Virus record (IMG/VR): IMGVR_UViG_3300038463_000730
Location: 124,001-188,000 of that record
Length of the DNA stretch: 64,000 nucleotides
Strand: one strand, 5' to 3'
Shown here: positions 1 through 64,000 of the stretch, piece by piece
Position numbering within the stretch: position 1 is the stretch's first letter
Layout of the letters: the number at the start of each line of letters is the position of its first letter
Translations under genes and position numbers: made by a program
Notes under the pieces: model-generated
Database searches by the model: none
The model's input: only the letters and a program-made list of their open reading frames with translations
Told to the model about the DNA's origin: nothing

Positions 1-1246
1 CTGGATTGGAAGGAAGTTCTTGAAACGAAAACTGTAGTTCGGTCTTGAACGCCGGGTGAACGGCCGAGAGCGCCGGATTGGCATTTGGATCAAGGAACTG
101 AACGCCTTTCAATGTCAGCGCATTTCCATTCTGATCAACAATTGGAGAATTTTTGAGGTTGAAAATGTTCTCGATCGATGGAACGACTTCTCGTACCGAT
201 GGAATCACTTTCGTTACCGTTACAGAGACCGGGTTGACGTTTCTCCCTAGATTCTTGTACTCATAGTTCGCTACGATGTACGCAATGTTCGTAATGCTAA
301 AGTTCGCATCTGTCAAAACGATATCGTTCAAACGAAACTGATTGCTGGCTAACGTTGCATACGGCGACGCATCCTGCGTATCGTATCTGGCATCAAGAAC
401 TTGGTATCCCAAACCAGCTAGGTTGTACTGGTAGAACGTGCTACCATTTGGCAGAAGCCCATTGTAGAAGAACGTCAAACTTGTCAGTACAATTACGTTC
501 GGGTTTTGAACGGTCAAAATCAAATCATTGGTATTGAATGTACCGACCTGATCGGTTGACCCGGCTTCAAGTCGTTCATCAACAATGCTGATCTGTCGTA
601 ACGAAACAAGTGACGTATCGAAATCGGAAATGGTTATCGCGTTGTTTGCCGTGTACCCGGTTGGGTTTGGCGCGACACGGAGAACTTCGTACGTTCCTTC
701 TTGACCAAGGCGATCGTACGGGCCTGTTCCACGAGTATGAACCTCATCCACGATGCTCTTCGTCAGGTAGTTCTCGTTCCCCATCTGGAGAATTGAGTAG
801 TAGGCCTGAGACAAAAAGAACGCGGCAGTCTGGAGGTAGTTGTAGATGACCGACCCAGGCTCTAGGTTGTAGATGTTGTTTCTTAGATAGTTCGTAAAAT
901 TGGTGAAGACCGGGTTGGCAGGATCATCCGGGCCCAGTACGAGAGTCGAGTTGTTACGCCCGTCCTCGATGAGGAACTGGGTCGCATTGATATCAGAGAA
1001 TCGAGTTGTGGATGTCGAGACGAACGTTACCGTGTACACACCAAGAGGCGTGAGCGGCTGGACCGTAAGCGTCAGTGTCGGACCACTGATACTTGCGAAA
1101 AGTACCGTAGGTACCGGCACAGTTGTTGACTGTGGCGCAATCTGAATGTTTGCAATACCGATCTCTGGATTGAGGTCAGCTGAAAACTTGCACACAATTT
1201 GTGTGCTCGATGGCGTCGTAAGCTGAATGAGCCTTAGATTTCCCAT
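1..1246 (-). CDS. Baseplate wedge-associated structural protein, partial (runs off the window's left edge; at least 415 aa; not in the ORF track)
   Basis: Manual translation from ATG at 1246 (MGNLRLIQLTTPSSTQIVCKFSADLNPEIG...) stays open to base 1. It directly follows the baseplate J-like gene and is beta-rich with an Ig-like N-terminus. Confidence 0.7.
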   Translation of the reverse strand, partial: MGNLRLIQLTTPSSTQIVCKFSADLNPEIGIANIQIAPQSTTVPVPTVLFASISGPTLTLTVQPLTPLGVYTVTFVSTSTTRFSDINATQFLIEDGRNNSTLVLGPDDPANPVFTNFTNYLRNNIYNLEPGSVIYNYLQTAAFFLSQAYYSILQMGNENYLTKSIVDEVHTRGTGPYDRLGQEGTYEVLRVAPNPTGYTANNAITISDFDTSLVSLRQISIVDERLEAGSTDQVGTFNTNDLILTVQNPNVIVLTSLTFFYNGLLPNGSTFYQYNLAGLGYQVLDARYDTQDASPYATLASNQFRLNDIVLTDANFSITNIAYIVANYEYKNLGRNVNPVSVTVTKVIPSVREVVPSIENIFNLKNSPIVDQNGNALTLKGVQFLDPNANPALSAVHPAFKTELQFSFQELPSNP

Positions 1247-1270
1247 ACAATGATATCCTAATAACCACGA

Positions 1271-4200
1271 TTAGGATGAACCTGAAGGCACGACCGACAC
1301 ACTATTTGCAACGAAATATTGATTTTCTTGCGCTGTCAATGTCAGAACTTGACCTACAACCCCATCCAAATTAAATGCTGTAACCTGAACGCTGCTAACT
1401 CCAGCAACTCCCTGGGCGACAGCTACCAATGACGATGAACTTAACGTACCTCCAAGTGTATTTGTATTTATAGCAGCAGTTACGGCATTGTTCACGTTTT
1501 GTAGCACGACAGCTGAACCATTAGCATATGTCGAATTAACAACTATTGCCAATGTGATATCAACAAGCAATTCGGTAGCAGCTTTAATCAAAACATCTGC
1601 ACTAATCGGGCGATTTGGTTCCAATGCAACAGTGGATGTTCCGATCAATCCATTGTAATTGAAGTTGATCGTTATTCTCTCGTTTGGTTGAGGTCCGAGG
1701 TAGTTATACGTGGCCAAATATCGTGAGCTGACAACCGGCTGATTCATAGTCGCAACAGTCAATTTCCCAGTGCTGGTCGTATTGAAACCGCTGCTTACAT
1801 AGATCTGATCGATCAGTGCCCAGCCTTTGTTTCCATAGACTGTTCCATTTCGAGTGAAATAGAGGTTCTCCTGGTCACCAATTGTCGCGATATAGAACGT
1901 CGCCTGCAATGTCTGACCAAGTACGATCGGTGTATTCTGGTTGTTTGTTGTTGCTGGCAACCTGATCTGAAGAGGCCCGAGCGCCGGATTCTCGATTGCT
2001 TCATCAGTATAGAACCGAGACGTCCCGATCTGTGACTGAAGCACGTCGTAGGTATTGATCGTCGATACTACGACTCCTTGAGTCATACTGACGCTTTCGA
2101 GATTAACGATACGACACACCTGGATATTCGACGGGATCTGTTCGGCTGAAGTCAAGCCAAGTGCGTTCCGCACAGCCTCGGAGACATCGATAGCCAACCC
2201 AGAGTTGATCGCAGTAAACGTTCCGCTAACCTGCGTAATGGTAGTTCCGACCGCTGTCAGAATACCTTGGTTGTTGATCTGATCCGTCAATGTAGCACTG
2301 AGCTTAGTAAACGACTGACGTAGATTGACCGTGTTCATGTACAAGACGATTACGTCTTCACCACCAACAAACACATGCTGGACAGATGGCGCGAACTCCA
2401 ACGTTCCGGCACTCTGGTTTACTATCGTTCCAATCGCAGATATTTCAAGACCATCCGAGATACGGAACATCACGATCTGGTCTGGAAGAATGTTCGCTGG
2501 AATGGTTAGCCCGGCCAACGAGAATTTACCTCCGGAGTCCAACCCAACGTGGGAGAACTCGTATGACAGAACGGTTGGCACAAACGTCATCGGTTGCGTT
2601 CTCGTGCTATCTAGTACAGAATACAGAATCATGACGTTGTCATTATTTGCCGGGCTGTTATGACCAGTCAAATTCAACGTGTAGAAATTGCTTGAAGAGA
2701 GGGTTACGGTACCGGCATACCCATCGTTCCAAAGTTCCAGACCATCTGACAATCTGATCACGCTGATGATATTGGATGCAAGCAGAGAGTATTCCGGGCT
2801 AGCGATTGACATGGTGATCGTCGCGGTTGACCCGGAACCAACGACACCCTGGTTCTCATTGCAAATCGACATGCCCGTGTTCGACAGTGAGCTGGATTCC
2901 AACGAATCCCGAACGAACCCGTTCCCTTTGCGAGCCAATGGCAAATCGGTAAGGTTGATGTTGAATAGGTTCTGAACGTTCGCTATGTAGTTGATACGGG
3001 CCGCGAACGATGTTGGAGCGGTCGGGTAGTTGCCGATTGGGATCGTGATCTGATTGTTCGTGAAGTTACCAGTTGTACCGGCAACCGTAAAAATGTCAGA
3101 CTCATTCATCAACACGGTAACAAGATTACCTTCGATGGCCTCCGTGTCACCAGGAAGAATGATCGTGCAAATATAGGTTACCTGGGCACCGACGATTACC
3201 TGGACACTTGAGAATGATCCATTGGCCTGGGCTGTATCGTAGATCTCTTCGTTCGTGTTCTGTAGAACGATGCTATTAATGGAAGTTGGCTGCGTTGTCA
3301 GCCCGGTCAATACGACTGAAAGTAGACCGACGAAGATTCCTGTGGCCGGGACAACCGTTGCGTTGACCGTGTTGAACAGGTTCGCTGTGATTACAGCTGA
3401 GATCGGTTCTGACGTCAGCGCGCTAACATACGAGCCACTCGCATTTTGAGTGAAGGTAACAAGTTCTTGACGAATCGCGTTTGAATAACCCCAGTCAACG
3501 CTATCTTGCACCGCACGAGGATTGTTCTGTAGATATAGACCATCAAAGTCAACGTATGGGTCATAGCTAAGAATCCATGTGTAGTCTACTTGCAGTATGT
3601 CGCTGGTAGAAGGTAGCGTGTTGCCATTGATCGTGACTCGGCCAGTCAGGTTGGTTGTGCCGGTTCCATCAGGGTTCTGAGCCACGACAGTATAGCGCTC
3701 GCCTGTTGTCAAATTAAGTACGCGAGTGACATTCGTTGCTGGAACATGATCAAGAAAGATCTGTGAGTGATCCGTCGTGCTGATCATGCTGTTCTCATTC
3801 GTAATCGAGATGTTCGATTGCGCTGATGAGATATTCTCTACGCTCGGGAAGTTTGTCGGGTCCTGGCTGTTGAACCGGGACTTGATCTTGTTCTCCTGGA
3901 AGTCACGAATCTGATCGTCGATCCAAGCAAACGTATCGAATGCCCAGGCTGAACCAGCGTAGACTCCGGTGTCTTTGATGAGCTTGTAGTTACCAGTGAC
4001 TCGGCCGTATCCATCGACTACCATCAGTTGATAGTTCGATCCGCTGACCGATCCGGTTACCTGCGTCAATTCCTGAACTGGTTGTGCCGGTAGTGTACTG
4101 GCTTTTAGATCATTGATTCGTTTGCTCGTGACAGTCAGTCCAGCATCCGCAGCAATTTGCCCAAGAACGAAATTATTCTGGATTGCAGTCGGATTATTTT

Positions 4201-5086
4201 TATTGGAAGCGTCGTGGTAGATGAACGAATCCACGTACTGAGCAATAGTTGTTCCAAGAACATAAACATCGACTTTACCACCGGTGCCCTCCGACAAAAT
4301 TGTGAACGAACCATCTGGGTTCTGTACGACCTGTGTACCGTCACGAACCATCAACGGATCGCCTGGTCCAACTACGACCGCCGCAATGACGTCAGGATTG
4401 GTTAGGACTTGGTTCTGGTAGCCGAGCGCCGTACCGACGTTCGAACCGCTGAAGACTGCCAGTACGCGGTTACGGAAGCTGTTGTCATCTTCTTGGTTTA
4501 CGCCACCGGTAAATCCGAAAATGTTAGTTGCGTTCGAAACGCCAGAAATAGAAGTGCTAACAATACCATATTGCGAAATGTTGCCAACGACGCCAGGCGT
4601 CGTGGCCTGAACTGCAATCTCGACCGCATATTGATCCGTGATTCCTAGAAATTGTAAGTTCGTACCATAGCGGGTCGCGACAGCACGATACGAGTTAAGA
4701 TTTGTCGGATCAACCGAGATACCGTTCAGAACAGTGAACGATGTTCCATTTGTAGATGATACGAGCGAGCCCTGTGAAATCGGAATAGATGTCGGAATCG
4801 ATGCGAACGTTAACAGCGCAACACCGCTTGCTGGAGCAGCCTGTTTACGGGTCACACCGTAGTTTTGAGCCAATGTGTCCAAATTCGAGCCAACCGACAT
4901 TTGTAATGATGACAAGTCGCTTGTCTGCGAAAGTTGATCATAAAGCAAACTAAGTTGATTGGCCTGAAGCTCGACAAACAAATCTCGTCCTACTGTTCCT
5001 GGCTTTGTATCAAGATTCGGCTGTTTGATTCTTAAGAAATCAAGCAAATTCTGAATAAGTTGGTCTGCATTTAGTATATTTACCAC
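1271..5086 (-). CDS. Baseplate wedge protein (P2 gpJ / T4 gp6-like) with large insertions, 1271 aa
   Basis: Baseplate_J hallmarks: LDTLAQNYGVTRKQAAPASG, VQATTPGVVGN, FTGGVNQEDDNSFRNR, and C-terminal LSSSSLVAVAQGVAGVSSV. Lies downstream of the gp25-like gene. Confidence 0.9.
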   Translation of the reverse strand: MVNILNADQLIQNLLDFLRIKQPNLDTKPGTVGRDLFVELQANQLSLLYDQLSQTSDLSSLQMSVGSNLDTLAQNYGVTRKQAAPASGVALLTFASIPTSIPISQGSLVSSTNGTSFTVLNGISVDPTNLNSYRAVATRYGTNLQFLGITDQYAVEIAVQATTPGVVGNISQYGIVSTSISGVSNATNIFGFTGGVNQEDDNSFRNRVLAVFSGSNVGTALGYQNQVLTNPDVIAAVVVGPGDPLMVRDGTQVVQNPDGSFTILSEGTGGKVDVYVLGTTIAQYVDSFIYHDASNKNNPTAIQNNFVLGQIAADAGLTVTSKRINDLKASTLPAQPVQELTQVTGSVSGSNYQLMVVDGYGRVTGNYKLIKDTGVYAGSAWAFDTFAWIDDQIRDFQENKIKSRFNSQDPTNFPSVENISSAQSNISITNENSMISTTDHSQIFLDHVPATNVTRVLNLTTGERYTVVAQNPDGTGTTNLTGRVTINGNTLPSTSDILQVDYTWILSYDPYVDFDGLYLQNNPRAVQDSVDWGYSNAIRQELVTFTQNASGSYVSALTSEPISAVITANLFNTVNATVVPATGIFVGLLSVVLTGLTTQPTSINSIVLQNTNEEIYDTAQANGSFSSVQVIVGAQVTYICTIILPGDTEAIEGNLVTVLMNESDIFTVAGTTGNFTNNQITIPIGNYPTAPTSFAARINYIANVQNLFNINLTDLPLARKGNGFVRDSLESSSLSNTGMSICNENQGVVGSGSTATITMSIASPEYSLLASNIISVIRLSDGLELWNDGYAGTVTLSSSNFYTLNLTGHNSPANNDNVMILYSVLDSTRTQPMTFVPTVLSYEFSHVGLDSGGKFSLAGLTIPANILPDQIVMFRISDGLEISAIGTIVNQSAGTLEFAPSVQHVFVGGEDVIVLYMNTVNLRQSFTKLSATLTDQINNQGILTAVGTTITQVSGTFTAINSGLAIDVSEAVRNALGLTSAEQIPSNIQVCRIVNLESVSMTQGVVVSTINTYDVLQSQIGTSRFYTDEAIENPALGPLQIRLPATTNNQNTPIVLGQTLQATFYIATIGDQENLYFTRNGTVYGNKGWALIDQIYVSSGFNTTSTGKLTVATMNQPVVSSRYLATYNYLGPQPNERITINFNYNGLIGTSTVALEPNRPISADVLIKAATELLVDITLAIVVNSTYANGSAVVLQNVNNAVTAAINTNTLGGTLSSSSLVAVAQGVAGVSSVQVTAFNLDGVVGQVLTLTAQENQYFVANSVSVVPSGSS

Positions 5087-5098
5087 TGTTTCTCCATA

Positions 5099-5530
5099 TT
5101 AGAACGGCGTCACACTAAATACCGCAGTAATCGGTGTATACGCTTTCGTAATAACGGATATCTCTACGTTGAATTGCCTCAGGTCATTTGGGTCACGATA
5201 CACGTTGATATTTTTGATGGCCGCGATCTGCTCAGCTGCCGTTAACGGGACCTTACCCTGAACTTGTCTAACCTGCATCGTTTGCAGAGCACTAATGGCT
5301 GTTTGAAGCTGCCCTTGGGCAGCGTTGACGATAATGTCATCTGACAATACCGAGCCGATCAATGTGTTCGATATCAACGAACCGTACCACGGTTGATATG
5401 GGTTCGTACCAACCTGTGTAATCGCAATTTTAAGGATATCTTGAAGTAATTTATTCGAGCTGGTGACCTGAGCCAAGTCACCATTCTGAATTACCAAATC
5501 CCCGCCAACCAGCTGTAGATCAAACGCCAT
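5099..5530 (-). CDS. Baseplate wedge / sheath initiator (T4 gp25 / P2 gpW-like)
   Basis: 143 aa; DL..GGDLVI..GDL, KLLQDILKIAITQVGTNPYQPWYGS pattern; immediately upstream of the J-like gene. Confidence 0.85.
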   Translation of the reverse strand: MAFDLQLVGGDLVIQNGDLAQVTSSNKLLQDILKIAITQVGTNPYQPWYGSLISNTLIGSVLSDDIIVNAAQGQLQTAISALQTMQVRQVQGKVPLTAAEQIAAIKNINVYRDPNDLRQFNVEISVITKAYTPITAVFSVTPF

Positions 5531-5579
5531 GGTGCCTCACTTTATACCTATATACGGCAAAAGTGATAACTGGAGGCCG

Positions 5580-7211
5580 TTATCCGTTGTTTATCTTGGA
5601 CTTCAATAGAGCGTCGATTATGTTGTAAACTTCCTTCACCTTCGTCTCAAACGTGGTGAGGGTTGTTGTACCATTCGGCAATGTTGTTGAGCCAATTCGA
5701 GCCTGAACAGCTGGGCATTGAAGACTTGAATAGGTACTGATCCGCTGAATCGCGTCGTTATCGAACATATTCACGAACGTTGTCAAATCTACGGCCCACA
5801 AAGCCGCATAGATCGCGTACATATCGATCAACCCGAACCCACTCGTATCACCCATGATGATGGCGATATTCTGAAGTGCCGTGCTGGCCCGATTGCCAAG
5901 ACCGGCACGCTTCGAGTTGATTCCTAGAATTCGTTTGTCGTACAACTTCGGGATATTGCTAAGTGTCGCTCCGAATGCGATTGAATCGAGCGAAGACATT
6001 GCATATCCACCCACAGTTCCATTCGTAAGTGCCCCGAGATCATTTTTGATGATATCGATTTCACTATCATTGATCTGCTTCAATGAATAAAGCCTGTTCA
6101 ATTCATCATCAAGAGACCTTCCGAGTGGATCGTTGAAGATAAAATCGGCTGATGTCACTCCCTCTTCAACTCCAAGCGCGTTCGGAACAGGTTGCCAATG
6201 AATTTGCAACGATGTTTCGTCAATCGTCTGAATAGACTGGTACAGGATATCTGTCAAAATATCGAATACGTTTAGGAATGTGTCGAAAACATATGAGCTA
6301 GAGCGATAATACTGGGTGACTCCACCTGAAAAATTGATCAGCTGAGAGTCGGTGATTTGCCCATTCTTTTGAATGTCCGTTGCCAACTGAGCCAAGTCAG
6401 GGAAGTCCGCTTCATTGTTCGACGTGTTACATCGCACCCGAGCTACATTTTCCAGGCTTGGTCTGGTGTAAAGTAGTTGATCAGTAAGTTTTCGCTGTGA
6501 GTCAAGCAGGAATGGTACAGCGATACGATTACGTACCGGGAACACCGTAAAATCGATTCTCGGATCCGGCATAAACGGCTTCAACAAATGGTTTAGCGTT
6601 GTTGGCACGGTCGCCGTGTTACCATCTTCATCAGCTGAGTAATAGTTCAGGACTTCTGTGCGTTCGGTCACGGTGAACGTTTGTGGATCCGGATCCAACG
6701 GCCCGGACGTCGTGATAATTCCGGTAACGGGGCGCAGGTACTTCAATGAGAAGGCTAACGCGGAAGCATTGTCATCCTGGTTAGCTAGGATTTTCAGTTC
6801 CCTATTCGGAAACGACTCACGAAGATTCAGGATGTTCACCAGCGCAGTGTTGCTTGTGATCGTGTTGGCAATGCTGAACTGATTGTTCAACACAGTTGTC
6901 GTTTTCCCATCCGGGCGATATCCAGGATTGTAGAAACGCCCATCCGCACCAACTACCGGTAGTCCAAGCAATCTGTAGAATGCATTGCAACGGCTTTCTT
7001 GCGGGACGTTTTGCAACGAGGCACGACTGCCATTGATTACGTTCTGAAGGACCGTTGCACTAAGCTGCTTTAGATTGATCTGGTCCGGTGTCGCGAAGCA
7101 ACTGCGGACCGCGTCGATCTGCGAAACGAACGCTGAGTATAGAGACTGTAGGTCGTACGAGATATCTTGCTGAGTGTAGAATGTGCTTTCATCAACTGTG
7201 TTATCAACCAT
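5580..7211 (-). CDS. Hypothetical baseplate-region protein, 543 aa
   Basis: Long ORF abutting the upstream gene (7212) with no gap; no recognisable motif. Confidence 0.65.
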   Translation of the reverse strand: MVDNTVDESTFYTQQDISYDLQSLYSAFVSQIDAVRSCFATPDQINLKQLSATVLQNVINGSRASLQNVPQESRCNAFYRLLGLPVVGADGRFYNPGYRPDGKTTTVLNNQFSIANTITSNTALVNILNLRESFPNRELKILANQDDNASALAFSLKYLRPVTGIITTSGPLDPDPQTFTVTERTEVLNYYSADEDGNTATVPTTLNHLLKPFMPDPRIDFTVFPVRNRIAVPFLLDSQRKLTDQLLYTRPSLENVARVRCNTSNNEADFPDLAQLATDIQKNGQITDSQLINFSGGVTQYYRSSSYVFDTFLNVFDILTDILYQSIQTIDETSLQIHWQPVPNALGVEEGVTSADFIFNDPLGRSLDDELNRLYSLKQINDSEIDIIKNDLGALTNGTVGGYAMSSLDSIAFGATLSNIPKLYDKRILGINSKRAGLGNRASTALQNIAIIMGDTSGFGLIDMYAIYAALWAVDLTTFVNMFDNDAIQRISTYSSLQCPAVQARIGSTTLPNGTTTLTTFETKVKEVYNIIDALLKSKINNG

Positions 7212-9416
7212 TTACTCTCCCGTCACGTCTCGGGCGACATCACCCTCGTTACGGCGAGGCTCGCCAACGTTCGTAACCGTGCTGGTATTGACGAATTGGT
7301 AAGTCAATTCAGTGTTCGCAACCGATACAGCTGTTCCAACGATGCTTACCGTACTGATGAAATCATTGTTATAGGCAACCTGTAACGTTCCGCCACCGGA
7401 ATCCGTACTAGTAATGTTAGCGTTGAAGAACGCCGAGCCATCATAGGTGAATGGCCCGATGACTCCGAACGTGATCTCTGGAGCCAGTTTGGCCGCAATC
7501 AGTGTAGCGACGTCGGTTGGAATACCGTCGCAAAGGTTTGACCCGTTTGCATCGTTCAATGTAACAGTCACGACGATCGGCAATGTTGTGAACTGCACAA
7601 TCGTACTCTCAACAAATACGCTCGATGTTGCCGATACACCAGCGTCCACCGCAAGATTGATCACGTTACTGCAATCAGCAAGCACCCGATTCAAACATAC
7701 GTTCGTGCTGGCCTGGAATACTGCAATCGATGCTGGATTGATATTGGTACGCATCGTTGTCAATGCGTTGTTTAAACATGCGACCGCGCCAGGGTTCGGT
7801 ACACCGTTCGGTGGTGGACTGGTCGTATTACCTGCCGCTCCGGCGCCTGTTCCGGTAATGTTCGGTAGCGCGTTGGTCAGTTCTGTAATTTGAGCAGCCG
7901 TTACCTTCGGTCCATAGATCGAGTTGATCGTGTTCTTGGTCAACGCTACATCAGGCATACACCCGACCGTGATCAATGTTTCAGCAACCAAGATTGGATA
8001 GTTGACTGAGAACGTGTAGGTAACGTTGGAGAACACAACTGGATTGTCAGGAGCATTCGCATCAACGATTTCGATCGGGTTATGAATCAACGAATTTAGA
8101 GTTGCCTGATTGCCAGCGATAGTGATCTTCGTAATACCGTCATCCTCGAAAGCCTGTCCACCGGTCAAGTACAGCACACCGTTGGTTGGTCCGACCGGTT
8201 GTCCGTTCCAACCTGTAGCCTGGGTTGGAGGAGTCTTCGTAACGATGCAATTGTTAATTTGGATGAAACGTGCTCCGGTATACCCATCACTATCAGGCGG
8301 TACCAACGGTAACGGTGTATAAGTGAATTGAGTAGGGTTGTACAGCATACGAAGGTTAATCGTATAAGGGGCCTTACCTGGGTTCGTCCCGGCATCGTAT
8401 GTCTGACCGGCAGGAAAGAACGTAAATCCTGCTGGAGCATCGATAGCTGTCGTGATGTTGTAGAATGCGTTCGTGCCAGTCAGGGTAGCGTCATAGAACT
8501 GCCAGCTCTCTTGGCGAACGGCGCTTTGCTGAGCAAAGATACTTGCAAATCCTGGTGGGAACAATGCGATGGTCGATGCCGATACTTCCAGTCCGGCGTC
8601 ATTCAAATACTGGAGTGTTCCGGTCGTCGCACCGGCCGGTGGCCCGCCGTTCTTAATGAATGCCGGGCATACATCCGGAGTACAACACTGGCTATTCACT
8701 CCTGCCTGATCCGAACACGGAGGTATCGGGAACGATAGCTTCAAGATATCAACGATAACCTGGAGCAACAGTGCAATGACCTGGAGAACGGCAAACAAGT
8801 TGCTGAAGTAGCAAAGGAGCGAGCCGATCTTTCGAAGAGCCGTAAGTGCTGACCTGGTATCCTGGCGAGCAATAATCTTTTGCAATAGAAACACGTTCTT
8901 TAGCAATTGAAGAATGATTCGGAGGATTTCTTGAATAATATACTTGACCAAAGCAATGATTAGCTTTATCAATGATATTATCATCAAGATGATAGCGAAG
9001 ATCGGGAACAACGCCAAGAAGTCCGGGATACACTGTGTGAATAGCTTCGAGATTGCGGGGCCGATCTTGAATGGGCTTATCAATGCACACAATACCTCAA
9101 GGATACAGAGGATCATGTTCAGAATCGGGAGGATGAACTTGTACATCGAAAGAAACGGCGTCAACACATCCAATAGCTTTAGGATCGGAGCAATTAGTTT
9201 CTTATCGAGATCGGGATTCAGGTTCGGAGTATACTTCCCTCCTGGTAATAGCAGCGAGATCGCGTTAATCAGTGCTAGAATATCTTCCGGAAAGCCTGCC
9301 GGGATAGGTAATCCGGGGATATTGATGTTTGGGAATGTGAATGACGGAAATCCAGGCAAAGAAGGGCCCGGAGTAGAAGGCATATTTACGGTGTTATTAC
9401 TAGGATCACACGGCAT
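7212..9416 (-). CDS. Baseplate/spike-associated protein with long hydrophobic N-terminal helices, 734 aa
   Basis: Residues ~75-225 are Leu/Ile/Phe-rich helices with cysteines, followed by beta-rich domains; located between spike and gp25-like genes. Confidence 0.6.
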   Translation of the reverse strand: MPCDPSNNTVNMPSTPGPSLPGFPSFTFPNINIPGLPIPAGFPEDILALINAISLLLPGGKYTPNLNPDLDKKLIAPILKLLDVLTPFLSMYKFILPILNMILCILEVLCALISPFKIGPAISKLFTQCIPDFLALFPIFAIILMIISLIKLIIALVKYIIQEILRIILQLLKNVFLLQKIIARQDTRSALTALRKIGSLLCYFSNLFAVLQVIALLLQVIVDILKLSFPIPPCSDQAGVNSQCCTPDVCPAFIKNGGPPAGATTGTLQYLNDAGLEVSASTIALFPPGFASIFAQQSAVRQESWQFYDATLTGTNAFYNITTAIDAPAGFTFFPAGQTYDAGTNPGKAPYTINLRMLYNPTQFTYTPLPLVPPDSDGYTGARFIQINNCIVTKTPPTQATGWNGQPVGPTNGVLYLTGGQAFEDDGITKITIAGNQATLNSLIHNPIEIVDANAPDNPVVFSNVTYTFSVNYPILVAETLITVGCMPDVALTKNTINSIYGPKVTAAQITELTNALPNITGTGAGAAGNTTSPPPNGVPNPGAVACLNNALTTMRTNINPASIAVFQASTNVCLNRVLADCSNVINLAVDAGVSATSSVFVESTIVQFTTLPIVVTVTLNDANGSNLCDGIPTDVATLIAAKLAPEITFGVIGPFTYDGSAFFNANITSTDSGGGTLQVAYNNDFISTVSIVGTAVSVANTELTYQFVNTSTVTNVGEPRRNEGDVARDVTGE

Positions 9417-9984
9417 TAGTTACTCCGTGTCGAACACGAGTGACACCATCAATCATGTTTTGTTTGGCCGAATAAGGTCGTAAATTACTAAGTCTCCAGC
9501 ACATTATGATCTCTTCCGCTGTTTTACACAACGATCGAGGAGAGAGATGATCGATCTGCCACACCCAAGTAGAAGGATCCGTATCAATCCATGTTTTCTT
9601 TTCGTATTTACCGTAATTGTTCCAATTCATCCACGAATCAAACTGTGTTTCTAGATGTTGTTTAAGTTCATCAACACTATAGCTAAGCAATTTATTCCAA
9701 CGACCATTTTTAGAAGCGCCTATGTGTTGAAACATATGTCTTACCATTCTAGAAACATTCGCATTCAATTTGAATAACTCATCTGTTTTACGCAGTTCCC
9801 TTGCTCGTATCGTTCGACGCTGTTTAATCAACTCTTTGTTCGTTTCACGATATTTTCGACACCGATCGCGTTCAATTTCGATGTTCAGATGATACTGTTC
9901 CTTACCACGAACCAGGATTTCGTCCTTGTTCGCTTCATAATAGCGCTTTTGCGTTGCTTCTCTTCCACCTGAATATGCTGGCAT
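9406..9984 (-). CDS. HNH-type homing endonuclease
   Basis: Basic helical N-terminus, then ELKQHLETQFDSWMNWNNYG...WQIDHLSPRS...CWRLSNLRPYSAKQN, a His-Me finger pattern. Confidence 0.8.
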   Translation of the reverse strand: MPAYSGGREATQKRYYEANKDEILVRGKEQYHLNIEIERDRCRKYRETNKELIKQRRTIRARELRKTDELFKLNANVSRMVRHMFQHIGASKNGRWNKLLSYSVDELKQHLETQFDSWMNWNNYGKYEKKTWIDTDPSTWVWQIDHLSPRSLCKTAEEIIMCWRLSNLRPYSAKQNMIDGVTRVRHGVTNAV

Positions 9985-10006
9985 TGTTCTTCTCTATATA
10001 TCCAGG

Positions 10007-12055
10007 TTACAAGATCGAGCTACCGCTACGCTGAACAACTCGCAATGCATTTGTATCATTTGAGTAGAATACAATTTCCTCTGCATCGATACATACTTGC
10101 CCACCAGCTTTTAACATCAAATCTTGACCAGCTACCATTGAAATATTAGTCGGTGTCAGGAATGTTAATCCGAACTGATCTACTCGAACAACTGCAAATT
10201 CACCTGTCTGCTGATAGATTCGGAAGTCTACCGTGCCGGGACGCATGGCCAAATTAGCTCCCTTACTCACAAACCTTGGATCCGAGATATTATTCGTCAT
10301 CGGACCTGACGGAGCCATTCCAGCATCCGGTCCTCCTATTGTTACGAGCAAATCTCCAGTCAACGACAATCCTACGCTGATCCCGTTCAAATCACGCCCG
10401 ATTTGACCAAGTAGCGATCCCTGCGTATCGAGCCAGATTGACTGTTTATCAATCGTATTGGCACCGACATTCATTTCGATCATTCCGTCGAATGTCAATT
10501 GACCTGAACGCCCACCGGCATTCGCACTTGTACCAGACACATTGATAGCTGTGCTAACAAACGTTGTAGGATACGTGATCGTACTGATCTGTGTGTTGAC
10601 AGGCTGATACTCATAGGTGACCGGGCTACGTTGCGCCGCGCATATTTGCGTGATGTCATGATAGATCGTTCCATGCTTGATCGGCTGGTTAGAAAGGCGA
10701 TCCATCGGTGTCGCGAACCCGGTTGTATTGTCCGGGTCATTGATCGAGATCGATCCACCATTGAACGCAATCGTGTCGAGATACAAGTCACGACGTTGGA
10801 ATCGGTTCTCTGAAGGCTGACCGTCGAACGTAAACTGATTCACATCATCGCTGTTCTGCACAGCTGAGATCGTGCTGGAGTTTGTGGCCCGTACGGTCAA
10901 CGGAATGTTACCTTTTTCGCTCGATGCCGGAACGTTGAATTTGAACTGTCCCTCTTTATCTACATCGAAAAAGAACTGACTACGATCCCTAGCGAACCCT
11001 TTGTTTGTCGTGATGTCGGGTAGCGGTGGAAGAGTCGGGTTCTTTGGCTGGTTGCCCTGTGAATCGGGCGGGTTGCCTTTACGTGCATTGATCTCGAAGT
11101 GATACGCGATGCTCTTGCGCTCAGCCTCACGGATGCGAACGTAGGCATCTTCTTTGTCCGTATTAGTGATAAACGATAGGTTCTTTTCTTTACCGGCTGG
11201 AAGAATGTTCCGATTTAGATCAAGGATGTTGCCATAGATATCGACTACCGTTCCCTTGACCGTCTCCATCAAGTAGTTCGGCTCGAACTGGGTCAAGCTG
11301 AGAAGATCAGTTCGTGCTTCACGACGATTGTAGAAATACTCGTCCTCTGGCAACTGACCGTTCTGTATGATTTGAATTTCTTGGGCGTCGGTAGAGAAGA
11401 AGGTTGAGTGAGCGAACTCGTACACCAACTCGCGCTTCTCAACGAACTGTGGGTTCCGCACAGCCGAACTGCTTGTCGTCAAGCTCGGAATCGAACTCGG
11501 ATCAAAACAGATCTCTTTCAAGTCATCGTCGAACTCGTGCCCATCACGACGAACAGAGAAGTCATTAAGGTTCGGGAACATGTCACGACGAACAATCCCA
11601 TCGACCTGAATCGAGGCATCGTTGAATGAGTAGTTCCCGCCAAAGTTGTTTGACAGGATACCGCGCTTCGCATCGACGCGCAGTGAGTTTACCTGGTCAC
11701 CGATCGTTGTGTATGTATCTGGGTCAAGCCTGACCGTGTTGTACTGATCACTCGATACAATCAGCTCATCACCATCAAACGAGATGGTTTGGTACGGACT
11801 TAGTAAGATGGCAATGATGTAGTACAACCCACCGTCACCCTGGAGCACCAAGACAGGCGTCCCCTCTTGCATCTGACCACCGATGAAATGGCCATTCGCA
11901 CCGTTGTACGCAGGGTAGTAACTTGCTTTAACTTTGACACCGGTCGTGTCGAGCGAAACCATCACCTGCGAACTTGAAACGATACTCTGCACCGTGCCCT
12001 TCGTGGCAATTCCCGGTACCTTGTTGATTATCTTTTGTTGTTGCGGTGCGTTCAT
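10007..12055 (-). CDS. Baseplate central spike (gp5/gpV-like), 682 aa
   Basis: N-terminal OB-fold-like segment (KGTVQSIV...EGTPVLVLQG...YYIIAIL) and C-terminal beta-helix-like repeats (NISMVAGQDLMLKAGGQVCIDAEEI); translationally coupled to the hub gene by TAATG. Confidence 0.7.
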   Translation of the reverse strand: MNAPQQQKIINKVPGIATKGTVQSIVSSSQVMVSLDTTGVKVKASYYPAYNGANGHFIGGQMQEGTPVLVLQGDGGLYYIIAILLSPYQTISFDGDELIVSSDQYNTVRLDPDTYTTIGDQVNSLRVDAKRGILSNNFGGNYSFNDASIQVDGIVRRDMFPNLNDFSVRRDGHEFDDDLKEICFDPSSIPSLTTSSSAVRNPQFVEKRELVYEFAHSTFFSTDAQEIQIIQNGQLPEDEYFYNRREARTDLLSLTQFEPNYLMETVKGTVVDIYGNILDLNRNILPAGKEKNLSFITNTDKEDAYVRIREAERKSIAYHFEINARKGNPPDSQGNQPKNPTLPPLPDITTNKGFARDRSQFFFDVDKEGQFKFNVPASSEKGNIPLTVRATNSSTISAVQNSDDVNQFTFDGQPSENRFQRRDLYLDTIAFNGGSISINDPDNTTGFATPMDRLSNQPIKHGTIYHDITQICAAQRSPVTYEYQPVNTQISTITYPTTFVSTAINVSGTSANAGGRSGQLTFDGMIEMNVGANTIDKQSIWLDTQGSLLGQIGRDLNGISVGLSLTGDLLVTIGGPDAGMAPSGPMTNNISDPRFVSKGANLAMRPGTVDFRIYQQTGEFAVVRVDQFGLTFLTPTNISMVAGQDLMLKAGGQVCIDAEEIVFYSNDTNALRVVQRSGSSIL

Positions 12056-15000
12056 TATTGACCCGATGGCGCCTGGGTTGATCCCTGAGCTGTCGTTGCT
12101 GGGTTATTGTAGGTTATCCATAGATCTATAACGCCTTCTGTCAATTGTACTTGAATGGCTTTTGTCGAAGCGCCAGGTCCGGCAAGATTCAGAGCATAAG
12201 TCCAGGCTTTGTCCGATGGCCCTTTTGTCGTGGTTGGTGACACCATATCTAGAGATGAGATGACCGATACTTGATTTGCAGGCAGTGCGTTGATCTGTAC
12301 GTTGCTGTTGGATGGAGCCAAGACCGATCCTGACGAACCTTGTTTGGTCGTAAGAGCAGCCTTCAATTGGTTTGCGATGGTTTGCAACGTGCCGCTAGCT
12401 GGTTCGTTGGTGTCATAATAGTACGTTCTGATCTCAAGTTTCGAATTGCTTTGGCTACCTAGTAATCCATACGCTACTTGCGCGATGTTCGTAATCGCAT
12501 ACTGATTAGCGTTACCATATTTGTCATCATTCAAACAGTCTTGCAGACTCGTAGCTGGTTTTGTCGTCGGAATAACAATCGCGCCGATATTCTGCTCGCT
12601 CTGCGAATTGACGTTACGTAGAACGACATGGTTCATGTTCTGACGATTCTTGAACATCACTTTACCAATCGTATCGAACGCTGTCGGTATGTAATGTCCG
12701 GCGTGATGACCGTAGGAAAGCTTAAGTGTCGTAGTGAATTTGCCTCCAAACTCGAACGAATGACTTACTTTCTCAACGTAATACAGCATGTTCTCTGGTT
12801 CGATGAATACGACCTCTCCAACCTGCATAAACTCGTTACCAGCGATCGTAATCGTACCGTTTAGAATCTGTCCACGAGCACGGTTCAACAACGACACTGC
12901 ATACGGAGCAAGCTGGGTATCCGGATCAGATAGGAACGGAACGTTGACCGCGTTCGCTGCACGGAATCCGTACATTCTCCACAAGTCATAGTCAGCTGCA
13001 TAAGCCGTGGTCAACGTGTTACCACCGCCTGGAAGGTTCAACCCGTTCGGGCCAGTTAGTAGATCCAGCCCTTCGCCTTGAGCAAAGATGCCATTGACTT
13101 GAACGAAGTTGAACTGAGGTGGTGTTTCGGTAATGCTATAGCCAATGATCTGATTAGCCTTGATGATGTAACGCGAACCCGAGCCTGGCCCGTAGTCATC
13201 GTACGTCTCATCCTCAATCATGTGCTCCAGAACATCCGGAACATTCCCGTCGTACAACCCAGGGAATGCAATCGTGTTAGCATCCAAAGTATTCAACGGA
13301 TCATTCGGACTAATCTGGTTCTGCGCGGCTGCTGTTAGCGTATCGAGTAATGCCGAGGCAGACTTGATTTGAATCTGTCGCGAACTGATAGCTTTGGCAA
13401 TCTGATTCGTTATGCTCAGTACATCCGCCGCACTCGCAACGCCACCTGTACTGGTCGGGAACAATGACTGAAGGTTCGCCGGAGCGATACCGGTATCAGC
13501 AAAGATAGCGTTTGAAACAGTTGTGTACCGAGATGTCAGTGCCGGATCATTCGAATTGGCAATCGGTATATTTTTCGGATTACCAACACCGGCATTGAAC
13601 TTCTTGACAATCAAATTGGCTTGGGTCGCTGTAGTAAATGCAAACTGTACGTTCGAAGCTTGATCAGCTACGTTATCCGAAAAGCTTGCCAAATTCGATA
13701 CAGACTGATCATCAGGATTGGTGAATACTTTTAGCAAATCGATATTCGTTATTTTGCATGTCTGCGAATTAGACAAGAAGGCGAACTCTCCAATAGGAAG
13801 ATTAAGTTTGTAGATGATGTCGTTATCATTACTGATACCCAACGCCAACGCATACAAACGAATCTGGTTCTCCATCGTCTCGATCGTTTGAATGGCGGCT
13901 GTGACCTGATTGCTATAGAGGTTCTGTAGAAACTGCGGGAAGATCTGTATACCGGTTGTTTCCTTGTAACGTAGCATGTTCAAGAACACACTGTTTGGAA
14001 CTCGATTGTATTGCGGAACACGTGCCTGAATATGACCTTGTGTATCGGCATAGACTTCGAGATCAAGTTTCTCTGCAACAGCCTGAATCTGATGACCAAC
14101 GACATCATATTCATTAGCGAATAGGCTGAAGTCATTTCCAATAGCTTTGGCGAAAGCCTGGATATCCATGTCATTATCGTACGTATTGTCTACGATGAAA
14201 TAGTTCTGGTCTTGATTTGCCTTGACACGATAGAACAATCGACGAGCTAGGAAGTTTGTTTTTCTTCGAAGGTCTCGACGTACATTCGGATCAGTTAACG
14301 TACTAGCCGGATCCTGTGTACCGGCTGAAGAGTTGTTATCGAACGATACATCGTTTCCAATAACTAGAACGTTATTTGATTGGTATGAAGAGTTTAGATT
14401 TGTCTGAAGCTGTTGAATATTAGCATCAAGCCCATTCAGCTGTTGCTGGAGAAGGGCTGTCGAAGATGTTGCAGCCGTTGTCGATGCAACGTTATTAGGT
14501 TGCGTTCCGGCCGATGACAGCCCGGCTCCGGATGCCTTTGTAAGCTGATCAAAAATGTTTGCACGCTGTGAAAGCAATGACTGTAGGTTCGATGTCTGTT
14601 GTACGACATTCGAATAGCCCATCATTTGCTGAGCGTTTGCCTGGTCGCTCATGTTCATGGATTTGAACGGTTGGAAGTTACCCCATAGGCTGTTGTTCTT
14701 CTTGATGTTCGAAAGAAGCTGATTGTAGAAGTTCGGATCCTTGAAGAAATCCGCTCCAGGAGAGAGGGCTCCGGCCTGTTTGATCAATGTTTGATAAAAC
14801 GTAGCGAAGTTGTAAGCTTGTCCCGTAACTAACAGAGACAGCACATTCATGATGTCTTGCCCAGAGAATGCGTCAGTAGTAAGCTTCGGTACATTCTGTG
14901 ATGGGATCGACGTGTTGAAATCGTTACTGTACGAGTTCTTCGTAAACGTCAACGAAGCAATTCCTTCTTTCCACCGATACCGCATGCCATTAGGCATGTA

Positions 15001-16896
15001 ATAGACCTGAGACAAACTACCGCTCGCGACAGGTTGATTGTCTGAGTCTTGGTGAACGAAGTTAGCTTGTGTAACGATCTGGCCCTGGTATGGTCCCGAC
15101 GTATACCGTGGCATCATTTGCTGCACGAATGTCTGGTTCTCACCAAGCAATTGTGGAGGCTGATTCTGTTTTCCACTAACTGTATCAAGGTGCAGTTCAA
15201 ACGGTGTCAATGGATCATAGATCGGTCCATTGAAGTTGGTCAATGCCGGGTTCTCATTCACAACGCTTAGATCAAAATACTTCGTGTTATCGTAGCCGGT
15301 TACGTTGACAGTAAACTTGCCGCTACCCCAACCCTTTGTTACCTGTCCGACCAACCCAGCAAACACGTGTGTTCCGGCTTTGTCAGTTACGAACTGGTTA
15401 CGTACGAGTTGCCATAGGTAATCTGGGAAATCGTTACCTACAAAGGCAGCCTTCTCGATCTGAACCGAATTGTTATCAGGGTTGAACGCCGTGTTGATCT
15501 GTGTAGACAAGTCAGCAAGGCCTTGACTCATCTGTCCTTGCAGATTGAAAGCCGATGTCGGATCGAAACTTTCATCCAACCCATTCGCTACCCTTCTGTC
15601 TACAAGGTTCCGACTCATCATATAGATGTGGACCGAGTCCTGTGCCGAGATGAACGGTTTGTCACCGTAGTGCAACGTCATCTTGTTGCGAACATAATTC
15701 GATTTCGCATTGTCGCTACGTAGCTGTCCCTGAGTACTGCTGTCGAGTGAGAACAGACTGTCCATCAGATTCAAGATTGACTGAATGTAGTTTTGCTCTT
15801 GACCGTTGACACCTTGATTACCTAGTTCGGCTGATCCGAACAAAGCCGAAGCATCAAGAGTAATGTTCGAACCGCTCAGGATGGCGGAAGGAGCAAAGCT
15901 CAATGGCGCGTTGTACTGTATTTCAAATCCGAGACCATCGATCGTCAACGTTACACGGTTTCCTGGAAAGGAGGCCGGGTTGATAATGAAGTTGATGATG
16001 TTCGCACCACGCGAAGTTCGAAGCTGGTTTAGTAGATTCTGGTTACTCGTGACCTGAGTCTGTGCCAGCGACCGAGCCGTTTTCACAGCCGAGCTTTGAT
16101 TGAATATGTTGAATGCAGCCGAGATCGCTACCTCGATATCATTCGGTGTAACGATGCTAAGTCCGTACGGGTCTTCGAGTGTGAAGCTGAACCCTCCACC
16201 ACCCCATTTCAACGCCACGTCCGTATTGACACGAGACACGGTAGTCAACTCCATAACGCCTGTGCCGGTCCCGTACGTGTTCTGGTACAATGCGTTCGGA
16301 TCGGTTGTCCACGTCGTTGTTTGCTGTGGCTGACTGAAAGCAACGATATCTCGAATGAGTGTCATGGCATTCGTAAACGAAGCGCTGAATATCGAACCGC
16401 CACCGTTAAACAATCCACCGATACCGTTGGCCGTATCGTACAAACTGAGCAATGTCGGAAGGACTCCGTAGTCAACCTGGTTCGACTGTGAGGTGATTGT
16501 GTCGAGCTTGGATAGTCTTTCGTACGTAGCGAACTGATCACATTTGTTCTGAAACAGAATAGAACTAGCGGTCATGAAGAACGAGTCCTGCTCGTCTTTG
16601 AACTCTGGAATATTGTTCTGAGACAGAGAGGCGAATTCTTTTTTCTTGATGACAACCGTAACATCTGGTTGCGCCATCAGAATCTCGAACACCTTTGGCG
16701 AACGAGAGTAGGCAGTGAACCCTTCTTCGAGGTACCTGCGTTCCGCCGTTCTATCGAATTGCCCCGAGATCCCACCCATCCCGCCTGTAGCACCGAATAC
16801 ACCATCGGCTACTTTGTCTTCAGCATTTCGGGTTGTGTTACCATCACCGAACTGTGAAGCAATCTTCTGACCTAAACTATACAAAAAGTCTGACAT
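12055..16896 (-). CDS. Baseplate hub protein (T4 gp27 / Mu gp44-like) with large insertions, 1613 aa
   Basis: FSFTLEDP, HVFAGLVGQV...TVNVTGYD, LEVYADTQGHIQAR.P.YN and GTITIAGNEFMQVGEVV...YYVEKVSHSFEFGGKFTTTLKLSYG motifs; position after tape measure and tube initiator. Confidence 0.8.
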   Translation of the reverse strand: MSDFLYSLGQKIASQFGDGNTTRNAEDKVADGVFGATGGMGGISGQFDRTAERRYLEEGFTAYSRSPKVFEILMAQPDVTVVIKKKEFASLSQNNIPEFKDEQDSFFMTASSILFQNKCDQFATYERLSKLDTITSQSNQVDYGVLPTLLSLYDTANGIGGLFNGGGSIFSASFTNAMTLIRDIVAFSQPQQTTTWTTDPNALYQNTYGTGTGVMELTTVSRVNTDVALKWGGGGFSFTLEDPYGLSIVTPNDIEVAISAAFNIFNQSSAVKTARSLAQTQVTSNQNLLNQLRTSRGANIINFIINPASFPGNRVTLTIDGLGFEIQYNAPLSFAPSAILSGSNITLDASALFGSAELGNQGVNGQEQNYIQSILNLMDSLFSLDSSTQGQLRSDNAKSNYVRNKMTLHYGDKPFISAQDSVHIYMMSRNLVDRRVANGLDESFDPTSAFNLQGQMSQGLADLSTQINTAFNPDNNSVQIEKAAFVGNDFPDYLWQLVRNQFVTDKAGTHVFAGLVGQVTKGWGSGKFTVNVTGYDNTKYFDLSVVNENPALTNFNGPIYDPLTPFELHLDTVSGKQNQPPQLLGENQTFVQQMMPRYTSGPYQGQIVTQANFVHQDSDNQPVASGSLSQVYYMPNGMRYRWKEGIASLTFTKNSYSNDFNTSIPSQNVPKLTTDAFSGQDIMNVLSLLVTGQAYNFATFYQTLIKQAGALSPGADFFKDPNFYNQLLSNIKKNNSLWGNFQPFKSMNMSDQANAQQMMGYSNVVQQTSNLQSLLSQRANIFDQLTKASGAGLSSAGTQPNNVASTTAATSSTALLQQQLNGLDANIQQLQTNLNSSYQSNNVLVIGNDVSFDNNSSAGTQDPASTLTDPNVRRDLRRKTNFLARRLFYRVKANQDQNYFIVDNTYDNDMDIQAFAKAIGNDFSLFANEYDVVGHQIQAVAEKLDLEVYADTQGHIQARVPQYNRVPNSVFLNMLRYKETTGIQIFPQFLQNLYSNQVTAAIQTIETMENQIRLYALALGISNDNDIIYKLNLPIGEFAFLSNSQTCKITNIDLLKVFTNPDDQSVSNLASFSDNVADQASNVQFAFTTATQANLIVKKFNAGVGNPKNIPIANSNDPALTSRYTTVSNAIFADTGIAPANLQSLFPTSTGGVASAADVLSITNQIAKAISSRQIQIKSASALLDTLTAAAQNQISPNDPLNTLDANTIAFPGLYDGNVPDVLEHMIEDETYDDYGPGSGSRYIIKANQIIGYSITETPPQFNFVQVNGIFAQGEGLDLLTGPNGLNLPGGGNTLTTAYAADYDLWRMYGFRAANAVNVPFLSDPDTQLAPYAVSLLNRARGQILNGTITIAGNEFMQVGEVVFIEPENMLYYVEKVSHSFEFGGKFTTTLKLSYGHHAGHYIPTAFDTIGKVMFKNRQNMNHVVLRNVNSQSEQNIGAIVIPTTKPATSLQDCLNDDKYGNANQYAITNIAQVAYGLLGSQSNSKLEIRTYYYDTNEPASGTLQTIANQLKAALTTKQGSSGSVLAPSNSNVQINALPANQVSVISSLDMVSPTTTKGPSDKAWTYALNLAGPGASTKAIQVQLTEGVIDLWITYNNPATTAQGSTQAPSGQ

Positions 16897-16934
16897 CTAA
16901 CCGGCCTTTACTGTAATATATCGAAACTAACCAG

Positions 16935-17855
16935 TTAGAATTGAACACTTACATCTACCGGCACTCCTCCGATGTTTAGCCCGTTCTGATCTGTATTCGA
17001 AGTATTGTTTACAGCTAGTAAACGACCTGGATTCATTAGATTGGTCGCCTGTGCTGTTTGCTGAAATGTCAACGGAATACCGCCATAACCGTTATTGCTC
17101 GGGCCCAACGTCGGAGTACGCTGCCATGGCATATTATTCGTACGATATCCACGACGCTGTGTTACGACGAAGTGAATAGTGTAATCAAATCCACCGACGA
17201 AATTGGTACTCTCGGTCCAGTTCATACTGGTAAAGTAACCGCGAAATACCCATCCATTAAAATACATCTCTACGCCAAGCGCCATGCTTACCAATGTCGT
17301 GGTGTTCTGTGGTAATGCGCCACCAAACGTTGCATCAGCATCCAAGATGCCGCCACCGATCGCACTACCGATTGATCCGAGTACAGATGTCGAGCTACCG
17401 CCTGTTCCGGCGCCCGAGAGAGCAGAACCGGCATCTCCTAGAATCGAACTGAGTCCCGAACTGGTTTGAGCCGTAGCCAAGTTCAGCCCGACTGCGTCAA
17501 AACTAAGTTGCTCGGCACGGTAGACCTCATGAAGAAGATTCAGCCCTTCGACACCGGATGAACCGGTCGTGCCACGCATATCAATCTCGGTCAGATCTTC
17601 TCCCCAGTATTGGATTAGGTATCCACCTTTTGTGAGTTGTTTCGAGATGATCTTTTTGTTGTTGTATTGAATCGACTCCGGGCTGACATACATCGCAACA
17701 ACGCCGAATTCCGGCACAAACCAATTTACAACAGAGCGTTTCTGATTGGCCGCTTTAATACCATACGGAATGCTCTGGTATGGTAAACCCTGAGCACCTG
17801 AATTGGCCCCGTTCGCAAATGACGAGCCTACGAGTGAACTATCGAGATAAGTCAT
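16935..17855 (-). CDS. Tail tube initiator / tube-like baseplate protein
   Basis: MYVSPESIQYNNKKIISKQLTKGGYLIQYWGEDLTEIDMRGTTG and FRGYFTSMNWTES...FDYTIHF; located between tape measure and hub. Confidence 0.75.
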   Translation of the reverse strand: MTYLDSSLVGSSFANGANSGAQGLPYQSIPYGIKAANQKRSVVNWFVPEFGVVAMYVSPESIQYNNKKIISKQLTKGGYLIQYWGEDLTEIDMRGTTGSSGVEGLNLLHEVYRAEQLSFDAVGLNLATAQTSSGLSSILGDAGSALSGAGTGGSSTSVLGSIGSAIGGGILDADATFGGALPQNTTTLVSMALGVEMYFNGWVFRGYFTSMNWTESTNFVGGFDYTIHFVVTQRRGYRTNNMPWQRTPTLGPSNNGYGGIPLTFQQTAQATNLMNPGRLLAVNNTSNTDQNGLNIGGVPVDVSVQF

Positions 17856-17869
17856 ACACAGATGCCAAA

Positions 17870-20110
17870 TTAGGCATTGCGATTGGCTCCGCCCGTGCGA
17901 TTCATGATTTGACGGTTCTCTGTCATCGCCGTAGCAGTAGCAGCAACATTATCAACCATCGTCTCTTGCTGACACTTGATGCAAACACCCTTGATCTCAC
18001 CCGTTACAGCGATCGTCGTTTGTGCCGGTTGTGCCGCTGGAGGGGCTGCTTGCTGAGCTTCGGCGGCAGTACGGACATTGCTCGCTGTCGGACCTACCGG
18101 GCTAGCGGCAGCCGTTGCGGCAGCAATCCGTTCATGAACGGCGCGGTTCTGTTCATCTGGAGATACTCCAATAGTTCGTTGCTCGTCTTTCGCCTTACCA
18201 ACAGAAGCTTCGATCGCTTTGGTTATGTCAGGTGCATTGGTAGCTGTTGGAACGGGAGTGGATGTCGGAGGTGGTGGAGGCGGACCGATGAACGGAGCCG
18301 GTGGCGCTGGAGTCGATGTCGGAACAGAGGTCGGTGTAGCTCCGGCCGCTGTCTGCATCTGGGCAAGCTTAGCCGCAGCCGCTTTATCATCTGCTTCTTT
18401 CGCAGCATCTTGATCAGAAAATGCTTTTACAGCACCAGTAGCAAGATTTTTGGCATACTCTCCTGCTTCAATTAGTTTGTTTTTAACTAGTTCATCTGGA
18501 GACAATCCGGAACCACGTTCTATTGCTGCCGCATTACCTTGAGCATCTTTCGAATGCTTTGCGATATCGGCCCCGGTTAGTTGCTTGTCTTTATTAAGTA
18601 TCGAAATACCAAGCTGGATATCCTGGGCCGCAGCAATTGCGTTGACCGCATTACGAATCTCGGTCACAGACGTATGCATTTTGTCTTGGACCGACGAGCC
18701 TTGTTCAGCAGTTTTAGCAACTGCTTTATCACCAGTTGGTGGCTCTAGTCCTTGACCTTCAAATCGTCCTTCTTTCATTGCCTGAAAGACCTTCGCCTCT
18801 TCACCTTTATCTAGTTTCTTTCCTGTGATCTTTTCCCACATCTCACGCTGTTTCTCGTATTGTGAAGCGGCCTGACCCGAGATATCGGCTGCGGCTTCAG
18901 CGCGTGTCACGATCTCTCCTCCAACGGAGTCTTTCATCGTCTTCATCAGGTCTTGTGCAGCGCCCTTCTTATCATTGGCAAGTTTCTCTTCGAACGCAAA
19001 TACACCTTGCAGGCCTCCGGCTCCACCGGATGTCGTACTGATGTACGACTCGGTTGCATCACTCAAGCCTGACATCGCTCCCATGATATCGCCGAACACT
19101 TTCGTAGCTTGGTGCCCGGACAATCCTACACCTTCCATTGCAGGGATAAACAATCCCATTGCCTTAACTGTATCATCAACATTGTCTGACATCATAGCGA
19201 ATTGACCAGCTACACTCTGGACAGCATCACGAACGTCTCCCATCGGCAACTGGAGAGACTGTTGCGCAGAAGCCAAGTTAGCTGAATATTGGATTTGTTT
19301 TTGAAGGTCTCCACTTAAATTTTCATAAGCGAAATGAGCATCTTTAATAACCTGTGATGTCTCCTGCATCGACCCAGCAGCAATTTTACTAATAGCCGTT
19401 AACGTGTCCATCGATTCACCAGCTACTTTCACATTACCACTTAGCGCAGTAGGAATAGTCGAAAGCTCAGTGAGTGACTTCGAGATCTCTTTCGGAGCCA
19501 TACCGGTTGCACTAGCAATCTGCTGCATCTTCTCATTGAAAGACGCCATTTTACTATCAATGTCCGTTAATCCACGATTATCATCGAACACGTTTTTAAA
19601 GTCGCCACCGGCAACATTCAACGCCATGAACCCTTTTTCTAATTGCTGAGTTCGTTCGGCTGCACCGATAGCGTTATCACCTATATTTTTGAAAGCGCTG
19701 ATCAACATGTCTGCGCCAGGGATCTTTCCACCAAGTTTTTCTGCTATTGTTATTACATTAGCGACATGTTCTTTTAATGCTTTCGCAGCTTCGCTAATAG
19801 AAGAAGCGCTTGTTAATGCTGAGCCACCAAGTTGATCGAAACCTTCAGCGGCACCAAGCAAATCCAATGTAACATGTTCTAGGTTAGAACCAAGATTGAT
19901 AGCGCCGGTCCCGAATGCATTTAGTTTCTCAGTTAATGATCCGGCAGTATCTTTGAATCGTTCGGCTGCTGGCATGAGCGATTTGAACTGTTCGAAAAAG
20001 TGTCCAAGATTGGTAGTTATTGAAGGCAACGTACCGGCAAGACGCTCAAGAGCGTCTACTGCCGGACCAACACCTTCTAGTAATTTACCTGCTTCGTCTG
20101 CTACTGCCAT
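17870..20110 (-). CDS. Tape measure protein, 746 aa
   Basis: Ala/Gly/Ser-rich helical protein directly after the frameshifted chaperone pair; Pro/Thr-rich stretch near the C-terminus. Confidence 0.75.
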   Translation of the reverse strand: MAVADEAGKLLEGVGPAVDALERLAGTLPSITTNLGHFFEQFKSLMPAAERFKDTAGSLTEKLNAFGTGAINLGSNLEHVTLDLLGAAEGFDQLGGSALTSASSISEAAKALKEHVANVITIAEKLGGKIPGADMLISAFKNIGDNAIGAAERTQQLEKGFMALNVAGGDFKNVFDDNRGLTDIDSKMASFNEKMQQIASATGMAPKEISKSLTELSTIPTALSGNVKVAGESMDTLTAISKIAAGSMQETSQVIKDAHFAYENLSGDLQKQIQYSANLASAQQSLQLPMGDVRDAVQSVAGQFAMMSDNVDDTVKAMGLFIPAMEGVGLSGHQATKVFGDIMGAMSGLSDATESYISTTSGGAGGLQGVFAFEEKLANDKKGAAQDLMKTMKDSVGGEIVTRAEAAADISGQAASQYEKQREMWEKITGKKLDKGEEAKVFQAMKEGRFEGQGLEPPTGDKAVAKTAEQGSSVQDKMHTSVTEIRNAVNAIAAAQDIQLGISILNKDKQLTGADIAKHSKDAQGNAAAIERGSGLSPDELVKNKLIEAGEYAKNLATGAVKAFSDQDAAKEADDKAAAAKLAQMQTAAGATPTSVPTSTPAPPAPFIGPPPPPPTSTPVPTATNAPDITKAIEASVGKAKDEQRTIGVSPDEQNRAVHERIAAATAAASPVGPTASNVRTAAEAQQAAPPAAQPAQTTIAVTGEIKGVCIKCQQETMVDNVAATATAMTENRQIMNRTGGANRNA

Positions 20111-20125
20111 TCAGATACCCCGTAA

Positions 20126-20440
20126 TTATCCAACTACCTTTTTCTTCTTACGACGACGACGTGGACCAGAGTTGCTCTGGCTGTCTTTGTCCAAGTTCGC
20201 CTGGTGAATTCGTTGCGAAAGGAGTTCGAACTCCGTATCATCAGATGCGTAAGTATTAGCCTCGGCATCAAGGATACGTTTGGCTGCTTCTGGGTTGGTG
20301 AATGATCCAATAAACAAAGCAAGATGCCGTTGGCTCTCAGCTTTTTCTCGACGATCCTGAACCCACTGCTCAAACAAATACAGTTTCTCAATTGGCTCAA
20401 GATCTTCGATCATTGGATCGTTAGGTTTACAACGCCACAT
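20126..20440 (-). CDS. Tail assembly chaperone T-segment (C-terminal part of the GT frameshift product)
   Basis: Its frame is open back to 20485 and is the -1 frame of the slippery A7 at the end of the upstream gene. Confidence 0.8.
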   Translation of the reverse strand: MWRCKPNDPMIEDLEPIEKLYLFEQWVQDRREKAESQRHLALFIGSFTNPEAAKRILDAEANTYASDDTEFELLSQRIHQANLDKDSQSNSGPRRRRKKKKVVG

Positions 20441-20457
20441 TTTACAAAGTGACCATA

Positions 20458-20491
20458 TGAACCGGTGTTCCGGTTCAGCGGCTATTTTTTT
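20458..20491 (-). other. Programmed -1 ribosomal frameshift signal (A AAA AAA, 7-nt spacer, 8-bp hairpin)
   Basis: Minus strand reads GCA AAA AAA TAG CCGC TGAACCGG-AACA-CCGGTTCA. The -1 frame reads IAAEPEHRFIWSLCK into the 20126..20440 ORF. Confidence 0.85.
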
Positions 20492-21234
20492 GCGTCTTCA
20501 ATAACCTCTTTCAACTGTGCATCAGTCTTGATCGCAAAATTGTCACGAGCTTGATTATCCATCGCTCCAAGTTCAGCATGCAAATACTTCTGTAAAGAAA
20601 GGTCAAGGTCTTCAACCCATTCGAGTCGTGCTTCAAAATCTTCTGTACCCAATACCTGATCAATCGGTACTCCGTCGATACGATAGATGGCGTAGGCAAG
20701 TTCTTGGCGTCTCGCTTCGAATACGATCTCAAGTTTCGGCACATTCGTTACGGCTCGCACAGCTTCACGCATCTCACGTGCTTTTAACGTACGTAAGGAA
20801 AAAACAGTCGGGTGGTCTCCACCTTGAACCGTAACATCTTTTTTGATGCGGCCTAGTCCGGCGAGATACTCCATCCGTTCACGTCCAAAAGACGAAATCG
20901 GGATATTGCCGGAAGTCTTCTGACGACGAAGCGCAGACATCTCAGCTTCAATACGCGCAGTTTCCTCCGAACGATTCACCATCTCTTGCTGACGACGTTG
21001 ACGATCGTGCTCTTCACGATATGGATTAACCGGCTGACCTTGAGCCTGCTGATATTGGGGCTGCTGATAAAGCTCGGACCCCTGCATGTCACCATACTGA
21101 GGAGGAGCCCCGACAAATCCACGTTGCGGGGGCTGCTCAGACGTAACATCGGGAACTTCGAATGTACGATGTTCCCGACGAGGTCTAACCTGTTGCTGAG
21201 GATTATTGATCGAGCTGTTAATTCCTGGTGGCAT
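20482..21234 (-). CDS. Tail assembly chaperone (G-like), 250 aa
   Basis: Between tube and tape measure genes; FSLRTLKAREMRE...LAYAIYRIDGVPI; ends EDAKK-stop on a slippery site; Gln/Pro-rich disordered N-terminus. Confidence 0.8.
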   Translation of the reverse strand: MPPGINSSINNPQQQVRPRREHRTFEVPDVTSEQPPQRGFVGAPPQYGDMQGSELYQQPQYQQAQGQPVNPYREEHDRQRRQQEMVNRSEETARIEAEMSALRRQKTSGNIPISSFGRERMEYLAGLGRIKKDVTVQGGDHPTVFSLRTLKAREMREAVRAVTNVPKLEIVFEARRQELAYAIYRIDGVPIDQVLGTEDFEARLEWVEDLDLSLQKYLHAELGAMDNQARDNFAIKTDAQLKEVIEDAKK

Positions 21235-21267
21235 ACTATTCCTTTATTCTTGAGACTTACTGAGCAG

Positions 21268-21276
21268 TATATATCG
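21268..21276 (-). promoter_or_regulatory. Representative copy of recurrent intergenic motif (C/G)G(A)TATATA, candidate phage late promoter
   Basis: Similar copies at 5549, 9995, 16915, 41571, 44113, 53050, 55993 and 63563, all just upstream of start codons. Confidence 0.5.
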
Positions 21277-21298
21277 CCGGGTATAACTATGTTCTTAC

Positions 21299-21952
21299 TT
21301 AGAACGCTCCGCCTAAGAATGCATTGATCAAACCTGGGGCATCCATCGAGCCACGACGTCCACCGACGTCTGTAGACTGCTCAATTGGATCCTTGAAGAA
21401 TGTCAAGTTACGTGTTCCACCATCTGCAATTGCCGTGTTACCACCGACGAAGAAGCTCTTGATAACTTCAGCTTCGAAGCTCATATCCTCGATGATGATA
21501 AAGTCAGTTGCGCTGTATGTTACACCAGTGCTGGTAATCCATACGTTTGAAACCTTCGTTACAATCGTTGCTGGATCATTCAGTGGGTCGGTGCTATCTG
21601 ATGGCGCGTTCTGTGTGTCGATGATTTCGATATCGAACGGGTATCGCTGCGAAGCCACGTGGACATAGCCACGGCTGAACGCCTCGGCAACACGCAAGCG
21701 GTCCAAACGGACACGTTTGCAAGTTCCCTTGATATCGACCGATTTCATTGGAGCTGAGTCGATGTGACCATCTGTTCCAACTTCATCAATCATCTTGACC
21801 GAACGAGTTTCGTTGATCGTAATGCTTTGCAATGCTCCTACAGCCTCAACCCCAACCTTGATGATGATGTTAGTCGAGAGTGATACCTGAGTACGATTCG
21901 TACCTCCTGGTCCACCAATTGGAGTGCCTGTTTGCGGGTATTGTCCAGCCAT
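21299..21952 (-). CDS. Tail tube protein
   Basis: 217 aa directly after the sheath; IIIKVGVEAVGALQSITINETR...YPFDIEIID...NVWITSTGVTYSATDFIIIEDMSFEAE. Confidence 0.85.
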   Translation of the reverse strand: MAGQYPQTGTPIGGPGGTNRTQVSLSTNIIIKVGVEAVGALQSITINETRSVKMIDEVGTDGHIDSAPMKSVDIKGTCKRVRLDRLRVAEAFSRGYVHVASQRYPFDIEIIDTQNAPSDSTDPLNDPATIVTKVSNVWITSTGVTYSATDFIIIEDMSFEAEVIKSFFVGGNTAIADGGTRNLTFFKDPIEQSTDVGGRRGSMDAPGLINAFLGGAF

Positions 21953-21978
21953 TTGTTAATCCTCTAAGTTATACCTGT

Positions 21979-24795
21979 TTATCCAGAAATTGTTCCGACG
22001 CTTGTCTGAATGTAGATCCAATTTACTGGGTAAGTTGGCTGGACCTGCACTGAAATATCCCACTGACGTGGTTCAACCGGATCACGCTTGACAATCAAAC
22101 TTGCAAATTTTGTAATCAAACCCTGTCCGATGAACGATGTTAGGAGACCTTCTGCTCGCGATGTGAGCGATGCGAGCAACGATGGATCTTCTGGCAATCC
22201 AATGTATCCCTGGAAGCCTGTACGTAGAGACTTCGCAATCGCATCACGAATGAATACGATCGACATCTCCTGCTCTTCTGGGAAACCACTGTTCGTAGTT
22301 GTCAATCCCTGGACAATCAATCCACCGCCCGATACTGGCTGAGCCAAACAGATTCCCGCAGTAACCAACTCGCGTTGAATGACTGGAGAGTACATGTCCG
22401 TGCTCGCAATCGTGAATCCGGACAAAACCTTGTTTGTCAACGGCATCGCGACATTTGGTGTACCGGAGTAGAAACCACCGGCCGCAGCTGCCATATAGAA
22501 TCCGTGAACCTGATTGAGCGATGTTCCGGCCTGGACCGTGATCGTATCAGGATAGAAATATTGGCAACGGAATGTGTCTCCAAATGCTGCATCGACTGAG
22601 TAGTTAGCTAGGTCGGAGATATCACCGTTCAGAATCTCTGTTACAGTGTTACCATGGATACCTTCCAAAACTCCCAAGCTCTCAACTGCCGCAAGCGTAT
22701 TTCCAAGAACATTGTCTACTGTCAAACCGGAGATAGCTCCGATCAACGCGACACGCTCATGCTTGTTCAGAATGTTGCTCTGTGTAATACAGTGAACAAC
22801 CGTGTTCTGGAAAATTGCAGAAATGGTCTGGTTTGGTAGTGGCACGACGATATCAACATCGACCGTTTCCAAAGAAGCCAAAGCGTTAATCCAACCAGCA
22901 TCGTAGAACGAAGCATCGCGTGCATCGACAATCGTAACTCGTAGTCCGTAACCGTTCGGTACGACCGACTGGTTGATCAAGATCTCAGAAGACGTGCTGC
23001 TCGTATCGACCACCTCGAACGTAACCTGTGTCTCGTCGAGGAAGAACTTGCTAATCTTTACAACCGATGTAGACGTGAACGCCGTAATCAGGAATGTACC
23101 GTTGTTACCTGGGTTAGTTGCATCCTGAATCACGACGTACTTACCAACCATTCCGCTGGTAAATGGCGCAGATGGCGCAGTCAACGTTGCCGTTGTGTAT
23201 GTCCCGTTGACAAACGGTGGAGCATCCTGATCCTGAGCACCGCGTGTAATCGTTACCGTACCGGCTCCGAATGGAACCGTCGTACCACCTAGGGTAGCAA
23301 GTGTTGCGCCGTTGATGAGTGGGTTTGTTTCGTTAACAAAGTCACCCGCTGTGATATACAGTTCACCGTTCAGTACTCCACCGACGAAGTATGTTCCAAT
23401 GTTCGAAGCATTGGTTGTGTCGAAAATATTAACTTCGTTCAATCCGCCGTTGTAATCGAGCTGCGTGAACAAGAATGTTCCGCTGCTGAGAGTCGCGACA
23501 CCAGGAATGTTGATCGAAGCTTCGAGGACACCGTCCTGTGCGTACTTCGTTACTTCTGGCTCTTCGATAACGGTATAGTCGTATCCGAAATCCGTTGTAT
23601 CGAAAACAAACTGACTAACAGTTGGGTCAGATCCGACCGTGTAGTACTCTACCTTGTTCGGGATGATCTGCTTCTCAACACCCGTTGTCGGATTCGTTAC
23701 GAAGAAGTGAATGTCTGAATTGAAATCCGGCACAACTCCTGTTGGAAGTGGGAAAAGATAATCTTCAACATTTGTGCTCGTCGCAACAACCTTATCCGAA
23801 AGGATGTACGATGTACGACGTGGGAGTGCTGGCGCGGTCTGCAATGCCATAACGCCTGGTGTGCCGTTTGCGAATGCAAGCTGAGCACCCATCGATAGAG
23901 CATTGTTCACGACAATTGAATCGGAGATATTTGCAGCCGGAGTGACACTTGGCGTACCGCAGTTCGCCGTGACATCCTTCATGCTTGTATAGAAAACTGG
24001 ATTATTGATGTCCGAGACCGCGATATAGCTAGCAGTCAACGAATCATTCTTGATTAGTGAACCACTCTGTACCTGGACCGTAAACATATCACCCTGAATA
24101 AAATCAGGGGCGCTGAGTGTCATGTCCTGAGCAATAGCGAATGACAAGATTCCGTTCGTTACAACGACACCGTCTGACAACCAAACAATCGGGTTGCCGT
24201 AACCGTCTAGTGGTGATCCGCTGATCGTACCGAAAGCTAGGAACCGTGCAGTCTGTGGGACCGGGTTACCGTAACCGTCACGCTGAACCGAGATGCACTT
24301 GATCGACCAAGTTTCGGTCGGTGCGTTCGTGTCCACAACAGCTAAGTTCTGAAGCGTGCCTTCACCTACGTTGATTGCTCCGGCTTTGTAGAACAAGCCA
24401 CCCTGGTCAACCAGGTAAGCTTGCTGCAACTCAATCTCGCCCGTGGTCGGGTCGAGACGATAGTCGAATGCATCACTAAATGTCCCGGAGTCAATCTTCT
24501 CTTCGATACCCTTGAGAAGGACTCCATTACGAAACAACTGTGTGCGATTAGCAATCTCTGGAAAGAGACTCAATAAGAAGTGTCGTCCATCCGCTCCCGA
24601 TACTGATGTATAGGTTGCGTTTAGTCCATCGTTCCCACCGCCGATAGCTGATGAAACGATAACTTCACTTCTCTGACCTTCGCCCATTATTGCGACGATT
24701 CGTGCGCCACCAGGAACAGAAACGCCTGTTGTCAGTGTTTCTACCTCTACATAAACGCCTGGTGTTGCATTACTTGCGCCTGGTATGTTAGCCAT
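21979..24795 (-). CDS. Contractile tail sheath protein with inserted domains, 938 aa
   Basis: N-terminal PGVYVEVET; C-terminal HERVALIG, PLTNKVLSGF, VQGLTT...EEQEMSIVFIRD, DISVQVQPTYPVNWIYI. Confidence 0.93.
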   Translation of the reverse strand: MANIPGASNATPGVYVEVETLTTGVSVPGGARIVAIMGEGQRSEVIVSSAIGGGNDGLNATYTSVSGADGRHFLLSLFPEIANRTQLFRNGVLLKGIEEKIDSGTFSDAFDYRLDPTTGEIELQQAYLVDQGGLFYKAGAINVGEGTLQNLAVVDTNAPTETWSIKCISVQRDGYGNPVPQTARFLAFGTISGSPLDGYGNPIVWLSDGVVVTNGILSFAIAQDMTLSAPDFIQGDMFTVQVQSGSLIKNDSLTASYIAVSDINNPVFYTSMKDVTANCGTPSVTPAANISDSIVVNNALSMGAQLAFANGTPGVMALQTAPALPRRTSYILSDKVVATSTNVEDYLFPLPTGVVPDFNSDIHFFVTNPTTGVEKQIIPNKVEYYTVGSDPTVSQFVFDTTDFGYDYTVIEEPEVTKYAQDGVLEASINIPGVATLSSGTFLFTQLDYNGGLNEVNIFDTTNASNIGTYFVGGVLNGELYITAGDFVNETNPLINGATLATLGGTTVPFGAGTVTITRGAQDQDAPPFVNGTYTTATLTAPSAPFTSGMVGKYVVIQDATNPGNNGTFLITAFTSTSVVKISKFFLDETQVTFEVVDTSSTSSEILINQSVVPNGYGLRVTIVDARDASFYDAGWINALASLETVDVDIVVPLPNQTISAIFQNTVVHCITQSNILNKHERVALIGAISGLTVDNVLGNTLAAVESLGVLEGIHGNTVTEILNGDISDLANYSVDAAFGDTFRCQYFYPDTITVQAGTSLNQVHGFYMAAAAGGFYSGTPNVAMPLTNKVLSGFTIASTDMYSPVIQRELVTAGICLAQPVSGGGLIVQGLTTTNSGFPEEQEMSIVFIRDAIAKSLRTGFQGYIGLPEDPSLLASLTSRAEGLLTSFIGQGLITKFASLIVKRDPVEPRQWDISVQVQPTYPVNWIYIQTSVGTISG

Positions 24796-24938
24796 ATTCT
24801 AATTCCTCTGAAAGTTAATTCAACTAAAATGTCTTGTTATTGCCTGATCCCGATATTTTGAGGCGTCGAAACGAAGTCGAATTCCAGGCGTAATGAAAGA
24901 GAAGTCTATCCTAGATACTAGAAATTTGATATTTCGAC

Positions 24939-25733
24939 TCAAAGATTAGATAGTATTTCTACCAAAGTCTGTTGGTAATTGATTTCTAGTCCAGGAGCGA
25001 CCTGTGAATTGGGGTTCGATAGGTCCCTGAAGTCGATGACAAAATTAAGAACTTCCAATACGTTCCGGATCGGGATATTACGTCTCCATTCCGAACGATA
25101 CGTAATAGACACAGTCTGCTTGAATAGCTTGTCGTTACGATCTTCGGTTTCCGTGCCAGCCCCCGCCGATACACCCTTAACGAAGAAACCTGCATTTTGT
25201 AGGTTTCCACGTTCAACGTCCTCGAACAAAATCGTAACCAGTTCGATCAGATCATCCCGAGATCGGAGACTTCGAGTCATGATATCGATCGTAATCGTGC
25301 CTTCGTAGCCTCCAGCATAGATAAACGACTGTGGAACCTTAAATGTCTTAATGTTCCCGAAGTTGTCTTTGTATACGTCCCAGTCCCATTGAATACTTGA
25401 CCGCTCGTTATTGAAAGATAGCGGTACGAACCTGGCTCCACCGTGACGAACGATGATCGCCGGGTAGAACACAACGTCGTAGCGATAGCTCTCGCCTATG
25501 AAGAGACGTGTCGAACGATCGTCGTGGTAGCCAGCATCCTGAGGAAGATCGGTTTGATCAGGAGTCTTAGGGAAGCCGTACTCGTCGTAGACGAAATGGT
25601 AGAATGAATCCTTATTAAAGAACTCTCGTAATGTCGCGACGACGATTTCCTTCGGGAACACAATCATGCTGTTCTGCATGATGTAGTTCAACCCAGGAAG
25701 ATCCGAACGATAGAAGTTATTTGTGGGGCACAT
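24939..25733 (-). CDS. Tail terminator / tail completion protein
   Basis: Directly upstream of the sheath; LFIGESYRYDVVFYPAIIVR, GTITIDIMTRSLRSRDDLIELV. Start moved to the ATG at 25733 (ORF track start 25760). Confidence 0.65.
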   Translation of the reverse strand: MCPTNNFYRSDLPGLNYIMQNSMIVFPKEIVVATLREFFNKDSFYHFVYDEYGFPKTPDQTDLPQDAGYHDDRSTRLFIGESYRYDVVFYPAIIVRHGGARFVPLSFNNERSSIQWDWDVYKDNFGNIKTFKVPQSFIYAGGYEGTITIDIMTRSLRSRDDLIELVTILFEDVERGNLQNAGFFVKGVSAGAGTETEDRNDKLFKQTVSITYRSEWRRNIPIRNVLEVLNFVIDFRDLSNPNSQVAPGLEINYQQTLVEILSNL

Positions 25734-25839
25734 CCTTATTTGATGCAAGAAAAGTAGCATCCGTCAGGATTGGCTTATTCAGTGCTACTTTAATTCCAAC
25801 TATCTTTTACGAGGCTCGTTCATAATCGGATGCTTTTAG

Positions 25840-25867
25840 TTGACATGTCGGAAAGTCGATCTACTCT
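25840..25867 (+). promoter_or_regulatory. Sigma70-like promoter for the lipoprotein gene
   Basis: TTGACA (25840-25845), 16-nt spacer, TACTCT (25862-25867); GGAG ribosome-binding site before the ATG at 25923. Confidence 0.6.
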
Positions 25868-25922
25868 ATGACGACGACCTCGAAACTGACCAAGCTATTC
25901 AACCAAGGACAGGGAGCTAGTC

Positions 25923-26597
25923 ATGCGACATGTAGCGAAATTCACTGTGATCTCGTGCCTTCTGAGCGGAATCGGGTGCGGCGGCACTCCTCAGACCACG
26001 GAAGTCGTCGTAAACAACCCCGGTTCCAGTGGCGGAACGGATGGCGGCTCTGGCTCCGGCTCTGGCTCCAGCTCAGGCGGCTCCGGCTCTTCTAGTGGCT
26101 CGGGGTCGGGGTCAGGCTCGGGCTCGTCGAGCGGCTCTTCCAGCGGTGGAGGGTCTGGTTCCAGCTCGGGCGGAAGCGAAGATGCAGGCGTTGACGCAGC
26201 CTGCCAAGGTCAGTTCGAATGTGGAGCGGCCGATACCAAATGTGGCACGTTCACTGACAACTGCGGCAACCCGGTCGTGTGCTCGTGTCAGGACACAACC
26301 TTCACGTGCGGAGCACCTGGGATCGTTGTGAACGATGCCGGAGAAACAACGGGTATTGCAACGAGCCCGACCCAGTGCGGGCTTGATTGCACCCAACATT
26401 TCGGGGCCGGTGGAGTCTGCCCAGGTCTAAGCTTACCGAACGCCGGAACGTCGTACTACTGCAACGACGGGCCGTACTACCTGACGTTGACGTTTACCCA
26501 GCGCTATCCGAATTGTAGCTACTACTCTTCGACGAGCCAATTCGTCGAGCACGACGCAGGAGTCCCGAGCGGACAAGCCGTGTTGTGCTGCGAATGA
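25923..26597 (+). CDS. Myxobacterial-style Cys-rich lipoprotein with Gly/Ser linker (moron)
   Basis: Signal peptide with lipobox-like LLSGIG|C, then a GSGSSSGG linker, DAG motifs and a Cys-rich domain; opposite strand to its neighbours and visibly more GC-rich. Confidence 0.8.
   Translation: MRHVAKFTVISCLLSGIGCGGTPQTTEVVVNNPGSSGGTDGGSGSGSGSSSGGSGSSSGSGSGSGSGSSSGSSSGGGSGSSSGGSEDAGVDAACQGQFECGAADTKCGTFTDNCGNPVVCSCQDTTFTCGAPGIVVNDAGETTGIATSPTQCGLDCTQHFGAGGVCPGLSLPNAGTSYYCNDGPYYLTLTFTQRYPNCSYYSSTSQFVEHDAGVPSGQAVLCCE
26022..26177 (+). repeat. Low-complexity Gly/Ser-coding repeat
   Basis: Degenerate GGCTC(T/C/G) hexamers encoding GSGSGSGSSSGG. Confidence 0.8.
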
Positions 26598-29500
26598 TTA
26601 CATCCGTGTTGGATCTAGATTGTAGATCGACACGTTGATAATCGGCGCTGCCCAAGAAGCGTAAGCCAATCCGGACGGATCAGGAGACTGAATCTGAAGG
26701 ATATAGCTAAAACTCGAATCGTCCAGCACAAGGCCGCCTGGTATGGTGCATACATATGTACCAACGCTCGGTGTTGTCCCGCTCCAAGAGAACGTGGCTC
26801 CTTGTGCTGTATTGGTCGCTCCAGGGCCATTTATGGATAGAGTAATCGGCGTAGATGCTCCCTGGTTATTCGGGTACGCATAGAGCGAAATAGACGGACC
26901 AGCGGTCCATGGTTTTCCAGGATGTCCTAGTGCGTAGGTAATGTTAAAGCTATTCATCGTAGATCCATTCGGGAATCTCGAAATAGCAAGCTGCATTTGC
27001 CCTGCGCTACCTGCCGTACCGTCAAGCGTTGAGAACAAAGTCGTTCCCGGTCCTCCAGCGCCAAGGTTTCCGCTGTAACCGTAGGTGACGGAAGCACCAC
27101 CGACATAACCGCCCCAGATAGCTGGCTGGCATATGTTCCGCACAACCGGAACAATCAACGGTGGAATGTTTTCAGAGTAACTGTGCAGGTTGGCAAGATT
27201 TGAACGAATCAACGATGCACTGTTGCTGTAGACAACCAATGTATAGTTGGAAGCGCCATCTACCGTTTCTGAATCGAAGAAGTTGCCAGTAACACTTACA
27301 AGTCCTGACGAAGACGTAACATTAATGTAAGACGCGATTACATTCGTGTAACGATAGAATTGGTTACCCGTAATCGTGCATTGACGTCCGTTGACTCCGT
27401 AATATGTGATGAACGTTCCGGTGCCGGATTGGTTGAGGCAACCGTCGAACGTGTTATCCGTGATCGACCCACCCGGAGCCATGAATACACAGTTGTCGTA
27501 ATAGTAAATCGTTTGTGGCGTTAGAGTGTTGTCCGTGTGAGAACCGACGAAGAACATGTTTCCACTGATTTTCACGTTTCCAACGTCTCCGCCCGAACCT
27601 GAGTTCGCATCGCAACGAATAGCCGAATTCGATGGAGTTCCACGATCCTCTAGAGCGTCTACGTTTCCTATGTAGTTCCCAAGGAACGTCGTCGAGTAAG
27701 CCAGGAATCGATTATTCAATATCTGGAGTGTCGTGGCGTGCGTCGAGAGCGTTGTCGTATCATTATTGCCGATTTGCGCCTGAACCCAGTTAACCGTGTT
27801 CTCGCGAATGATAGTCGAGCCGATCCAGTACGTTCCGTCGCCACCAGTCTGGTAGCGGTGAAGACCGTCCTCGCAGGCCGTAGCAATCAAGTGACACGAG
27901 TTACCTGCGATGATCAGCGTCTCGTCCTTGTCACGAGTTAGCTGGCTCAAGTTCGGTGTGTTGCGTGGATAATCGAGCTGGTGCCAGTACAGAATCGCAC
28001 CGCACACGTTATTTTCGATGTGAACGTTGATCATTGCGGTAGATGATCCGGGAGACGAACCGTTTCGCTGTGCGCCCAAGAAAATCATCTGATTCTTGTC
28101 ACAATAGTTTTTATTGATGTGACAGTTGATAAGTTTCGGAGCTTCGTTGCCGCTCGTATACCCGGCCGGGTGACCAGTTAGAAGCGCAAACGCCGGAGCC
28201 AAATCATCTACCGATGTCGTAGATATGAACTGATTATTCTCGATGTAGAAGTTCGACAGAAATGTGTCAGCCGCAGCATTAGCTTGAACGGCGTAGAACG
28301 AGATTACTGGGTAACGATTGACCGTTGTCGTTGTAAACTTACAGTTACGAATATAGATGTTCTGAATGGTTTGGTCTGAGAACAAACCAGCGATTGCTCC
28401 ATACGTAGCCGAGCTAACAGTGGGAGGAGGTGTCTGAGGCGATGATGGACCGGTGCAGTTGACTAGGTAAGACGACGACCACGTTGCATCATTTGTTGCA
28501 TCGTAATTGTACGTGATGTTACATCCGTCGAACGTTGTGTTGCTTTTAACATTGAAACCAGTCTGACCGTTCACAGTTATTGTGCAACCCTTGAAGCTTG
28601 CAAAAGACCCGGCAGCAAAAGATAAGAACGCTCCAGGGGCAAGGCTCATCGTGCAGCCATTGAACGCCATCGTCATGCCAGAAGATATCGTGATTGTGTT
28701 TACAGCTGCAAAGATAATGTTGCAATTATTGAACGTTACGTTGCCACCGTTGGTAAGCATCGCCAACGTGGTACCGAAATTAAACGTACAGTTATTGAAC
28801 GTTACTTGCCCACCTTCAAAGAAGTTGATGCCGTACCCGTCATTGAAAGTACAGTTATTGAATGTTGATACGCTTCCTGCCTGGAAAGCTAGACCGGTGA
28901 ATCCGCCACCAAGGAATGTAAACGTTATGTTTTCAAAATTGGCAACTGAAAACATATCAAATAGTGAGTTTGCCTGAAAAACAAAGGCCCCAGCTCCATC
29001 ACCAATAAAATCAACTGGTTGAGGATAACTCAGTGTCAAAGCGCCAAGAATTGAATTGCTGCCTTTTACTTTGATGCGAGATTCGTAAGACGAATTGTAT
29101 TTGAGATACGCATTAACCACTGCAAACTGTGAGAAGTTCCCAGTGCTCGGGTCCGCGCTCAACACTGGGGAGATGTTCTGATCCGAGTTCCGAATGAATT
29201 TACGAACGTCGGTCACAAACGCCGATGCGCCCTGCTGATTGAATAGATAGAGTGGTGTCAAATCTTTGCGTGTATTGAGCAAAGATGAGAATGTTGTTGA
29301 ATCAACCGGGTACGATACAAGTGTCGTTGGATTGTAAAGAGTAAGCAATCGACCAGGATTGTTTATCGCATTGACCGTAGTGTCGTAGTCCGTAATAGGA
29401 ATGGTCTGAATCTCTGCTTTTTGGTTAACACAGATAACCCAGTTCACACCGTTGATTGGCGTTCCGCCGTTGTTGTCTTGAACAGCCGGGATATTAACAG

Positions 29501-32474
29501 TGAAGTTGTTGATTTCCTTAACAACTCCATTGACCAATACTGCTCCGCCCTGGAATGTTGCCGCGAGCGCCGTATGGCTATTTAGAGCAAGTCCACGAAG
29601 GACACCATTCTGACTTACGTTAGCTGGCGCAGCCGCAATGTACTGTAGAGCCGAGGTCGATAGTTCATTCTCGGTCACACCACCAAACTGGCGTCCATCT
29701 TGGATAAACGTAATTTGCTGATTTGAGCCGTTTAGTTGTCCGGCGCCGAGGTAGAAGACCTGACTGTCGAGACGCAACGATGGGAACAAATCGATGTTCA
29801 ACTGAACTGGCACAGACGGTGGATTGAACGAGATCGGAACTGTCAATGCATCGTAATCTGCCAGATTTACGATCATATCGATGTAATCAATACCCGTTTC
29901 ATCGTAGAAACGAACAACTTCGCCCTGTTTCCCGGTGATCGTTGCACCAAGATTGGAAGAAATCGTGTTGCACAGATTGCCCGAGAAGATACCGGTTGTT
30001 GCATTCCATGCTGTTAGATTAAATAGGATTGATGTTGATGAATTGGTTAGATTATCAATGTTGTTGGAATAGCCACGCAATTTCGGCCCAACGCCAATAA
30101 TGTTGAATCGAACTAGGTTGGCATCACCGGTTGTCAAATTGACACGCGCACGCTCTGAACTGAACGTATGTCCGGTCGAATCAACGAAGAACTCGAAGTA
30201 TCGTTTGAACGAGCTGCCATCATTTGTCGCATTGACAAGGTTCAACGCATCAAACCCAATAGAGTTCTCAGAGTAGTATATGGCTACATTGATTCCAGTA
30301 GATGAAACCGATACCGGAGTCCCAACAGCGTAGATGCAGCTGTAAACTTCGATTGTTGTTGACATGATAACCGAATCACATGTTGTGAACGATATACTGT
30401 CAATAATAAAACGTCCGTAATCAGTGTCGTTATACGCCGGAGAACTAAACGGTAGAAGCGGCTGTATCAAAATAGTTTTGCCAGGTGTCAAACCATATTT
30501 AGATAGGTCCTGGTTAACATTGTATGTTGCTCGGACCGTGATACCTGGCGTGATCGTCTTTGAAATGATCGAGCCCATCCAGTAACCGTCGCCGTTTACG
30601 TCAAAATAACCATCCGCTGGTTCAATCGTATTGAGGCTAGATTTGGCCTGACCATTTACGTAGTAATTCTTGTTTACTAGCGGTAAGAATATCTGCGTAG
30701 GAAACTGCGCTTGCTGAATAGATGCAAAACTGCTCTGATACGGTGGGCTTGCTACGTTAGCATTGCTTTTCCCTAATCCTAATGGATCAGGTCCGCCTAG
30801 AGCGTCACCGATTACGTTATTTGAGAACGAACCGGCACCAAGAACACCTCCGGTAGAAACCGTTCCGTTAATAACTGAGAAACCAGCTCCATTCGTTGCG
30901 TCGGTCATCGCAATACCGAAGTTTCCGTCGTGCTGGTATGCTATGAAACGATAGTTGTAGCCAGGAGCAGCGAATGCATCGTTTGTTGCGGCAATGATCG
31001 TATCGATCGTATAGGCACCGGGAGTCGTGCCCTGGTTTCCGGTCACGTCGATTGGTGGCATGGTCTGCACACGGTCAGTCGGGTTACCAGTTGGATAGAC
31101 AGCTAGATACAAATTGTAGTTTGTTGGTCCGAACTCAGAGGCGGTAAAATCAATTCCTAATGCACTGGCCGCGCGTGGATCCGATACCGTTACGCTTGGC
31201 AATGCGTCGAACGTGTTGTTCGTCTGAGCCAATGCCATAACGCCTGACGTTGCCTGCACTGCAATTGGCGCATCGATACGAGCAACGGCTGTAGACGAAT
31301 CAATGATGTTTCGACCGTTGATACGCACGTAGTAGGAACGGTTAGGTGGAGAGTAACCGTCGTAAGATGCTCGTGCTGACTCAATGATGTATTGAGCCTG
31401 AACTGTTCCATAGTTGACCGTTATGATCTGTCCTGGTTTGACAGAAGAAAACATCGAGTCAAAATTGAATGTCGGATCCTGTGGCGGAATGAACTGAATA
31501 ACGTCGTCACCGTAGGTATTGTTGTCTACCGGGCTACCAGCGTTACCACCTGAACCATTATCGTGCAAGAACGTCTTGCATAATGTGAATGGAACGATCT
31601 CCTGGCTTGAACCGGTGTATCCGTCATCAGTCGAATTGAGCAACGTTCCACGACATGTGCGCGGAATGTTGTTTCCGTGTTCATCCTGTTGGTGGATCGT
31701 CAATCCGATGAAACTTGTTGTATCAACGAAGTTAGCGAACTCTTGAACGTTCTCAACTGTTTTCGGAATGACTACGAAGTTTGTCGAGTTTAGCGAGATA
31801 CCGGCACCGACGTGTCCGTATTGGTTTGGAATGTTGCCAGTGTGAACATTGCCATCGGCAAGTTCGTGGCTAACCAAGTCCTGATTGATGTTGAAAAGGA
31901 ACAAGGCGAGATTCGATCCGCGCAATAGACCATTGCGATCGGTCGGAGCGTGGCCACCTGGCCATGTGAAGCTCGGGTCTCGTGGATCGGTAGGTGCAGC
32001 ATTGATATCGATGTGAGAAACAACGTGGCGACCCGATTCGCCACCTGAGAGCGGCCCGACACCGGTAATGTGCTTGATGAAATCTAGTTGGGTTGTGCTG
32101 GCAAGCGTCTGAACAGCATTGATCTGTGTTCCGAGTACCTGGATATCGTTGTAGAGCGACTGTGTTGAGTAAGCCAGCGCGATCTTCGATTCCTGAATTC
32201 CGGCACCGGGAGCAATCTGTGCATCAGTAAACTGCGTTACACTGATTGCGTGCAATATAGCAGATGGCCTTAGATAACCGTACGGATCGATCGATACTTC
32301 TAGGCGAGCTGCGATTGATCCAACCGCTCCCGAACCTCCGATTCCGATTTCGTTTTCGATGGCAAAAATAGCCGATCGACATTGATCAATAGCCAACCCT
32401 CCGAGTTGTGTGACGTCATCGTCTACTCGAATAATTGTCGAATCATCATCTAGAGAAAATGGGTAATTGCTCAT
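26598..32474 (-). CDS. Large tail fibre/spike protein with C-terminal parallel beta-helix, 1958 aa
   Basis: Virion-attachment-type N-terminus (MSNYPFSLDD...AIFAIENEIG); repeated (V/S)TFNNC(T/N) and I.GN.F beta-helix rungs in the C-terminal ~40%. Confidence 0.75.
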   Translation of the reverse strand: MSNYPFSLDDDSTIIRVDDDVTQLGGLAIDQCRSAIFAIENEIGIGGSGAVGSIAARLEVSIDPYGYLRPSAILHAISVTQFTDAQIAPGAGIQESKIALAYSTQSLYNDIQVLGTQINAVQTLASTTQLDFIKHITGVGPLSGGESGRHVVSHIDINAAPTDPRDPSFTWPGGHAPTDRNGLLRGSNLALFLFNINQDLVSHELADGNVHTGNIPNQYGHVGAGISLNSTNFVVIPKTVENVQEFANFVDTTSFIGLTIHQQDEHGNNIPRTCRGTLLNSTDDGYTGSSQEIVPFTLCKTFLHDNGSGGNAGSPVDNNTYGDDVIQFIPPQDPTFNFDSMFSSVKPGQIITVNYGTVQAQYIIESARASYDGYSPPNRSYYVRINGRNIIDSSTAVARIDAPIAVQATSGVMALAQTNNTFDALPSVTVSDPRAASALGIDFTASEFGPTNYNLYLAVYPTGNPTDRVQTMPPIDVTGNQGTTPGAYTIDTIIAATNDAFAAPGYNYRFIAYQHDGNFGIAMTDATNGAGFSVINGTVSTGGVLGAGSFSNNVIGDALGGPDPLGLGKSNANVASPPYQSSFASIQQAQFPTQIFLPLVNKNYYVNGQAKSSLNTIEPADGYFDVNGDGYWMGSIISKTITPGITVRATYNVNQDLSKYGLTPGKTILIQPLLPFSSPAYNDTDYGRFIIDSISFTTCDSVIMSTTIEVYSCIYAVGTPVSVSSTGINVAIYYSENSIGFDALNLVNATNDGSSFKRYFEFFVDSTGHTFSSERARVNLTTGDANLVRFNIIGVGPKLRGYSNNIDNLTNSSTSILFNLTAWNATTGIFSGNLCNTISSNLGATITGKQGEVVRFYDETGIDYIDMIVNLADYDALTVPISFNPPSVPVQLNIDLFPSLRLDSQVFYLGAGQLNGSNQQITFIQDGRQFGGVTENELSTSALQYIAAAPANVSQNGVLRGLALNSHTALAATFQGGAVLVNGVVKEINNFTVNIPAVQDNNGGTPINGVNWVICVNQKAEIQTIPITDYDTTVNAINNPGRLLTLYNPTTLVSYPVDSTTFSSLLNTRKDLTPLYLFNQQGASAFVTDVRKFIRNSDQNISPVLSADPSTGNFSQFAVVNAYLKYNSSYESRIKVKGSNSILGALTLSYPQPVDFIGDGAGAFVFQANSLFDMFSVANFENITFTFLGGGFTGLAFQAGSVSTFNNCTFNDGYGINFFEGGQVTFNNCTFNFGTTLAMLTNGGNVTFNNCNIIFAAVNTITISSGMTMAFNGCTMSLAPGAFLSFAAGSFASFKGCTITVNGQTGFNVKSNTTFDGCNITYNYDATNDATWSSSYLVNCTGPSSPQTPPPTVSSATYGAIAGLFSDQTIQNIYIRNCKFTTTTVNRYPVISFYAVQANAAADTFLSNFYIENNQFISTTSVDDLAPAFALLTGHPAGYTSGNEAPKLINCHINKNYCDKNQMIFLGAQRNGSSPGSSTAMINVHIENNVCGAILYWHQLDYPRNTPNLSQLTRDKDETLIIAGNSCHLIATACEDGLHRYQTGGDGTYWIGSTIIRENTVNWVQAQIGNNDTTTLSTHATTLQILNNRFLAYSTTFLGNYIGNVDALEDRGTPSNSAIRCDANSGSGGDVGNVKISGNMFFVGSHTDNTLTPQTIYYYDNCVFMAPGGSITDNTFDGCLNQSGTGTFITYYGVNGRQCTITGNQFYRYTNVIASYINVTSSSGLVSVTGNFFDSETVDGASNYTLVVYSNSASLIRSNLANLHSYSENIPPLIVPVVRNICQPAIWGGYVGGASVTYGYSGNLGAGGPGTTLFSTLDGTAGSAGQMQLAISRFPNGSTMNSFNITYALGHPGKPWTAGPSISLYAYPNNQGASTPITLSINGPGATNTAQGATFSWSGTTPSVGTYVCTIPGGLVLDDSSFSYILQIQSPDPSGLAYASWAAPIINVSIYNLDPTRM

Positions 32475-32593
32475 GTTCTGGCACCTGTTATCCTATCACA
32501 CTTCGTGTTTGAATGCGGAGCATGACTACTTCTCAAATGGCAAAATATTCATGCCAGATGGAAAATAAGAGCCTAGATTGTAATGTGTCGAGC

Positions 32594-32857
32594 TTACAGA
32601 ACTTTTTTGACTTCAGTAATGATCTCGCTCGGGTTGAAACCGGGTCTCTGCACATTGTTGTTCGCGTCGTTCATGTTCTCTTTGTGCTGAGTCCAGCAAT
32701 AGATCGAACCGATCACCGAACACGCTGCTGCGAACCCGTTACCATCCATCTTTCCTAGAATGGTAGCTGCCGTAGCACACGCCAGGATCAATACACACAT
32801 GATCCCTTTTTCATCACCCATTAAGTTTACTGTACCTTGAACTATTTTCCACATCAT
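32594..32857 (-). CDS. Small two-TM membrane protein (holin-like)
   Basis: 87 aa; hydrophobic segments GIMCVLILACATAATIL and GFAAACSVIGSIYCW; polar C-terminus. Confidence 0.5.
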   Translation of the reverse strand: MMWKIVQGTVNLMGDEKGIMCVLILACATAATILGKMDGNGFAAACSVIGSIYCWTQHKENMNDANNNVQRPGFNPSEIITEVKKVL

Positions 32858-32861
32858 ACCC

Positions 32862-33311
32862 TCACTTTAATCTTGCTACCAACAATCGAACATTCAAATA
32901 GTTTGGTGGACCGAGCGCTTCTAGACTTGGAACATAATAGTTGTGAAAATCAGTAGCAATTGTAATAAATGTTGTTGAAGGAGAGCCATATACCGTTCTA
33001 TTCCATGGAAAAGCCATGATCTCATTCAAGTACATATAGTAAAGATGAATACTATATGAACTTTTCAACATGTCTAGTTTGTATCGCACGGTGCCAGAAA
33101 TGTCTGTAGGGAATCTGCGGTTAAAAATGTTCGAGTAGTAACCGTCCCGTATATTAGCTAATCCGATGTAGAACTCAGGAGTGATATAGTCATCAAACCC
33201 TTTGCAGTATCCATCTATAAAACCGCTCTGTAAGCAGATCTCTTTCCATGTTACGTGACCATAACCATCATCCGCTGTTGCAACTTCGACAAAACTTCTA
33301 AATTCTAACAT
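32862..33311 (-). CDS. Hypothetical protein with three DGY motifs
   Basis: 149-aa ORF with AGGA ribosome-binding site, in the fibre gene cluster. Confidence 0.7.
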   Translation of the reverse strand: MLEFRSFVEVATADDGYGHVTWKEICLQSGFIDGYCKGFDDYITPEFYIGLANIRDGYYSNIFNRRFPTDISGTVRYKLDMLKSSYSIHLYYMYLNEIMAFPWNRTVYGSPSTTFITIATDFHNYYVPSLEALGPPNYLNVRLLVARLK

Positions 33312-33319
33312 ACGTTCCT

Positions 33320-34588
33320 TTAACTAGCAGTGATTATTACTATACCAGGTAACCCGAGGTCTCCGTGGTAACCTGAGCCACCGGGTTGATTATTGCTTCC
33401 GGCAAAGCTTGCACAGCCTCCGCCTCCACCAGGGCCACCAATGCCACCGGCGCCGTAACCTGTTTGAGTCGCCGTGCCATCAACCCACATTCCAATCGCT
33501 TGGAATGAAAGTGGAGCGTAATTTGGCGTTAGCCCTGGGTTCGTTCCACCATCCGAGCCGCCAAGCCCTAGAAACTGACCGCTATGAGAATTGATGTATG
33601 GCATTTTTATTGGGCTGCCAGTTGAGTAAACGTTGAAATCTAAGCCAACCATATACAACGGAATCGGATTGAGTAATGACATGACGCCACCACCGCCACC
33701 GCCATTGTAACTAAAATGATTTCCTGTAGATGTGTATGCACCGGTCACAGAAGAACTGGTGTATGACAAACTCGCATCAATAACCGTGTTACCAGTGATC
33801 CATGTGGGCGCGCTGCCAAAAGGACCGTAATATTGATCAACAGTCGGATAAGGAATGATTGATGCCGATACGTCAGTATAGATCTTGTAAATATAGTACA
33901 GTCCTCCGATGAATCCACCGGCCGTTGAGAATGTTGGTGATGCAATCTGAATAGGAGTCGCGTGATTATTCTCGCCACCAGTACCACCACCAGAACCCAT
34001 TCCTCCTAATCCGGCTTGTGAACCATCACTTCCGGTCGGATCAGCTGGGTAAGGAGCTGGGTAGCTAAAATCGAATCGTTGACTAAATCCCATTGTGTTG
34101 GCGCTCGCTCCACCAGATCCGACAGCGTCGAATCCTGAGCCACCGCCAGGACCACCGACACCATTCGATCCTCCTGTAGCAAATAACTCTAGCCCGTTAG
34201 GGAACGTAAATGAAGAGCCTATCCCGGATGTTCCGTTACCTCCAATACCTCCACCACCTAGCCCAGTAACGTTACCAAATGCTCCAGCAGCTCCGCCCGT
34301 GCCACCGCCACCGACGTTAATTTGGTACGAAACACCCGGTGTGACAGGTATCTTCTTGGCATTAACCAAGTTTCCACTTACCCCACAACCACCAGACGCA
34401 CCGCCGCCGCCACCATTCGAATAAAAATAGTTTCCGGCTCCGCCTCCACCACCGCCGCCTCCACCACCGCCGCCACCGATCAACATGATATCAACGTAAT
34501 TGATATCAATAGGACAAGTCCATTGATACGTTGTGTACGATCCTGACGTATAGTTGAAAATATATTTCTGAGATGGATTGTAAGACAT
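33320..34588 (-). CDS. Glycine-rich fibre/receptor-binding domain protein (paralog B)
   Basis: WTCP...VDIMLIGGGGGGGGG...IPVTPGVSYQINVGGGG...GLPGIVII, a typical phage Gly-rich domain. Confidence 0.8.
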   Translation of the reverse strand: MSYNPSQKYIFNYTSGSYTTYQWTCPIDINYVDIMLIGGGGGGGGGGGGGAGNYFYSNGGGGGASGGCGVSGNLVNAKKIPVTPGVSYQINVGGGGTGGAAGAFGNVTGLGGGGIGGNGTSGIGSSFTFPNGLELFATGGSNGVGGPGGGSGFDAVGSGGASANTMGFSQRFDFSYPAPYPADPTGSDGSQAGLGGMGSGGGTGGENNHATPIQIASPTFSTAGGFIGGLYYIYKIYTDVSASIIPYPTVDQYYGPFGSAPTWITGNTVIDASLSYTSSSVTGAYTSTGNHFSYNGGGGGGVMSLLNPIPLYMVGLDFNVYSTGSPIKMPYINSHSGQFLGLGGSDGGTNPGLTPNYAPLSFQAIGMWVDGTATQTGYGAGGIGGPGGGGGCASFAGSNNQPGGSGYHGDLGLPGIVIITAS

Positions 34589-34597
34589 TGTGCTCTA

Positions 34598-35818
34598 TTA
34601 CCTATGTGAAATCATTACCAAGCCTGGTAATCCGTTGTCCCCGTGGTAACCATTTCCACCAGCATAAGCTGTTGGATAGTCTCCGGCCGCTGCGCCTCCA
34701 CCTCCAGGACCACCAATACCACCGCCACCGCAGAAGCCCGTTACGGCAGTTGCCGTTCCATCTCTCCACATCCCAATGTTAGAACCGCTTGGTGTATGAC
34801 CGACACGACTACTCGATGCCGAACCGCCATTACCAAGACCAGTACTGTTGAAAGAATTGATGAGTGGTAATTTTAGCGTATTTGAACTTGAAAATTGATT
34901 AAAGTCAACACCGATCATGTATAGCGGAATAGGATTAACTAGTGCCATCACTCCTCCGGCGCCACCACCCGAAATAGCAAATCCAGAAACGTTAGCACCT
35001 CCGGCCGCTCCGGCTCCAGGCTGGGTGAAATCAATTGGGAAATTGGTATCGATCAACGTGTTGCCTAGAACGTTAACAGGTGGATATCCAAATGGACCCC
35101 AGTACTGATTTACCGGTGGATATGTAAGTACCGACCCGTCAACATCCGTGTAGATCTGATAAATTGCGAAATTGAAATTCTGAGGAGTGTTTACAGAGTT
35201 AATACCAACTTCTCCACCCTCCAATCCAGCTTGAGATCCGTCACTTCCAGTCGGATCAGCTGGATATGGAGGGATCGGATTGTAAACGTAATCGTTGTAT
35301 CCGAGTAAATTGGATGACGTTCCGCCCACACCTTGAATACCTAAGTTACCACTGAATTGCCAAACACCAGCTTGACCACCGTTACCACTGGTTCCACCAG
35401 GGCCACCCGTTGCTACAAAGCTAACTCCATTTGGGAGCGTAAATTGTGATACCGTTCCAGCAGTACCGGCTCCACCGTTAAACCCATCAGTATAGGGATT
35501 ACCAGCTCCACCATTTCCGCCCAAACCATTTACTCCTACAACAATGTTGTAAGTGACACCAGGAGTTACTTGAACACTCTTGACATTCACAAGGCTGCCG
35601 CTCAATCCACAACCGCCCGAAGCCCCTCCTCCACCGGCAGCACCAACATTGTTACCCGTTCCTTCGAATAGAGCGCCCGTTCCTCCGCCACCGCCACCGC
35701 CACCGCCACCACCGCCGCCAACAACTACGATATCAACATGGAACACGTTGACAGGGCACATCCATGAGAAAGTGCCTGGAGTATTGAAAATGTATCTTGA
35801 TGCTGGAGCAAATGACAT
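34598..35818 (-). CDS. Glycine-rich fibre/receptor-binding domain protein (paralog A)
   Basis: FNTPGTFSWMCP...VDIVVVGGGGGGG...VTPGVTYNIVVG; shares PYPADPTGSDGSQAGL and NPIPLYM with 33320..34588. Confidence 0.8.
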   Translation of the reverse strand: MSFAPASRYIFNTPGTFSWMCPVNVFHVDIVVVGGGGGGGGGGGGGTGALFEGTGNNVGAAGGGGASGGCGLSGSLVNVKSVQVTPGVTYNIVVGVNGLGGNGGAGNPYTDGFNGGAGTAGTVSQFTLPNGVSFVATGGPGGTSGNGGQAGVWQFSGNLGIQGVGGTSSNLLGYNDYVYNPIPPYPADPTGSDGSQAGLEGGEVGINSVNTPQNFNFAIYQIYTDVDGSVLTYPPVNQYWGPFGYPPVNVLGNTLIDTNFPIDFTQPGAGAAGGANVSGFAISGGGAGGVMALVNPIPLYMIGVDFNQFSSSNTLKLPLINSFNSTGLGNGGSASSSRVGHTPSGSNIGMWRDGTATAVTGFCGGGGIGGPGGGGAAAGDYPTAYAGGNGYHGDNGLPGLVMISHR

Positions 35819-35825
35819 CTTAACC

Positions 35826-38090
35826 TTAGATTAGGAACCAGTTGCCACCAATACTTGCAATCAATGTAATTGCTGTAAATGGTGTTACGACAGTAAGTGT
35901 GTCACCATAAAAATTGGGCGAGCCAGAGCCAACAGGTGTTCTGCTGAGTCCTGCCTCAAACTGTTCTCCTGGTTGTGTATAGATGGTAATTGAATGCGTA
36001 AGGCTAGCCTTACCAATATCCTTAATAATCAATATTCGTCCTGAATTGCTTGCGGCCATTGGTAACACAAACACACAAGCTCCAAGTATCGTTGGAGCGA
36101 TCATACAGTAGTCTTTGAGTGACCCTGAATCAACAACATAGGTTGTCGTGCTAATTGACGTGTTTAGATTCTGTCGAATCTGACCGGTAGAAAACAGAGT
36201 AGAATTGCTAAATATCTGGTTGTTGAAAGTGGCCGTTCCAGCAAATGATGAAGAGTTATTAGCGATAAACACTCCGTTTGCCGTTGTGGTTCCAGTTATC
36301 GTTGCTCCGCCGCCACCAATATTTGCCGTAGTAATGTTACTTGTGGTAACGTTTTCAGTTGTGATGTCTGCCACGCCAAGAGTTGTAAGGCCCGTTACAA
36401 CAGCCACTCCGGTCACATCAACAGAAGCTAGCGATACACCTCCCGTAGTAACGGACAACGCCGGAGCCGGGGTAGCGCCGGTTGTATTCACCGTGACGGT
36501 GAACATGTTCAACCCGCTCTTGTTTCCGTATTCCATCCAAGACAAGTAATTCAAAATCGACCCAGTCAATGTTGAATTGATCTCAATTGGGTAGAATGAT
36601 AGAGATGTATTGGTTGATTTACTGACAATGATGTCATTGCCTGACACGATCATTTTTCCACGAGCTTGCAACGCAGGAATAGGTCCACTCACAACGTTCA
36701 TGACAAACACACCACGAGCAATGTTAGTGCTGTTACCATACATCGTGTTATCATGAACGTTAGTCATGCCATCATTCACAACTATGAAGCAGTTGTTCTG
36801 ATCCGATCCTGATCCAGCATAATTTCCAAATGCACGGATCTTAGAGTTCGATACATCAAGATAGTCGTTGCTACCAGCGTTGCCTTGCCAAATGATCGGC
36901 ACAGCAAAACCATCTATTGTACAATCTGTAACTTTAAGTGTTGATGAAGACGGAAACGCAGTATTCAAAAATACGGCCGTTCCAGTCAAGTTTGAATTAG
37001 CTCTTCCAATAATGAGGACATTGTCAAGAATAAGACTTGAACTTGTTTCCTGTTGAATCAACGCTGCTGGATACAGAACGGTAGATGACGTATAGTTTTG
37101 AGCAAGAGTGTAGTTCGTGTCCGGCACATGTGGTGGCTCGATGAAATGGTCACCAATCACCATGTTCGTGATTTTGCTTTCACGCACGAAACTGAATCGA
37201 TTTGTGTTTCCAGCCACAATTGCGTCGTCATTAAGAGTTCCGAGGTCGGTAGGCATAATTAAAAACACTGGTTTGATAGGAAGAACGAATCCTCCCGATT
37301 CAGAACCGGTAGCTGCTACCGCAACAGATCCGGCCAAGCCTGGCCCGGCGAATCCATATGTCAGGTTGAATGTAGTATTACCGCCTAAGTTAACAACATT
37401 ACCAGCAATGAATTGGTATTGAGGCTGAGTATTGGCAGCACTATTTCCAGATACACCGTATACATTGACGATATCTCCGGTTGCCAAATTAGGAATAGCT
37501 CCCGTTGTGATCTGAACATGGCCACCCGCATTCGGGAATGCAGTTATTGCGTACCCGGCACCACCGTTAATTTGAGTTGGTGGCTCGGTCTGATTCAAGT
37601 TAGTGGCATTGATGATTTTCGTGCCAAAACCCTCGCCCATCAACGTAATTCCAGGTGGAACGTTGATCGTTTGTTTCACAATGTACGTTCCTGCCTTGAT
37701 AATAACAAGTCCACCGTTCTGAATACGCGAAAAATCTGGTGGAAGAGGCGTACCATTGTAGATTGCTGTGAAAATAGGATTCAATATCGTATCGAGCGAT
37801 GGAATGGTCGGATCGTATGGAGCGAATGCCGTGCTGTTTGGACCAGCCCATGTATTGTACCCGTCACCAACCGTGATGAACCCTTGCCCGATCGACTCCA
37901 ATTGATTAATCGTATCGTTGAAACTATTCAACGTGCTCTGAATAGTCGTCGCTCCAGAAACGATCGCTGGATTCATATCCACTTCGTCAGCCGTGTGACG
38001 GAAATTCGCACCATCAACGTGAGCTTGGAAATCGTAACGATTAACTACAAGCTGAGCTGTTCCTGGTTTATTTGGATCAAAGTTTGCCAT
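35826..38090 (-). CDS. Tailspike-like protein with pectate-lyase-type beta-helix, 754 aa
   Basis: GGLVIIKAGTYIVKQTINVPPGITLMGEG beta-helix cap; C-terminal fibre module (FVLPMAASNSGRILIIKD...TLIASIGGNWFLI). Confidence 0.75.
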   Translation of the reverse strand: MANFDPNKPGTAQLVVNRYDFQAHVDGANFRHTADEVDMNPAIVSGATTIQSTLNSFNDTINQLESIGQGFITVGDGYNTWAGPNSTAFAPYDPTIPSLDTILNPIFTAIYNGTPLPPDFSRIQNGGLVIIKAGTYIVKQTINVPPGITLMGEGFGTKIINATNLNQTEPPTQINGGAGYAITAFPNAGGHVQITTGAIPNLATGDIVNVYGVSGNSAANTQPQYQFIAGNVVNLGGNTTFNLTYGFAGPGLAGSVAVAATGSESGGFVLPIKPVFLIMPTDLGTLNDDAIVAGNTNRFSFVRESKITNMVIGDHFIEPPHVPDTNYTLAQNYTSSTVLYPAALIQQETSSSLILDNVLIIGRANSNLTGTAVFLNTAFPSSSTLKVTDCTIDGFAVPIIWQGNAGSNDYLDVSNSKIRAFGNYAGSGSDQNNCFIVVNDGMTNVHDNTMYGNSTNIARGVFVMNVVSGPIPALQARGKMIVSGNDIIVSKSTNTSLSFYPIEINSTLTGSILNYLSWMEYGNKSGLNMFTVTVNTTGATPAPALSVTTGGVSLASVDVTGVAVVTGLTTLGVADITTENVTTSNITTANIGGGGATITGTTTANGVFIANNSSSFAGTATFNNQIFSNSTLFSTGQIRQNLNTSISTTTYVVDSGSLKDYCMIAPTILGACVFVLPMAASNSGRILIIKDIGKASLTHSITIYTQPGEQFEAGLSRTPVGSGSPNFYGDTLTVVTPFTAITLIASIGGNWFLI

Positions 38091-38125
38091 TTATTCTCCA
38101 CCTAATTCAAGTAGATACTGTATTA

Positions 38126-39718
38126 TTATCGTTCCTTGGTGAAAATGATTTCGTGTTTATGTCCCAATACTTCCTGCACCTCGCCATCAACAATCATGTG
38201 TTCATGGCCTGCCGAACTTCCGGTCACCTGGTTTATCTCTCCAGGATGCGTGCATTTCTTGCTAACGACAACAGTATGACTGTGTGGCAACAAACCAGGT
38301 ACCTGAGCCACCGACGTACGCAAATTGGTTGGCATTGGTGAAGCGTTACTGAAGACCCTTACATGATAAATCGGATCCGTCTTACGAACACGTTGGATCT
38401 TGAACTTCTGTCCGCCCATCATGCTCTGAAGTAAACGATTACGAGTGACAGACAGTACTTCGTACCGATACTCTTCAATACCGTTCTGATCGTATCGAAC
38501 AATCATGTCGCGATCTTTGATCGTCGGAACAGTCAAGCTCCAGCAATCAAAATTGCTTTGCGACTCCAATCCGGCATCACCCATTTTCAAGTCATCCTCG
38601 ACCGGTCCGAAACGTACCATGATTCGACGGTCTGCTCGACGTGGATTGAAGTACTGTTTCCAACCGATAACAAAGCCTGTTCCAAAACACTTTAGGCACC
38701 GGTCATCCGGATACTCACTCGATGGCAAGTAACAACTACAGATCACGCCTGTACGTTGACGATTGAGCAACACGATCGGTTCGCCCGTTACACTTAGCAA
38801 TATCTCTTGACGTTGTTCATTCTGTTCTTGCAAGGACAATCCCCTAACAACCATGCCTACTCCTGTAGACGGGTCTGCGTAATACTCTTCTCCACCGATA
38901 TAGCTACCTACGTTTCCACCTGTTAGCAATGTCAACGGATCCGTACGGTGCCATCCGGCAAAGTCGTACGACTGGAAACCAACATTCGATTCATCACTCG
39001 TTGCCAAATCAACGGTCAGAATGTCTTTGCGACGCTCCTTGTAACCATCGCGTGGATTGTAAGCGTAGTGGTCAATGTCGAACCGACACTGGGCCTCATA
39101 CGTATGACCGTTAAACTCTTCTGTTCCGACATACAACACTACGAATGGGTCCTGGTATCCATCACTACAATACCCATCGATGTTGTGAAAACTCTGAGGT
39201 GAATTGAGATAGCCACGGTAAGTAACGTTCGGTAGCGTAACGGAGTTGGCCGTTCGAGCATTGAATCGAATGATTTCGCCAAATAGATATCCTCCGACTC
39301 GTAGCATGCCGCTGGTTGGAAAGATGACCGAATCGATCAGCGGAATAGTCAGATCGTTGGCGCCGATATTGCGTAGTAGCAACGATATTGGCATCATGTA
39401 CAAATCTTTTGATGCCGATGGTAGTGAGCTTAGGTCCGTGATCGTAGGATCATACTCAACCGCATGCACGCCGAAGTGATAGATCTGACCTGGACGCAAG
39501 AACGGGATATCGATCTTCGTAATCAAAGACGTCGTGATGTACTTAGGGCCTTCGGCCCAGACGTGATCTTTGTTCTCAGCGTAATAGATGAGGTAAGCAA
39601 CTGAGTTGGAGGCCGTGTTAGGAAATGCCCGTGACCAATACACAGTAATGCTATAGCCATCGTTATTTGCGATAGCCTGATAGCAGCCATTGTAGATCGG
39701 GTTCATGTAATAGGGCAT
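38126..39718 (-). CDS. Neck / head-closure protein with FN3-like N-terminus, Cys cluster and His-rich tail
   Basis: LRPGQIYHFGVHAV (FN3-like); CSC...CLKCFGTGFVIGW; TIKDRDMIV...RYEVLSV; C-terminal HSH/HEH/HKH repeats. Confidence 0.65.
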   Translation of the reverse strand: MPYYMNPIYNGCYQAIANNDGYSITVYWSRAFPNTASNSVAYLIYYAENKDHVWAEGPKYITTSLITKIDIPFLRPGQIYHFGVHAVEYDPTITDLSSLPSASKDLYMMPISLLLRNIGANDLTIPLIDSVIFPTSGMLRVGGYLFGEIIRFNARTANSVTLPNVTYRGYLNSPQSFHNIDGYCSDGYQDPFVVLYVGTEEFNGHTYEAQCRFDIDHYAYNPRDGYKERRKDILTVDLATSDESNVGFQSYDFAGWHRTDPLTLLTGGNVGSYIGGEEYYADPSTGVGMVVRGLSLQEQNEQRQEILLSVTGEPIVLLNRQRTGVICSCYLPSSEYPDDRCLKCFGTGFVIGWKQYFNPRRADRRIMVRFGPVEDDLKMGDAGLESQSNFDCWSLTVPTIKDRDMIVRYDQNGIEEYRYEVLSVTRNRLLQSMMGGQKFKIQRVRKTDPIYHVRVFSNASPMPTNLRTSVAQVPGLLPHSHTVVVSKKCTHPGEINQVTGSSAGHEHMIVDGEVQEVLGHKHEIIFTKER

Positions 39719-39720
39719 CG

Positions 39721-40269
39721 TTACTCCGTTGATTCAACTTTTTCGGTAAGTTCCTCTTTCTTTTCCTTCTTCTCGTTTCCTTTTAGGTCATGATAACTCA
39801 GCATATCATCCACATATTCATCTGACTCTTTGTCACCAAACGTTTCAGCAATCCACTCGATTTGGTTCTGGAAGCCTTCTACTTCATACTCATTATCTAG
39901 GTACGAACCGTCATCCGCGCCCTTGGTAGGCTGAGTTCCGGTTGTTTGCTGGAGGTAGTGTGTAATCTCGTGAACGCCGTAGCCAAAGTCACGATAGAAG
40001 TCACCATCACAAAGTAGCCGGTAGTTGAAAAAGATGATTCCGTGCTCGGTTCGGGCCGAAACATCGATATCATCGAACGCCATCGGGATTGTCGCGATCT
40101 CATCGATCGGTACATCGTAGTCTTCAAAGACCTGAAGCATGACTTTATCAGTCTTCAGATACTCACGAAGCCTTCCGATAATCTTGTTCAACAGAACTGG
40201 AGAAAACTTCTTGACCTCTTCGAGACCGTATTTTTGCTTGTGTTCGGTCGGAGGATTTGTTTCCGGCAT
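39721..40269 (-). CDS. Putative zinc metallopeptidase (HExxH)
   Basis: GVHEITHYLQQ followed by YLDNEYEVEGF (candidate third-ligand Glu). Confidence 0.65.
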   Translation of the reverse strand: MPETNPPTEHKQKYGLEEVKKFSPVLLNKIIGRLREYLKTDKVMLQVFEDYDVPIDEIATIPMAFDDIDVSARTEHGIIFFNYRLLCDGDFYRDFGYGVHEITHYLQQTTGTQPTKGADDGSYLDNEYEVEGFQNQIEWIAETFGDKESDEYVDDMLSYHDLKGNEKKEKKEELTEKVESTE

Positions 40270-41228
40270 TAGAAATACCTTCTTGCTCTTAGGTGCCGTA
40301 GGCGCATAATGTTAGGATTGGTTGTGCTGATCGTGAGTGTACCGAGTCCCTTCGGGGCTGGACGAAACTGCTGCTTGATATATTTCAGTTGTTCAAAATA
40401 CTGAGCAAACTGTGTATTGTACTGTGAGCTAAGCATCTCCGCGACCGTTGGTGGCGTGAATGACAATCCGTTGTCCGTGATCTGGAATTCACGACCCTTC
40501 TCAAGCAATGCCTGAGCAGCCAACGCATACAAGCGGGCTCCCTTGACCAAGATGGTCAAGAACTGGTCAACGAACGGTGAATCCTCGAATGTGAACATGG
40601 TGAAAAACGGCGTCTCGTTGAAATCGCTTAGTGAAAGAGCACAGTACGTAACAAGCTGGTCCACCGTGAAAATATCACCGTCAACCCAACGCTCTTCGCC
40701 GTACTTATCGCGCATCTTGATTTTACCCTGACTCTTCAAGCTCGCGCGTAGGCCTTTGATAATTTTGTCAATGTTGAAGATTGCGGTCTGGGTATAGTTG
40801 AATCCAACGTCATCTCCAAGGTGAGCCCGCTCATCCGTCGTGATTGACTGAAGCTGAGTGTTTGCCACGACGAAGTTAAAAGCGCCTTGAATCGGGAAAC
40901 CGTTGACGAGCCCGGTCCACTGATCTGTGTAAACACCAATCGGGCCGTTGATATCGACGGTGTAGTCAAACCCGTAGACACCTGGTTCGACATGGTAAAC
41001 GCCGTGGCTACTCTTGCCTTTCGTAACTAAACCAGAAGGTTGAGTAATACTTACCATTGGGAATGAATCAAGACGGATCGGTTCCTTCGAACCATCCTTG
41101 AACTCTGCTCGTAATTGAACGGTATCAGTAACTTGTACCGTTTCTGAACGGCGACGCATTTGTGTCATCATGCCTCCTATTAGGCTCGGCTTACGCAGGG
41201 GATATGCTAAAGTTACCGAACGAAACAT
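40269..41228 (-). CDS. Head-tail adaptor / neck protein with N-terminal Ig-like domain
   Basis: Ig-like N-domain (GVYGFDYTV...GVYTDQW) plus helical C-domain (LSLSDFNETP...FQITDNGLSF...YFEQLKYIK). True start may be one of the ATGs near 41170. Confidence 0.6.
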   Translation of the reverse strand: MFRSVTLAYPLRKPSLIGGMMTQMRRRSETVQVTDTVQLRAEFKDGSKEPIRLDSFPMVSITQPSGLVTKGKSSHGVYHVEPGVYGFDYTVDINGPIGVYTDQWTGLVNGFPIQGAFNFVVANTQLQSITTDERAHLGDDVGFNYTQTAIFNIDKIIKGLRASLKSQGKIKMRDKYGEERWVDGDIFTVDQLVTYCALSLSDFNETPFFTMFTFEDSPFVDQFLTILVKGARLYALAAQALLEKGREFQITDNGLSFTPPTVAEMLSSQYNTQFAQYFEQLKYIKQQFRPAPKGLGTLTISTTNPNIMRLRHLRARRYF

Positions 41229-41535
41229 TCACTACGATTTCAATCAATTCGTTCGTCATAAGATCGGTATCGGGCAACGGCCATTGTGCTATCACGGCAT
41301 AGCTACCAATCGAGCCAGGACCGGTAGGCAATTGGAACATGTACTGATATACGCCAGTTGTAACTAGCTTCATTGTTTGTGGGAAATGAGCTGCCGTGGC
41401 ACCATTTGGTAAGTACACAGCTAGAATCTGTGGAGCCGAGCTTGGCGCGACAAGCAAGCCGTAACCATCCGTCACACCAACCGTGACGGTAGCTGTTTGA
41501 CCTGGACTATATTGTAGGATAGTGTGCATCAACAA
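41191..41535 (-). CDS. Small Ig-like virion protein
   Basis: PGQTATVTV.VTDGYG...GVYQYMFQLP..GSYAVIAQW; resembles the N-domain of the next gene. Confidence 0.65.
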   Translation of the reverse strand: MLMHTILQYSPGQTATVTVGVTDGYGLLVAPSSAPQILAVYLPNGATAAHFPQTMKLVTTGVYQYMFQLPTGPGSIGSYAVIAQWPLPDTDLMTNELIEIVVNVSFGNFSISPA

Positions 41536-41581
41536 AATACGCTAATAAGCATAGTTCCCTGGAATATCCAGGTATATACCT

Positions 41582-42055
41582 ATGAAGAAGGTTCCCGAAT
41601 TTAACACGAGTGCTAGAGCGGTTTCGATCCCGGCTTCTGGCCCGGAGGCATTACCGGTAACGGAGGCCGCGTCGAATGAAGAGACGTTTTGGATAACGAA
41701 TATTTCGAACCGAAATGTTAGTTTGGGTGACCTTAACCTCACAGTAAAAGCTTACATGACGGTCAATTTACTTGATTCTCGGCACTATCATTTGACGTCT
41801 GCGCAGCTTCACAAGTCTGCCAAGAGCGGCTCGATATATGCTAAACGAAACATGATTTTCGTACGGCTTATACCGCCAGAGAAGAACAAGATCCAATCAA
41901 TTTTGACCCAAGAGAACTGGATACCGAGCCGCGCTCGTTCGGCTATCCCGACAATTCAGCCGAACTATGATGAACTGAATTTGTCAGATGAGGCTTTCGC
42001 TGAAGAAGCATCCGAATTAGTTGAGAAAGACCGTAAACCACTTATCTCAAAGTAA
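41582..42055 (+). CDS. Hypothetical protein, 157 aa
   Basis: First of three tandem plus-strand ORFs; preceded by the palindrome GGTATATACC. Confidence 0.7.
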   Translation: MKKVPEFNTSARAVSIPASGPEALPVTEAASNEETFWITNISNRNVSLGDLNLTVKAYMTVNLLDSRHYHLTSAQLHKSAKSGSIYAKRNMIFVRLIPPEKNKIQSILTQENWIPSRARSAIPTIQPNYDELNLSDEAFAEEASELVEKDRKPLISK

Positions 42056-42080
42056 CCCGAAGCTGCGCTCAGGAGAATCG

Positions 42081-42257
42081 ATGTCGAAACCAAAATACTC
42101 AAATGATAAAATTCCAATGTTCATTGACTTTGATGAAATGGGAGAAGAAAAGGTTCAACATATACGTAAAATCTTGAAAAACTATAGTGAACTTAACAAG
42201 CTAATGGATCTCTGTCTAAAGAAAATAGAAGTAAGGGCTGAGGTCAAGAAGAAGTAA
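42081..42257 (+). CDS. Small hypothetical protein, 58 aa
   Basis: AGGAG ribosome-binding site before the ATG at 42081 (ORF track uses an upstream TTG at 42021). Confidence 0.6.
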   Translation: MSKPKYSNDKIPMFIDFDEMGEEKVQHIRKILKNYSELNKLMDLCLKKIEVRAEVKKK

Positions 42258-42283
42258 CGTAAGAAGCAACGAAGAAAGTAACC

Positions 42284-42733
42284 ATGCCAGACTATCCAAG
42301 AAAGCCGCCAGTGCCGGGTCCAGGAGCAATCGTTCCTCAGCCTCGACAGTCACAATCGAATGAGTTCCCAACGCCTGCGGGCCAGGAGTTCGGGCTGCTT
42401 ACTGTCCAGGATGTGAATAACATCTTAGAGGTCAACCAAAAGGCATTGACAATCTACCTAGAAGTAGAGAAGCAGAACGAAGATATCATCGATCACCTTG
42501 AGCGTGAAAGTGAGAAGCTGGATAAACTTGATCTCGTGCTATCTGAGCTACGTGATATCAAGGTTAAACAGAACGAGATTATCAAAACACTATCTGATCA
42601 GGCCGATGCGATCGAAGAGATCCATTCAAAAACAGGCGATTTGGACAAGAATTTTTTCCGTCTAATCATCATCCTTGGTTCGGCCGGGATCGGTACGGTA
42701 ATCACCGTTATTCAAGCGATTCTGCACCACTGA
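42284..42733 (+). CDS. Coiled-coil protein with C-terminal transmembrane helix (possible lysis/holin-type)
   Basis: Heptad-rich middle followed by FFRLIIILGSAGIGTVITVIQAIL. Confidence 0.6.
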   Translation: MPDYPRKPPVPGPGAIVPQPRQSQSNEFPTPAGQEFGLLTVQDVNNILEVNQKALTIYLEVEKQNEDIIDHLERESEKLDKLDLVLSELRDIKVKQNEIIKTLSDQADAIEEIHSKTGDLDKNFFRLIIILGSAGIGTVITVIQAILHH

Positions 42734-42967
42734 GCCTTGCGACTCTTCGAGTCGCTTGGCTATAACTGATCGAGTACTGGGCGGCCACGCATCTGGTTCA
42801 GGTTCGATCCAGTCTAGTTTACGCACGATCAATTCGACCAATGCGTGTTTGCACTGGTCACATAGGCAAAGCTCGGGCTTCTTGGATTCTATTCCAATGA
42901 ACCGTGCTAAACGCACGAGCCCTGTTGCTTCAGCACGGCTAAGTGTCTGGCGTGTAAGCCGGAGCAA
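42662..42967 (-). CDS. Hypothetical CxCxxCxH protein, in frame with and just after the csp stop codon
   Basis: TTG start with weak ribosome-binding site; fills the gap between csp and the plus-strand gene, which it overlaps by 72 nt. Confidence 0.4.
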   Translation of the reverse strand: MLRLTRQTLSRAEATGLVRLARFIGIESKKPELCLCDQCKHALVELIVRKLDWIEPEPDAWPPSTRSVIAKRLEESQGSVVQNRLNNGDYRTDPGRTKDDD

Positions 42968-42985
42968 CTTACTTGCGCTTTGCGG

Positions 42986-43219
42986 TCACTGAAGTGCCTG
43001 AACGTCAGTAGCTTTTGGCTGCCCTTTTTTATTCAACCCGAGGCCAAACGAGACGCGCTGATCTTTCTTGAGCGTCTTGAACCCCTGCGACGTGATATCG
43101 CTGAAATGTACGAATAAATCAGGTTGACCGTTGTCGCGCTGAATGAATCCGTAGCCCTTGCGGGAATCGAACCACACCACTATTCCGTTATATCTTGTAG
43201 GCGTATTTACTGTATTCAT
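42986..43219 (-). CDS. csp: Cold-shock domain protein (CspA family)
   Basis: [15 protein letters not shown] (RNP1), DLFVHFSDI (RNP2), [13 protein letters not shown]. Confidence 0.95.
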
Positions 43220-43809
43220 GCCGCATTCCTCTTGCTCATAAGTTTCAAAAAATCCTCTGGCATCTTGTTATTTTTAGTCAAATTACAAGACCTGCAAGAA
43301 GGACGAACATTATCAAGCGTATGTTCACCGCCTTTTGATAACGGAACATAGTGATCTATGTGCTCGAACGCTCCGCCACAATATACACATTCATTACCGT
43401 ATTTCTCAACAATATCGCTGTGCGTAAAATCATTTACAACAGCTGTTTTTTTTAGCGCCAATCTTTTATTAGAGTACATCCTATATTGATCAGGGTGGTC
43501 CAATTTATATTTTCGGACTCTCTCTTGTATAACAGGTTTGTGCCTTAGATAGTGGTTTCTTTTGATATTGTATAGAAGTTCTTTATTGTTGATCGCATAT
43601 ACCTTGTGTTTCTCGGCAAGAATTTCATAATTGATTTCGTGATAACATTTATCTGACTCAGCTTTATACTCTTTGTATCCTGGCTTCTGCCGATAGCTAT
43701 CCATGTATTGCTTAGTGCAATCACGACATTCAGTTGCCAGACCATCAGGCTTCGACTTATTCTTGTTGAAGTTATCTGATGGATTTTTGCACTTACTACA
43801 TGTCTTCAT
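43216..43809 (-). CDS. HNH endonuclease with N-terminal zinc ribbon
   Basis: CSKC...CRDC; [36 protein letters not shown]. Confidence 0.92.
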
Positions 43810-44105
43810 TAATCATCAACTTTCTTACCGTCAATCTCCAACACGTCGGTTCTCTTCGAGCTACCGGCAAAAAGCCGGTCCAACATCAAGATACCGAACT
43901 TCTGAATTTCGGCTCGTTCCTGTTCGTTGTCGCATCGAGCGAGTAACCGATCGGTTTGCTCAAGGATTCGACGAACATCCATTTCACAACCACAGTTGCG
44001 TGCAGTTTGAAGCAAAATTGCCCGTGTATCGCCTTCAGCCATAACAGGATGGGAATTTCCATCAAGCCCCTTAACATATTTGACTATTTTGGAGTTTCTT
44101 GCCAT
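43809..44105 (-). CDS. Hypothetical protein, 98 aa
   Basis: Coupled to the HNH gene by TAATG; preceded by CGATATATA. Confidence 0.65.
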   Translation of the reverse strand: MARNSKIVKYVKGLDGNSHPVMAEGDTRAILLQTARNCGCEMDVRRILEQTDRLLARCDNEQERAEIQKFGILMLDRLFAGSSKRTDVLEIDGKKVDD

Positions 44106-44145
44106 TACACTTTATATATCGATGTATTCGTAGTTATTGCAGCAG

Positions 44146-44457
44146 CTAGATGGCGAAAGATTTGTTCTTGAAACTAACCATCGGAACGTCGATTCCTTCG
44201 ACGTTTCGCTTTCCATCAAGTTCGTAGACCAGGATCCGATTATTTGGTGGAATAGTGGCGGGATAGACACCGATGATTCGTAATCTTCCGGCATGAACGA
44301 GTTCATGGTGGTTCGCACAGATAATAGCGAGATTGTAATTATGATTCGTTGTATTCTGTTCGGTACGCTCGATAATATGGTGCAGATGCAAAGCGTTCGG
44401 GTCGGTCATGCCGCAACCATCTATTTCGCAGCGGTTTTTGATCAATCGGGTCTTCAT
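44146..44457 (-). CDS. Small HNH-fold protein
   Basis: CEIDGC...LHLHHIIER...NLAIICANHHELVH. Confidence 0.8.
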   Translation of the reverse strand: MKTRLIKNRCEIDGCGMTDPNALHLHHIIERTEQNTTNHNYNLAIICANHHELVHAGRLRIIGVYPATIPPNNRILVYELDGKRNVEGIDVPMVSFKNKSFAI

Positions 44458-44500
44458 AACCGTCCATATAACGTCTGCCGAACGAAGTTACGTTAGCGCC

Positions 44501-44839
44501 TTACTGTTGAGCCCAGGCCTGCCAAGAAACGACGATCGACCCTGCCGATTGCAATCGAAGCCACACGAGCGGCGCAATCCGATTGTTGAACATCATATTC
44601 ACCGTCGTATCAGCCGAGTTTGTCTGACCATGTACCGTCACACCATCGAACGAGTATTCGACAATGCCAGAACCAAGATTGACGACCTGGAAGCCAGCCG
44701 TAGAAAATGGAATAACCAAGTCAGGCCCGTAACCATCCGGGGCTCCGCCACCGAACGTCGTCCAGGTAACAGTTGTCTTAGAGAAATAGTCTCTCTTAGG
44801 TCCATGTGTTTTTTGTGCAGGATAAATTACGAATCCCAT
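44501..44839 (-). CDS. Small beta-rich virion protein (contains DGYG)
   Basis: GGAG ribosome-binding site; VVNLGSGIVEYSFDGVTVHG. Confidence 0.7.
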   Translation of the reverse strand: MGFVIYPAQKTHGPKRDYFSKTTVTWTTFGGGAPDGYGPDLVIPFSTAGFQVVNLGSGIVEYSFDGVTVHGQTNSADTTVNMMFNNRIAPLVWLRLQSAGSIVVSWQAWAQQ

Positions 44840-44866
44840 GTTGTCTCCAAGTAATATGCTGCGAAA

Positions 44867-45364
44867 TTAGCTTAAGCGTCTAAAGTCTTTGCCTTCGCTA
44901 CATATAGTAAATAAATCGGGCGGCATGACATCAGCCGGATCGAGCCCATCGAATTCCGGTATTTTGTTTTGTGAATCTAACTCGATAATAAACTCAGAAC
45001 AAACCTCGGCAGACTTCGAATAGAATGGGTTATTGATTCCCATTTTCAATTTTCTACCAAGCAGAACTGGAATGTACCCGAATAGAGTAAGGACATCATA
45101 TCCTTGTCCTACGCGCTTTTCAGCCAACGCGACCTCATCACCAAGATCCGGAATGATCTCGAACTCCGCAACCATCGTGTGTGGAGCAACAAGCAACGCC
45201 TCTCTCGGGACGATCGCTACTCCTCCCCAAGCTGCATGTAGAAAGGATGGTGCGCCGTTGTACGTAATACCAATAGCAGAGTGTGCGATCGGGCTACCCT
45301 CGACCCACTGTATCATCCTGGAGAACATGTTTGTTGACGTGAATAAAGCTATTGTAACCATCAA
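44867..45364 (-). CDS. Permuted papain-like NlpC/P60 (YiiX/YaeF-type) enzyme
   Basis: His before Cys: SPIAHSAIG...VGQGYD...EVCSEFI...VMPPDL. Confidence 0.75.
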   Translation of the reverse strand: MMVTIALFTSTNMFSRMIQWVEGSPIAHSAIGITYNGAPSFLHAAWGGVAIVPREALLVAPHTMVAEFEIIPDLGDEVALAEKRVGQGYDVLTLFGYIPVLLGRKLKMGINNPFYSKSAEVCSEFIIELDSQNKIPEFDGLDPADVMPPDLFTICSEGKDFRRLS

Positions 45365-45371
45365 GACCTCT

Positions 45372-46346
45372 TTACATTCCTACCGTTATTTGTCTCGATA
45401 GAGTTAGTGCCCACACCAATTGCAAACCATTATGGCCTGAATTGTTCACTTGAACCTGGTGTACCCACTGTGGAAGTACTTTTTTTGGTAAGATAGCTGG
45501 AACGGACAAATCCATGTAGTTCGAGCCTAACAATGGATATTGAATAATGAAGTCTGCTAATGTTATCCGCATTGCGTATAGATTGTATGCGCCAGTTCCG
45601 GTAAGATTAGGCGTAATCGTTCCGACGCTAAGATTGTTGGCAGCCGGTGTCCAATTCCAATACCCTGTATTAGTAGGGCTCGGAACCGGCACAGCCGTTG
45701 CCATATTTACTTCGTAATTGGTATTTGCGCCTGGCACGATCACAACACCGCTAACCAGGTTAACATTGCCATATCCATCAGAGCCCGTGACAGCTGTTGC
45801 CGGAGCATACACCGAGTAACTTACCGTATCACCGAGAACAGCCCCATTGTATGTCATGTGGCCACCTGACAAATAGATCCAGTCATTGAACCCGAATGTC
45901 ACAGTATGTAATGTAGGACCGTATCCATCGTCATCACTGTGGTGTTGGAATAGCATTCCTCCACCAATTCCGTATTCCGGATCATCAGCTGCGCCAGCAA
46001 AACACAATTGCATCGTGTCTGGGAATAGGTTTGGAAGATTGCTTTGTCTGCCATCTGAAGTTTTTGGTTGAATTGCGGCATTACCATTTGCCTGGTATAC
46101 CGCTTCAAAATCAGCCGTATCGGCATCATTCTGTTCCTGCGTGTATCCGCCATCAATGATATCTTGTGGAACGGGTATCTGCCATAGTTGGCAAATATTC
46201 ACTTCTGGTCCATCATAGAACCATATTTGAGTAATTTGACCTTGTGAGTTGTCCCATTGCGGAATTCCGCCCTTCAGGATAAGGGCCGCTTTCCATGCTT
46301 GATATGCGTAATAACGCTGAGCCATAGTTTGAGGGAAAATAACCAT
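45372..46346 (-). CDS. Virion structural protein (two DGYG motifs)
   Basis: TAATG coupling with the upstream fibre gene places the start at 46346 (ORF track 46367); beta-rich. Confidence 0.7.
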   Translation of the reverse strand: MVIFPQTMAQRYYAYQAWKAALILKGGIPQWDNSQGQITQIWFYDGPEVNICQLWQIPVPQDIIDGGYTQEQNDADTADFEAVYQANGNAAIQPKTSDGRQSNLPNLFPDTMQLCFAGAADDPEYGIGGGMLFQHHSDDDGYGPTLHTVTFGFNDWIYLSGGHMTYNGAVLGDTVSYSVYAPATAVTGSDGYGNVNLVSGVVIVPGANTNYEVNMATAVPVPSPTNTGYWNWTPAANNLSVGTITPNLTGTGAYNLYAMRITLADFIIQYPLLGSNYMDLSVPAILPKKVLPQWVHQVQVNNSGHNGLQLVWALTLSRQITVGM

Positions 46347-49300
46347 TATGTCGCATCCTCTGTCCACTCGATGAATCCGCTTACCGATCCGCCCGTGACT
46401 GTTATTGAGTTCAAATTAATAGCGAGATTTTGCGCGACACCACGAAGCACAATTGGTTTATTATTCCTGATACCAAACTCCCAAATAATAACACTGTCTA
46501 ATACGCCAGTTAATGGGAATACCATTTTAGTAGATCTTATTGTTCCAACCGCTGCGCCAAGTCCTGTTGGATTAGCTGTGTATGCCGAAACAACAGCCGT
46601 TGCAGCTGCATCGTTAGCATCATGTGGGATAGCTGTTGCTGTGGTAGATGTTCCGCCAGTATCGGCGGCCGAACGTTTGATAAGAAGAATAGGAGTTGTT
46701 ACAGCAGTGGTCGCCAGACCAGTTAACTCAATTTTAGTTACACGAACTACTGTACTGGCACTTCCAATAATAGTTGCAATATCAGTAGCCGTTGCAGCCG
46801 TGGCAACTGTAAATGAAGCTGAGTATGTTTTACGAAGATGCTCTGCATTCTGTACTTGAAGCGATTGAACGGCATTGACCGGATTCGTGATCAACGTGCG
46901 AGCATCCGTTCCATCAGATGCACCCATCAAAACCGGGTTACCTGTTACGGCGGACCCTGAAGCGGCTGCACCGGTTGCAGTAAAACCATTGTTTGGACTG
47001 ATCGCTACTACAATAGCAGTATCGCCCGCAACTGCCGCCGTGCTACCAGCTTTAACAGTAGCGGTATTGTTACCATCTGTAATCTTCTGAAAACCAGGAC
47101 GCAAGATGGCGTCCATGGTTGGCATCAGGTTGGATCCGTCAGTGATTCTCTGAAAACCAGGACGCGAAATGCTGTCCATGGTTGGCATCAAGTTAGAGCC
47201 ATCCGTAATCTTCTGGAAACCGGGACGCAGAAGACCATCCATCATCGGCATCAGGTTCGAGCCATCGGTTATATGCATGTAACCGGCTCTTGTCGCGATA
47301 TCCATGGTTGGCATCGTGTTCGAACCGTCTGTTACTTTGACGGGCCAGGCATTAGATAATGTGTTTGGCGTGCCTTGTGAAAAACCATTGTTTGGACTGA
47401 TCGCTACTACCAGCGCAGTATCTCCCGCCACTGCCGCAGTGTTTGCTCCCTTGATAGTTGTAACGTTGCTACCGTCTGTAATCTTCTGAAAACCAGGACG
47501 AATAATGTTGTCCATGGTTGGCATGGTATTCGAACCATCCGTGATCTTCTGGAAACCGGGACGGATAACGTTATCCATCATTGGCATCAAGTTAGAGCCA
47601 TCGGTTATATGCATGTAACCGGCTCTAGTAGCGATGTCCATAGTAGGCATCGTGTTACTGCCATCCGTAATCTTGACTGGCCAACCGTTAGCTAACGTAT
47701 TAGGAGTGCCTTGGTTCGTCGCGCTTACTGTTACGGACAGAGCTACCGGTAACGGCGAGCCACCAATGGCACCGGCATTCCACTGAATGTTGGCAGTACC
47801 AGATGTATATGCAGAGGCACGAACACGCACTTGTGTAAATCCACCACAAGAAATGCCCATCGTTTGGTTAGTCGTAATATTTGAGACTAACGCTTGAGAG
47901 TTAAAGTTCCATGCCTGTAGCGCTACCCACGTACCATCACCGTTAGTTCCTTCGAACACGAGGGTTTCAGACCACGTTCCCAACACGTCAAATGTAACGG
48001 TTGAGCAACCTCCGGTTGTTGCGACAACCGTTCCGTTAAGAGCTGCGATACTGCCCGTTCCAGATTTATCAACTGAATTGAACGGGAGCGGTTCACCGTT
48101 AAAATCTTGATCAATTTGCACACGATCGATATTCTGGAAGAAAATATAATCGATATCAAAAGTCGTGCTAGATGCTGGAGCAGTTGCACCGTTAACGCTA
48201 CCTGCCGTAATATACAGAACTGTATACGGAGAAGGAATGTGGACAGAGTTTATCGCAACAACAATTCCATCAATTGATAGAGTAGCTTGATTCTGCGAAA
48301 TATCAATTTTGTATAGGTGATAAGTCGCGGTCGTGCTGCCGTTTGGAATTGTTACAAGAGTAGTTTGAGTGTCAGATGCCGTGTTAGCATAACACGTTAC
48401 AAAGTTTACTTGAGTGTTGGTTGTTCCTGAAAACTGTACCGTTACTTGCTGATTAGGAGTTAGTCCAACGACATCTTGAAAACCCATATAGAATGTCTGA
48501 TTTGCAATTCTCTGGCTAACCGCAACGTAAAACTGAACGCTATACGGTAGGAAATCCCCAAGACTTCTAATAGAAGTAGCCGAGTTAGCGGTCGTTCCGG
48601 CAGTCCAAGAAAAAATAGAAGATGCGACCGATAGAGTTGTACCGGTTCCGGTTACAGTCTGCCAGTTACTAACTACGCTGGCCGCTCCACCCGATGTTCC
48701 AGTGTAATTACTGTCTAACGTAAGTGCTGTATCGGACTCGATCGAACTTACTTGAACATAAAGTGTTTCCGAATCCGCCGTTTTCTTGATATACTGACCT
48801 ACATTCACTTGGGTTGTGAACGCAGTACCGGAACCAGTAACGGCAGTAGACCCGTTCGTAAACGTAACCGTTCCGGTAAGAGCAGTAGTTAGCGCGCTCC
48901 CAGTAAAGTCATCACGCAACGAACCTTCGTCTGTTAGAACGGTGCCGCGAGTTTGAAGATTTCCAAATGCGTCAATCGTTGGCGAACTAGTTCCAACAAT
49001 TACTGATGATGGATCTGGGTAGGAAGAATTGGTAAGCTGATCTGATTCTGTAACCGTTGCATTTGAATTTGGTGAAACGGTAACAACAAGCGCTGGATCA
49101 GTAGCAACGGCAGCTGTCGATGCTGGCTTGATGCGCACAGTTTGAATATTTGTGCCATCTGAACCACCAAACTGAGTAGCATAAAGTGGTGTTGCGGTAC
49201 CGATCGCAGCCGATGTTAGCGTTGATGGATCACTTATGTGCGAGCCACGTATTGTGCCGTTAGCCGTTCCACTTGTATATGCGGAAACCCTAACTCTTGT

Positions 49301-50086
49301 TTCGCCAGCTCCACCTACACCGATAATAGTCGCAGCAGTCGCCGTATTAGCCGATGCAAATACAATTGTTGTGGCGATGGCACCGTTTGTAGGATTGAAA
49401 TAGGTAGGGTTCCAAGTTGTGCCACCATCAAATGATGTTTCAGCAACTAACGTTCCAATCAAAGTACCGGCAGCAAGTTGCAAACCGATAGTCGTCTGAC
49501 CAGGATGAGTTAATGTTATCGCAGCATTCAACGCTCCCAATGCTCCGGTTGCCGTAACATCGGCAGCAGAAGTACTCAGAGAGTTGTTTGGCGAAATGGA
49601 AACTACAAGTGCAGGGTCGGTAGCAACGGCAGCGGTAGAAGCGGGCTTGACAGCGGCCGAGTTTCCACCTTGGTTGATTGTTGCGAGCCACGGGGTAGTG
49701 TTCGCCGTATTACCTGGCTGCACCGTCCACGTACCAGATTGGGTTGCTGCCACAGTGCCGGTCACGGTTGCATTCAAGTTTGCTGCTGTCGCCTGAACAA
49801 CAGTAAATGATCCTGTTCCGGCGTTAGCTGTGACAGTTCCGCTGACGGGCAAAGCAATACCGGCAGTTGCACCTTGAACAGTCAAAACACCACCAGAGCC
49901 GGTACCTGCTGTACCAGCTCCGACGATAACTTGCTGTCCAGAGGTATTTGTGCTGATGAAACGGGCATCCGTTCCATCATATCCTGCTACCGTAATAGCA
50001 GAAGTAGGAGCGACAGCGCCGTTGGTTGTTGCCAAGGCGTTGCCGCTCGCGTCGTACAATACTACATCTGGTGAAGAACCACTCAT
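46346..50086 (-). CDS. Long Thr/Ala-rich fibre protein with nested repeats and a lectin-like domain, 1246 aa
   Basis: Fibre motif GTVTFTNGSTAVTGSGTAFTTQV; YHLYKIDI...LSIDG (ConA-like); ITDGSN repeats. Confidence 0.75.
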   Translation of the reverse strand: MSGSSPDVVLYDASGNALATTNGAVAPTSAITVAGYDGTDARFISTNTSGQQVIVGAGTAGTGSGGVLTVQGATAGIALPVSGTVTANAGTGSFTVVQATAANLNATVTGTVAATQSGTWTVQPGNTANTTPWLATINQGGNSAAVKPASTAAVATDPALVVSISPNNSLSTSAADVTATGALGALNAAITLTHPGQTTIGLQLAAGTLIGTLVAETSFDGGTTWNPTYFNPTNGAIATTIVFASANTATAATIIGVGGAGETRVRVSAYTSGTANGTIRGSHISDPSTLTSAAIGTATPLYATQFGGSDGTNIQTVRIKPASTAAVATDPALVVTVSPNSNATVTESDQLTNSSYPDPSSVIVGTSSPTIDAFGNLQTRGTVLTDEGSLRDDFTGSALTTALTGTVTFTNGSTAVTGSGTAFTTQVNVGQYIKKTADSETLYVQVSSIESDTALTLDSNYTGTSGGAASVVSNWQTVTGTGTTLSVASSIFSWTAGTTANSATSIRSLGDFLPYSVQFYVAVSQRIANQTFYMGFQDVVGLTPNQQVTVQFSGTTNTQVNFVTCYANTASDTQTTLVTIPNGSTTATYHLYKIDISQNQATLSIDGIVVAINSVHIPSPYTVLYITAGSVNGATAPASSTTFDIDYIFFQNIDRVQIDQDFNGEPLPFNSVDKSGTGSIAALNGTVVATTGGCSTVTFDVLGTWSETLVFEGTNGDGTWVALQAWNFNSQALVSNITTNQTMGISCGGFTQVRVRASAYTSGTANIQWNAGAIGGSPLPVALSVTVSATNQGTPNTLANGWPVKITDGSNTMPTMDIATRAGYMHITDGSNLMPMMDNVIRPGFQKITDGSNTMPTMDNIIRPGFQKITDGSNVTTIKGANTAAVAGDTALVVAISPNNGFSQGTPNTLSNAWPVKVTDGSNTMPTMDIATRAGYMHITDGSNLMPMMDGLLRPGFQKITDGSNLMPTMDSISRPGFQRITDGSNLMPTMDAILRPGFQKITDGNNTATVKAGSTAAVAGDTAIVVAISPNNGFTATGAAASGSAVTGNPVLMGASDGTDARTLITNPVNAVQSLQVQNAEHLRKTYSASFTVATAATATDIATIIGSASTVVRVTKIELTGLATTAVTTPILLIKRSAADTGGTSTTATAIPHDANDAAATAVVSAYTANPTGLGAAVGTIRSTKMVFPLTGVLDSVIIWEFGIRNNKPIVLRGVAQNLAINLNSITVTGGSVSGFIEWTEDAT
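46982..47713 (-). repeat. Nested tandem repeat: 63-nt (21-aa) units inside a duplicated larger block
   Basis: (K/H/R)(I/V)TDGSN(T/L)MP(T/M)MDxxxR(P/A)G(F/Y)(Q/M): three full copies in block 1 and four in block 2; each block ends TAAVAGDTA(L/I)VVAISPNNGF. Confidence 0.9.
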
Positions 50087-50103
50087 CTTACCTACTTACT
50101 AAA

Positions 50104-51636
50104 TTATGGCGTGAGTTCTGTTACCAAAGCGTTTCCAGTTACACCGTTTGCCCAAGCAGCCTGAACAGCACCAGTGTAATCAACTGGAAGCTCCCAATAC
50201 ACATCCTGCATTAGCAAAGTTGTAAAGTTAGATGACGATGCAGTTCCGGTTCCGAGCAACACGTACATGTTCTTGTTTGTGTTGTTGTAGATTGCTGCGA
50301 ACTGACGGTTGGCGTTCGATGCCAAGATCGACGTAGTCGATGTTGCACCGGCTACCGTCGTGACAGCTGATGTGTTTGCCTTGTTCTGTGTGACCGATAC
50401 TGGGGTCATGCCAGAGATACCCTGGATCGTGACGACACCCGAGTTAGCTGTTCCAGCTGTACCGGCACCGATGACTGTTGCGTTCAAGTTTGCTGCGGTT
50501 GACTGAACTGCCAATACACGCAAGTTACCTGATGTATCCAATGACAACGCGCTCATCTGACCCGTTGTGTAGGTCGGAGCCGCAGTCGTTACCGAACCTG
50601 CACTCAAATTCGCATCCGCACCCGGTGCTGCACCGGTTGGATAGACACCGTCTACACGAAGCAATCCGCCTGTTGTCAATGACAATGAATAGATGTCGTT
50701 GTTAGTCAGACCTGATTCAGCAGCAGTCGTTACCAAACCACCTACATACGTAATCGAAGCTGGTGCCGCAGCTGCCGTTGCGCTTACTGAGGCGTTATTG
50801 AAGTTACCAGTTCCGGCGTTTGCCGTTACGGTTCCGCTGACTGGCTGAGTTACGTTTGAACCATCGACACGGAGCAATCCTGCCGTTGTCAATGACAACG
50901 CATACAGATCACCGCTAGTCAATCCTGATTCAACCGCAGTTGTAACAAGACCTCCAACATAGGTCGCCGAACCAGGAGCCGTTGTCGCTGTCGTGCTTAC
51001 CGAAGCGTTCGTTGCCGTAACAGTTCCGCTGACTGGAACCGGGGTTCCGGAAGCGTTACCTTGAATTGTTACCAGTCCCGAGCTAGCGCCGGAACCAGCT
51101 GCCGTTGTTCCAACAACTGTTGCGTTCAAGTTTGCAGCAGTAGCTTGTGCAACAGTGAATGAACCAGTTCCGGCATTCGCAGTAACAATTCCGCTGACCG
51201 GCTGTGTAACGTTTGATCCGTCAATACGGAGCAATCCAGTTGTAGTTAGTGATAGTGCATACAAATCACCGCTGGTCAAACCTGACTCGGTAGCTGTCGT
51301 AACTAAACCACCAACGTATGTTGCTGATCCAGGAGCAGCTGTTGCGGTCGTACTAACAGAGGCATTGTTTGCCGTTACAGTTCCGCTGACCGGGACCGGA
51401 GTACCGGAAGCGTTACCCTGAATGGTAAGCACGCCTCCAACACCAGTTCCGGCTGTACCGGCACCGACCAGCACTACACGACCTGAGGTATCAACGGTAA
51501 TGAAACGTGAATCTGTTCCATCCGAGCCTTCAACAAGAAGGCCGCGGTTACCAGTTGGTATTGAGTTGCCATTGATCGCGGCAAGCTCATAACCATCTGA
51601 GCTATATAAAACTGAGGCTGGTGATAGACCTGACAT
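50104..51636 (-). CDS. Repeat-containing fibre protein, paralogous N-terminus to 46346..50086
   Basis: Shares DGTD.RFI...GAGTAGTG.GGVLT.QG, PVSGTVTAN and ATAANLNATV with the neighbouring gene. Confidence 0.75.
   Translation of the reverse strand: MSGLSPASVLYSSDGYELAAINGNSIPTGNRGLLVEGSDGTDSRFITVDTSGRVVLVGAGTAGTGVGGVLTIQGNASGTPVPVSGTVTANNASVSTTATAAPGSATYVGGLVTTATESGLTSGDLYALSLTTTGLLRIDGSNVTQPVSGIVTANAGTGSFTVAQATAANLNATVVGTTAAGSGASSGLVTIQGNASGTPVPVSGTVTATNASVSTTATTAPGSATYVGGLVTTAVESGLTSGDLYALSLTTAGLLRVDGSNVTQPVSGTVTANAGTGNFNNASVSATAAAAPASITYVGGLVTTAAESGLTNNDIYSLSLTTGGLLRVDGVYPTGAAPGADANLSAGSVTTAAPTYTTGQMSALSLDTSGNLRVLAVQSTAANLNATVIGAGTAGTANSGVVTIQGISGMTPVSVTQNKANTSAVTTVAGATSTTSILASNANRQFAAIYNNTNKNMYVLLGTGTASSSNFTTLLMQDVYWELPVDYTGAVQAAWANGVTGNALVTELTP
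50646..51420 (-). repeat. Three copies of a ~50-aa module
   Basis: NASVS.TA..AP.S.TYVGGLVTTA.ESGLT..D.Y.LSLTT.GLLR.DG occurs three times. Confidence 0.85.
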
Positions 51637-51651
51637 TGTAGTATCCTTGGT

Positions 51652-52398
51652 TTACGAAATGCTTCTTGTTCGAGTAGTTTCGAAGATAAAGTTTTCGTAA
51701 GTAATGTTATCGCTTACAGTATGGGCTATCGTGACACCATCTGTATTGTATACCTTCCAAGTGATAGTTGTTGGAACAATATTTGACCACACAATGTCCT
51801 GTTCTACTATCTTTTTAGCCATTGTATCATCAACATACCAAATTACGGACGTTGGAAACATGATACCTGGCGGCGAAATGACTTTGTACGCTCCGGACAC
51901 AAACCCGTCAGCCGGACCTTCATCGATAAAGTGAATAAGTTGACGGAGCGTTTCGTGTTCAGCCGGATTGATTAGATTCTTATCAAGATCACTAATCGCA
52001 CCTTGAACATTCGTGCTAGTAATATTGATTGACTTAGTCGGATCGAAACCGACCTGACCTGCTCCGGCTGGCCAGATAAAATTGACAAAACCACCGGTAG
52101 ATGAGTTGATCGGCTCAACCGTTGTGAATGTTGTGCCGTTCAGAACCGCATCAATAGTGAAATAGCCATCTGCTGACCCCGTTCCATAGAATTGGACTCG
52201 GTCGCCGGATTCAACCGGATGGTCACCAGATGGCCAAGTCAGATCTTGGTCATCGACAAGTGTAATGACGACAATGTTACTAACAGATGTCGTAGATATG
52301 AGCGGAACGGCTGCTAAGTATACACTATAGCCATCAGAGGCTAGTCTAGGTACCTCGGCAATTTCTGCTTCTAATACATCTGATTTCGCAATTGCCAT
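51652..52398 (-). CDS. Virion structural protein (two DGY motifs)
   Basis: ITSTNVQGAISDL (fibre-type motif); HETLRQLIHFIDEGP. Confidence 0.7.
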   Translation of the reverse strand: MAIAKSDVLEAEIAEVPRLASDGYSVYLAAVPLISTTSVSNIVVITLVDDQDLTWPSGDHPVESGDRVQFYGTGSADGYFTIDAVLNGTTFTTVEPINSSTGGFVNFIWPAGAGQVGFDPTKSINITSTNVQGAISDLDKNLINPAEHETLRQLIHFIDEGPADGFVSGAYKVISPPGIMFPTSVIWYVDDTMAKKIVEQDIVWSNIVPTTITWKVYNTDGVTIAHTVSDNITYENFIFETTRTRSIS

Positions 52399-52401
52399 TC
52401 A

Positions 52402-52806
52402 TTACTTCTTTTTCTTTCCCTTACTGCCAGATTTCGCCTCTGGAGCAGGCTCGGAACCAGCAGTTTCCGGATGAGAAGCGATGTATGCTTCTTTCTCCTT
52501 GTTTTCCTCGGCAATCCGAAGTGCTTCGGATCTCTCTACTTCAGCAGCATGAATGAACCCACTCAGCACGTTGTACACGATACTGTTGGTTGATGCGAAA
52601 GCCGAAGCTTGCCCATCAAGCGTAGCGGCTTGCTTCCGCAAATTCTCAGCCTGAGAAGCACAATTCTGACGATTCTTCTCAGCATCATTCATGATCTGAA
52701 TAAGAATTGCTTCTACAGCAGCCTTATCATCATCACCTACTACACCGACCGATACCGCATCCACCATCCGTCTACGTAACTTATGTAACTCTTCAGCGTA
52801 CGACAT
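52402..52806 (-). CDS. Coiled-coil hypothetical protein
   Basis: 134-aa helical ORF with basic C-terminus. Confidence 0.65.
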   Translation of the reverse strand: MSYAEELHKLRRRMVDAVSVGVVGDDDKAAVEAILIQIMNDAEKNRQNCASQAENLRKQAATLDGQASAFASTNSIVYNVLSGFIHAAEVERSEALRIAEENKEKEAYIASHPETAGSEPAPEAKSGSKGKKKK

Positions 52807-53044
52807 TCTTTCTGGCCTTTCTCTTCAATTGTTTCTGCTGATCCGCCATCCATTTTGCAATGATTACACATGGCTCACAATAACATCCTTGGATGTCACC
52901 AGATGCCTCATAGAATTTAGTTGGCTCTTCCAAACCGTCAGCAGACAATACTCTCTTGAACGTTTCAGGAGCGCGGTGCCCAGATGAGCACCACCTACTG
53001 GCTGGCGCATCAACTATACGGAATGTTATTTCAGCATCCATCAC
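52793..53044 (-). CDS. Small putative zinc-binding protein
   Basis: WCSSGH...CYCEPC. Confidence 0.6.
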   Translation of the reverse strand: MMDAEITFRIVDAPASRWCSSGHRAPETFKRVLSADGLEEPTKFYEASGDIQGCYCEPCVIIAKWMADQQKQLKRKARKNVVR

Positions 53045-53066
53045 ATACCTTATATCTGCTTAATTG

Positions 53067-54569
53067 TTACTTGACGAAATAGTCGATGTAATCGCCTTTC
53101 TTATTCGCTTTGTAGAATGTAATGCTCGTTGTGTTGGTTTCAGTATAGTCAGCAAATGCTGATGCTGCTCCTGGGTGCTGGATAACTCCACGAACGTATA
53201 CCCATAGATATTGACCGTTTCCGGTACCATCCAATGTGTAACTGATCGAACCAGGCAACGTGTGTGCAGTTCCGGCTGGAAGATTTGCTGACAATACTTC
53301 AATCGTGCGTGTAACAGTCGAGTTACTAATCGAGTTTGCCAAAACCTGAAGAGACGCCGTAATGGTCTGACCTGATGTCAAAAGCCCACCGGTATACGTA
53401 CGGTTACCAATCTGTGTGTTCAACGTGTTCAACGCATCGACGACAGTTGGTGTTGCGTTTGGAAGGTTGTAGAACGGAAAATATGATCCAGTGTTGGTCA
53501 ACAATCCATTTAGGTTCTGATCCGAGCTGATCGTCCCGATCGTATCAAGAATGTTGTTGATATCGTTGACCAGTGCCGCATCGGTCAAGATACCAAGTGC
53601 CGGGACCTCACGGAACGCATTCTCATCCATCGCATCAAGACGCTCGTTGTAACCATAGAGTAAGTTGATAACGTCAGGTTGACCAGCTTCCCATGTATAC
53701 GGCGTATAGTTAAGCGCGTAGTTCAGATTCCACGGCGATGAGTAGAAATGGACCTCGACCGAGTTTGGTGATGTGCTCGAACCATTAAAAGTGAAACCGA
53801 AAATACGCTCCCCAGCGTGTGGTCCGGTTAGAACGGACAATTCACCACCAGAGCTATATCCGTCCGTGATGTGGACGTAACAAGCATTCGGATCACCTGC
53901 GAACGGGCCAGTGTCGAATACTGGGATACCCAGTCGGTTAACGCTGTCAGCGTGCTTCAAGTTACCAGCCGAGCTAACCGTTACGAGAGTATTACCCGTC
54001 GCCACAGCCTCTCCGAAATAGGCCGCGTTGATAATGTACGCAACGGCATCGGTTGTCTTCGTCGCAATATGCGAAAGGTCAGCCGGAAGGAATGTTCCGA
54101 TTGCATTTGGCTGCTGGTACGTCGGGATCGCCGCATCGTATCCGACACCCTTGATTCTTGCACGATCGGTACGTGCGTAGTTCAAGTCCGCAAGCAATGT
54201 ATAGTCATAACGCTCGATCCAGCTGATCGCTCCGTTGTTCGCATCACCCGCAACTGCTGCCGGGTTAACAACCGTCACAGATGTTGGGCTAATGTACGAA
54301 TCGATCAAGAACGTACCGTTGTTACTACCCGAGGCTGCCCCGGAAATAGTCAACCAGTTAGTTACGTCCGCAACCGTCATACCAGTTAGTCCAGTAATGG
54401 TTACATCCGATCCGCTCACAGTCGTGATCGACGCTGTAGACCCGGCCTGGCCAGTAAGCGGCACACCGAGCATATTGCCTTCATCGGCAAGGTTAAGGTT
54501 CGACACTTGGACGAGCGAACCTGCGATATTTAGTGCTTGATCAAGCATACTAAGACGAATGGATGGCAT
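53067..54569 (-). CDS. Virion structural protein (head/neck fibre-like), 500 aa
   Basis: LTISGAASGSNNGTFLI module; TVVDALNTLNTQIG coiled segment; C-terminal VYVRGVIQ...DYTET..TSITF. Confidence 0.7.
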   Translation of the reverse strand: MPSIRLSMLDQALNIAGSLVQVSNLNLADEGNMLGVPLTGQAGSTASITTVSGSDVTITGLTGMTVADVTNWLTISGAASGSNNGTFLIDSYISPTSVTVVNPAAVAGDANNGAISWIERYDYTLLADLNYARTDRARIKGVGYDAAIPTYQQPNAIGTFLPADLSHIATKTTDAVAYIINAAYFGEAVATGNTLVTVSSAGNLKHADSVNRLGIPVFDTGPFAGDPNACYVHITDGYSSGGELSVLTGPHAGERIFGFTFNGSSTSPNSVEVHFYSSPWNLNYALNYTPYTWEAGQPDVINLLYGYNERLDAMDENAFREVPALGILTDAALVNDINNILDTIGTISSDQNLNGLLTNTGSYFPFYNLPNATPTVVDALNTLNTQIGNRTYTGGLLTSGQTITASLQVLANSISNSTVTRTIEVLSANLPAGTAHTLPGSISYTLDGTGNGQYLWVYVRGVIQHPGAASAFADYTETNTTSITFYKANKKGDYIDYFVK

Positions 54570-54625
54570 ATTTTTTTTCTGCTAAAACTGTGAAATTAAG
54601 TTTCTTACTGAATGGCCCATTATTA

Positions 54626-55249
54626 TTAGATCGTTGCAATTACATAAGAAGCTTCAAGGATTGATCTGCCGGGCAGTGGCGTTTGATACAAGTTCACCGT
54701 GTCGTAACCTGATCCAACGCCTCCCGATTCAGAGATTGTGAAGTTTCCATTCGTCGGATTCGTACCAAGCACCTGTAGTTGTCCGTTCAGTGTAACGTAG
54801 ATGTGAAATATGTTACTATCGTACGTGCCTTCTAGAAATTTATCAGGAGATGGGACCTTGAATGTTCTATTCACACCATCGATCGCGCCAATCAATGGCT
54901 GACGCTGACGAAGTAGATAATTTGCATTTCCACTTGGAATAGTAAGACCATTTACGATGCCAGCGCCTTGCAAGAATGCCAACTGTGCCTCGTTGAACTG
55001 AAGCAAATCGACGTCTGAGCATATGACAACAATATCTTCGTACAGAATTTTGTGTTGCAACTCACCTTTTAGAAGACTAGAACGAATATCACCCTCTGCT
55101 ACCCCAGGTATCGCCAACAAATCACGAGTGTGGCCGTACCGAATAGGATAGTTGAAGATGCGAATCGTTTTACCGATTTGCTTACAAATATTCATCACTA
55201 TAAAACACCCGTTTATTTTAAGAAACGGAGCAAAACTATCCATCCCCAT
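54626..55249 (-). CDS. Virion structural protein, 207 aa
   Basis: GAIDGVNRTFKVP...VTLNGQLQ module typical of large-phage virion proteins. Confidence 0.65.
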   Translation of the reverse strand: MGMDSFAPFLKINGCFIVMNICKQIGKTIRIFNYPIRYGHTRDLLAIPGVAEGDIRSSLLKGELQHKILYEDIVVICSDVDLLQFNEAQLAFLQGAGIVNGLTIPSGNANYLLRQRQPLIGAIDGVNRTFKVPSPDKFLEGTYDSNIFHIYVTLNGQLQVLGTNPTNGNFTISESGGVGSGYDTVNLYQTPLPGRSILEASYVIATI

Positions 55250-55256
55250 ACGGACC

Positions 55257-55985
55257 TTAACTTTCCTTGGTCAGATTCGGTTCCACCAACTTGTCATTGA
55301 TCGTGATCGTAACAGACCGTTGAACTTCTTTGTTGTCTTTTGTAGCTTTCACATCTCCAAACAACTTATCAATCAGATTATCAGGTCCCTTCACCATACC
55401 GGGTGATGCGGCTGTTGTCTTGGTCTGTCCACCCAAATTGCATGCGCGGTAGATTGATTTGTGAAGTAGTTTTTCATCACGATCTAGCAGAATTTGCCTT
55501 ATTTCAGGCTCTCCAAGACGATTGATATCTTCCGGACGCAGCCGATAACGCAAATACATTAGCTCCTCAAGATAATCCATCTGAGGCTTGAAAAAATCCA
55601 TATCTTTCTGTTCTATACGTAACGTACGATCCAAAGATGCACTCAGTATTCGTGCGTAACTATCGAACCAGTCCGGATCGCCCAAGTAGTCATCTTTTAT
55701 CGTATCGACCGCCGTTTTCAGTTTGATAAATGTCTTAAGCTTCTCCGAAGCATCCTTATCAATGTACTGTGCCGAACGATGGTACGTTTGCAGGTTACGT
55801 CGAGCGATGTAGTCAGTTTCTTGATTGATATACCGAGTATCGAACGCCTGCTTTACCATTTCGTTGCTATTTTGAGCTAATTTCTGCCAATATTTTCTGC
55901 GTAACGCCATCGCATCAGCGTGTCTTTCGTGAGATGCATCAACTTTACAAACAATCTCATAAACCTGTAAAAAGTGCTTATTCAT
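55257..55985 (-). CDS. Helical hypothetical protein downstream of the capsid gene
   Basis: 242-aa ORF with AGGA ribosome-binding site; carries KLAQ, KQA and KTA motifs. Confidence 0.7.
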   Translation of the reverse strand: MNKHFLQVYEIVCKVDASHERHADAMALRRKYWQKLAQNSNEMVKQAFDTRYINQETDYIARRNLQTYHRSAQYIDKDASEKLKTFIKLKTAVDTIKDDYLGDPDWFDSYARILSASLDRTLRIEQKDMDFFKPQMDYLEELMYLRYRLRPEDINRLGEPEIRQILLDRDEKLLHKSIYRACNLGGQTKTTAASPGMVKGPDNLIDKLFGDVKATKDNKEVQRSVTITINDKLVEPNLTKES

Positions 55986-56031
55986 CGGTTTCCTATATCA
56001 GTTATGCAAGATTATGAACGGGCAGCGTAGC

Positions 56032-56068
56032 AAAACAGAAAGGGCATCGAATTACTTCGACGCCCTCT
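56032..56068 (-). terminator. Rho-independent terminator after the major capsid gene
   Basis: AGGGCGTCGAA-GTAA-TTCGATGCCCT (11 bp, one G-U, GNRA loop) followed by TTCTGTTTT. Confidence 0.8.
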
Positions 56069-56136
56069 CACTGCCCTTATTCATGACGCCCTAAGGAGCT
56101 GGGCTCGACCGATTAAGGTCAGTATCCTAGTCTAGA

Positions 56137-57153
56137 TTAGACTCCTGGTAGAACAGACTTGCGTCCTGCCGAGACTCCGCGTGGGTTCACGATACCGAGA
56201 CCGATGATCTCGCTCACAACCCATCCTAGCTTCAACTGCTTTGGCTCGTCCGCTGGGAGAACCTCGATGTCCTGACGAACTGGCATAACGCCTACGAACT
56301 CTGGATCCGCTGCCGCGTAAACCGTTCCTGGTGGAACGATCTTGCTGACCATGATGTCAGCTCCCCACAAGTGAGCGTAGAGACCCGTCTGGAGAATCTC
56401 GCGCTGTGTGACTGGATCAACCTCGCCACCGCCTACGCCCTGTCCACCGCCGCTACCCCACTTGAGGATATCTGTGAACTCGTTAATGTTCATGAAGTAC
56501 TTCGTTGTGACCAAGTCCCAACGATCGATCTGCGCCTTCAACTCAAGCAAGTCGCGCTTCAACATACCGGCATCGGTAATGTCCTGTAGCGTGTTCTCAC
56601 CCTGGCTCGCGTTATCGAGTGCCGCGAAGATGTTGGCGTCTTCCTGAGCCATAATCTCCTGACGTGCCTTCTGAACAGCACGGTCGATAACATTGAAACG
56701 ACGACGCTTCACTTCAGCAATACGAACCGTTGGGTTCGCGAAAAGCTCGAACTCTGGAACAACGACGCGGTCTCCGAAGATACGCGACTCTGGTCCTGAA
56801 CCGTTTGAGCTGATTACAACGGCCGCGACATCAATATCGCGATCGTATGTTGGCATTGCTCCCTGTGGAAGTGGGTCAACCACTAGCGCACGACGGGCAA
56901 TTCCATGGTAGTCCAAGTTACGACGAATTGGGTTCGCCATGGCCTGCGCCAAAGCTACTTTTCCGTCCTGGGTTAGGATTGCGCGTGAGATCAAGTCGTC
57001 ACGGCGGTCTTCTGACATCCCAACCTGGCCTGCAAGGCCGATATTTGATGGCTGGTTCTCTTCGAGAATCGCAGCGTACTTCGAGATAACCATCATCGCG
57101 TCTTTCAAAGACGATGCGTTAATCTCTCCCTGTGGTGAAAATAAACTATTCAT
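56137..57153 (-). CDS. Major capsid protein (HK97 fold), 338 aa
   Basis: LAQAMANPIRRNLDYHGIARRALVVDPLPQG, VPEFELFANPTVRIAEVKRRRFNVIDRAVQKARQEIMAQED, G.LWGADIMVSKIVPPGTVY, GWVVSEIIGLGIVNPRGV. Confidence 0.93.
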   Translation of the reverse strand: MNSLFSPQGEINASSLKDAMMVISKYAAILEENQPSNIGLAGQVGMSEDRRDDLISRAILTQDGKVALAQAMANPIRRNLDYHGIARRALVVDPLPQGAMPTYDRDIDVAAVVISSNGSGPESRIFGDRVVVPEFELFANPTVRIAEVKRRRFNVIDRAVQKARQEIMAQEDANIFAALDNASQGENTLQDITDAGMLKRDLLELKAQIDRWDLVTTKYFMNINEFTDILKWGSGGGQGVGGGEVDPVTQREILQTGLYAHLWGADIMVSKIVPPGTVYAAADPEFVGVMPVRQDIEVLPADEPKQLKLGWVVSEIIGLGIVNPRGVSAGRKSVLPGV

Positions 57154-57201
57154 TTGTTTGTTCCTATATGAGAAATACTTGCCAGTTGCCTAGCTTTGGC
57201 G

Positions 57202-57244
57202 AATAAAACAAACAGTTGGGAAAGTCGCCGCTTTCCCAACTGTT
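57202..57244 (-). terminator. Perfect 14-bp hairpin with U-rich tail between decoration and capsid genes
   Basis: AACAGTTGGGAAAG-CGGCGA-CTTTCCCAACTGTT followed by TGTTTTATT on the minus strand. Confidence 0.6.
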
Positions 57245-57257
57245 ATTAGAACGAAAC

Positions 57258-57974
57258 TTAGAAGCTACCCTTCCAGGTAAACACGGCCATATACATCTGG
57301 GCCTGTGCTGCTCCACCGAGTGGTCCCGATGGTGACGCGAATCCAGACACCAACGTGTTAGGAGTCGTGACTAGTGAGCCAGTTGTCTCGAACGTTAGGA
57401 AGCGACCGATGATCGCTGCGCCGTTCGCTGTACCAGCCGATACGTTTGGTGTGAGCAAGCCCGCTGGGGTTGCATACAACGGTGCGCCCGTTGTGATTGT
57501 GCTGTTCGTTGGGACGAGGCCAGTTGTGCTGGTCGTATCAACGTTGTCGAGCGTGACACCGTAGACACCTGGGTTGCCCCATAGTGTTACTTTGCCAGAA
57601 CCGAGCGCCGTGCTTGGTCCGAGGATAGCGCCTGTATAGCTACCTGGAACGTTGAACTGCTGACCGACTGTTCCACCAACGACTGCTCCGAAGAGTGTTC
57701 CGTAGTGAAGGATACCGTCGTCCGTTAGGAAGAAGGGACCGCTGTTGGCCGCTGTTGGCAACGTGATCGTAATAGCTGGACGAACCTTTGTGGTCGTACC
57801 GGCATATCCGTCTTCCTGTACGTCTGCCGCACTGAGGTCTGTTCCGCCGTAAGCAACTGGGGTAACGCCCGTAAAGGTCGCAACCTCTCCACCCTTGATA
57901 GACGACAGCTGTGAATCAAGCATGTCGAACTGTCCGAATGGACTACCATTGTTATTTTGAAGTACTAAAGCCAT
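57258..57974 (-). CDS. Head decoration / cement protein
   Basis: Immediately upstream of the capsid gene; STALGSGKVTLW..PGVY...GAPLYATPAGLLT beta-tulip-like pattern. Confidence 0.7.
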   Translation of the reverse strand: MALVLQNNNGSPFGQFDMLDSQLSSIKGGEVATFTGVTPVAYGGTDLSAADVQEDGYAGTTTKVRPAITITLPTAANSGPFFLTDDGILHYGTLFGAVVGGTVGQQFNVPGSYTGAILGPSTALGSGKVTLWGNPGVYGVTLDNVDTTSTTGLVPTNSTITTGAPLYATPAGLLTPNVSAGTANGAAIIGRFLTFETTGSLVTTPNTLVSGFASPSGPLGGAAQAQMYMAVFTWKGSF

Positions 57975-58089
57975 TGTGAAATCCTGTTATGTGCTGAACT
58001 TGTCAGCGGTCTTACGTCGGGTCTTACTTTGAAATCTGTAACGAAATATGATGATATTCCCAGATCACTGAGAAAAAAGTGATCCGATG

Positions 58090-59292
58090 TTAATTTTTGT
58101 TTGGGTGAGGTTTATATCCTTCACCCTTCATCCAATATGCAAGAGCAAATGGGTTATCAAGTTCCTTGTGTTTCTTCATCTTCTCAACCGTCTTGCCCCA
58201 GCCTTTCGGACTGACATCATTTTGGTCAGAAGCAGACGATACATTTGCAGTACGCCCAGCACTAACTTGTTGCAAAATCTTCTCGTATTTATTGACTATT
58301 ACTTTCAATCCATTAAGAATGGTTCTTTCTTTTGAACCGACTTCATATAGAGCTTGTAGTGCGTCGAACTGATCTAATATGTCACTTACATCCTGAGCCT
58401 GAGGAGCATAAACCATATCAGATGCTTTTGTTACAGCCCACCATAGTTCATGCTCTTTGGTACCAGAACTAGTTGATTGAGCAAAAGTTGATTCTTTTAA
58501 TTTTTTAAGCGTTTCGTAAACATTGTTTTCGCGACACCAAGCTGTCCATGCATCCACAGCTGCTAACATCTCATCATCACTTAATGGATTCGAATCACCA
58601 ACGGCCGATACGAACGAACTCTCTTCCGGCGCCGGAACGGTCATTCCCTCAAGAGGGTCTCCAGCTGGATCCCAATCATCATCTTCTGGAGTAAGCTCTG
58701 ATATAAGCTCACGACCCTCATAAGATGGTTCTTTTGATAGTTCGGTCAGCTCTTCGTCTTCGAAATTGGCCAATCTCTGCATACACGAATCCGCAAGAGC
58801 CCGAAGCTCCTCTTCATTCGTATTGTCAAGATGATTACCGACACGAACAAGCTCCATCATCAATGCACGCTGAGCAAGCTTACGATAGTTAGCGTTACCG
58901 GTCGGGTTACGACTTAGTATGTTGATAATGATCTTCTGACGCTCGATGTTGTTCTCTACCAAGCCGTTGATGCGGTCATACGCCGGAGCAATGACGACTG
59001 ACTCAGGGTGAGCCTGTTCCATCATGTTTTTCAGGCCATTTTCGATGTCTTTGTTCGGCTTAACACCATAGAATGCTTCCGGAGCACTGATGTCACCAGT
59101 GTCCCAACGCATCCATGAATCGGCACCGTTGTTCGGGTTGTCGATCACTCCTGGAGTCTTGCTGGTTGCCCCGCCCATGTTTCTCTGAGCAGTCTTAGTC
59201 TGCAACCTGACCTGAGACTCCGGAGCAACGAGGCCCATCTTCTCAGCTACCTTCGCATACTCTTCAAATACTTCGCTTCTACGTTCGCGCAT
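58090..59292 (-). CDS. Putative internal head protein, 400 aa
   Basis: Helical and acidic; AHP...PTG module shared with 61858..63510; basic C-terminal GWGKTVEKMKKHKELDNPFALAYWMK. Confidence 0.6.
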   Translation of the reverse strand: MRERRSEVFEEYAKVAEKMGLVAPESQVRLQTKTAQRNMGGATSKTPGVIDNPNNGADSWMRWDTGDISAPEAFYGVKPNKDIENGLKNMMEQAHPESVVIAPAYDRINGLVENNIERQKIIINILSRNPTGNANYRKLAQRALMMELVRVGNHLDNTNEEELRALADSCMQRLANFEDEELTELSKEPSYEGRELISELTPEDDDWDPAGDPLEGMTVPAPEESSFVSAVGDSNPLSDDEMLAAVDAWTAWCRENNVYETLKKLKESTFAQSTSSGTKEHELWWAVTKASDMVYAPQAQDVSDILDQFDALQALYEVGSKERTILNGLKVIVNKYEKILQQVSAGRTANVSSASDQNDVSPKGWGKTVEKMKKHKELDNPFALAYWMKGEGYKPHPNKN

Positions 59293-59293
59293 G

Positions 59294-60415
59294 TTATTCC
59301 TTCTTTAATGCTGGTTGTTGCGTAGACTGCTGTTCTGGCTCCGGCATCTTACTAGCAACATCTCCAACAAATAAATCAACCAACTCTTTTCTGCTGTTAG
59401 CAGAGTATTGGCCGAATTGATGTGGCATCCATGTGATGGATGGATAGTGATTCTCTGAGTTCTCGCTCTTGATTACGTTAACAATGGTTTTCAACATCGG
59501 TGACGAAGCTAACTGACCACGCTGCGGTCCAAGCTGCGGATAGATCTGAAGCGCCCAATTAACCAACGTGTCACCAATCGTGTTGAGTGGAACATCTTCC
59601 TCCCATATTGCACGCGGGTCCTGGTTTTCCGTGCCGAACCCGGATGGCTTGAGCCAAGCCGGTACTGCTGGTGGTGTCGGAATGGCTGATTGCTGAGCCG
59701 GTTCCCCCGCAGCAGGTTTGGTATCTCCGCTAAACGTCTTCTGGACCAGCTTGCGCTTCACGAACATCGAACATGCGCCCAAAATAGTCTGAAACAACCA
59801 TTTAAAGAAGCGACCAATCCAACCTTTGGCAAGATTCTTACCCATGAGTTTTTCGATAATGCTTTTACCCGGTCCTTCAGCAAGCCATTTGATACCACTT
59901 TGAATTGGCGCTGTTAATGCCGCTTGTTTGATTATCGTTGCCGCGACACCGACACGTTCCCAGGCTTCACGGATCTGATGATCATCTGCGTTTGAACCAC
60001 CAAGATGTTGATCAACAGCTGTCTTGACAGTATTGCTATCAATCGTCCCGCCAGCTCGCAATTTCTCAACAAGTGAGTCCTTGATACTTTTGAAAATTGC
60101 AAACGGCTTTACATTGAAGCCTATTTCGGCGATCAAATCAACCAATGTGATAAACCAACCTCCATAGACACCGATCACGCCTTCAAACGCCAACTCAGCA
60201 AATGCCGCAACCCAATCATCTTTGGCTTTCGCTATTTCATCTGTTACGAACTGCGAGATCGCTCCAGCAACGGTTCCAAGAAATGACGATACCATCTCTG
60301 ACAGATCAGCAGTCTTATGCAGAGGTAAACGGATACGTCCTGCCAACGAATCAGGCATCAAGTACCGATCCATCATCATCGTATCTTCTAGGTATTGTTT
60401 ATCTATGATTGCCAT
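59294..60415 (-). CDS. Putative internal head / ejection protein with hydrophobic helices
   Basis: AAFAELAFEGVIGVYGGWFITLV and GWIGRFFKWLFQTILG segments; KTA and KQA motifs. Confidence 0.55.
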   Translation of the reverse strand: MAIIDKQYLEDTMMMDRYLMPDSLAGRIRLPLHKTADLSEMVSSFLGTVAGAISQFVTDEIAKAKDDWVAAFAELAFEGVIGVYGGWFITLVDLIAEIGFNVKPFAIFKSIKDSLVEKLRAGGTIDSNTVKTAVDQHLGGSNADDHQIREAWERVGVAATIIKQAALTAPIQSGIKWLAEGPGKSIIEKLMGKNLAKGWIGRFFKWLFQTILGACSMFVKRKLVQKTFSGDTKPAAGEPAQQSAIPTPPAVPAWLKPSGFGTENQDPRAIWEEDVPLNTIGDTLVNWALQIYPQLGPQRGQLASSPMLKTIVNVIKSENSENHYPSITWMPHQFGQYSANSRKELVDLFVGDVASKMPEPEQQSTQQPALKKE

Positions 60416-60427
60416 TGATTACCAGCG

Positions 60428-61858
60428 TTAGTATAGTAACTGTGCTATCTTGTTAAATCGCCCAGTCCAAGTGTTTGCAATTTGCTGCTGTTGCGAAATC
60501 ATCGTATTGGTAAGTCCCAATGCTTGCAATATTTGGATTACCAAACTTAATACTTCGTTAATCATGATTGCGCAGTTACGCCCATCAACATCTTGCATGC
60601 CTGACTTCATAACTCGCTCTTTGAAAACGGTTGCAGGGTTGGAACCACCCATGCCACCGGCATCATCTGCATTGATCGTAGTCTTCTTGACCCATGTGTT
60701 ACGAATCTGGTCTAGTTTGTCGCGAGCTTCACCGACCGTCTGGCTTAGTTCGTTAAGTCTGCGTTGAATTACCGGATTGGACTCACCCGGCTTCGTTGCG
60801 GCTTTCGTATTGTAAATAGCAGCTAGATTCTGCACCATTTGATCGTTGTATTTGACCAACCATCCGCCTTCTCCTCCAACGAGGTTGAAGAACTGTTCGA
60901 TTCGGTCCAAATACAACGGATCCCCAAGCGGGGCTCCGCCGATAGCCGAGATAACAGCTTCGGTCATCTTAGTAGATGCGTCGCCTTGACCCTGGTTCTG
61001 GCCCTGGTTACCGCCCTGCTGAGCCGGTTCACCTGATCCGGGCTGTGCCGGTTGGGCTGGTTGTCCTTGCCCCTGACCCGTTCCACCCGCAGCCGTTCCA
61101 GCAGCTTGGTTCGCATTCGGATCCGCATTGAAACGGTTGATCATATCCATGATCTCGCGAATATACTTTTCCATCACTGGAGCAAGTTTCGGAAGGTCCG
61201 CCTTTTTCCAATCCTTTGGAATCTGAACGGCGAAACTGTTTAGTTCTTGATAATTGAACTTACCAGTGTCGATCTTGTATTGGTCAGCCAATCTAAGTAT
61301 CGCCGAGCCAATCTGCGAAGCATAACCTAGTGAGCGATTGGTTTTATCTTCCCACATACCATCGGCTTTCGTCTCATCACCGCGACCTGCGTTTCTGCCG
61401 AGATGGCGCATCTGTTCGATGTATTTCTTACCTTCATCCGACATCAACACGCCAAGAGCATGTGTCTTCTGAACAGCTTGGTTTTCAAGCAGATCTACCA
61501 GTTCGATAATAGCATTTTGCATGCTTACTACCGATGGATTCTTCATTACATTAGTCGCTTCTTGTGGCGAACGATGTTCTGCTCCGGGCGAATTTGGAGC
61601 ATACTCCGGGTCACCGGTTGCAGCATACATATCCGCTCGTTCTTTATCTGCTGGTGTTTGTTGAGCCGGTTGAGCCGGTTGCCCAGTTGGTTTTTGTTCA
61701 AGACCAATCAGATCACTATTGTCCATATTGATCAAATCGCTGTTATCTGTATCAGGCTGTTTGACAACGTCCTGATTTGGCATAAGCTTCTTAGCTGGCG
61801 CAGCCTTCTGTGCTATTGTAACCAGCTCTCGAACTAGTTTATCGCTAAAAACAGACAT
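60428..61858 (-). CDS. Putative internal head protein with degenerate peptidoglycan-binding-like motif
   Basis: SVVSMQNAI...ADGMWEDKTNRSL; Gln/Pro/Gly-rich linkers. Confidence 0.55.
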   Translation of the reverse strand: MSVFSDKLVRELVTIAQKAAPAKKLMPNQDVVKQPDTDNSDLINMDNSDLIGLEQKPTGQPAQPAQQTPADKERADMYAATGDPEYAPNSPGAEHRSPQEATNVMKNPSVVSMQNAIIELVDLLENQAVQKTHALGVLMSDEGKKYIEQMRHLGRNAGRGDETKADGMWEDKTNRSLGYASQIGSAILRLADQYKIDTGKFNYQELNSFAVQIPKDWKKADLPKLAPVMEKYIREIMDMINRFNADPNANQAAGTAAGGTGQGQGQPAQPAQPGSGEPAQQGGNQGQNQGQGDASTKMTEAVISAIGGAPLGDPLYLDRIEQFFNLVGGEGGWLVKYNDQMVQNLAAIYNTKAATKPGESNPVIQRRLNELSQTVGEARDKLDQIRNTWVKKTTINADDAGGMGGSNPATVFKERVMKSGMQDVDGRNCAIMINEVLSLVIQILQALGLTNTMISQQQQIANTWTGRFNKIAQLLY

Positions 61859-63510
61859 TACTTAATCCCGCGCTTTGCTAAAAGCGCCAATATCTTTGTT
61901 TTATTGTCCTCCGGATCACCATTCATCGTGGTAACCTGCCCGGCTTTGATTTTTGCCACAAATGCCTTGGTTTGCTCAAACCACGCAGTAAGTGCTGAGT
62001 CATTCTTTGCTGCAATAGCTGGCGCTTTTGGAAGTATTTCCTTCGTAAACCAATCAGCGAAACCAACTAGTGGACTAGTAGTATTCGATTGTGCTCCAGC
62101 TTCACCGGTCGGACCCGGCCCGACTTTTTCTTTAATTTCACCTAGATACTTAAGAGCCGTATCCTGGTTCTTGCTAAGAACGTTCATTAGATTCTGGGTA
62201 GCTTTCTCTACATCGCCCCAAGCGCCCCATCCACGAAAAACGTTCCCATACTGTTGCGAAATATGTTCCCCAACAATCATATAAATCGAGTTAGCTAGTT
62301 TCCAACCTTCACGACACTTATCAGCTGCATCAACTAGCTGCTGAGCAGTAGAATTGGGTGAAAGATTACATGCCGCCGCGATCCCTGGCAGTTGAGCCTT
62401 CAATTGCTCAACATAAAACCACTGACTACGATCTTCTTTGTTTGGATTGTTGCCTAACTCAGGAGCCTGACCTCTTGTGTCCTTCTGGAATTCCTCTTTT
62501 AGATCTTCCGCTTCAGCTACAACGGCATTACCGGCCGCTTGGATCTTCTCTTGCGAATACCACATGTTCATTAGTAATTGGGTTGACCCTCCACCGAGAA
62601 TGCCACCGATCGCGGCCCCCAATGCCCATGTCCCAAGACCAATGGCAGCAATCGTTGATCCAATTCCTCCCCCTCCGGCCGCAGCTCCACCTCCGGCAGC
62701 GGCAGCACCGGCCCCAGCACCGGCAGCAGCCGGAGTAGTAGCGGCAGCCACACCACTATTCGCAATGAACCAGTCCGCTACTTGCGGAGCACCCCTTTGC
62801 GCGAGCATTTTTAGTACTTGCTCTTCGGCTTCTTTCTGAGCAATGCCTTTGGCCGTGCGACTAGCAATCATTCTCTCGATTTCTTGCATGATCGCACCAG
62901 GATTCTTATCCGGCACGGTCTTCGTGAGTTGGTAAATGGCCTTTACCAGCTGACCCATGATTTTGTCAGCTGCGGGGCCGAAAAAAGGGATAGCAGTTTT
63001 CTGCATTTCCTCCTTCTCTGCCAAGATCGTCTTCAATGCAGCCAATACCATTGTCTTCGACGCTAGTTTGCCGGTCGGTTCTTTCTCTACGACGTCTTTG
63101 ATCATTTTGTGTTGATCAAGTTTGTCTTCAACGACGCCAAGCTTGTCATGAGCCTCAGCCATTTCGACCGAACCAGCAGGGTGAGCGAATTCAAGCAGAG
63201 CTTCTCCGGTCTCCCCGTCCGTACCGTACATACGTACATAGTTCTGAGCCCTGACGTTCATGCGGAACTTCTCTTCCACACGCTCTGCCTCGGCAACGAG
63301 CCCCTTTACACGTAAGCCGAAACACAAACGAAGGATATCCTGGTTTAGGTTATCCGATGGAGCCAAACTAACATGACGTGGTGCCCTGGATAGGTTCCGC
63401 GCGGCTCGTTCTAGTCCGGATTCCTCTTTGATTAAATTCTTTTCTTTGGCGAGTTTGGTAAATTGCTGCATTACCTCACTCTGGCTTTCTGAAATGTGCT
63501 TATAAGTCAT
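61858..63510 (-). CDS. Putative internal head / ejection protein with glycine-zipper segment
   Basis: ATG at 63510 with GGAG ribosome-binding site (ORF track start 63534); GIGSTIAAIGLGTWALGAAIGGILGGG. Confidence 0.6.
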   Translation of the reverse strand: MTYKHISESQSEVMQQFTKLAKEKNLIKEESGLERAARNLSRAPRHVSLAPSDNLNQDILRLCFGLRVKGLVAEAERVEEKFRMNVRAQNYVRMYGTDGETGEALLEFAHPAGSVEMAEAHDKLGVVEDKLDQHKMIKDVVEKEPTGKLASKTMVLAALKTILAEKEEMQKTAIPFFGPAADKIMGQLVKAIYQLTKTVPDKNPGAIMQEIERMIASRTAKGIAQKEAEEQVLKMLAQRGAPQVADWFIANSGVAAATTPAAAGAGAGAAAAGGGAAAGGGGIGSTIAAIGLGTWALGAAIGGILGGGSTQLLMNMWYSQEKIQAAGNAVVAEAEDLKEEFQKDTRGQAPELGNNPNKEDRSQWFYVEQLKAQLPGIAAACNLSPNSTAQQLVDAADKCREGWKLANSIYMIVGEHISQQYGNVFRGWGAWGDVEKATQNLMNVLSKNQDTALKYLGEIKEKVGPGPTGEAGAQSNTTSPLVGFADWFTKEILPKAPAIAAKNDSALTAWFEQTKAFVAKIKAGQVTTMNGDPEDNKTKILALLAKRGIK

Positions 63511-63593
63511 AAGACGGGCTCCGTTCGGGGACAAAATCGATATTGATAGATCCGGGTCTTCCTATATACGTCAAATATAGCAGTTATGATAAG

Positions 63594-63956
63594 TTACTTG
63601 GCATTTTCACGCCGTATGCGAAGAATCACCTTCTCAGTTACTCCAAAATCTTTACCTACCTTACCGGCACCTCTTGGATCTGTCATGATTTGTTTAATCT
63701 GTTCATCGGTGAATACATGTTTGTTCGACGGTGCCTGTCCGATCGTGCGATGTGGAGGTAATGTTTCGAGCGTTCCGTTGCGCTTTAGACGCTGTCCATG
63801 CTTCATGCAATATAGTTCACCTTGGTATCTTAGATAATCCCGACCTCCACCAACCACATCACAATCAGGCGCATGGCACTTTCGCTTGCCTTCTGCAATT
63901 TCTTTCTCATGACGTTGTTTGGTTGTCTCTGCGATTGACTGAATACGTTTTCCCAC
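63594..63956 (-). CDS. Small DNA-binding protein (HNH-associated zinc finger plus HTH-like C-terminus)
   Basis: CHAPDC...LYCMKHGQRLKRNG and FTDEQIKQI...VGKDFGVTEKVILRIR; no HNH catalytic motif visible. Confidence 0.55.
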   Translation of the reverse strand: MGKRIQSIAETTKQRHEKEIAEGKRKCHAPDCDVVGGGRDYLRYQGELYCMKHGQRLKRNGTLETLPPHRTIGQAPSNKHVFTDEQIKQIMTDPRGAGKVGKDFGVTEKVILRIRRENAK

Positions 63957-64000
63957 AGTTTCTTCTGATTGAATACGACCGGTAAATACTTCTGAGAACT

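What the first reader, a model, noticed from the sequence alone, without database searches (positions are those of the whole stretch)
2717..57812. Virion-wide Asp-Gly-Tyr (DGY/DGYG) tag on outer structural proteins: candidate undescribed modification or decoration system
Seen: by manual count DGY occurs 27 times in 14 mostly non-homologous proteins. Codon-triplet left coordinates: 2717, 4007 (wedge); 8280; 24199, 24271 (sheath, both DGYGNP); 28833, 30582, 30606, 31353, 31617 (large fibre); 33138, 33207, 33261; 37857; 39041, 39155, 39170, 39653 (neck); 41461; 44729; 45771, 45921; 51589; 52162, 52327; 53856; 57804 (decoration). Nine are DGYG. A rough composition estimate gives about 4 expected in ~20,000 residues, and I found only about 3 DGF and about 3 NGY. 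Both Asp, all four Gly and both Tyr codons are used, so selection is on the peptide rather than the DNA. I found none in the capsid protein, tape measure, tube, hub, spike, the four internal-head candidates, HNH nucleases or Csp. Inference: this could be a sequon for a phage-encoded enzyme (Tyr glycosylation or other adduct, isoAsp formation, cross-linking) or a docking site for a protein that coats the whole virion surface. Virion glycosylation is known in some mycobacteriophages, but I know of no described DGY sequon.
Basis: partly seen in the sequence, partly recalled or inferred. Interest (0 to 1): 0.92.

Follow-up and report, generated by a model that had tools for sequence, protein, structure and literature searches.

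The report
Asp-Gly-Tyr tag on outer virion proteins
A widespread group of giant soil phages has repeatedly evolved the bare tripeptide Asp-Gly-Tyr on the exposed parts of its tail, fibre, neck and head-decoration proteins, right next to a phage-encoded sugar-transferase gene cluster, which points to a previously undescribed tyrosine-based glycosylation tag that has not yet been shown chemically.

Summary
All 27 listed DGY sites exist, all in frame on the minus strand. Expectation is 3.3-3.5 from composition and 6.4 (maximum 13 of 1000) from a dipeptide-preserving shuffle. DGY is the strongest tripeptide outlier in the window, while NGY, EGY, DGF and DAY are not enriched.

The window is part of a roughly 0.5 Mb phage-G-like jumbo phage from a soil metagenome. 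More than 150 related contigs show the same enrichment, 8- to 19-fold, and only in certain families: sheath outer domains, wedge extension, giant fibres, neck protein and the decoration protein next to the capsid gene. Capsid, tube, tape measure, head-internal and replication proteins are at or below background.

Flanks carry no information (≤0.11 bit per position, 419 non-redundant sites). Sites turn over between homologues, with DGY replacing unrelated tripeptides in conserved context.

About 9 kb left of the window, directly after two more DGY-rich fibre genes, lies a conserved cluster of GT4, two GT2 and a dTDP-glucose 4,6-dehydratase. In all 64 relatives with full loci it sits beside DGY-rich fibres. 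Phage G and three other outgroups show neither those GT homologues nor a strong enrichment.

Best reading: a Tyr-directed glycosylation sequon (about 0.45). No modification has been demonstrated.

The parts
1..1246 (-). N-terminal 415 aa of a 2231-aa giant baseplate fibre that runs off the left end of the window (Laminin_G_3/ConA-like near its C-terminus)
   Evidence: There is no DGY in the in-window part. The full protein has 5 DGY (expected 0.5). Its orthologues in relatives have 3-11 each. It is followed outside the window by a 1069-aa protein with 6 DGY (expected 0.22) and then the glycosyltransferase cluster.
1271..5086 (-). Baseplate wedge protein (gp6 / Baseplate_J-like, 1271 aa) with a long C-terminal extension; DGY at aa 358 (nt 4007-4015) and aa 788 (nt 2717-2725)
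   Evidence: Both sites lie outside the Baseplate_J match (aa 68-276). Orthologues in relatives carry 1-6 DGY.
7212..9416 (-). 734-aa baseplate-region protein; DGY at aa 377 (nt 8280-8288)
   Evidence: The roughly 730-aa orthologues in seven relatives carry 2-3 DGY each against 0.05-0.09 expected.
21979..24795 (-). Tail sheath (938 aa); DGYGNP at aa 173 and aa 197 (nt 24271-24279, 24199-24207), in the variable insertion region
   Evidence: Ten homologues at about 48% identity carry 24 DGY (expected 1.3) in 11 different alignment columns, all N-terminal of the conserved core. In 48 diverse sheaths there are 61 DGY outside the conserved C-terminal core and 5 inside it (p = 8e-5).
26598..32474 (-). 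1958-aa fibre with a right-handed beta-helix region; DGY at aa 284, 372, 621, 629, 1212 (nt 31617, 31353, 30606, 30582, 28833 left coordinates)
   Evidence: Five homologues carry 28 DGY (expected 1.9). Only the GDGYW site is positionally conserved.
32862..33311 (-). 149-aa protein with three DGY (aa 15, 33, 56; left coordinates 33261, 33207, 33138)
   Evidence: Expected 0.06 from its composition. No family match.
35826..38090 (-). 754-aa structural-module protein; DGY at aa 76 (left coordinate 37857)
   Evidence: No family match.
38126..39718 (-). 530-aa neck/virion protein with a weak fn3 match; DGY at aa 20, 181, 186, 224 (left coordinates 39653, 39170, 39155, 39041)
   Evidence: Expected 0.17.
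41191..41535 (-). 114-aa protein; DGYG at aa 23 (left coordinate 41461)
44501..44839 (-). 112-aa ORF; DGYG at aa 35 (left coordinate 44729)
   Evidence: It overlaps a plus-strand ORF of similar size. The minus-strand reading is favoured by the orientation of all neighbouring genes.
45372..46367 (-). 331-aa protein; DGYG at aa 147 and aa 197 (left coordinates 45921, 45771)
   Evidence: Expected 0.12.
50104..51636 (-). 510-aa protein (sub-threshold S41-peptidase-like C-terminus); DGY at aa 14 (left coordinate 51589)
   Evidence: The family of 35 carries 39 DGY (expected 1.6) in 13 columns. The aa-14 column is DGY in 21 of 34.
51652..52398 (-). 248-aa protein, paralogous to 54626..55249; DGY at aa 22 and aa 77 (left coordinates 52327, 52162)
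   Evidence: The family of 85 carries 67 DGY (expected 5.1).
53067..54569 (-). 500-aa protein; DGY at aa 236 (left coordinate 53856); the clearest case of site turnover
   Evidence: The 16 homologues carry 55 DGY (expected 2.0) in 17 different columns. DGY replaces TAS, ATS, NPV, AGE and EAG in otherwise conserved sequence. The AF2 model is poor (pLDDT 57), but where it is confident the columns fall at loop-to-strand junctions.
57258..57974 (-). 238-aa head-decoration candidate immediately upstream of the major capsid gene; DGY at aa 55-57 (left coordinate 57804)
   Evidence: D55-G56-Y57 is invariant in 75 of 75 homologues that are only about 50% identical overall. It lies in a long loop (aa 38-64, pLDDT about 50) of a model with pTM 0.72. 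A second column is DGY in 18 members and DGL in 43.
56137..57153 (-). Major capsid protein (338 aa): a negative control that belongs to the picture, never carrying DGY
   Evidence: phrog_2522 match at 1.7e-73. There are 0 DGY in 80 homologues (27,174 aa, expected 3.4).

Best explanation
DGY is a minimal acceptor motif (sequon) on exposed turns of the peripheral virion proteins of a clade of phage-G-like jumbo phages. It is most likely recognised by a phage-encoded, cytoplasmic glycosyltransferase that starts a short glycan on the tyrosine hydroxyl.

Proposed course, with the status of each step:
1. Late in infection the phage expresses a dTDP-glucose 4,6-dehydratase and at least three soluble glycosyltransferases (GT4, two GT2) from the same strand and block as the baseplate fibres. 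The genes, their position and their conservation are shown. Their expression timing is inferred.
2. An initiating transferase recognises Asp-Gly-Tyr, and the others extend the glycan. In this motif Gly allows a tight turn and the Asp carboxylate and Tyr phenol are both required. The strict residue requirement is shown. The chemistry is inferred.
3. What is selected is the number of glycans displayed, not their exact position. DGY is therefore gained and lost freely in variable surface loops, whereas internal or tightly packed proteins do not acquire it. The turnover and the localisation are shown.
4. Relatives add GT6, GT10 and GT11-type enzymes, so the outer sugars vary between phages. The genes are shown. 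The glycan is inferred.

The likely benefit is a sugar coat on tail, fibres, neck and head decoration. Whether it gives protection, controlled stickiness or first contact with the host envelope cannot be decided here.
For: (1) Statistics. There are 26-27 DGY against 3.3-6.4 expected, and DGY is the top tripeptide outlier.

(2) Residue stringency in the carrier families:
- DGY 418 against 22 expected.
- EGY 10/11, NGY 9/27, DGF 48/26, DGW 4/5, DAY 10/15.

(3) Bare motif. In 419 non-redundant sites the flanks carry at most 0.11 bit per position. Pro (0.2x) and Lys (0.3x) are disfavoured at +1, and sites cluster at 3-8 aa spacing.

(4) Clade-wide and family-specific distribution:
- 347 against 43.5 around the capsid gene in 80 relatives.
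- 805 against 46.4 in the fibres of 64 relatives.
- Capsid 0 in 27,174 aa, and tube, tape measure and other internal families 0.
- 54 kb of head-internal and replication genes of this same genome: 2 against 2.16.

(5) Turnover. There are 17 DGY columns among 16 homologues, with DGY replacing unrelated tripeptides. Sheath sites differ between relatives and lie outside the conserved core.

(6) Enzymes. The cluster contains GT4, two GT2 and a dTDP-glucose 4,6-dehydratase (TIGR01181, 345 bits). It follows the DGY-rich 2231-aa and 1069-aa fibres with a single 231-aa ORF in between. It is conserved at 38-50% identity in that position in all 64 full loci. Extra GT6, GT10 and GT11 genes occur in some relatives.

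(7) Outgroups. The following show no strong enrichment:
- Phage G 6 against 4.5.
- LR745208 0 against 1.9, Rctr197k 1 against 1.85, Tunturi_5 6 against 2.2.
None of them gave a tblastn match to GT4 or the first GT2.

(8) Precedent. Tyr O-glycosylation (beta-Glc->Tyr, beta-Gal->Tyr, with rhamnose adaptors) is established in Firmicute S-layer proteins (PMC2943079). Glycans have been observed on mycobacteriophage capsid and tail tube subunits (as cited in PMC12619734).
Against: - No chemical evidence exists: no mass spectrometry, and no isolate of this clade.
- The co-occurrence of cluster and motif is effectively one phylogenetic event, so it is weak as a correlation.
- The transferases have no close characterised relatives. 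PDB hits are E > 1e-3. They could instead modify DNA or host envelope polymers, both known uses of phage glycosyltransferases (PMC12619734).
- Streptomyces phage Gilson, which has a distant GT4 relative (25% identity), has no DGY enrichment, at 3 against 2.95.
- I could not show that non-target proteins avoid DGY. They have 2 against about 4.9 expected in this genome, which is not significant. One would expect avoidance if an enzyme modified every accessible DGY.
- The major capsid protein, the largest exposed surface, lacks the motif.
- Solvent exposure rests on secondary-structure strings of two mediocre models.
Confidence: 0.45

Rival explanations
1. DGY is a non-covalent functional patch, not a modification site. 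Exposed Asp-Gly-Tyr turns act as many weak binding sites, with the carboxylate and the phenol binding a sugar, a metal such as Fe(III) or Ca(II), or a mineral or organic surface. Their number gives avidity for the host envelope, biofilm matrix or soil particles. The neighbouring glycosyltransferase cluster would then be unrelated.
For: - The sites are peripheral, clustered at short spacing, and their number rather than their position is conserved.
- There is no significant avoidance of DGY in non-virion proteins, as expected if DGY has no cost elsewhere.
- Y (not F) and D (not N or E) are what a hydrogen-bonding or metal-ligand pair would need.
Against: - A tripeptide with uninformative flanks in many different folds cannot form a defined pocket.
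- This leaves the strict adjacency and conservation of the glycosylation cluster unexplained.
- The invariant DGY of the decoration protein lies in a flexible loop, which is unlike a preformed site.
- Only one or two sites resemble known Ca loops.
Confidence: 0.2
2. DGY marks another tyrosine- or aspartate-centred chemistry. Candidates are phosphorylation or nucleotidylylation of Tyr, oxidative Tyr cross-linking (dityrosine or DOPA) that hardens the particle, or succinimide/isoAsp formation at the labile Asp-Gly bond.
For: - A DSP/PTP-fold phosphatase with an intact HCX5R motif is encoded in the head module, about 7 kb right of the window. It is conserved in relatives and has no homologue in 50,697 phage records.
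- Asp-Gly is the sequence most prone to aspartimide formation. This is general chemistry, and is the topic of PMC12447389, which I found and know only from its abstract.
- The Tyr hydroxyl is required.
Against: - No kinase, tyrosinase, laccase, peroxidase or PIMT-type methyltransferase was seen in the roughly 139 kb of this genome that I read.
- A packaged phosphatase is more simply an injected effector.
- IsoAsp chemistry does not explain the need for Tyr.
- Cross-linking would need partner residues at fixed geometry, which conflicts with the free turnover of sites.
Confidence: 0.13
3. DGY is purely structural: a favoured beta-turn plus aromatic anchor of the beta-rich domains these phages use, spread by ordinary descent and convergence with no separate recognition step.
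For: - DG followed by V, I, T or L is mildly enriched (1.6-2.5x) in the same proteins.
- Where models are confident, DGY sits at loop-to-strand junctions.
- Carrier proteins are Gly/Thr/Ser-rich beta proteins.
Against: - NGY, the better type I' turn former, is depleted (9 against 27), and DGF and DGW are near expectation.
- Beta-rich tail and fibre proteins of phage G, Rctr197k, LR745208 and Gilson show no enrichment.
- DGY replaces unrelated tripeptides in conserved contexts.
- The 19-fold excess is far above the 2-fold seen for DG plus beta-branched residues.
Confidence: 0.1
4. Artefact: composition, shared repeats or low-complexity sequence inflate the count.
For: - A DNA-pattern scan for DGYGDGY finds many unrelated phage contigs with small (G-Y-G-D)n low-complexity proteins, so such sequences exist.
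- Carrier proteins are G-rich.
Against: - Per-protein composition and dipeptide-preserving nulls are exceeded by z of about 9.
- Sites are dispersed and their flanks are uninformative after redundancy removal.
- The motif occurs in a single reading frame only.
- The pattern is replicated in more than 150 independent contigs.
Confidence: 0.02

Closest known systems
Virion glycosylation in mycobacteriophages (Freeman et al. 2023, known to me through its citation in PMC12619734; the paper itself was not available here)
   Same: Glycans have been observed on virion proteins of those phages. Here phage glycosyltransferase genes sit beside the structural genes, and the presumed result is a glycan coat on the particle.
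   Different: There the glycans are reported at the C-termini of the capsid and tail-tube subunits. Here capsid and tube never carry the motif. The candidate acceptor is a dispersed internal Asp-Gly-Tyr on sheath, fibres, wedge, neck and decoration proteins. The phages are roughly 0.5 Mb myoviruses. Nothing has been shown chemically.
Sequon-directed bacterial protein glycosylation (N-X-S/T of PglB or NGT; the three-residue D-S/T-A/I/L/V/M/T motif of Bacteroidota). From my own knowledge, not checked in a paper here.
   Same: A strictly defined motif of about three residues with uninformative flanks. Proline is disfavoured next to it. The motif occurs on many unrelated surface proteins, and sites are gained and lost in evolution.
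   Different: The acceptor here would be Tyr, preceded by Asp-Gly. No oligosaccharyltransferase or lipid-carrier enzymes are seen, so assembly would be directly on folded cytoplasmic proteins.
Tyrosine O-glycosylation of S-layer proteins in Paenibacillus, Thermoanaerobacter and Thermoanaerobacterium (PMC2943079)
   Same: A chemically stable glycan-O-Tyr linkage on a self-assembling surface array. Rhamnose-type adaptors need the dTDP-sugar pathway, and the phage carries an RmlB-like dehydratase. The nearest cultured relative of this phage was isolated on a Firmicute.
   Different: S-layer glycans are built on a lipid carrier and transferred outside the cytoplasm by an O-oligosaccharyltransferase (WsfB) at two to four sites per protein. 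No DGY consensus is described there. The phage cluster has only small soluble-type GT4 and GT2 enzymes and one unknown membrane protein.
Virus-encoded glycosylation of giant-virus particles (chlorovirus capsid protein with non-canonical Asn sequons; mimivirus fibrils). From my own knowledge.
   Same: The virus brings its own sugar-nucleotide and transferase genes and decorates its outer layer in the cytoplasm, using acceptor motifs that differ from the cellular ones.
   Different: Those are eukaryotic viruses with N-linked or fibril-specific glycans. There is no Tyr motif, and the enzymes are unrelated.
Ig-like and other accessory surface domains of tailed phages (Hoc-type decoration)
   Same: Fast-evolving peripheral additions to sheath, fibres and head, thought to give weak adhesion.
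   Different: Those are whole domains recognised by homology. Here the recurrent unit is three residues inside many unrelated domains.

Membership tests
Phage virion glycosylation of the mycobacteriophage type | Phage-encoded glycosyltransferases beside structural genes | tested here: met
   GT4 (PF13439/PF00534), two GT2 (PF00535) and a dTDP-glucose 4,6-dehydratase lie downstream of the fibre genes, after one 231-aa ORF. This holds in 64 of 64 full related loci.
Phage virion glycosylation of the mycobacteriophage type | Glycan covalently bound to virion proteins | not testable with these tools
   This needs MS or glycan staining of particles. No isolate or proteome of the clade is available.
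Phage virion glycosylation of the mycobacteriophage type | Acceptors at the C-termini of capsid and tail-tube subunits (as summarised in PMC12619734) | tested here: not met
   The capsid family has 0 DGY in 27,174 aa, and the proteins downstream of the sheath have 0. The motif is internal and lies on other proteins.
Sequon-type acceptor motif | Short motif with strict residues and free flanks | tested here: met
   DGY is 418 against 22 expected, with near-neighbour tripeptides at or below expectation. Flanks carry at most 0.11 bit per position over 419 non-redundant sites.
Sequon-type acceptor motif | Sites restricted to accessible parts of target proteins and evolutionarily mobile | tested here: met
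   Sites lie in the sheath outside its conserved core and in the wedge outside Baseplate_J. There are 17 columns in 16 homologues. Exposure itself is only indirectly supported.
Sequon-type acceptor motif | Avoidance of the motif in non-target proteins exposed to the enzyme | tested here: inconclusive
   Non-carrier proteins of this genome have 2 against about 4.9 expected. Pooled relatives have 5 against 35, but that partition is circular and the sequences are related.
S-layer-type tyrosine O-glycosylation | Lipid-carrier assembly and transfer by an O-oligosaccharyltransferase | tested here: inconclusive
   No such Pfam or NCBIfam hit was found in the cluster. One conserved 335-aa membrane protein has unknown function.
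S-layer-type tyrosine O-glycosylation | Glycan-O-Tyr linkage | not testable with these tools
   Requires glycopeptide analysis.
Ca-binding DxDxDG-type loops (dockerin, FG-GAP, EF-hand-like) | Acidic residues at fixed positions around DG | tested here: not met
   There is no positional preference for D, N or E in the flanks. Only sites such as DVNGDGYW in the 1958-aa fibre fit.
Generic type I' / G1-bulge beta-turn | NG and DG interchangeable; any beta-prone residue after the turn | tested here: not met
   NGY is 9 against 27 expected. DGV, DGI and DGT reach only 1.7-2.5x, against 19x for DGY.
Low-complexity Gly-Tyr-Asp repeat proteins | Tandem (G-Y-G-D)n arrays in small proteins | tested here: not met
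   Such proteins exist in unrelated contigs. In the window the sites are dispersed in large, complex proteins.

The most novel reading that the evidence does not exclude
A globally distributed clade of roughly 0.4-0.5 Mb soil phages uses a new protein-glycosylation code. A phage enzyme would attach a variable glycan to the tyrosine of any exposed Asp-Gly-Tyr turn. The phages would tune the sugar coat of tail, fibres, neck and head decoration simply by gaining and losing this tripeptide. That would be the first tyrosine sequon and the first sequon-driven glycan coat described for a bacterial virus.
Probability: 0.4. Interest if true: 0.92.

Novelty: new variant of a known kind. Interest (0 to 1): 0.84.

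Why it matters
If DGY is a glycosylation sequon, several things follow.
- It would give a three-residue, portable tag for tyrosine glycosylation of folded proteins in the bacterial cytoplasm, which would be useful for glyco-engineering.
- It would explain how very large phages coat and diversify their outer surface.
- It would add an unrecognised layer, particle glycans with GT6/GT10/GT11-type variation, to phage-host and phage-environment interactions in soil.

Even if the function turns out to be non-covalent, the finding stands as a rare, clean case of a short linear motif under strong convergent selection across many unrelated virion proteins, detectable from sequence alone. It also makes the question directly testable: two or three small DGY-bearing proteins and a four-gene cluster can be co-expressed and weighed.

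Tried and rejected
- Megablast of 24 kb against 50,697 phage records gave no match. Relatives had to be found through proteins.
- PHROGs and Pfam left most carrier proteins unnamed.
- I used the HNH gene to sample paralogous places elsewhere in the genome. Only one copy exists in this contig, so the 73 unrelated loci it returned were used as a background control instead.
- Depletion of DGY in non-target proteins looked striking in pooled relatives (5 against 35). The partition is circular and the families are related. In 54 kb of independent sequence of this genome the count is 2 against 2.16, so no depletion is claimed.
- The two DGY codon triplets just after stop codons (45362, 44464) might have suggested read-through extensions. 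Both follow TAA and coincide with the RBS and ATG of the next ORFs, so this was rejected.
- The AF2 model of the 500-aa protein was poor, with pLDDT 57.
- The AF2 model of the decoration protein (pTM 0.72) had no significant PDB fold match and no similarity to phage G gp26.
- PDB sequence searches with the three transferases gave only E > 1e-3. The ESM Atlas gave nothing useful for the membrane protein.
- Distant GT4 relatives in Streptomyces phages do not go with DGY enrichment, so the link cannot be extended beyond the clade.
- A collection-wide scan for DGYGDGY mostly returned unrelated low-complexity proteins, with only occasional contigs of this clade, and revealed no further lineage with dispersed DGY.
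- Literature searches found no described DGY motif in phages. The primary papers on mycobacteriophage virion glycosylation and on Tyr O-glycosylation sites were not held.
- One look-up of encoding contigs failed because of a wrong start codon.

Full report
**1. The observation.**
All genes of the window run on the minus strand. A six-frame scan finds DGY 31 times in minus-strand frames and never in plus-strand frames. Nine are DGYG. Both Asp, all four Gly and both Tyr codons are used.

The other four DNA-level matches do not belong to the signal. Two are out of frame. Two lie just after TAA stops and coincide with the ribosome-binding site and ATG of the next ORF.

Against 26 sites in my 52-protein set (20,791 aa), the expectations are as follows.
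- 3.5 from composition.
- 4.9 from pooled first-order statistics (p = 1.7e-11), which makes DGY the first of 8000 tripeptides.
- 3.3 from a per-protein residue shuffle, maximum 12 of 1000.
- 6.36 +/- 2.25 from a per-protein dipeptide-preserving shuffle, maximum 13 of 1000.

NGY, EGY, DGF, DGW and DAY are at or below expectation. In 73 unrelated viral loci (294,390 aa) DGY is only 1.56 times the composition expectation.

**2. What genome this is.**
The window is a tile of IMG/VR contig UViG_3300038463_000730 (434,688 bp; 502,994 bp in the JGI assembly), at contig position about 124-188 kb. The nearest cultured relative is Bacillus phage G, with capsid protein 52% identical.

About 394 viral contigs, many of 200-480 kb, carry a capsid protein at least 80% identical. 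Their sheaths are only about 48% identical. This is therefore a large, diverse, uncultured jumbo-phage clade.

**3. The enrichment is a property of the clade and of particular proteins.**
Around the capsid gene of 80 relatives there are 347 DGY against 43.5 expected. Around the sheath gene, individual relatives have for example 13 against 1.0 or 9 against 0.5.

Clustering the proteins shows a bimodal picture.
- The capsid family has 0 DGY in 27,174 aa.
- The decoration-like protein next to it has 101 (expected 3.2), in 75 of 76 members.
- The 500-aa family has 55 (expected 2.0), in 16 of 16 members.
- The sheath family has 24 (expected 1.3).
- The large fibre family has 28 (expected 1.9).
- Tube-side proteins, tape measure, head-internal and homing-endonuclease families have none.

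To the left of the window lie a 2231-aa and a 1069-aa fibre with 5 and 6 DGY. In 64 relatives these two families carry 805 DGY against 46.4 expected.

I walked 54 kb to the right of the window. That stretch holds head-internal genes, terminase, primase, RecA, DNA polymerase III alpha, chaperones and others. It has 2 DGY against 2.16 expected. Twelve kilobases left of the fibres have 0 against 0.64.

So the excess is confined to peripheral virion proteins. Elsewhere the motif is at background, and I cannot claim avoidance.

**4. It is a bare tripeptide under selection, not a shared domain.**
After removing redundancy, 419 sites have flanks carrying at most 0.11 bit per position. The only notable features are a dislike of Pro (0.2x) and Lys (0.3x) directly after Tyr, and frequent short spacings of 3-8 residues.

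In the carrier families DGY is 418 against 22 expected, while EGY is 10/11, NGY 9/27, DGF 48/26, DGW 4/5 and DAY 10/15. All three side-chain features are therefore required: the Asp carboxylate, the absence of a side chain at Gly, and the Tyr hydroxyl.

Sites move between homologues. The 500-aa family has 17 different DGY columns among 16 members, and DGY stands where other members have TAS, ATS, NPV, AGE or EAG in otherwise conserved sequence. Sheath sites differ between relatives. The 273-aa protein upstream of the sheath has VDGYGN in eight relatives but no DGY in the window. By contrast, the decoration protein keeps one DGY in all 75 homologues.

**5. Where the sites sit.**
In the wedge protein both sites lie outside the Baseplate_J match. 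In 48 diverse sheath homologues, 61 DGY lie outside the conserved C-terminal core and 5 inside it (p = 8e-5). By general knowledge of contractile sheaths, the inserted domains form the outer surface.

The model of the 500-aa protein is poor (pLDDT 57). Where it is confident, the DGY columns fall at loop-to-strand junctions. In the decoration-protein model (pTM 0.72) the invariant DGY lies in a long, low-confidence loop. These results point to exposed turns but do not prove exposure.

**6. The enzyme candidates.**
After the DGY-rich 2231-aa and 1069-aa fibres, on the same strand and about 9.4-15.3 kb left of window position 1, the gene order is as follows.
- A 231-aa protein.
- A GT4/GT1-type glycosyltransferase (361 aa).
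- A GT2 (276 aa).
- A 335-aa membrane protein.
- A 147-aa protein.
- A second GT2 (278 aa).
- Two small ORFs.
- A dTDP-glucose 4,6-dehydratase (320 aa; TIGR01181, 345 bits).
- A tubulin/FtsZ-like gene and a helicase.

An alignment of the GT4 retrieved 80 loci at 38-50% identity, all on large contigs. In every one of the 64 full-length loci the 10 kb upstream are DGY-rich fibres, with 6-23 sites each.

The conserved core is fibre, fibre, GT4, at least two GT2, the membrane protein and the dehydratase. Some relatives add GT10- and GT11-type (fucosyltransferase-like) enzymes and a GT6-GT2 fusion. That suggests a glycan whose outer sugars vary between phages.

**7. Outgroups.**
Phage G shows no enrichment in its head and tail regions, at 2 against 1.7 and 4 against 2.8. 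LR745208 has 0 against 1.9 and Rctr197k 1 against 1.85. Tunturi_5 has 6 against 2.2, which is at most weak. None of these gave a tblastn match to the GT4 or the first GT2.

Streptomyces phage Gilson has a distant GT4 relative and shows no enrichment.

Cluster and motif thus share one phyletic distribution. That counts as one evolutionary event, not many.

**8. Interpretation.**
Five things fit an acceptor sequon recognised by a phage enzyme better than any alternative I could test:
- strict residue requirements;
- uninformative flanks;
- restriction to accessible parts of peripheral proteins;
- rapid gain and loss of sites;
- operon-like linkage to a conserved and diversifying glycosyltransferase cluster.

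The requirement for the Tyr hydroxyl makes Tyr the likely acceptor. Tyr O-glycosylation with rhamnose-containing adaptors is established in Firmicute S-layers (PMC2943079). Phage virion glycosylation is known from mycobacteriophages (cited in PMC12619734).

I put this reading at about 0.45. The rivals are:
- a multivalent non-covalent binding patch (0.2);
- another Tyr or Asp chemistry (0.13), for which the only hint is a conserved DSP/PTP-fold phosphatase in the head module;
- a purely structural turn (0.1), contradicted by the NGY and DGF counts and by the outgroups;
- an artefact (0.02).

Shown: the motif statistics, its specificity, distribution and turnover, and the existence, position and conservation of the cluster. 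Inferred: that the cluster acts on protein, that Tyr is modified, and what the coat is for.

**9. Novelty.**
Full-text searches found no DGY motif described for phages or glycosylation. The system would work like known virus-encoded particle glycosylation, but it fails the membership test for the mycobacteriophage type, because acceptors are not at the capsid or tube C-termini. It also lacks the oligosaccharyltransferase route of S-layer glycosylation.

I class it as a new variant of a known kind. If the chemistry is confirmed, it would be the first tyrosine sequon.

Noticed in passing
outside the window, about window coordinate 71,050-72,260 (L253:8761-9972): A 403-aa protein with a DSP/PTP-fold phosphatase domain and an intact HCLHGKDRTG (CX5R) motif lies inside the head module. 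It sits between the terminase side and an 1140-aa head protein. It is conserved in relatives as a protein of about 256 aa. It has no homologue by tblastn in 50,697 phage records.
   Followed up: partly
outside the window, L270:14737-16092: A tubulin/FtsZ-like gene (PF00091; TIGR00065 at 2e-20) directly follows the glycosylation cluster. It is conserved in 47 of 80 related loci, which suggests a PhuZ/TubZ-type cytoskeletal element in this clade.
   Followed up: no
relatives: L345:18437-19369(-), L331:18176-18907, L344:14636-17332: The glycosylation cluster varies between relatives. Some carry GT10- and GT11-type (fucosyltransferase-like) genes and an 899-aa GT2-GT6 fusion.
   Followed up: partly
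window 43216-43809(-) and 44146-44457(-): Two HNH endonuclease genes interrupt the structural module. Relatives carry GIY-YIG and LAGLIDADG genes at other places around the capsid gene, so homing endonucleases are frequent and mobile in this clade.
   Followed up: partly
window 44867-45364(-): A 165-aa ORF matches a crotonase/ClpP-fold PHROG family (phrog_1128, 8.5e-08). The likely true start is the ATG at 45361, which is preceded by AGAGG. It may be a head-maturation protease or scaffold-related protein.
   Followed up: no
window 56137-57153(-) versus 21979-24795(-): Evolutionary rates are very uneven. The capsid protein is 83-87% identical across about 394 contigs, while the sheath of the same group is only about 48% identical and differs in length by insertion domains.
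   Followed up: partly
carrier families in relatives (pooled set): Collagen-like tripeptides (TGP, PQG, GPQ, PTG, GPT) are the next strongest outliers after DGY in the carrier proteins. This indicates G-X-Y repeat stretches in the fibres.
   Followed up: no
window-wide: GGG is the second tripeptide outlier (65 against 34.7 under the first-order expectation), reflecting Gly-rich stretches in several proteins. A Gly-rich C-terminal tail is also present on the phosphatase outside the window.
   Followed up: no
unrelated loci L371, L392, L414, L437, L455 and others: Many ordinary-sized phage contigs (30-60 kb) encode small proteins made almost entirely of (G-Y-G-D/S)n repeats, sometimes several in a row. 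This is a different phenomenon from the dispersed DGY studied here.
   Followed up: partly
outside the window, L255-L257: The phage encodes its own trigger factor, DnaJ, peptide deformylase, a tRNA nucleotidyltransferase-like (PolyA_pol) enzyme, DNA polymerase III alpha, RecA and RuvC. It also has a 337-aa protein with chitobiase/hexosaminidase C-terminal and Fn3-associated domains.
   Followed up: no
window 44341-44467(-): A 42-codon ORF beginning M-D-G-Y lies between the 112-aa ORF and the HNH gene and overlaps the HNH start in another frame. It may be a remnant of a gene split by the endonuclease insertion.
   Followed up: no

What the first reader, a model, noticed from the sequence alone, without database searches (positions are those of the whole stretch)
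25840..26597. Host-like myxobacterial lipoprotein moron inserted antisense in the tail operon
It has its own TTGACA-N16-TACTCT promoter, a lipobox, a Gly/Ser linker, DAG motifs and a Cys-rich domain, an architecture typical of myxobacterial (Polyangiaceae-like) surface lipoproteins. It is more GC-rich than its flanks, and its stop codon abuts the stop of the 1958-aa fibre gene with no gap. It points to a myxobacterial host, for which few large phages are described. It could act in superinfection exclusion or, since Myxococcus exchanges outer-membrane lipoproteins via TraAB, be passed to neighbouring cells.
Basis: partly seen in the sequence, partly recalled or inferred. Interest (0 to 1): 0.62.

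Follow-up and report, generated by a model that had tools for sequence, protein, structure and literature searches.

The report
Orphan lipoprotein gene beside phage fibre tip
A giant uncultivated phage carries a real gene, found nowhere else, for a lipid-anchored cysteine-rich envelope protein, set backwards right after the receptor-binding end of its tail-fibre gene; it is most plausibly a shield against re-infection, and it has no detectable myxobacterial (or any other) relatives.

Summary
Window 25923-26597 (+) is a sound 224-aa ORF. It has an SD, a type II signal peptide (Cys19), a 53-aa Gly/Ser tether and a 138-aa domain with 14 Cys. Its GC is 60.7% against 48% for the genome, and its stop touches the stop of the 1958-aa beta-helix fibre gene. 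In relatives with about 48% identical sheaths, the fibre gene and the next tail gene lie side by side, so this gene is a lineage-specific insertion.

The 'host-like myxobacterial' reading is not supported. Pfam, PHROG, NCBIfam and PADLOC give nothing. Two curated myxococcal Cys-repeat models, the PDB, a word search of 5.8 billion proteins and an exhaustive phmmer over 1.84 billion representatives also find nothing. Six-frame searches of 301 Myxococcota genomes give only noise.

A myxobacterial host is favoured independently, but not secured, by a phage-encoded ribosomal protein bL12 that groups with Polyangiaceae-type sequences.

The most likely function (about 0.35) is a superinfection-exclusion or 'lytic conversion' lipoprotein matched to the equally unique fibre tip. 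This rests on analogy with T5 Llp, Rtp45, Cor and Ltp. Expression is untested.

A 19-nt inverted repeat brackets the insert and remains unexplained.

The parts
25840..25867 (+). Promoter-like site TTGACA-N16-TACTCT, 55 nt upstream of the ATG
   Evidence: Read directly from the sequence. The -10 matches at 3 of 6 positions and the consensus scan did not call it. It is one of only 3 TTGACA-N15-18-TANNNT sites in non-coding DNA in the 434-kb record.
25912..25916 (+). Shine-Dalgarno GGGAG, 6 nt before the start codon
   Evidence: SD-like motifs precede 36% of ORFs of at least 100 aa, against a 10% background.
25923..26597 (+). ORF for the 224-aa lipoprotein precursor (P0001)
   Evidence: It is the only open frame and the only one with positive codon LLR. 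JGI's annotation called the same gene.
25923..25979 (+). Type II signal peptide with lipobox S-G-I-G-C19. The +2, +3 and +4 residues are Gly, Gly, Thr.
   Evidence: Fits a PROSITE PS51257-style rule applied. No dedicated SPII predictor was available.
26019..26180 (+). Gly/Ser-rich tether (residues about 33-86), encoded by imperfect 6-, 12- and 18-nt repeats
26181..26594 (+). Orphan C-terminal domain (residues 87-224) with 14 Cys and three DAG motifs. The AF2 single-sequence model is unusable.
   Evidence: pLDDT 39. No relatives were found.
26598..32474 (-). 1958-aa tail fibre or tailspike gene with a right-handed beta-helix. Its last 185-215 residues are unique to this phage.
24939..25733 (-). 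Conserved 264-aa tail-module gene. Its true start is at 25733. In relatives it follows the fibre gene directly.
21979..24795 (-). 938-aa tail sheath gene, which anchors the tail-module context
   Evidence: PHROG 2839. tblastn matches annotated sheath genes.
25759..25777 (.). Left arm of a 19-nt inverted repeat (18 of 19 positions complementary) that brackets the insert
26662..26680 (.). Right arm of the inverted repeat. It lies inside the fibre gene (codons D-P-S-G-L-A-Y), 20 codons before the stop.
   Evidence: and the codon reading.

Best explanation
What is shown. This is a real, lineage-specific orphan gene of an uncultivated giant myovirus. The contig is 503 kb, and at least 473 kb of it looks like phage. 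The gene encodes an exported, lipid-anchored protein with four parts: a type II signal peptide, lipidated Cys19, a flexible Gly/Ser tether of about 53 residues, and a 138-residue domain whose 14 cysteines suggest folding in an oxidising compartment. It was inserted on the opposite strand at a junction that varies among related phages, directly after the unique, receptor-binding end of the tail-fibre gene.

What is inferred. Because it points against the late tail operon and has its own SD and a possible sigma-70-like promoter, it is probably transcribed on its own, either early or constitutively. Its product probably acts at the host envelope. The most likely role is a superinfection-exclusion or 'lytic conversion' lipoprotein that masks or distorts the receptor or entry route used by the adjacent fibre tip. 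That would protect the infected cell and keep progeny from being lost on cell debris. T5 Llp acts this way on FhuA, Rtp45 on LptDE, Cor on FhuA, and Ltp on the tape-measure protein.
For: The gene is real:
- It is the only open frame of six, and the only one with a positive codon score. The C-domain scores 0.135 per codon, against 0.164 +/- 0.12 for phage genes.
- It has an SD and a lipobox.
- It has an even number of Cys, at 10% of residues.
- Identical copies occur in four assemblies from at least three samples.

It is an insertion:
- In L007, L010 and L008 the fibre gene and the 264-aa gene are 4-20 nt apart on one strand.
- L014 and L009 carry other extra genes at this spot.
- None carries this gene.

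Link to the fibre tip:
- The stops abut.
- Fibre homology to relatives ends at about residue 1745-1775.
- The tip has no relative in the word search, just as the lipoprotein has none.

Analogy:
- In T5, llp lies next to the receptor-binding gene oad, on the opposite strand, with its own promoter.
- Superinfection-exclusion lipoprotein genes typically sit beside receptor-binding genes (PMC9586334; PMC12685063).
- Ltp is built as lipid anchor, then Ser-rich spacer, then effector domain (PMC3952083).

Lifestyle:
- No integrase or resolvase is found in the 434-kb record, so a lytic-cycle role fits better than lysogenic conversion.
Against: - There is no homology to any known exclusion protein or defence family.
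- The mature protein has about 205 residues, against about 60 for Llp, Cor and Rtp45.
- The arrangement with the fibre gene is convergent, whereas T5 is divergent.
- The promoter is weak, and no terminator is predicted above chance.
- No usable structure model could be made.
- The host and the receptor are unknown.
- The fibre's receptor-binding role is inferred only from its beta-helix and its variable C-terminus.
Confidence: 0.35

Rival explanations
1. The gene was captured from a GC-rich myxobacterial host and still works as a host-type surface lipoprotein. It would act in host fitness, adhesion, or as a shareable good passed between cells by TraAB outer-membrane exchange.
For: - The gene's GC3 is 0.65. 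That is above the phage mean of 0.52 and almost equal to the GC3 (0.64) of the phage's bL12 gene, which is certainly of cellular origin. Myxococcota rplL genes have GC3 of 0.73-0.97.
- bL12 groups with a Polyangiaceae MAG and two 'delta proteobacterium' MAGs (99/91).
- The best language-model neighbour is a 150-aa hypothetical cluster that is 'commonest Myxococcota', but its score of 0.75 is below the noise level.
- A type II signal alone suffices for outer-membrane exchange in M. xanthus (PMC3325183).
Against: - No homologue was found among 1.84 billion representatives or 5.8 billion clusters.
- 301 Myxococcota-phylum genomes give only noise, as does the Pseudomonadota control.
- The myxococcal Cys-repeat models do not match.
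- Codon usage lies inside the phage's own range.
- Much of the excess GC comes from Gly, Ser, Ala, Cys and Pro codons.
Confidence: 0.12
2. The insert is, or descends from, an invertible cassette of the Mu G / P1 C type. Recombination between the 19-nt inverted repeats would flip a 922-bp segment. That would change the fibre's last residues and turn the lipoprotein gene into the same direction as the late tail operon, acting as an on/off or timing switch.
For: - The 19-nt inverted repeat (18 of 19) is the longest in the 434-kb record, and its arms lie at 25759-25777 and 26662-26680, just outside the insert.
- The local chance expectation is about 2e-4.
- One arm lies inside the fibre reading frame, as the gix and cix sites do.
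- A second, perfect 10-nt inverted pair is nested in the same order (25855-25864 and 26622-26631).
Against: - Genome-wide, one repeat of this length is expected about 0.3-0.5 times by chance.
- No Resolvase or Phage_integrase domain occurs in the 434-kb record, and none is listed in the further 38 kb of the contig that was read.
- After inversion the fibre frame would run only 4 more codons, so there is no alternative tip.
- All four assemblies share one orientation.
- The inverted junction is absent from the metagenome and viral contig collections, while the control junction was found.
Confidence: 0.08
3. It is a lysis or egress accessory, for example an outer-membrane spanin-like lipoprotein, or a lipoprotein that aids fibre maturation or release at the envelope.
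For: It has a lipobox and probable outer-membrane targeting, with no Asp at +2 (the rule is from E. coli and is used here as an inference). Phage spanin outer-membrane subunits are lipoproteins (general knowledge).
Against: - There is no partner inner-membrane spanin gene, and no holin or endolysin nearby. The neighbours are the fibre, a conserved tail protein and the sheath.
- There is no C-terminal membrane helix, so it is not a unimolecular spanin.
- It is far larger and richer in Cys than known o-spanins.
- It is absent from all relatives, which must still lyse their hosts.
- A second, classic small lipoprotein exists elsewhere in the genome (G000 409305-409643).
Confidence: 0.05
4. It is a non-functional or chance ORF in a spacer between two tail genes.
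For: It is an orphan with no variation among copies, so purifying selection cannot be measured. The structure model has low confidence.
Against: - A 235-codon open frame at 60% GC has a chance of about 5e-4 (my estimate).
- Only this frame has a positive coding score.
- The SD, the n-h-c signal peptide with lipobox, the even Cys count and the tether-plus-domain layout are jointly improbable by chance.
Confidence: 0.05

Closest known systems
T5 Llp (lytic conversion lipoprotein), with the related small exclusion lipoproteins Cor (T1, phi80, N15) and Rtp45
   Same: - It is a phage-encoded lipoprotein.
- The gene lies immediately beside the receptor-binding tail gene, on the opposite strand from it. 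In T5, oad is on the minus strand at 108427-110349 and llp on the plus strand at 110429-110662.
- It has its own promoter region.
- Both the gene and the neighbouring binding domain are lineage-specific.
   Different: - There is no sequence similarity.
- The mature protein has about 205 residues against about 60.
- It has a long Gly/Ser tether and 14 Cys.
- It is convergent with the fibre gene (stop to stop), not divergent.
- The host is not an enterobacterium.
- The function is untested.
Ltp of Streptococcus thermophilus phage TP-J34
   Same: The three-part build is the same: lipid anchor, Ser-rich spacer, effector domain (PMC3952083). It too is a phage-borne accessory gene acting outside the cytoplasm.
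   Different: - Ltp's effector is a pair of helix-turn-helix-like repeats that bind the tape-measure protein; here the domain is Cys-rich and unrelated.
- No Pfam hit was found even at E up to 10.
- Ltp sits in the lysogeny module of a temperate phage of a Gram-positive host, not next to a fibre gene.
Morons in the lambdoid sense (extra gene with its own signals between conserved genes, e.g. lambda bor)
   Same: It is an extra gene between two genes that are adjacent in relatives. Its composition differs from the flanks. Its direction of transcription is independent.
   Different: The promoter is only a weak match and no terminator is evident. The phage shows no integrase, so prophage-expressed 'conversion' is doubtful.
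Invertible tail-fibre segments (Mu G/Gin, P1 C/Cin)
   Same: Inverted repeats flank a segment at the 3' end of a fibre gene, and one repeat lies inside the fibre reading frame. Convergent genes lie inside the segment.
   Different: - No invertase was found.
- No alternative fibre tip is encoded.
- Only one orientation is seen.
Myxobacterial outer-membrane-exchange cargo lipoproteins (CglB, Tgl, SitA toxins)
   Same: It has a type II signal and is probably located in the outer membrane. The host may be in Myxococcota.
   Different: There is no homology to any of them (one search found no relative at all). The myxococcal Cys-repeat models are negative.

Membership tests
Bacterial or phage lipoprotein (type II signal peptide) | Positively charged n-region, hydrophobic h-region, and lipobox [LVI..][ASTG..][GAS]-C with the Cys at position 15-35 | tested here: met
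   MRHVAK-FTVISCLLSGIG-C19 fits the PROSITE PS51257-style rule coded. The -3 residue is Gly rather than the classic Leu.
Bacterial or phage lipoprotein (type II signal peptide) | Actual lipidation and cleavage by signal peptidase II | not testable with these tools
   This needs globomycin or palmitate labelling.
T5 Llp / Cor / Rtp45-type exclusion lipoproteins | Gene adjacent to the receptor-binding tail protein gene | tested here: met
   The stop codons abut the 1958-aa beta-helix fibre gene. T5 layout. General rule: PMC9586334.
T5 Llp / Cor / Rtp45-type exclusion lipoproteins | Sequence or profile similarity to Llp, Cor or Rtp45 | tested here: not met
   No Pfam, PHROG, NCBIfam or PADLOC family matched. 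tblastn against 50,697 phage records was empty.
T5 Llp / Cor / Rtp45-type exclusion lipoproteins | Small mature protein (about 6-8 kDa) that binds the periplasmic face of the receptor and blocks adsorption | tested here: not met
   On size: the mature protein has about 205 residues. Binding and blocking cannot be tested here.
Ltp-type exclusion lipoproteins | Lipid anchor plus Ser-rich spacer | tested here: met
   Cys19 plus a Gly/Ser tether at residues about 34-86. The Ltp build is described in PMC3952083.
Ltp-type exclusion lipoproteins | Ltp repeat (helix-turn-helix-like) effector domain | tested here: not met
   No Pfam hit for residues 85-224 at E up to 10.
Myxococcal Cys-rich repeat proteins (TIGR04201 Myxo_Cys_RPT; TIGR02232 myxo_disulf_rpt) | Match to the curated repeat models | tested here: not met
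   The six-frame search of the whole record gave no hit at the gene. hmmscan of the protein against NCBIfam at E up to 10 gave none.
Host-derived (myxobacterial) gene | Detectable homologues in Myxococcota genomes, closer than in other phyla | tested here: not met
   6 of 301 genomes gave hits at E 0.003-0.01, four of them with internal stops. The control phylum gave 2 of 301. The exhaustive phmmer search found only the protein itself.
Moron | Extra gene between genes that are adjacent in related phages | tested here: met
   L007, L010 and L008 have the fibre and 264-aa genes adjacent. The gene is found only in identical copies of this phage.
Moron | Own promoter and terminator | tested here: inconclusive
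   TTGACA-N16-TACTCT is present, but the -10 matches at 3 of 6 and the site was not called. No terminator was found above chance.
Invertible fibre segment (Gin/Cin type) | Inverted repeats flanking the segment, one of them within the fibre gene | tested here: met
   19-nt inverted repeat at 25759-25777 and 26662-26680.
Invertible fibre segment (Gin/Cin type) | Site-specific recombinase, and both orientations present in the population | tested here: not met
   No PF00239 or PF00589 hit. Only one orientation occurs in four assemblies. The inverted junction is absent from the contig collections. Read-level data were not available.
Outer-membrane spanin subunit | Small lipoprotein gene embedded in or next to an inner-membrane spanin gene within a lysis cassette | tested here: not met
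   The neighbours are tail genes only. The gene is absent in relatives.

The most novel reading that the evidence does not exclude
The 19-nt inverted repeats mark a working (or recently working) inversion switch in a roughly 0.5-Mb phage of Myxococcota. The switch would couple the extreme C-terminus of the receptor-binding fibre to the expression timing of a new class of tethered, disulfide-rich exclusion lipoprotein. In other words, it would be a phase-variable 'fibre tip plus self-protection' module of a kind not described before.
Probability: 0.06. Interest if true: 0.75.

Novelty: new variant of a known kind. Interest (0 to 1): 0.4.

Why it matters
If the function is as proposed, the rule that an exclusion lipoprotein sits beside the receptor-binding gene would extend beyond small coliphages. 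It would then cover a giant soil phage, with a protein of a quite different build: a long tether and a 14-Cys domain. Such a protein could be used as bait to find the unknown receptor of an uncultivated phage.

The side result may matter as much. The contig is a roughly 0.5-Mb phage that IMG/VR cut as a 'provirus'. Its own bL12 leans towards Myxococcota, a phylum for which few phages, and no megaphage that I know of, have been described.

The negative result also matters. Composition and motif 'feel' suggested a host origin that exhaustive searches do not bear out.

Tried and rejected
- Structure. An AF2 single-sequence model of residues 85-224 gave pLDDT 39. The Atlas's own model has pLDDT 0.46, and its structural neighbours all have TM below 0.45. 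No fold search was run, because it would be meaningless on such a model.
- Host from prophage relatives. The sheath alignment found no relative in 185,579 species genomes. Among isolated phages the sheath matches only distantly, at 23-28% over the C-terminal part, to actinophage cluster C phages and Bacillus phage G. This says nothing about the host.
- Host from Ku. The nearest named cellular hits are Binatia, Acidobacteriota and Chloroflexota at 36-39% identity. This is not informative, and it does not support Myxococcota.
- AU tests on the 111-row quick tree. They were uninformative because the constrained searches found better trees than the free search.
- AU test on the careful tree. Placing the phage with Verrucomicrobiota is 22.7 lnL worse but is not rejected (p 0.19).
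- My first bL12 tree used wrongly extracted frames and was discarded.
- My first shuffle test of the inverted repeat counted palindromes. It was replaced by the test.
- High-GC3 phage ORFs (P0123, P0124) were examined as possible recent host genes. They are Ala/Pro/Lys-rich proteins with no family match, and I did not pursue them.
- The 5' UTR shows no unusual RNA structure (z 0.66).
Full report
**The object**

Window 25923-26597 on the plus strand is a 224-codon ORF. Every long neighbour lies on the minus strand:
- a 1958-aa protein with a right-handed beta-helix (26598-32474; PF13229);
- a conserved 264-aa protein (24939-25733; its true start follows from comparison with relatives);
- a 938-aa tail sheath (21979-24795; PHROG 2839; tblastn to annotated sheaths).

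The plus-strand TGA at 26595-26597 touches the minus-strand TAA at 26600-26598. The finding's coordinates and its description of the layout are therefore correct.

**Is it a gene?**

- Of the six frames over the interval, only this one is open. The others carry 4-8 stops.
- Only this frame has a positive codon log-likelihood under a model trained on the phage's long ORFs. It scores 0.079 per codon overall and 0.135 for the C-terminal domain, against 0.164 +/- 0.12 for phage genes of 150-300 aa.
- GGGAG lies 6 nt before the ATG.
- The N-terminus, MRHVAK-FTVISCLLSGIG-C19, passes a PROSITE-style lipobox rule. Among 610 ORFs of the record only one other convincing protein passes it: a 112-aa protein with LLVGC.
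- The tether (residues about 34-86) is the only Gly/Ser-rich stretch in the proteome.
- The last 138 residues hold 14 Cys, which is 10% against 1.5% for the proteome. They also hold three DAG motifs against 0.06 expected.
- JGI's annotation calls the same gene.

I take the gene as real, with probability about 0.9.

**Signals**

Its -10 hexamer matches at only 3 of 6 positions, and the scan did not list it. TTGACA is not enriched in this genome or in its non-coding DNA. Of the ten TTGACA-N15-18-TANNNT sites in the record, three lie in the 7.8% of the genome that is non-coding, and this is one of them. That is a weak hint. No terminator stands out, and the 5' UTR is not unusually structured. Independent transcription is therefore plausible from the gene's orientation, but it is not shown.

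**Composition**

The gene's GC is 0.607, in the top 2% of ORFs. The tether has GC 0.70 and the C-domain 0.58. GC3 is 0.65 against 0.52 +/- 0.086 for the genome. Part of the excess comes from Gly, Ser, Ala, Cys and Pro codons. The phage's own bL12 gene, which is certainly of cellular origin, has almost the same GC3 (0.64), while Myxococcota rplL genes have 0.73-0.97. The composition is thus compatible with an old capture from a GC-rich donor. It does not prove one.

**The genome**

The window lies in a 434,688-bp IMG/VR 'provirus' cut out of a 502,994-bp JGI contig. The record has 48.2% GC and 24 tRNA genes, one of them with a CUA anticodon. Beyond the IMG/VR cut, the contig continues as far as 472.9 kb with the following:
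- HNH and GIY-YIG endonucleases;
- two bL12-like genes;
- rIIA- and rIIB-like genes;
- Ku and a ligase OB domain;
- a methyltransferase;
- many small orphan ORFs.

No integrase or resolvase domain occurs in the 434-kb record. I read this as one giant, probably lytic, phage, and I regard the 'provirus' boundary as an artefact, probably triggered by the ribosomal protein gene.

**Insertion**

Eleven viral contigs carry a sheath relative. One of them is the same phage. The others are 47-53% identical.
- In L007, L010 and L008, the fibre gene is followed within 4-20 nt by the homologue of the 264-aa gene, on the same strand.
- L014 has two extra fibre-tip-like paralogues at this position. L009 has two other genes. 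L011 has a small HNH-like ORF.
- None has the lipoprotein gene.

The junction is therefore a hotspot for change, and the gene is specific to this lineage. The four assemblies that hold it are identical over 9-19 kb, so selection cannot be measured.

**The fibre tip**

Similarity of the fibre to its relatives stops at about residue 1745-1775. The last 185-215 residues match none of them, nor anything of comparable length among the 5.8 billion clusters. The orphan lipoprotein gene thus abuts an orphan fibre tip.

**Relatives of the protein**

None was found in any of these searches:
- Pfam, PHROG, NCBIfam and PADLOC;
- PDB sequences at E up to 10;
- tblastn against 50,697 phage records;
- the word search over 5.8 billion clusters;
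- IMG/VR;
- an exhaustive phmmer of residues 85-224 over 1.84 billion representatives.

The two curated myxococcal Cys-repeat models do not hit the gene.

A six-frame search of 301 genomes from the phylum that contains a Polyangiaceae MAG gave six hits at E 0.003-0.01. About three are expected by chance, and four of the six had internal stops. The same search of 301 genomes from the phylum of a Mesorhizobium gave two. The language-model neighbour labelled 'commonest Myxococcota' scores 0.75, which is below the level that shuffled proteins reach a third of the time.

The claim that the protein is 'host-like' or 'typical of myxobacterial lipoproteins' therefore has no support from homology. The short Cys motifs may resemble motifs that I recall from myxobacterial proteins, but that is memory, not a test.

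**Host**

The phage's 125-aa bL12 (L025:6212-6589, minus strand) finds as its best matches, among species genomes, a Polyangiaceae MAG and two 'delta proteobacterium' MAGs of 5.9-9.0 Mb.
- A careful maximum-likelihood tree of 81 sequences joins the phage to these three, with support 99/91.
- The 'delta' MAG and the Polyangiaceae MAG draw the same phylum sample, so they belong to one phylum.
- When the 30 best sequences of that phylum are added, the phage sits inside their clade, with supports of 83-94.
- An AU test on the careful tree does not reject a grouping with Verrucomicrobiota (22.7 lnL worse, p 0.19). The tests on the quick tree were uninformative.
- Ku points elsewhere, at low identity.
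- The many phage tRNAs that read A-ending codons fit a host richer in GC than the phage. This is an inference from a known pattern.

I put a Myxococcota host at roughly 0.5. It is favoured but not established, and the evidence for it does not come from the lipoprotein.

**Mechanism**

Shown:
- an exported, probably lipid-anchored protein;
- a long flexible tether;
- a Cys-rich domain that would need an oxidising compartment;
- a lineage-specific gene placed against the late operon, next to the variable fibre end.

Inferred:
- separate expression, probably early;
- location in the outer membrane (no Asp at +2, by the E. coli rule);
- action on the route of entry used by this phage's own fibre.

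The model comes from known cases. T5 llp lies beside the receptor-binding gene oad on the opposite strand, with its own promoter, and it locks FhuA from the periplasmic side (PMC9586334). Rtp45 does the same to LptDE (PMC12685063). Exclusion lipoprotein genes are generally found next to receptor-binding genes (PMC9586334). Ltp has the same anchor, Ser-rich spacer and effector build (PMC3952083).

I give this reading about 0.35. The rivals are listed with their evidence in the Rival explanations section.

**An unexplained feature**

A 19-nt inverted repeat (18 of 19 positions) has its arms at 25759-25777 and 26662-26680.
- The left arm lies 26-44 nt upstream of the 264-aa gene.
- The right arm lies inside the fibre gene, 20 codons before its stop.
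- It is the longest such repeat in the record. One of that length is expected about 0.3-0.5 times per genome by chance, but only about 2e-4 times in this 1.4-kb region.
- A perfect 10-nt inverted pair is nested inside it in the same order.

Inversion would make the fibre end ...DPSGLAYSVLL instead of ...DPSGLAYASWAAPIINVSIYNLDPTRM. It would also turn the lipoprotein gene into the direction of the operon.

I found no recombinase. All assemblies show a single orientation. The inverted junction is absent from the contig collections, while the control junction was found. The repeat may be a scar of how the insert arose, a decayed invertible cassette, or chance. Only reads can decide.

**Verdict**

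The 'moron in the tail module' reading is supported. The 'host-like myxobacterial protein' reading is not. The myxobacterial host is independently favoured but unproven. The function is a reasoned analogy. I file the finding as a new variant of a known kind, namely phage lipoproteins placed beside receptor-binding genes, and I rate its interest as moderate.

Noticed in passing
window 25759-25777 and 26662-26680 (also 25855-25864 and 26622-26631): A 19-nt inverted repeat (18 of 19), the longest in the 434-kb record, brackets the inserted gene. One arm lies inside the fibre reading frame. A perfect 10-nt inverted pair is nested in the same order. It could be a scar, a decayed invertible cassette, or chance.
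   Followed up: partly
JGI contig Ga0436665_0000001, positions 434.8-472.9 kb (loci L025, L116, L147, L148): The sequence beyond the IMG/VR 'provirus' end is phage-like: HNH and GIY-YIG endonucleases, rIIA- and rIIB-like genes, Ku plus a ligase OB domain, a methyltransferase, and orphan ORFs. The provirus call looks like an artefact, and the phage genome is probably near 0.5 Mb. The last 30 kb were not read.
   Followed up: partly
L025:6212-6589 (-) and L025:9591-10004 (+): The phage encodes a full ribosomal protein bL12 (125 aa) and a second, divergent bL12-like protein (137 aa). The first groups with Polyangiaceae-type sequences (99/91), but an AU test cannot exclude Verrucomicrobiota.
   Followed up: yes
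G000 266843-420001, chiefly 339-351 kb and 373.6-374.8 kb (outside the window): There are 24 tRNA genes. One has anticodon CUA (it would read TAG), and it lies next to three tRNA-like genes for which ARAGORN reports odd two-base anticodons. No recoding was apparent in the ORFs I read, and none was assumed.
   Followed up: no
e.g. window 10000 (-) and 5554 (-); G000 16174, 105977, 291076, 348711, 418186: The motif (C)CGNTATATAG is enriched upstream of genes: 9 occurrences against 0.6 expected for TATATAG. In about ten cases it ends only 6-7 nt before the ATG. This suggests a phage-specific promoter that gives leaderless or near-leaderless mRNAs. The lipoprotein gene does not have it.
   Followed up: partly
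G000 409305-409643 (-): This is the only other convincing lipoprotein in the record: 112 aa, MKKVVTASLCLTLLVG-C, with a classic lipobox. Its function is unknown. Its neighbours include a TPM-domain protein.
   Followed up: no
loci L014:7036-8986 and L009:3526-4977: In related phages the same fibre/264-aa junction holds other extra genes: two paralogous fibre-tip-like proteins of 321 and 326 aa in L014, and proteins of 358 and 124 aa in L009. Several relatives' fibre-type proteins end in a shared ...(I/L)(T/K)Y(T/V)W motif, which this phage's fibre lacks.
   Followed up: partly
window 29728-29745 and 30435-30452: An 18-nt inverted repeat (17 of 18) lies inside the fibre gene. It is within the number expected by chance genome-wide.
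   Followed up: no
L147:4436-6168 (+): Adjacent Ku and DNA-ligase-OB genes form a phage-borne end-joining pair. The closest relatives of Ku (54-85% identity) sit on short metagenome contigs, presumably from related phages.
   Followed up: no

What the first reader, a model, noticed from the sequence alone, without database searches (positions are those of the whole stretch)
40269..51636. DGY appears to be gained site by site at pre-existing turns in paralog pairs
Two paralog pairs differ at the motif. The Ig-like domain of 41191..41535 has VTDGYG where the similar domain of 40269..41228 has FKDGSK. Fibre 50104..51636 starts SPASVLYSSDGYELA where its paralog 46346..50086 has SPDVVLYDASGNALA. 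This fits gain or loss of a short tag by point mutation rather than spread of a repeated domain. The alignments are by eye.
Basis: partly seen in the sequence, partly recalled or inferred. Interest (0 to 1): 0.6.

Follow-up and report, generated by a model that had tools for sequence, protein, structure and literature searches.

The report
DGY loop motif in huge-phage virion proteins

Summary
The sequences are as described. The two fibres share a 122-residue N-terminal domain (55% identity). The two Ig-like domains are homologous only by profile comparison (92.6%) and predicted structure. In both pairs DGY faces the other state at the same glycine turn.

DGY is a real motif at protein level. 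The window has 26 against 3.5-4.9 expected, the top tripeptide of all. It is order-specific, in frame and uses ordinary codons. It is confined to virion proteins. Five complete genomes of the clade (the window's and four relatives) are enriched 2.3-4.8 fold; four outgroups, phage G among them, are not.

The two cited DGY sites are not recent gains. 20 of 22 members of the small Ig protein family keep DGY in that loop, and 51 of 100 fibre N-termini keep it at that column. Each paralog has its own orthologs.

Turnover is real elsewhere. 52 of 85 sites occur in under 15% of orthologs, while density per protein stays at 10-40 times expectation. The window has itself lost a DGY that 19 of 23 family members carry.

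Function is unknown. My inference is an exposed-loop tag read by a clade-specific partner. A conserved glycosyltransferase operon beside the structural genes makes virion glycosylation the leading candidate, but nothing shows it.

The parts
41191..41535 (-). P0002, a 114-aa stand-alone Ig-like virion protein
   Evidence: AlphaFold on an alignment of 22 family members gives pLDDT 88 and a 7-strand sandwich. Foldseek matches Ig V-set and macroglobulin MG4 domains. Orthologs are 26-42% identical, and every one of the 22 members carries at least one DGY against 0.05 expected.
41461..41469 (-). DGY (residues 23-25) of P0002, in the loop after strand 14-20
   Evidence: The model shows a loop at residues 23-27 bridged by residues 22 and 28. 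20 of 22 family members have 1-3 DGY in this loop, at shifting positions.
40269..41171 (-). P0001: an Ig-like N-domain plus a helical C-domain. The start is revised from 41228 to about 41171.
   Evidence: 28 orthologous loci at 49-56% identity start at the position of M20/M21. The N-domain has pLDDT 82-88 and the same strand pattern as P0002. The C-domain (residues 179-318) matches a phage G ORF that has no Ig domain.
41088..41096 (-). DGS of P0001, the turn equivalent to the DGY of P0002
   Evidence: hhalign aligns the two turns. In orthologs this is a D-x-x-G-N-P hairpin with a hypervariable x-x (GS, GT, GF, QF, AL, MS and others). DGY occurs there in 1 of 23.
40827..40835 (-). DER of P0001: a DGY site lost in the window's phage
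   Evidence: 19 of 23 family members have DGY here, in the conserved stretch just before HLGDDPGF. Two have DGH and one DGF. The site lies in the low-confidence linker between the two domains.
50104..51636 (-). P0004, a 510-aa fibre-like protein with a shared N-terminal domain and three internal repeats
   Evidence: Translation; N-terminal domain homology to P0003; 113 database relatives.
51589..51597 (-). DGY (residues 14-16) of P0004
   Evidence: DGY occupies this column in 18 of 26 fibre N-termini from the window and related loci, and in 51 of 100 database clusters. The central G is nearly invariant.
46346..50086 (-). P0003, a 1246-aa tail fibre without any DGY
   Evidence: phrog_1980 tail fiber, E 8e-13. 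16 DG dipeptides but no DGY, and eight ITDGSN repeat units.
50039..50047 (-). SGN (residues 14-16) of P0003, the turn equivalent to the DGY of P0004
   Evidence: BLASTP alignment. The P0003 type groups with two orthologs from other phages at 95/87 support, and all three lack DGY. The same type (YD..GN.L) recurs in the database.
38126..39718 (-). 530-aa virion protein with four DGY
   Evidence: Site occupancy in the 19-member family is 12/19, 8/19, 18/19 and 19/19, at 45-51% overall identity.
57258..57974 (-). 238-aa protein just upstream of the major head protein, with one DGY
   Evidence: DGY is kept in 59 of 60 family members at 43-56% identity. It occupies the position of phage G's capsid decoration gene.
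51652..52398 (-). 248-aa protein with two DGY
   Evidence: Occupancy is 9/9 and 8/9 in the family alignment.
26598..32474 (-). 1958-aa virion protein with five DGY
   Evidence: Two sites are conserved (10/11, 9/11) and three are unique to the window in the locus alignment. One of those three (residue 621) is DGY in 3 of 4 complete relatives by pairwise alignment. All 11 family members carry 4-9 DGY against 0.33 expected.
21979..24795 (-). Tail sheath (938 aa) with two DGY in an N-terminal insertion domain
   Evidence: phrog_2839 covers residues 764-938. The DGYGNP at residue 197 aligns with DANGN in three of four complete relatives; the site at residue 173 aligns there with unrelated states (NALNQ and similar). 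Both sites are shared with G002.
1271..5086 (-). Baseplate wedge-like protein (1271 aa) with two DGY in its lineage-specific middle part
   Evidence: phrog_6. VDGYGR aligns with VDQYGR, VDSYGR, VDEFGR and VDSLGR in four relatives, a one-step gain at a D-x-x-G turn.
56137..57153 (-). Major head protein, which has no DGY
   Evidence: phrog_2522, E 2e-73. 52% identical to phage G gp27. No DGY in 60 family members.

Best explanation
DGY is a short motif, selected at the protein level, in exposed loops of the accessory parts of virion proteins: Ig-like domains, fibre N-termini, and insertions in the sheath and baseplate. It is specific to one clade of phage-G-like myoviruses of about 430-480 kb.

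The two paralog contrasts in the finding are old differences held by purifying selection. The P0002 family and the P0004-type fibres keep DGY at a glycine turn. The P0001 family has a freely varying D-x-x-G hairpin at that turn, and the P0003-type fibres have (N/S)-G-N.

Across the clade the motif is renewed in three ways: by substitutions at D-x-x-G or x-G turns, by loop insertions (some with tandem DGY), and by losses. Each DGY-bearing protein family keeps roughly 10-40 times the expected number.

How it works is inferred, not shown. The enrichment is exact and order-specific. It does not depend on fold context. It is limited to virion proteins and to one clade. From this I infer that the tripeptide is read as a unit by a clade-specific partner. 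My leading candidate (about 0.25-0.3) is that it is an acceptor tag for virion glycosylation by the conserved GT4, GT2 and NDP-sugar epimerase/dehydratase operon that abuts the structural genes. The next candidate (about 0.25) is direct ligand binding by Tyr-rich, CDR-like loops.
For: Shown:
- Enrichment and specificity: 26 against 3.5-4.9 in the window, 72 against 18-23 in the genome. 54 against 7.5 in the structural block and 18 against 10.7 elsewhere. DGF, DGW, NGY, EGY, SGY, DAY and the five other orders of D, G and Y are all at expectation.
- Protein level: 26 of 31 coding-strand DNA matches are in frame, and synonymous codon use at the sites equals genome usage. The enrichment holds in genomes whose GC ranges from 31% to 48%.
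- Clade specificity: the ratio is 2.3-4.8 (rank 1-19 of about 8000 tripeptides) in five complete genomes. It is 0.9-1.5 (rank above 1600) in phage G, LR745208, Tunturi_5 and Rctr197k.
- Conservation of the cited sites.
- Turnover with kept density: 85 sites, of which 52 are below 15% occupancy and 9 at or above 80%.
- Loop position.
- DGY falls in lineage-specific domains rather than the cores shared with outgroups.

For the glycosylation lead:
- The operon GT4, GT2, unknown 339 aa, GT2, epimerase lies directly next to the DGY-rich giant structural proteins.
- It is syntenic in four complete relatives and 28 IMG/VR loci.
- It has no orthologs in the four outgroups.
- The number of GT2 genes rises with DGY density in the adjacent proteins (rho 0.55, p 0.008, not corrected for relatedness).
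Against: - No modification has been observed, and no enzyme is known to recognise DGY. No paper in the held library describes the motif.
- Phage glycosyltransferases often act on DNA or on host surface glycans instead.
- Relatives that lack both GT2 genes are still strongly enriched (G001 at 2.3 fold; 2.7 DGY per 1000 residues in the neighbouring proteins).
- The conserved 339-aa operon protein looks membrane-anchored, which fits envelope work as well as virion work.
- Nearly invariant sites (59/60, 19/19) could equally be structural.
- Nine of the window's 26 sites are DGYG, several in D-x-x-G hairpins of Ig-like domains. Part of the pattern may therefore be inheritance within one diversified domain superfamily.
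Confidence: 0.6

Rival explanations
1. One reading: after gene duplication in this phage's lineage, one member of each paralog pair gained (or the other lost) DGY by point mutation at a pre-existing turn.
For: The pairs are homologous, and the motif faces DGS or SGN at a turn with the same glycine. SGN to DGY and DGS to DGY need only a few substitutions.
Against: Each paralog has its own orthologs throughout the clade, and these carry the same state. The P0002 loop has DGY in 20 of 22 family members. The fibre column has it in 51 of 100. The P0003 type forms its own supported clade. The difference therefore predates the clade's radiation. The Ig pair is only about 18% identical.
Confidence: 0.1
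2. A generic structural preference: Asp-Gly makes a tight beta-turn and a following Tyr packs on it, so any beta-rich virion proteome would show it.
For: The sites are at turns and loops. The central G is often kept in orthologs: 28-60% of alternative states against 9% background.
Against: NGY, DGF, DGW and EGY are not enriched. Four related huge phages with comparable virion proteins show no enrichment. P0003 has 16 DG turns and no DGY.
Confidence: 0.1
3. Spread of a repeated domain: the excess comes from duplicated modules that each carry DGY.
For: 10 of the genome's 72 DGY lie in one repeat unit of a 1956-aa protein outside the window. A relative has a fibre with three DGY per repeat of about 95 aa. 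Nine window sites share the DGYG form.
Against: The flanks of the window's 26 sites are unrelated and lie in 13 proteins. Orthologous positions in relatives carry other residues, for example DANGN and DQYGR. Removing the repeat still leaves 62 against 18-23 expected.
Confidence: 0.1
4. A signal in DNA or RNA (GAYGGNTAY) rather than in protein.
For: 31 matches on the coding strand and none on the other strand of the window.
Against: 26 of the matches inside ORFs are in frame 0 and only 3 are out of frame. All codon variants are used in genome-wide proportions. The motif persists across genomes with 31-48% GC.
Confidence: 0.02
5. Direct binding: DGY-bearing loops form Tyr-rich, CDR-like surfaces that stick weakly to a host or environmental polymer, with no modification involved.
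For: In the P0002 family DGY clusters in one loop (the one after the second strand) of a V-set-like Ig fold, in up to three copies there and four per protein. Asp, Gly and Tyr are typical of binding loops (my own knowledge). Carriers are peripheral virion parts.
Against: Binding surfaces usually show a bias in composition, not in residue order, yet the other orders of D, G and Y are at expectation. The motif also lies in a linker and in many unrelated proteins.
Confidence: 0.25

Closest known systems
Glycosylation sequons on surface proteins, and the shifting 'glycan shield' of enveloped viruses (N-x-S/T; the Bacteroidota O-glycosylation motif D-(S/T)-(A/I/L/V/M/T)). This comparison rests on my own knowledge.
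   Same: A short exact motif is enriched in exposed proteins. It does not depend on fold context. Some sites are fixed and others move, while the number per protein is kept.
   Different: No modification is shown here. DGY is not a known sequon. The acceptor would have to be Tyr or Asp. The proteins fold in the cytoplasm.
Virion glycosylation in mycobacteriophages by phage-encoded glycosyltransferases (Freeman et al. 2023, as described in PMC12619734).
   Same: Glycosyltransferase genes sit beside structural genes, and virion proteins are the target.
   Different: There the glycans are reported at the C-termini of the capsid and tail-tube subunits. Here the major head protein has no DGY, and the motif is scattered through accessory domains.
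Tyrosine O-glycosylation of S-layer proteins of Gram-positive bacteria (beta-Glc or beta-Gal linked to Tyr; PMC2943079).
   Same: It is a precedent for Tyr as a glycan acceptor on a surface array.
   Different: That transfer happens during secretion and uses an oligosaccharyltransferase. No DGY consensus is reported, and I could not read the primary paper.
Accessory Ig-like domains on tailed-phage virions, and the D-x-x-G-N-P hairpin of bacterial Ig-like (Big/invasin-type) domains. This comparison rests on my own knowledge.
   Same: P0002, the N-domain of P0001 and the sheath insertion are of this kind. DGY fills the two variable positions of the hairpin.
   Different: A preference for G-Y at those positions, and the same tripeptide recurring in unrelated contexts, is not a known feature of these domains.
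RGD-type short linear motifs in viral capsid loops. This comparison rests on my own knowledge.
   Same: An exact tripeptide in exposed loops, gained and lost by a few substitutions.
   Different: RGD usually sits in one receptor-binding protein. DGY is spread over at least 13 virion proteins in the window.

Membership tests
Paralogous fibre N-terminal domain (P0003 and P0004) | Significant pairwise sequence similarity over the domain | tested here: met
   55% identity over 122 residues, E 1e-15.
Paralogous Ig-like domains (P0001 N-domain and P0002) | Significant pairwise sequence similarity | tested here: not met
   BLASTP E 1.5.
Paralogous Ig-like domains (P0001 N-domain and P0002) | Profile-profile similarity and the same predicted strand topology | tested here: met
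   hhalign gives 92.6% probability and E 4.6e-7 over 61 columns. The strand patterns match, with the motif in the same loop.
Ig-like beta-sandwich domain | A seven-strand sandwich that matches solved Ig-like folds | tested here: met
   P0002 has pLDDT 88. Foldseek matches V-set and MG4 domains with TM up to 0.66. The P0001 N-domain matches filamin and macroglobulin domains.
Recent site-by-site gain within the paralog pair | Orthologs of the DGY-bearing paralog mostly lack DGY at that site | tested here: not met
   20 of 22 family members (P0002 loop) and 51 of 100 (fibre column) carry DGY.
Clade-wide motif turnover with kept density | Many low-occupancy sites, yet a stable excess per protein in every ortholog | tested here: met
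   52 of 85 sites are below 15% occupancy. Families keep 1-6 DGY per protein against 0.04-0.33 expected.
Gain at pre-existing turns | Orthologs without DGY keep the central glycine | tested here: inconclusive
   Among 59 rare sites, G is kept in 14, 20 lie in insertions and G is not kept in 25. The central G frequency is 28% against 9% background. Alignment in loops is uncertain.
Repeated-domain spread | DGY copies embedded in mutually similar flanks | tested here: not met
   Not met for the window's 26 sites. Met only for one 1956-aa protein outside the window.
DNA-level motif | No preference for the reading frame, and fixed bases | tested here: not met
   26 in frame against 3 out of frame. 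Codon use equals genome usage.
Protein glycosylation sequon | Motif enriched in exposed parts of the target proteins | tested here: met
Protein glycosylation sequon | A cognate glycosyltransferase is encoded and co-occurs with the enrichment | tested here: inconclusive
   The operon is conserved in the enriched clade and absent from four outgroups. Genomes that lack the GT2 genes are still enriched, and the correlation is not corrected for relatedness.
Protein glycosylation sequon | A glycan is found attached at the motif | not testable with these tools
   This needs mass spectrometry of virions or of co-expressed proteins.
Other Tyr- or Asp-directed modification (sulfation, isoaspartate methylation, hydroxylation) | A matching enzyme is conserved in the enriched genomes | tested here: not met
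   No Sulfotransfer_3 and no PCMT in the five genomes. One weak 2OG-Fe(II) oxygenase match in one genome only. Only these three families were tried.

The most novel reading that the evidence does not exclude
DGY is a sequon. The phage's own sugar operon (GT4, GT2 and NDP-sugar epimerase/dehydratase) would attach a glycan to the Tyr of exposed DGY loops. That would give these huge phages a glycan coat whose attachment sites shift between lineages while their number is kept, as in the glycan shields of enveloped viruses. It would be the first defined sequon for virion glycosylation in a phage, and a cytoplasmic Tyr-linked one.
Probability: 0.22. Interest if true: 0.85.

Novelty: new variant of a known kind. 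Interest (0 to 1): 0.6.

Why it matters
An exact tripeptide that ranks first among about 8000 in the virion proteins of a whole clade of uncultured huge phages, and is absent from their nearest outgroups, points to a shared property of the virion surface that annotation misses. Nearly all of these proteins have no family match.

If the motif is a modification tag or a binding element, it gives a simple sequence handle. It could predict which parts of these virions are exposed. It could guide the search for the partner enzyme or ligand. It would also let one study how a surface code is maintained while its individual sites move.

For the finding as given, the lesson is methodological. A difference between paralogs in one genome cannot be read as a gain or a loss until the orthologs of each paralog are examined.

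Tried and rejected
- Megablast of the region against cultured phages found no match.
- PHROGs and Pfam on about 45 window proteins named only the baseplate wedge, sheath, major head protein, one tail fibre and an HNH endonuclease.
- Literature searches for a DGY motif in phages found nothing relevant. The primary paper on tyrosine O-glycosylation is not held.
- The DNA-level motif was rejected on frame and codon usage.
- Local composition was rejected by the permutation counts and block shuffles.
- A generic turn preference was rejected by the neighbour tripeptides and the four outgroup genomes.
- The prohead-protease site idea was rejected by reasoning: the motif occurs in the sheath, fibres and baseplate, and in tandem inside folded Ig loops.
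- Diversity-generating retroelement mutagenesis was rejected: all four Gly codons are used, and the sites are conserved.
- A single-sequence scan for the GT4 gene in IMG/VR found nothing; the alignment-based scan worked.
- The conserved 339-aa operon protein has no PDB or PHROG relative.
- No sulfotransferase, PCMT or consistent 2OG oxygenase was found in the five genomes.
- The whole-protein model of P0001 is poor (pLDDT 62), so only its N-domain was used.
- The fibre tree has 12 of 23 forks unresolved and no root, so the direction of change for the main split is left open.
- No alternative genetic code, reads tool or complex prediction was needed.


Full report
**What the window is.** All genes in the region lie on the - strand. 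The window is bases 124001-188000 of a single 434,688-base virus record. It holds the structural module of a huge myovirus:
- a baseplate wedge-like protein at 1271..5086 and a tail sheath at 21979..24795;
- a tail fibre at 46346..50086;
- the major head protein at 56137..57153, which is 52% identical to gp27 of Bacillus phage G.

IMG/VR holds 392 relatives; in the best 80, the head protein is 80-87% identical (one is 100%), and several lie on contigs of 340-480 kb. Most other proteins have no family match.

**The observation.** The two fibres share an N-terminal domain, 55% identical over 122 residues (E 1e-15). D14-G15-Y16 of P0004 aligns with S14-G15-N16 of P0003.

The two Ig-like sequences are not similar by BLASTP (E 1.5). 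I collected 28 loci with orthologs of P0001 and 21 orthologs of P0002. A profile-profile comparison of the P0002 family with the N-domain of the P0001 family gives 92.6% probability, E 4.6e-7.

AlphaFold gives a confident 7-strand sandwich for P0002 (pLDDT 88), with DGY in the loop at residues 23-27 after the second strand. The N-domain of P0001 (pLDDT 82-88) has the same strand pattern and the same loop. Foldseek puts both among Ig V-set, macroglobulin and filamin domains. Orthologs show that P0001 most likely starts at M20/M21, window 41171 or 41168.

**Is DGY more than chance?** Yes.
- In a greedy ORF set of the window there are 26 DGY. Composition predicts 3.5 and a first-order Markov model 4.9 (p 2e-11). 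It is the most over-represented tripeptide.
- The whole genome has 72 against 18-23, again first.
- 54 of these lie in the structural block at 60-190 kb, where 7.5 are expected. The rest of the genome has 18 against 10.7.
- The signal is exact. DGF, DGW, NGY, EGY, SGY and DAY are at or below expectation. The five other orders of D, G and Y count 6-11 against 7.5. Shuffling residues within blocks of 6-20 gives 8-10.
- It is a protein signal. Of 31 matches to GAYGGNTAY on the coding strand, 26 are in frame and 3 out of frame; the other strand has none. Synonymous codons at the sites are used in genome-wide proportions.

**How wide is it?** I fetched four complete relatives and four outgroups.
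- The relatives are enriched 2.3, 4.8, 3.7 and 2.9 fold, with DGY ranking 19th, 1st, 1st and 2nd, although their GC ranges from 31% to 43% (the window's genome has 48%).
- Phage G (1.5 fold, rank 1649), LR745208 (1.2), Tunturi_5 (1.5) and Rctr197k (0.9) are not enriched.
- In 80 loci around the head gene, 347 DGY occur where 49 are expected.

The trait therefore belongs to one clade.

**The two cited sites in their families.**
- P0002 family: 20 of 22 members (the window's copy and 21 orthologs) have one to three DGY in the loop after the second strand. The two exceptions have one elsewhere, so every member has at least one in about 115 residues (0.05 expected). The position shifts by two to ten residues, and some members have up to three copies in the loop.
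- P0001 family: the equivalent turn is a D-x-x-G-N-P hairpin whose two middle residues vary freely. DGY appears there in 1 of 23.
- The same P0001 family has a different DGY, just before a conserved HLGDDPGF stretch, in 19 of 23 members. The window's copy has DER there, which is a loss.
- Fibres: DGY fills the column in 18 of 26 distinct N-termini from the window and related loci and in 51 of 100 database clusters. The next most common states are DGT (8), SGN (6) and DGI (4), and the central glycine is nearly invariant.
- In a tree built without the motif columns, the label needs at least two changes. P0003 groups with two orthologs that also lack DGY (support 95/87). A DGT sequence is nested among DGY sequences.

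Without a root, the direction of the main fibre split stays open.

**Turnover elsewhere.** In 11 ortholog families covering 26-64 kb of the window I found 85 alignment positions that hold DGY in at least one member. 52 are held by fewer than 15% of members and 9 by 80% or more. Yet every member of a DGY-bearing family has about 10-40 times the expected number. Families such as the major head protein have none in 50-60 members.

Of 59 rare sites, 20 lie in insertions, 14 keep the central glycine in most other members and 25 do not. Where DGY is absent, D and G occur at 28% each against 5% and 9% background.

Against four complete genomes, some changes are clean:
- VDGYGR in the baseplate protein where relatives have VDQYGR, VDSYGR, VDEFGR and VDSLGR;
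- LDGYGN in the sheath where relatives have LDANGN.

Of the window's 15 sites with many orthologs, 12 are shared by at least 40% of them.

Loop insertions, losses and strong conservation account for the rest. One repeat unit in a 1956-aa protein outside the window supplies 10 of the genome's 72.

**Where the motif sits.** The cores shared with outgroups carry almost none. The sheath sites are at residues 173 and 197, while the conserved sheath core is residues 750-938. The baseplate sites lie between the conserved ends. The Ig-like domain of P0001 is missing from its phage G homolog. Contexts include Ig-like hairpins, a disordered linker, dockerin-like DxNGDG loops and fibre repeats.

**Mechanism.** The following are shown: an exact, ordered, clade-specific motif that does not depend on fold context; its restriction to peripheral virion parts; fixed sites alongside moving sites. 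From this I infer that the tripeptide is recognised as a unit by something specific to this clade.

The one conserved candidate I found is a sugar operon directly beside the DGY-rich giant structural proteins. It comprises GT4, GT2, an unknown 339-aa protein, a second GT2 and an NDP-sugar epimerase/dehydratase, followed by a TubZ-like tubulin.
- It is syntenic in all four complete relatives and in 28 IMG/VR loci.
- It has no ortholog in the four outgroups.
- The number of GT2 genes rises with DGY density in the adjacent proteins (rho 0.55, p 0.008). This is not corrected for relatedness, and loci without GT2 are still strongly enriched.

Precedents exist for phage virion glycosylation (PMC12619734, citing Freeman et al. 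2023) and for glycans linked to Tyr on bacterial S-layers (PMC2943079). Sulfotransferase, isoaspartate methyltransferase and 2OG oxygenase families are not conserved in these genomes.

I put glycosylation at about 0.22-0.3 and direct binding by CDR-like Tyr loops at about 0.25. The remainder goes to a structural or unknown role.

**Verdict.** However, the two examples given are ancient, conserved paralog differences rather than gains caught in the act. The phenomenon behind them is, as far as the held literature shows, undescribed.

Noticed in passing
G000:C1:107363-114582 (about 10-17 kb before the window start): A conserved operon lies directly next to the DGY-rich structural genes: GT4, GT2, an unknown 339-aa protein with a probable N-terminal membrane helix, a second GT2 and an NDP-sugar epimerase/dehydratase, followed by a TubZ/PhuZ-like tubulin. 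It is syntenic in 28 related loci.
   Followed up: partly
window 40827..40835: The window's P0001 has DER where 19 of 23 family members have a conserved DGY.
   Followed up: yes
window 41168..41228: The first ATG of the 40269..41228 ORF is probably not the start. Orthologs begin at the position of M20/M21, which removes the overlap with 41191..41535.
   Followed up: yes
window 46346..50086: The 1246-aa fibre has eight ITDGSN repeat units with Met/Pro-rich spacers, 16 DG dipeptides and not one DGY. Not every DG turn in a virion protein is converted.
   Followed up: partly
window 43216..43809: An HNH endonuclease gene (Pfam HNH, E 4e-11) lies inside the structural module, among small ORFs and + strand ORFs that have few orthologs in relatives.
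   Followed up: no
G000:C1:74385-80255 (+ strand, outside the window): A 1956-aa protein has 13 DGY, 10 of them in a repeat of the form GTLG..Q-DGY-V.TW. This is the one place in the genome where the motif did spread by duplication.
   Followed up: partly
window 21979..24795, compared with G002:C1:268601-271075: Both sheath DGY sites are shared only with G002, the relative with the most divergent head protein (80%). Three closer relatives have other states there (DANGN at the second site). This could be mosaic exchange of the sheath insertion domain, an ancestral state lost in the others, or convergence.
   Followed up: no
window 40269..41171, compared with phage G 99243..99797: Only the helical C-domain of P0001 has a phage G homolog (26% identity, E 3e-11). 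The Ig-like N-domain appears to have been added in this clade.
   Followed up: partly
G000-G004 whole records: Genomes whose head proteins are at least 80% identical differ in GC from 31% to 48%, an unusually large shift in composition for such close capsid genes.
   Followed up: no
L083:9289-9986 and L086:9294-9985: Two relatives carry two tandem P0002-like genes. The second copy lacks DGY in the usual loop but has one in another loop.
   Followed up: partly
phage G record JN638751.1, 316-343 kb: Phage G is not enriched overall, but four giant proteins there repeat a DGYWYVRG unit, giving 11 DGY in one 20-kb bin. This is a domain repeat, unlike the pattern in the window.
   Followed up: partly
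window, + strand: GAYGGNTAY does not occur at all on the + strand of the 64-kb window, where about 4 are expected from base counts. I take this to be chance plus codon constraints on the opposite strand.
   Followed up: no
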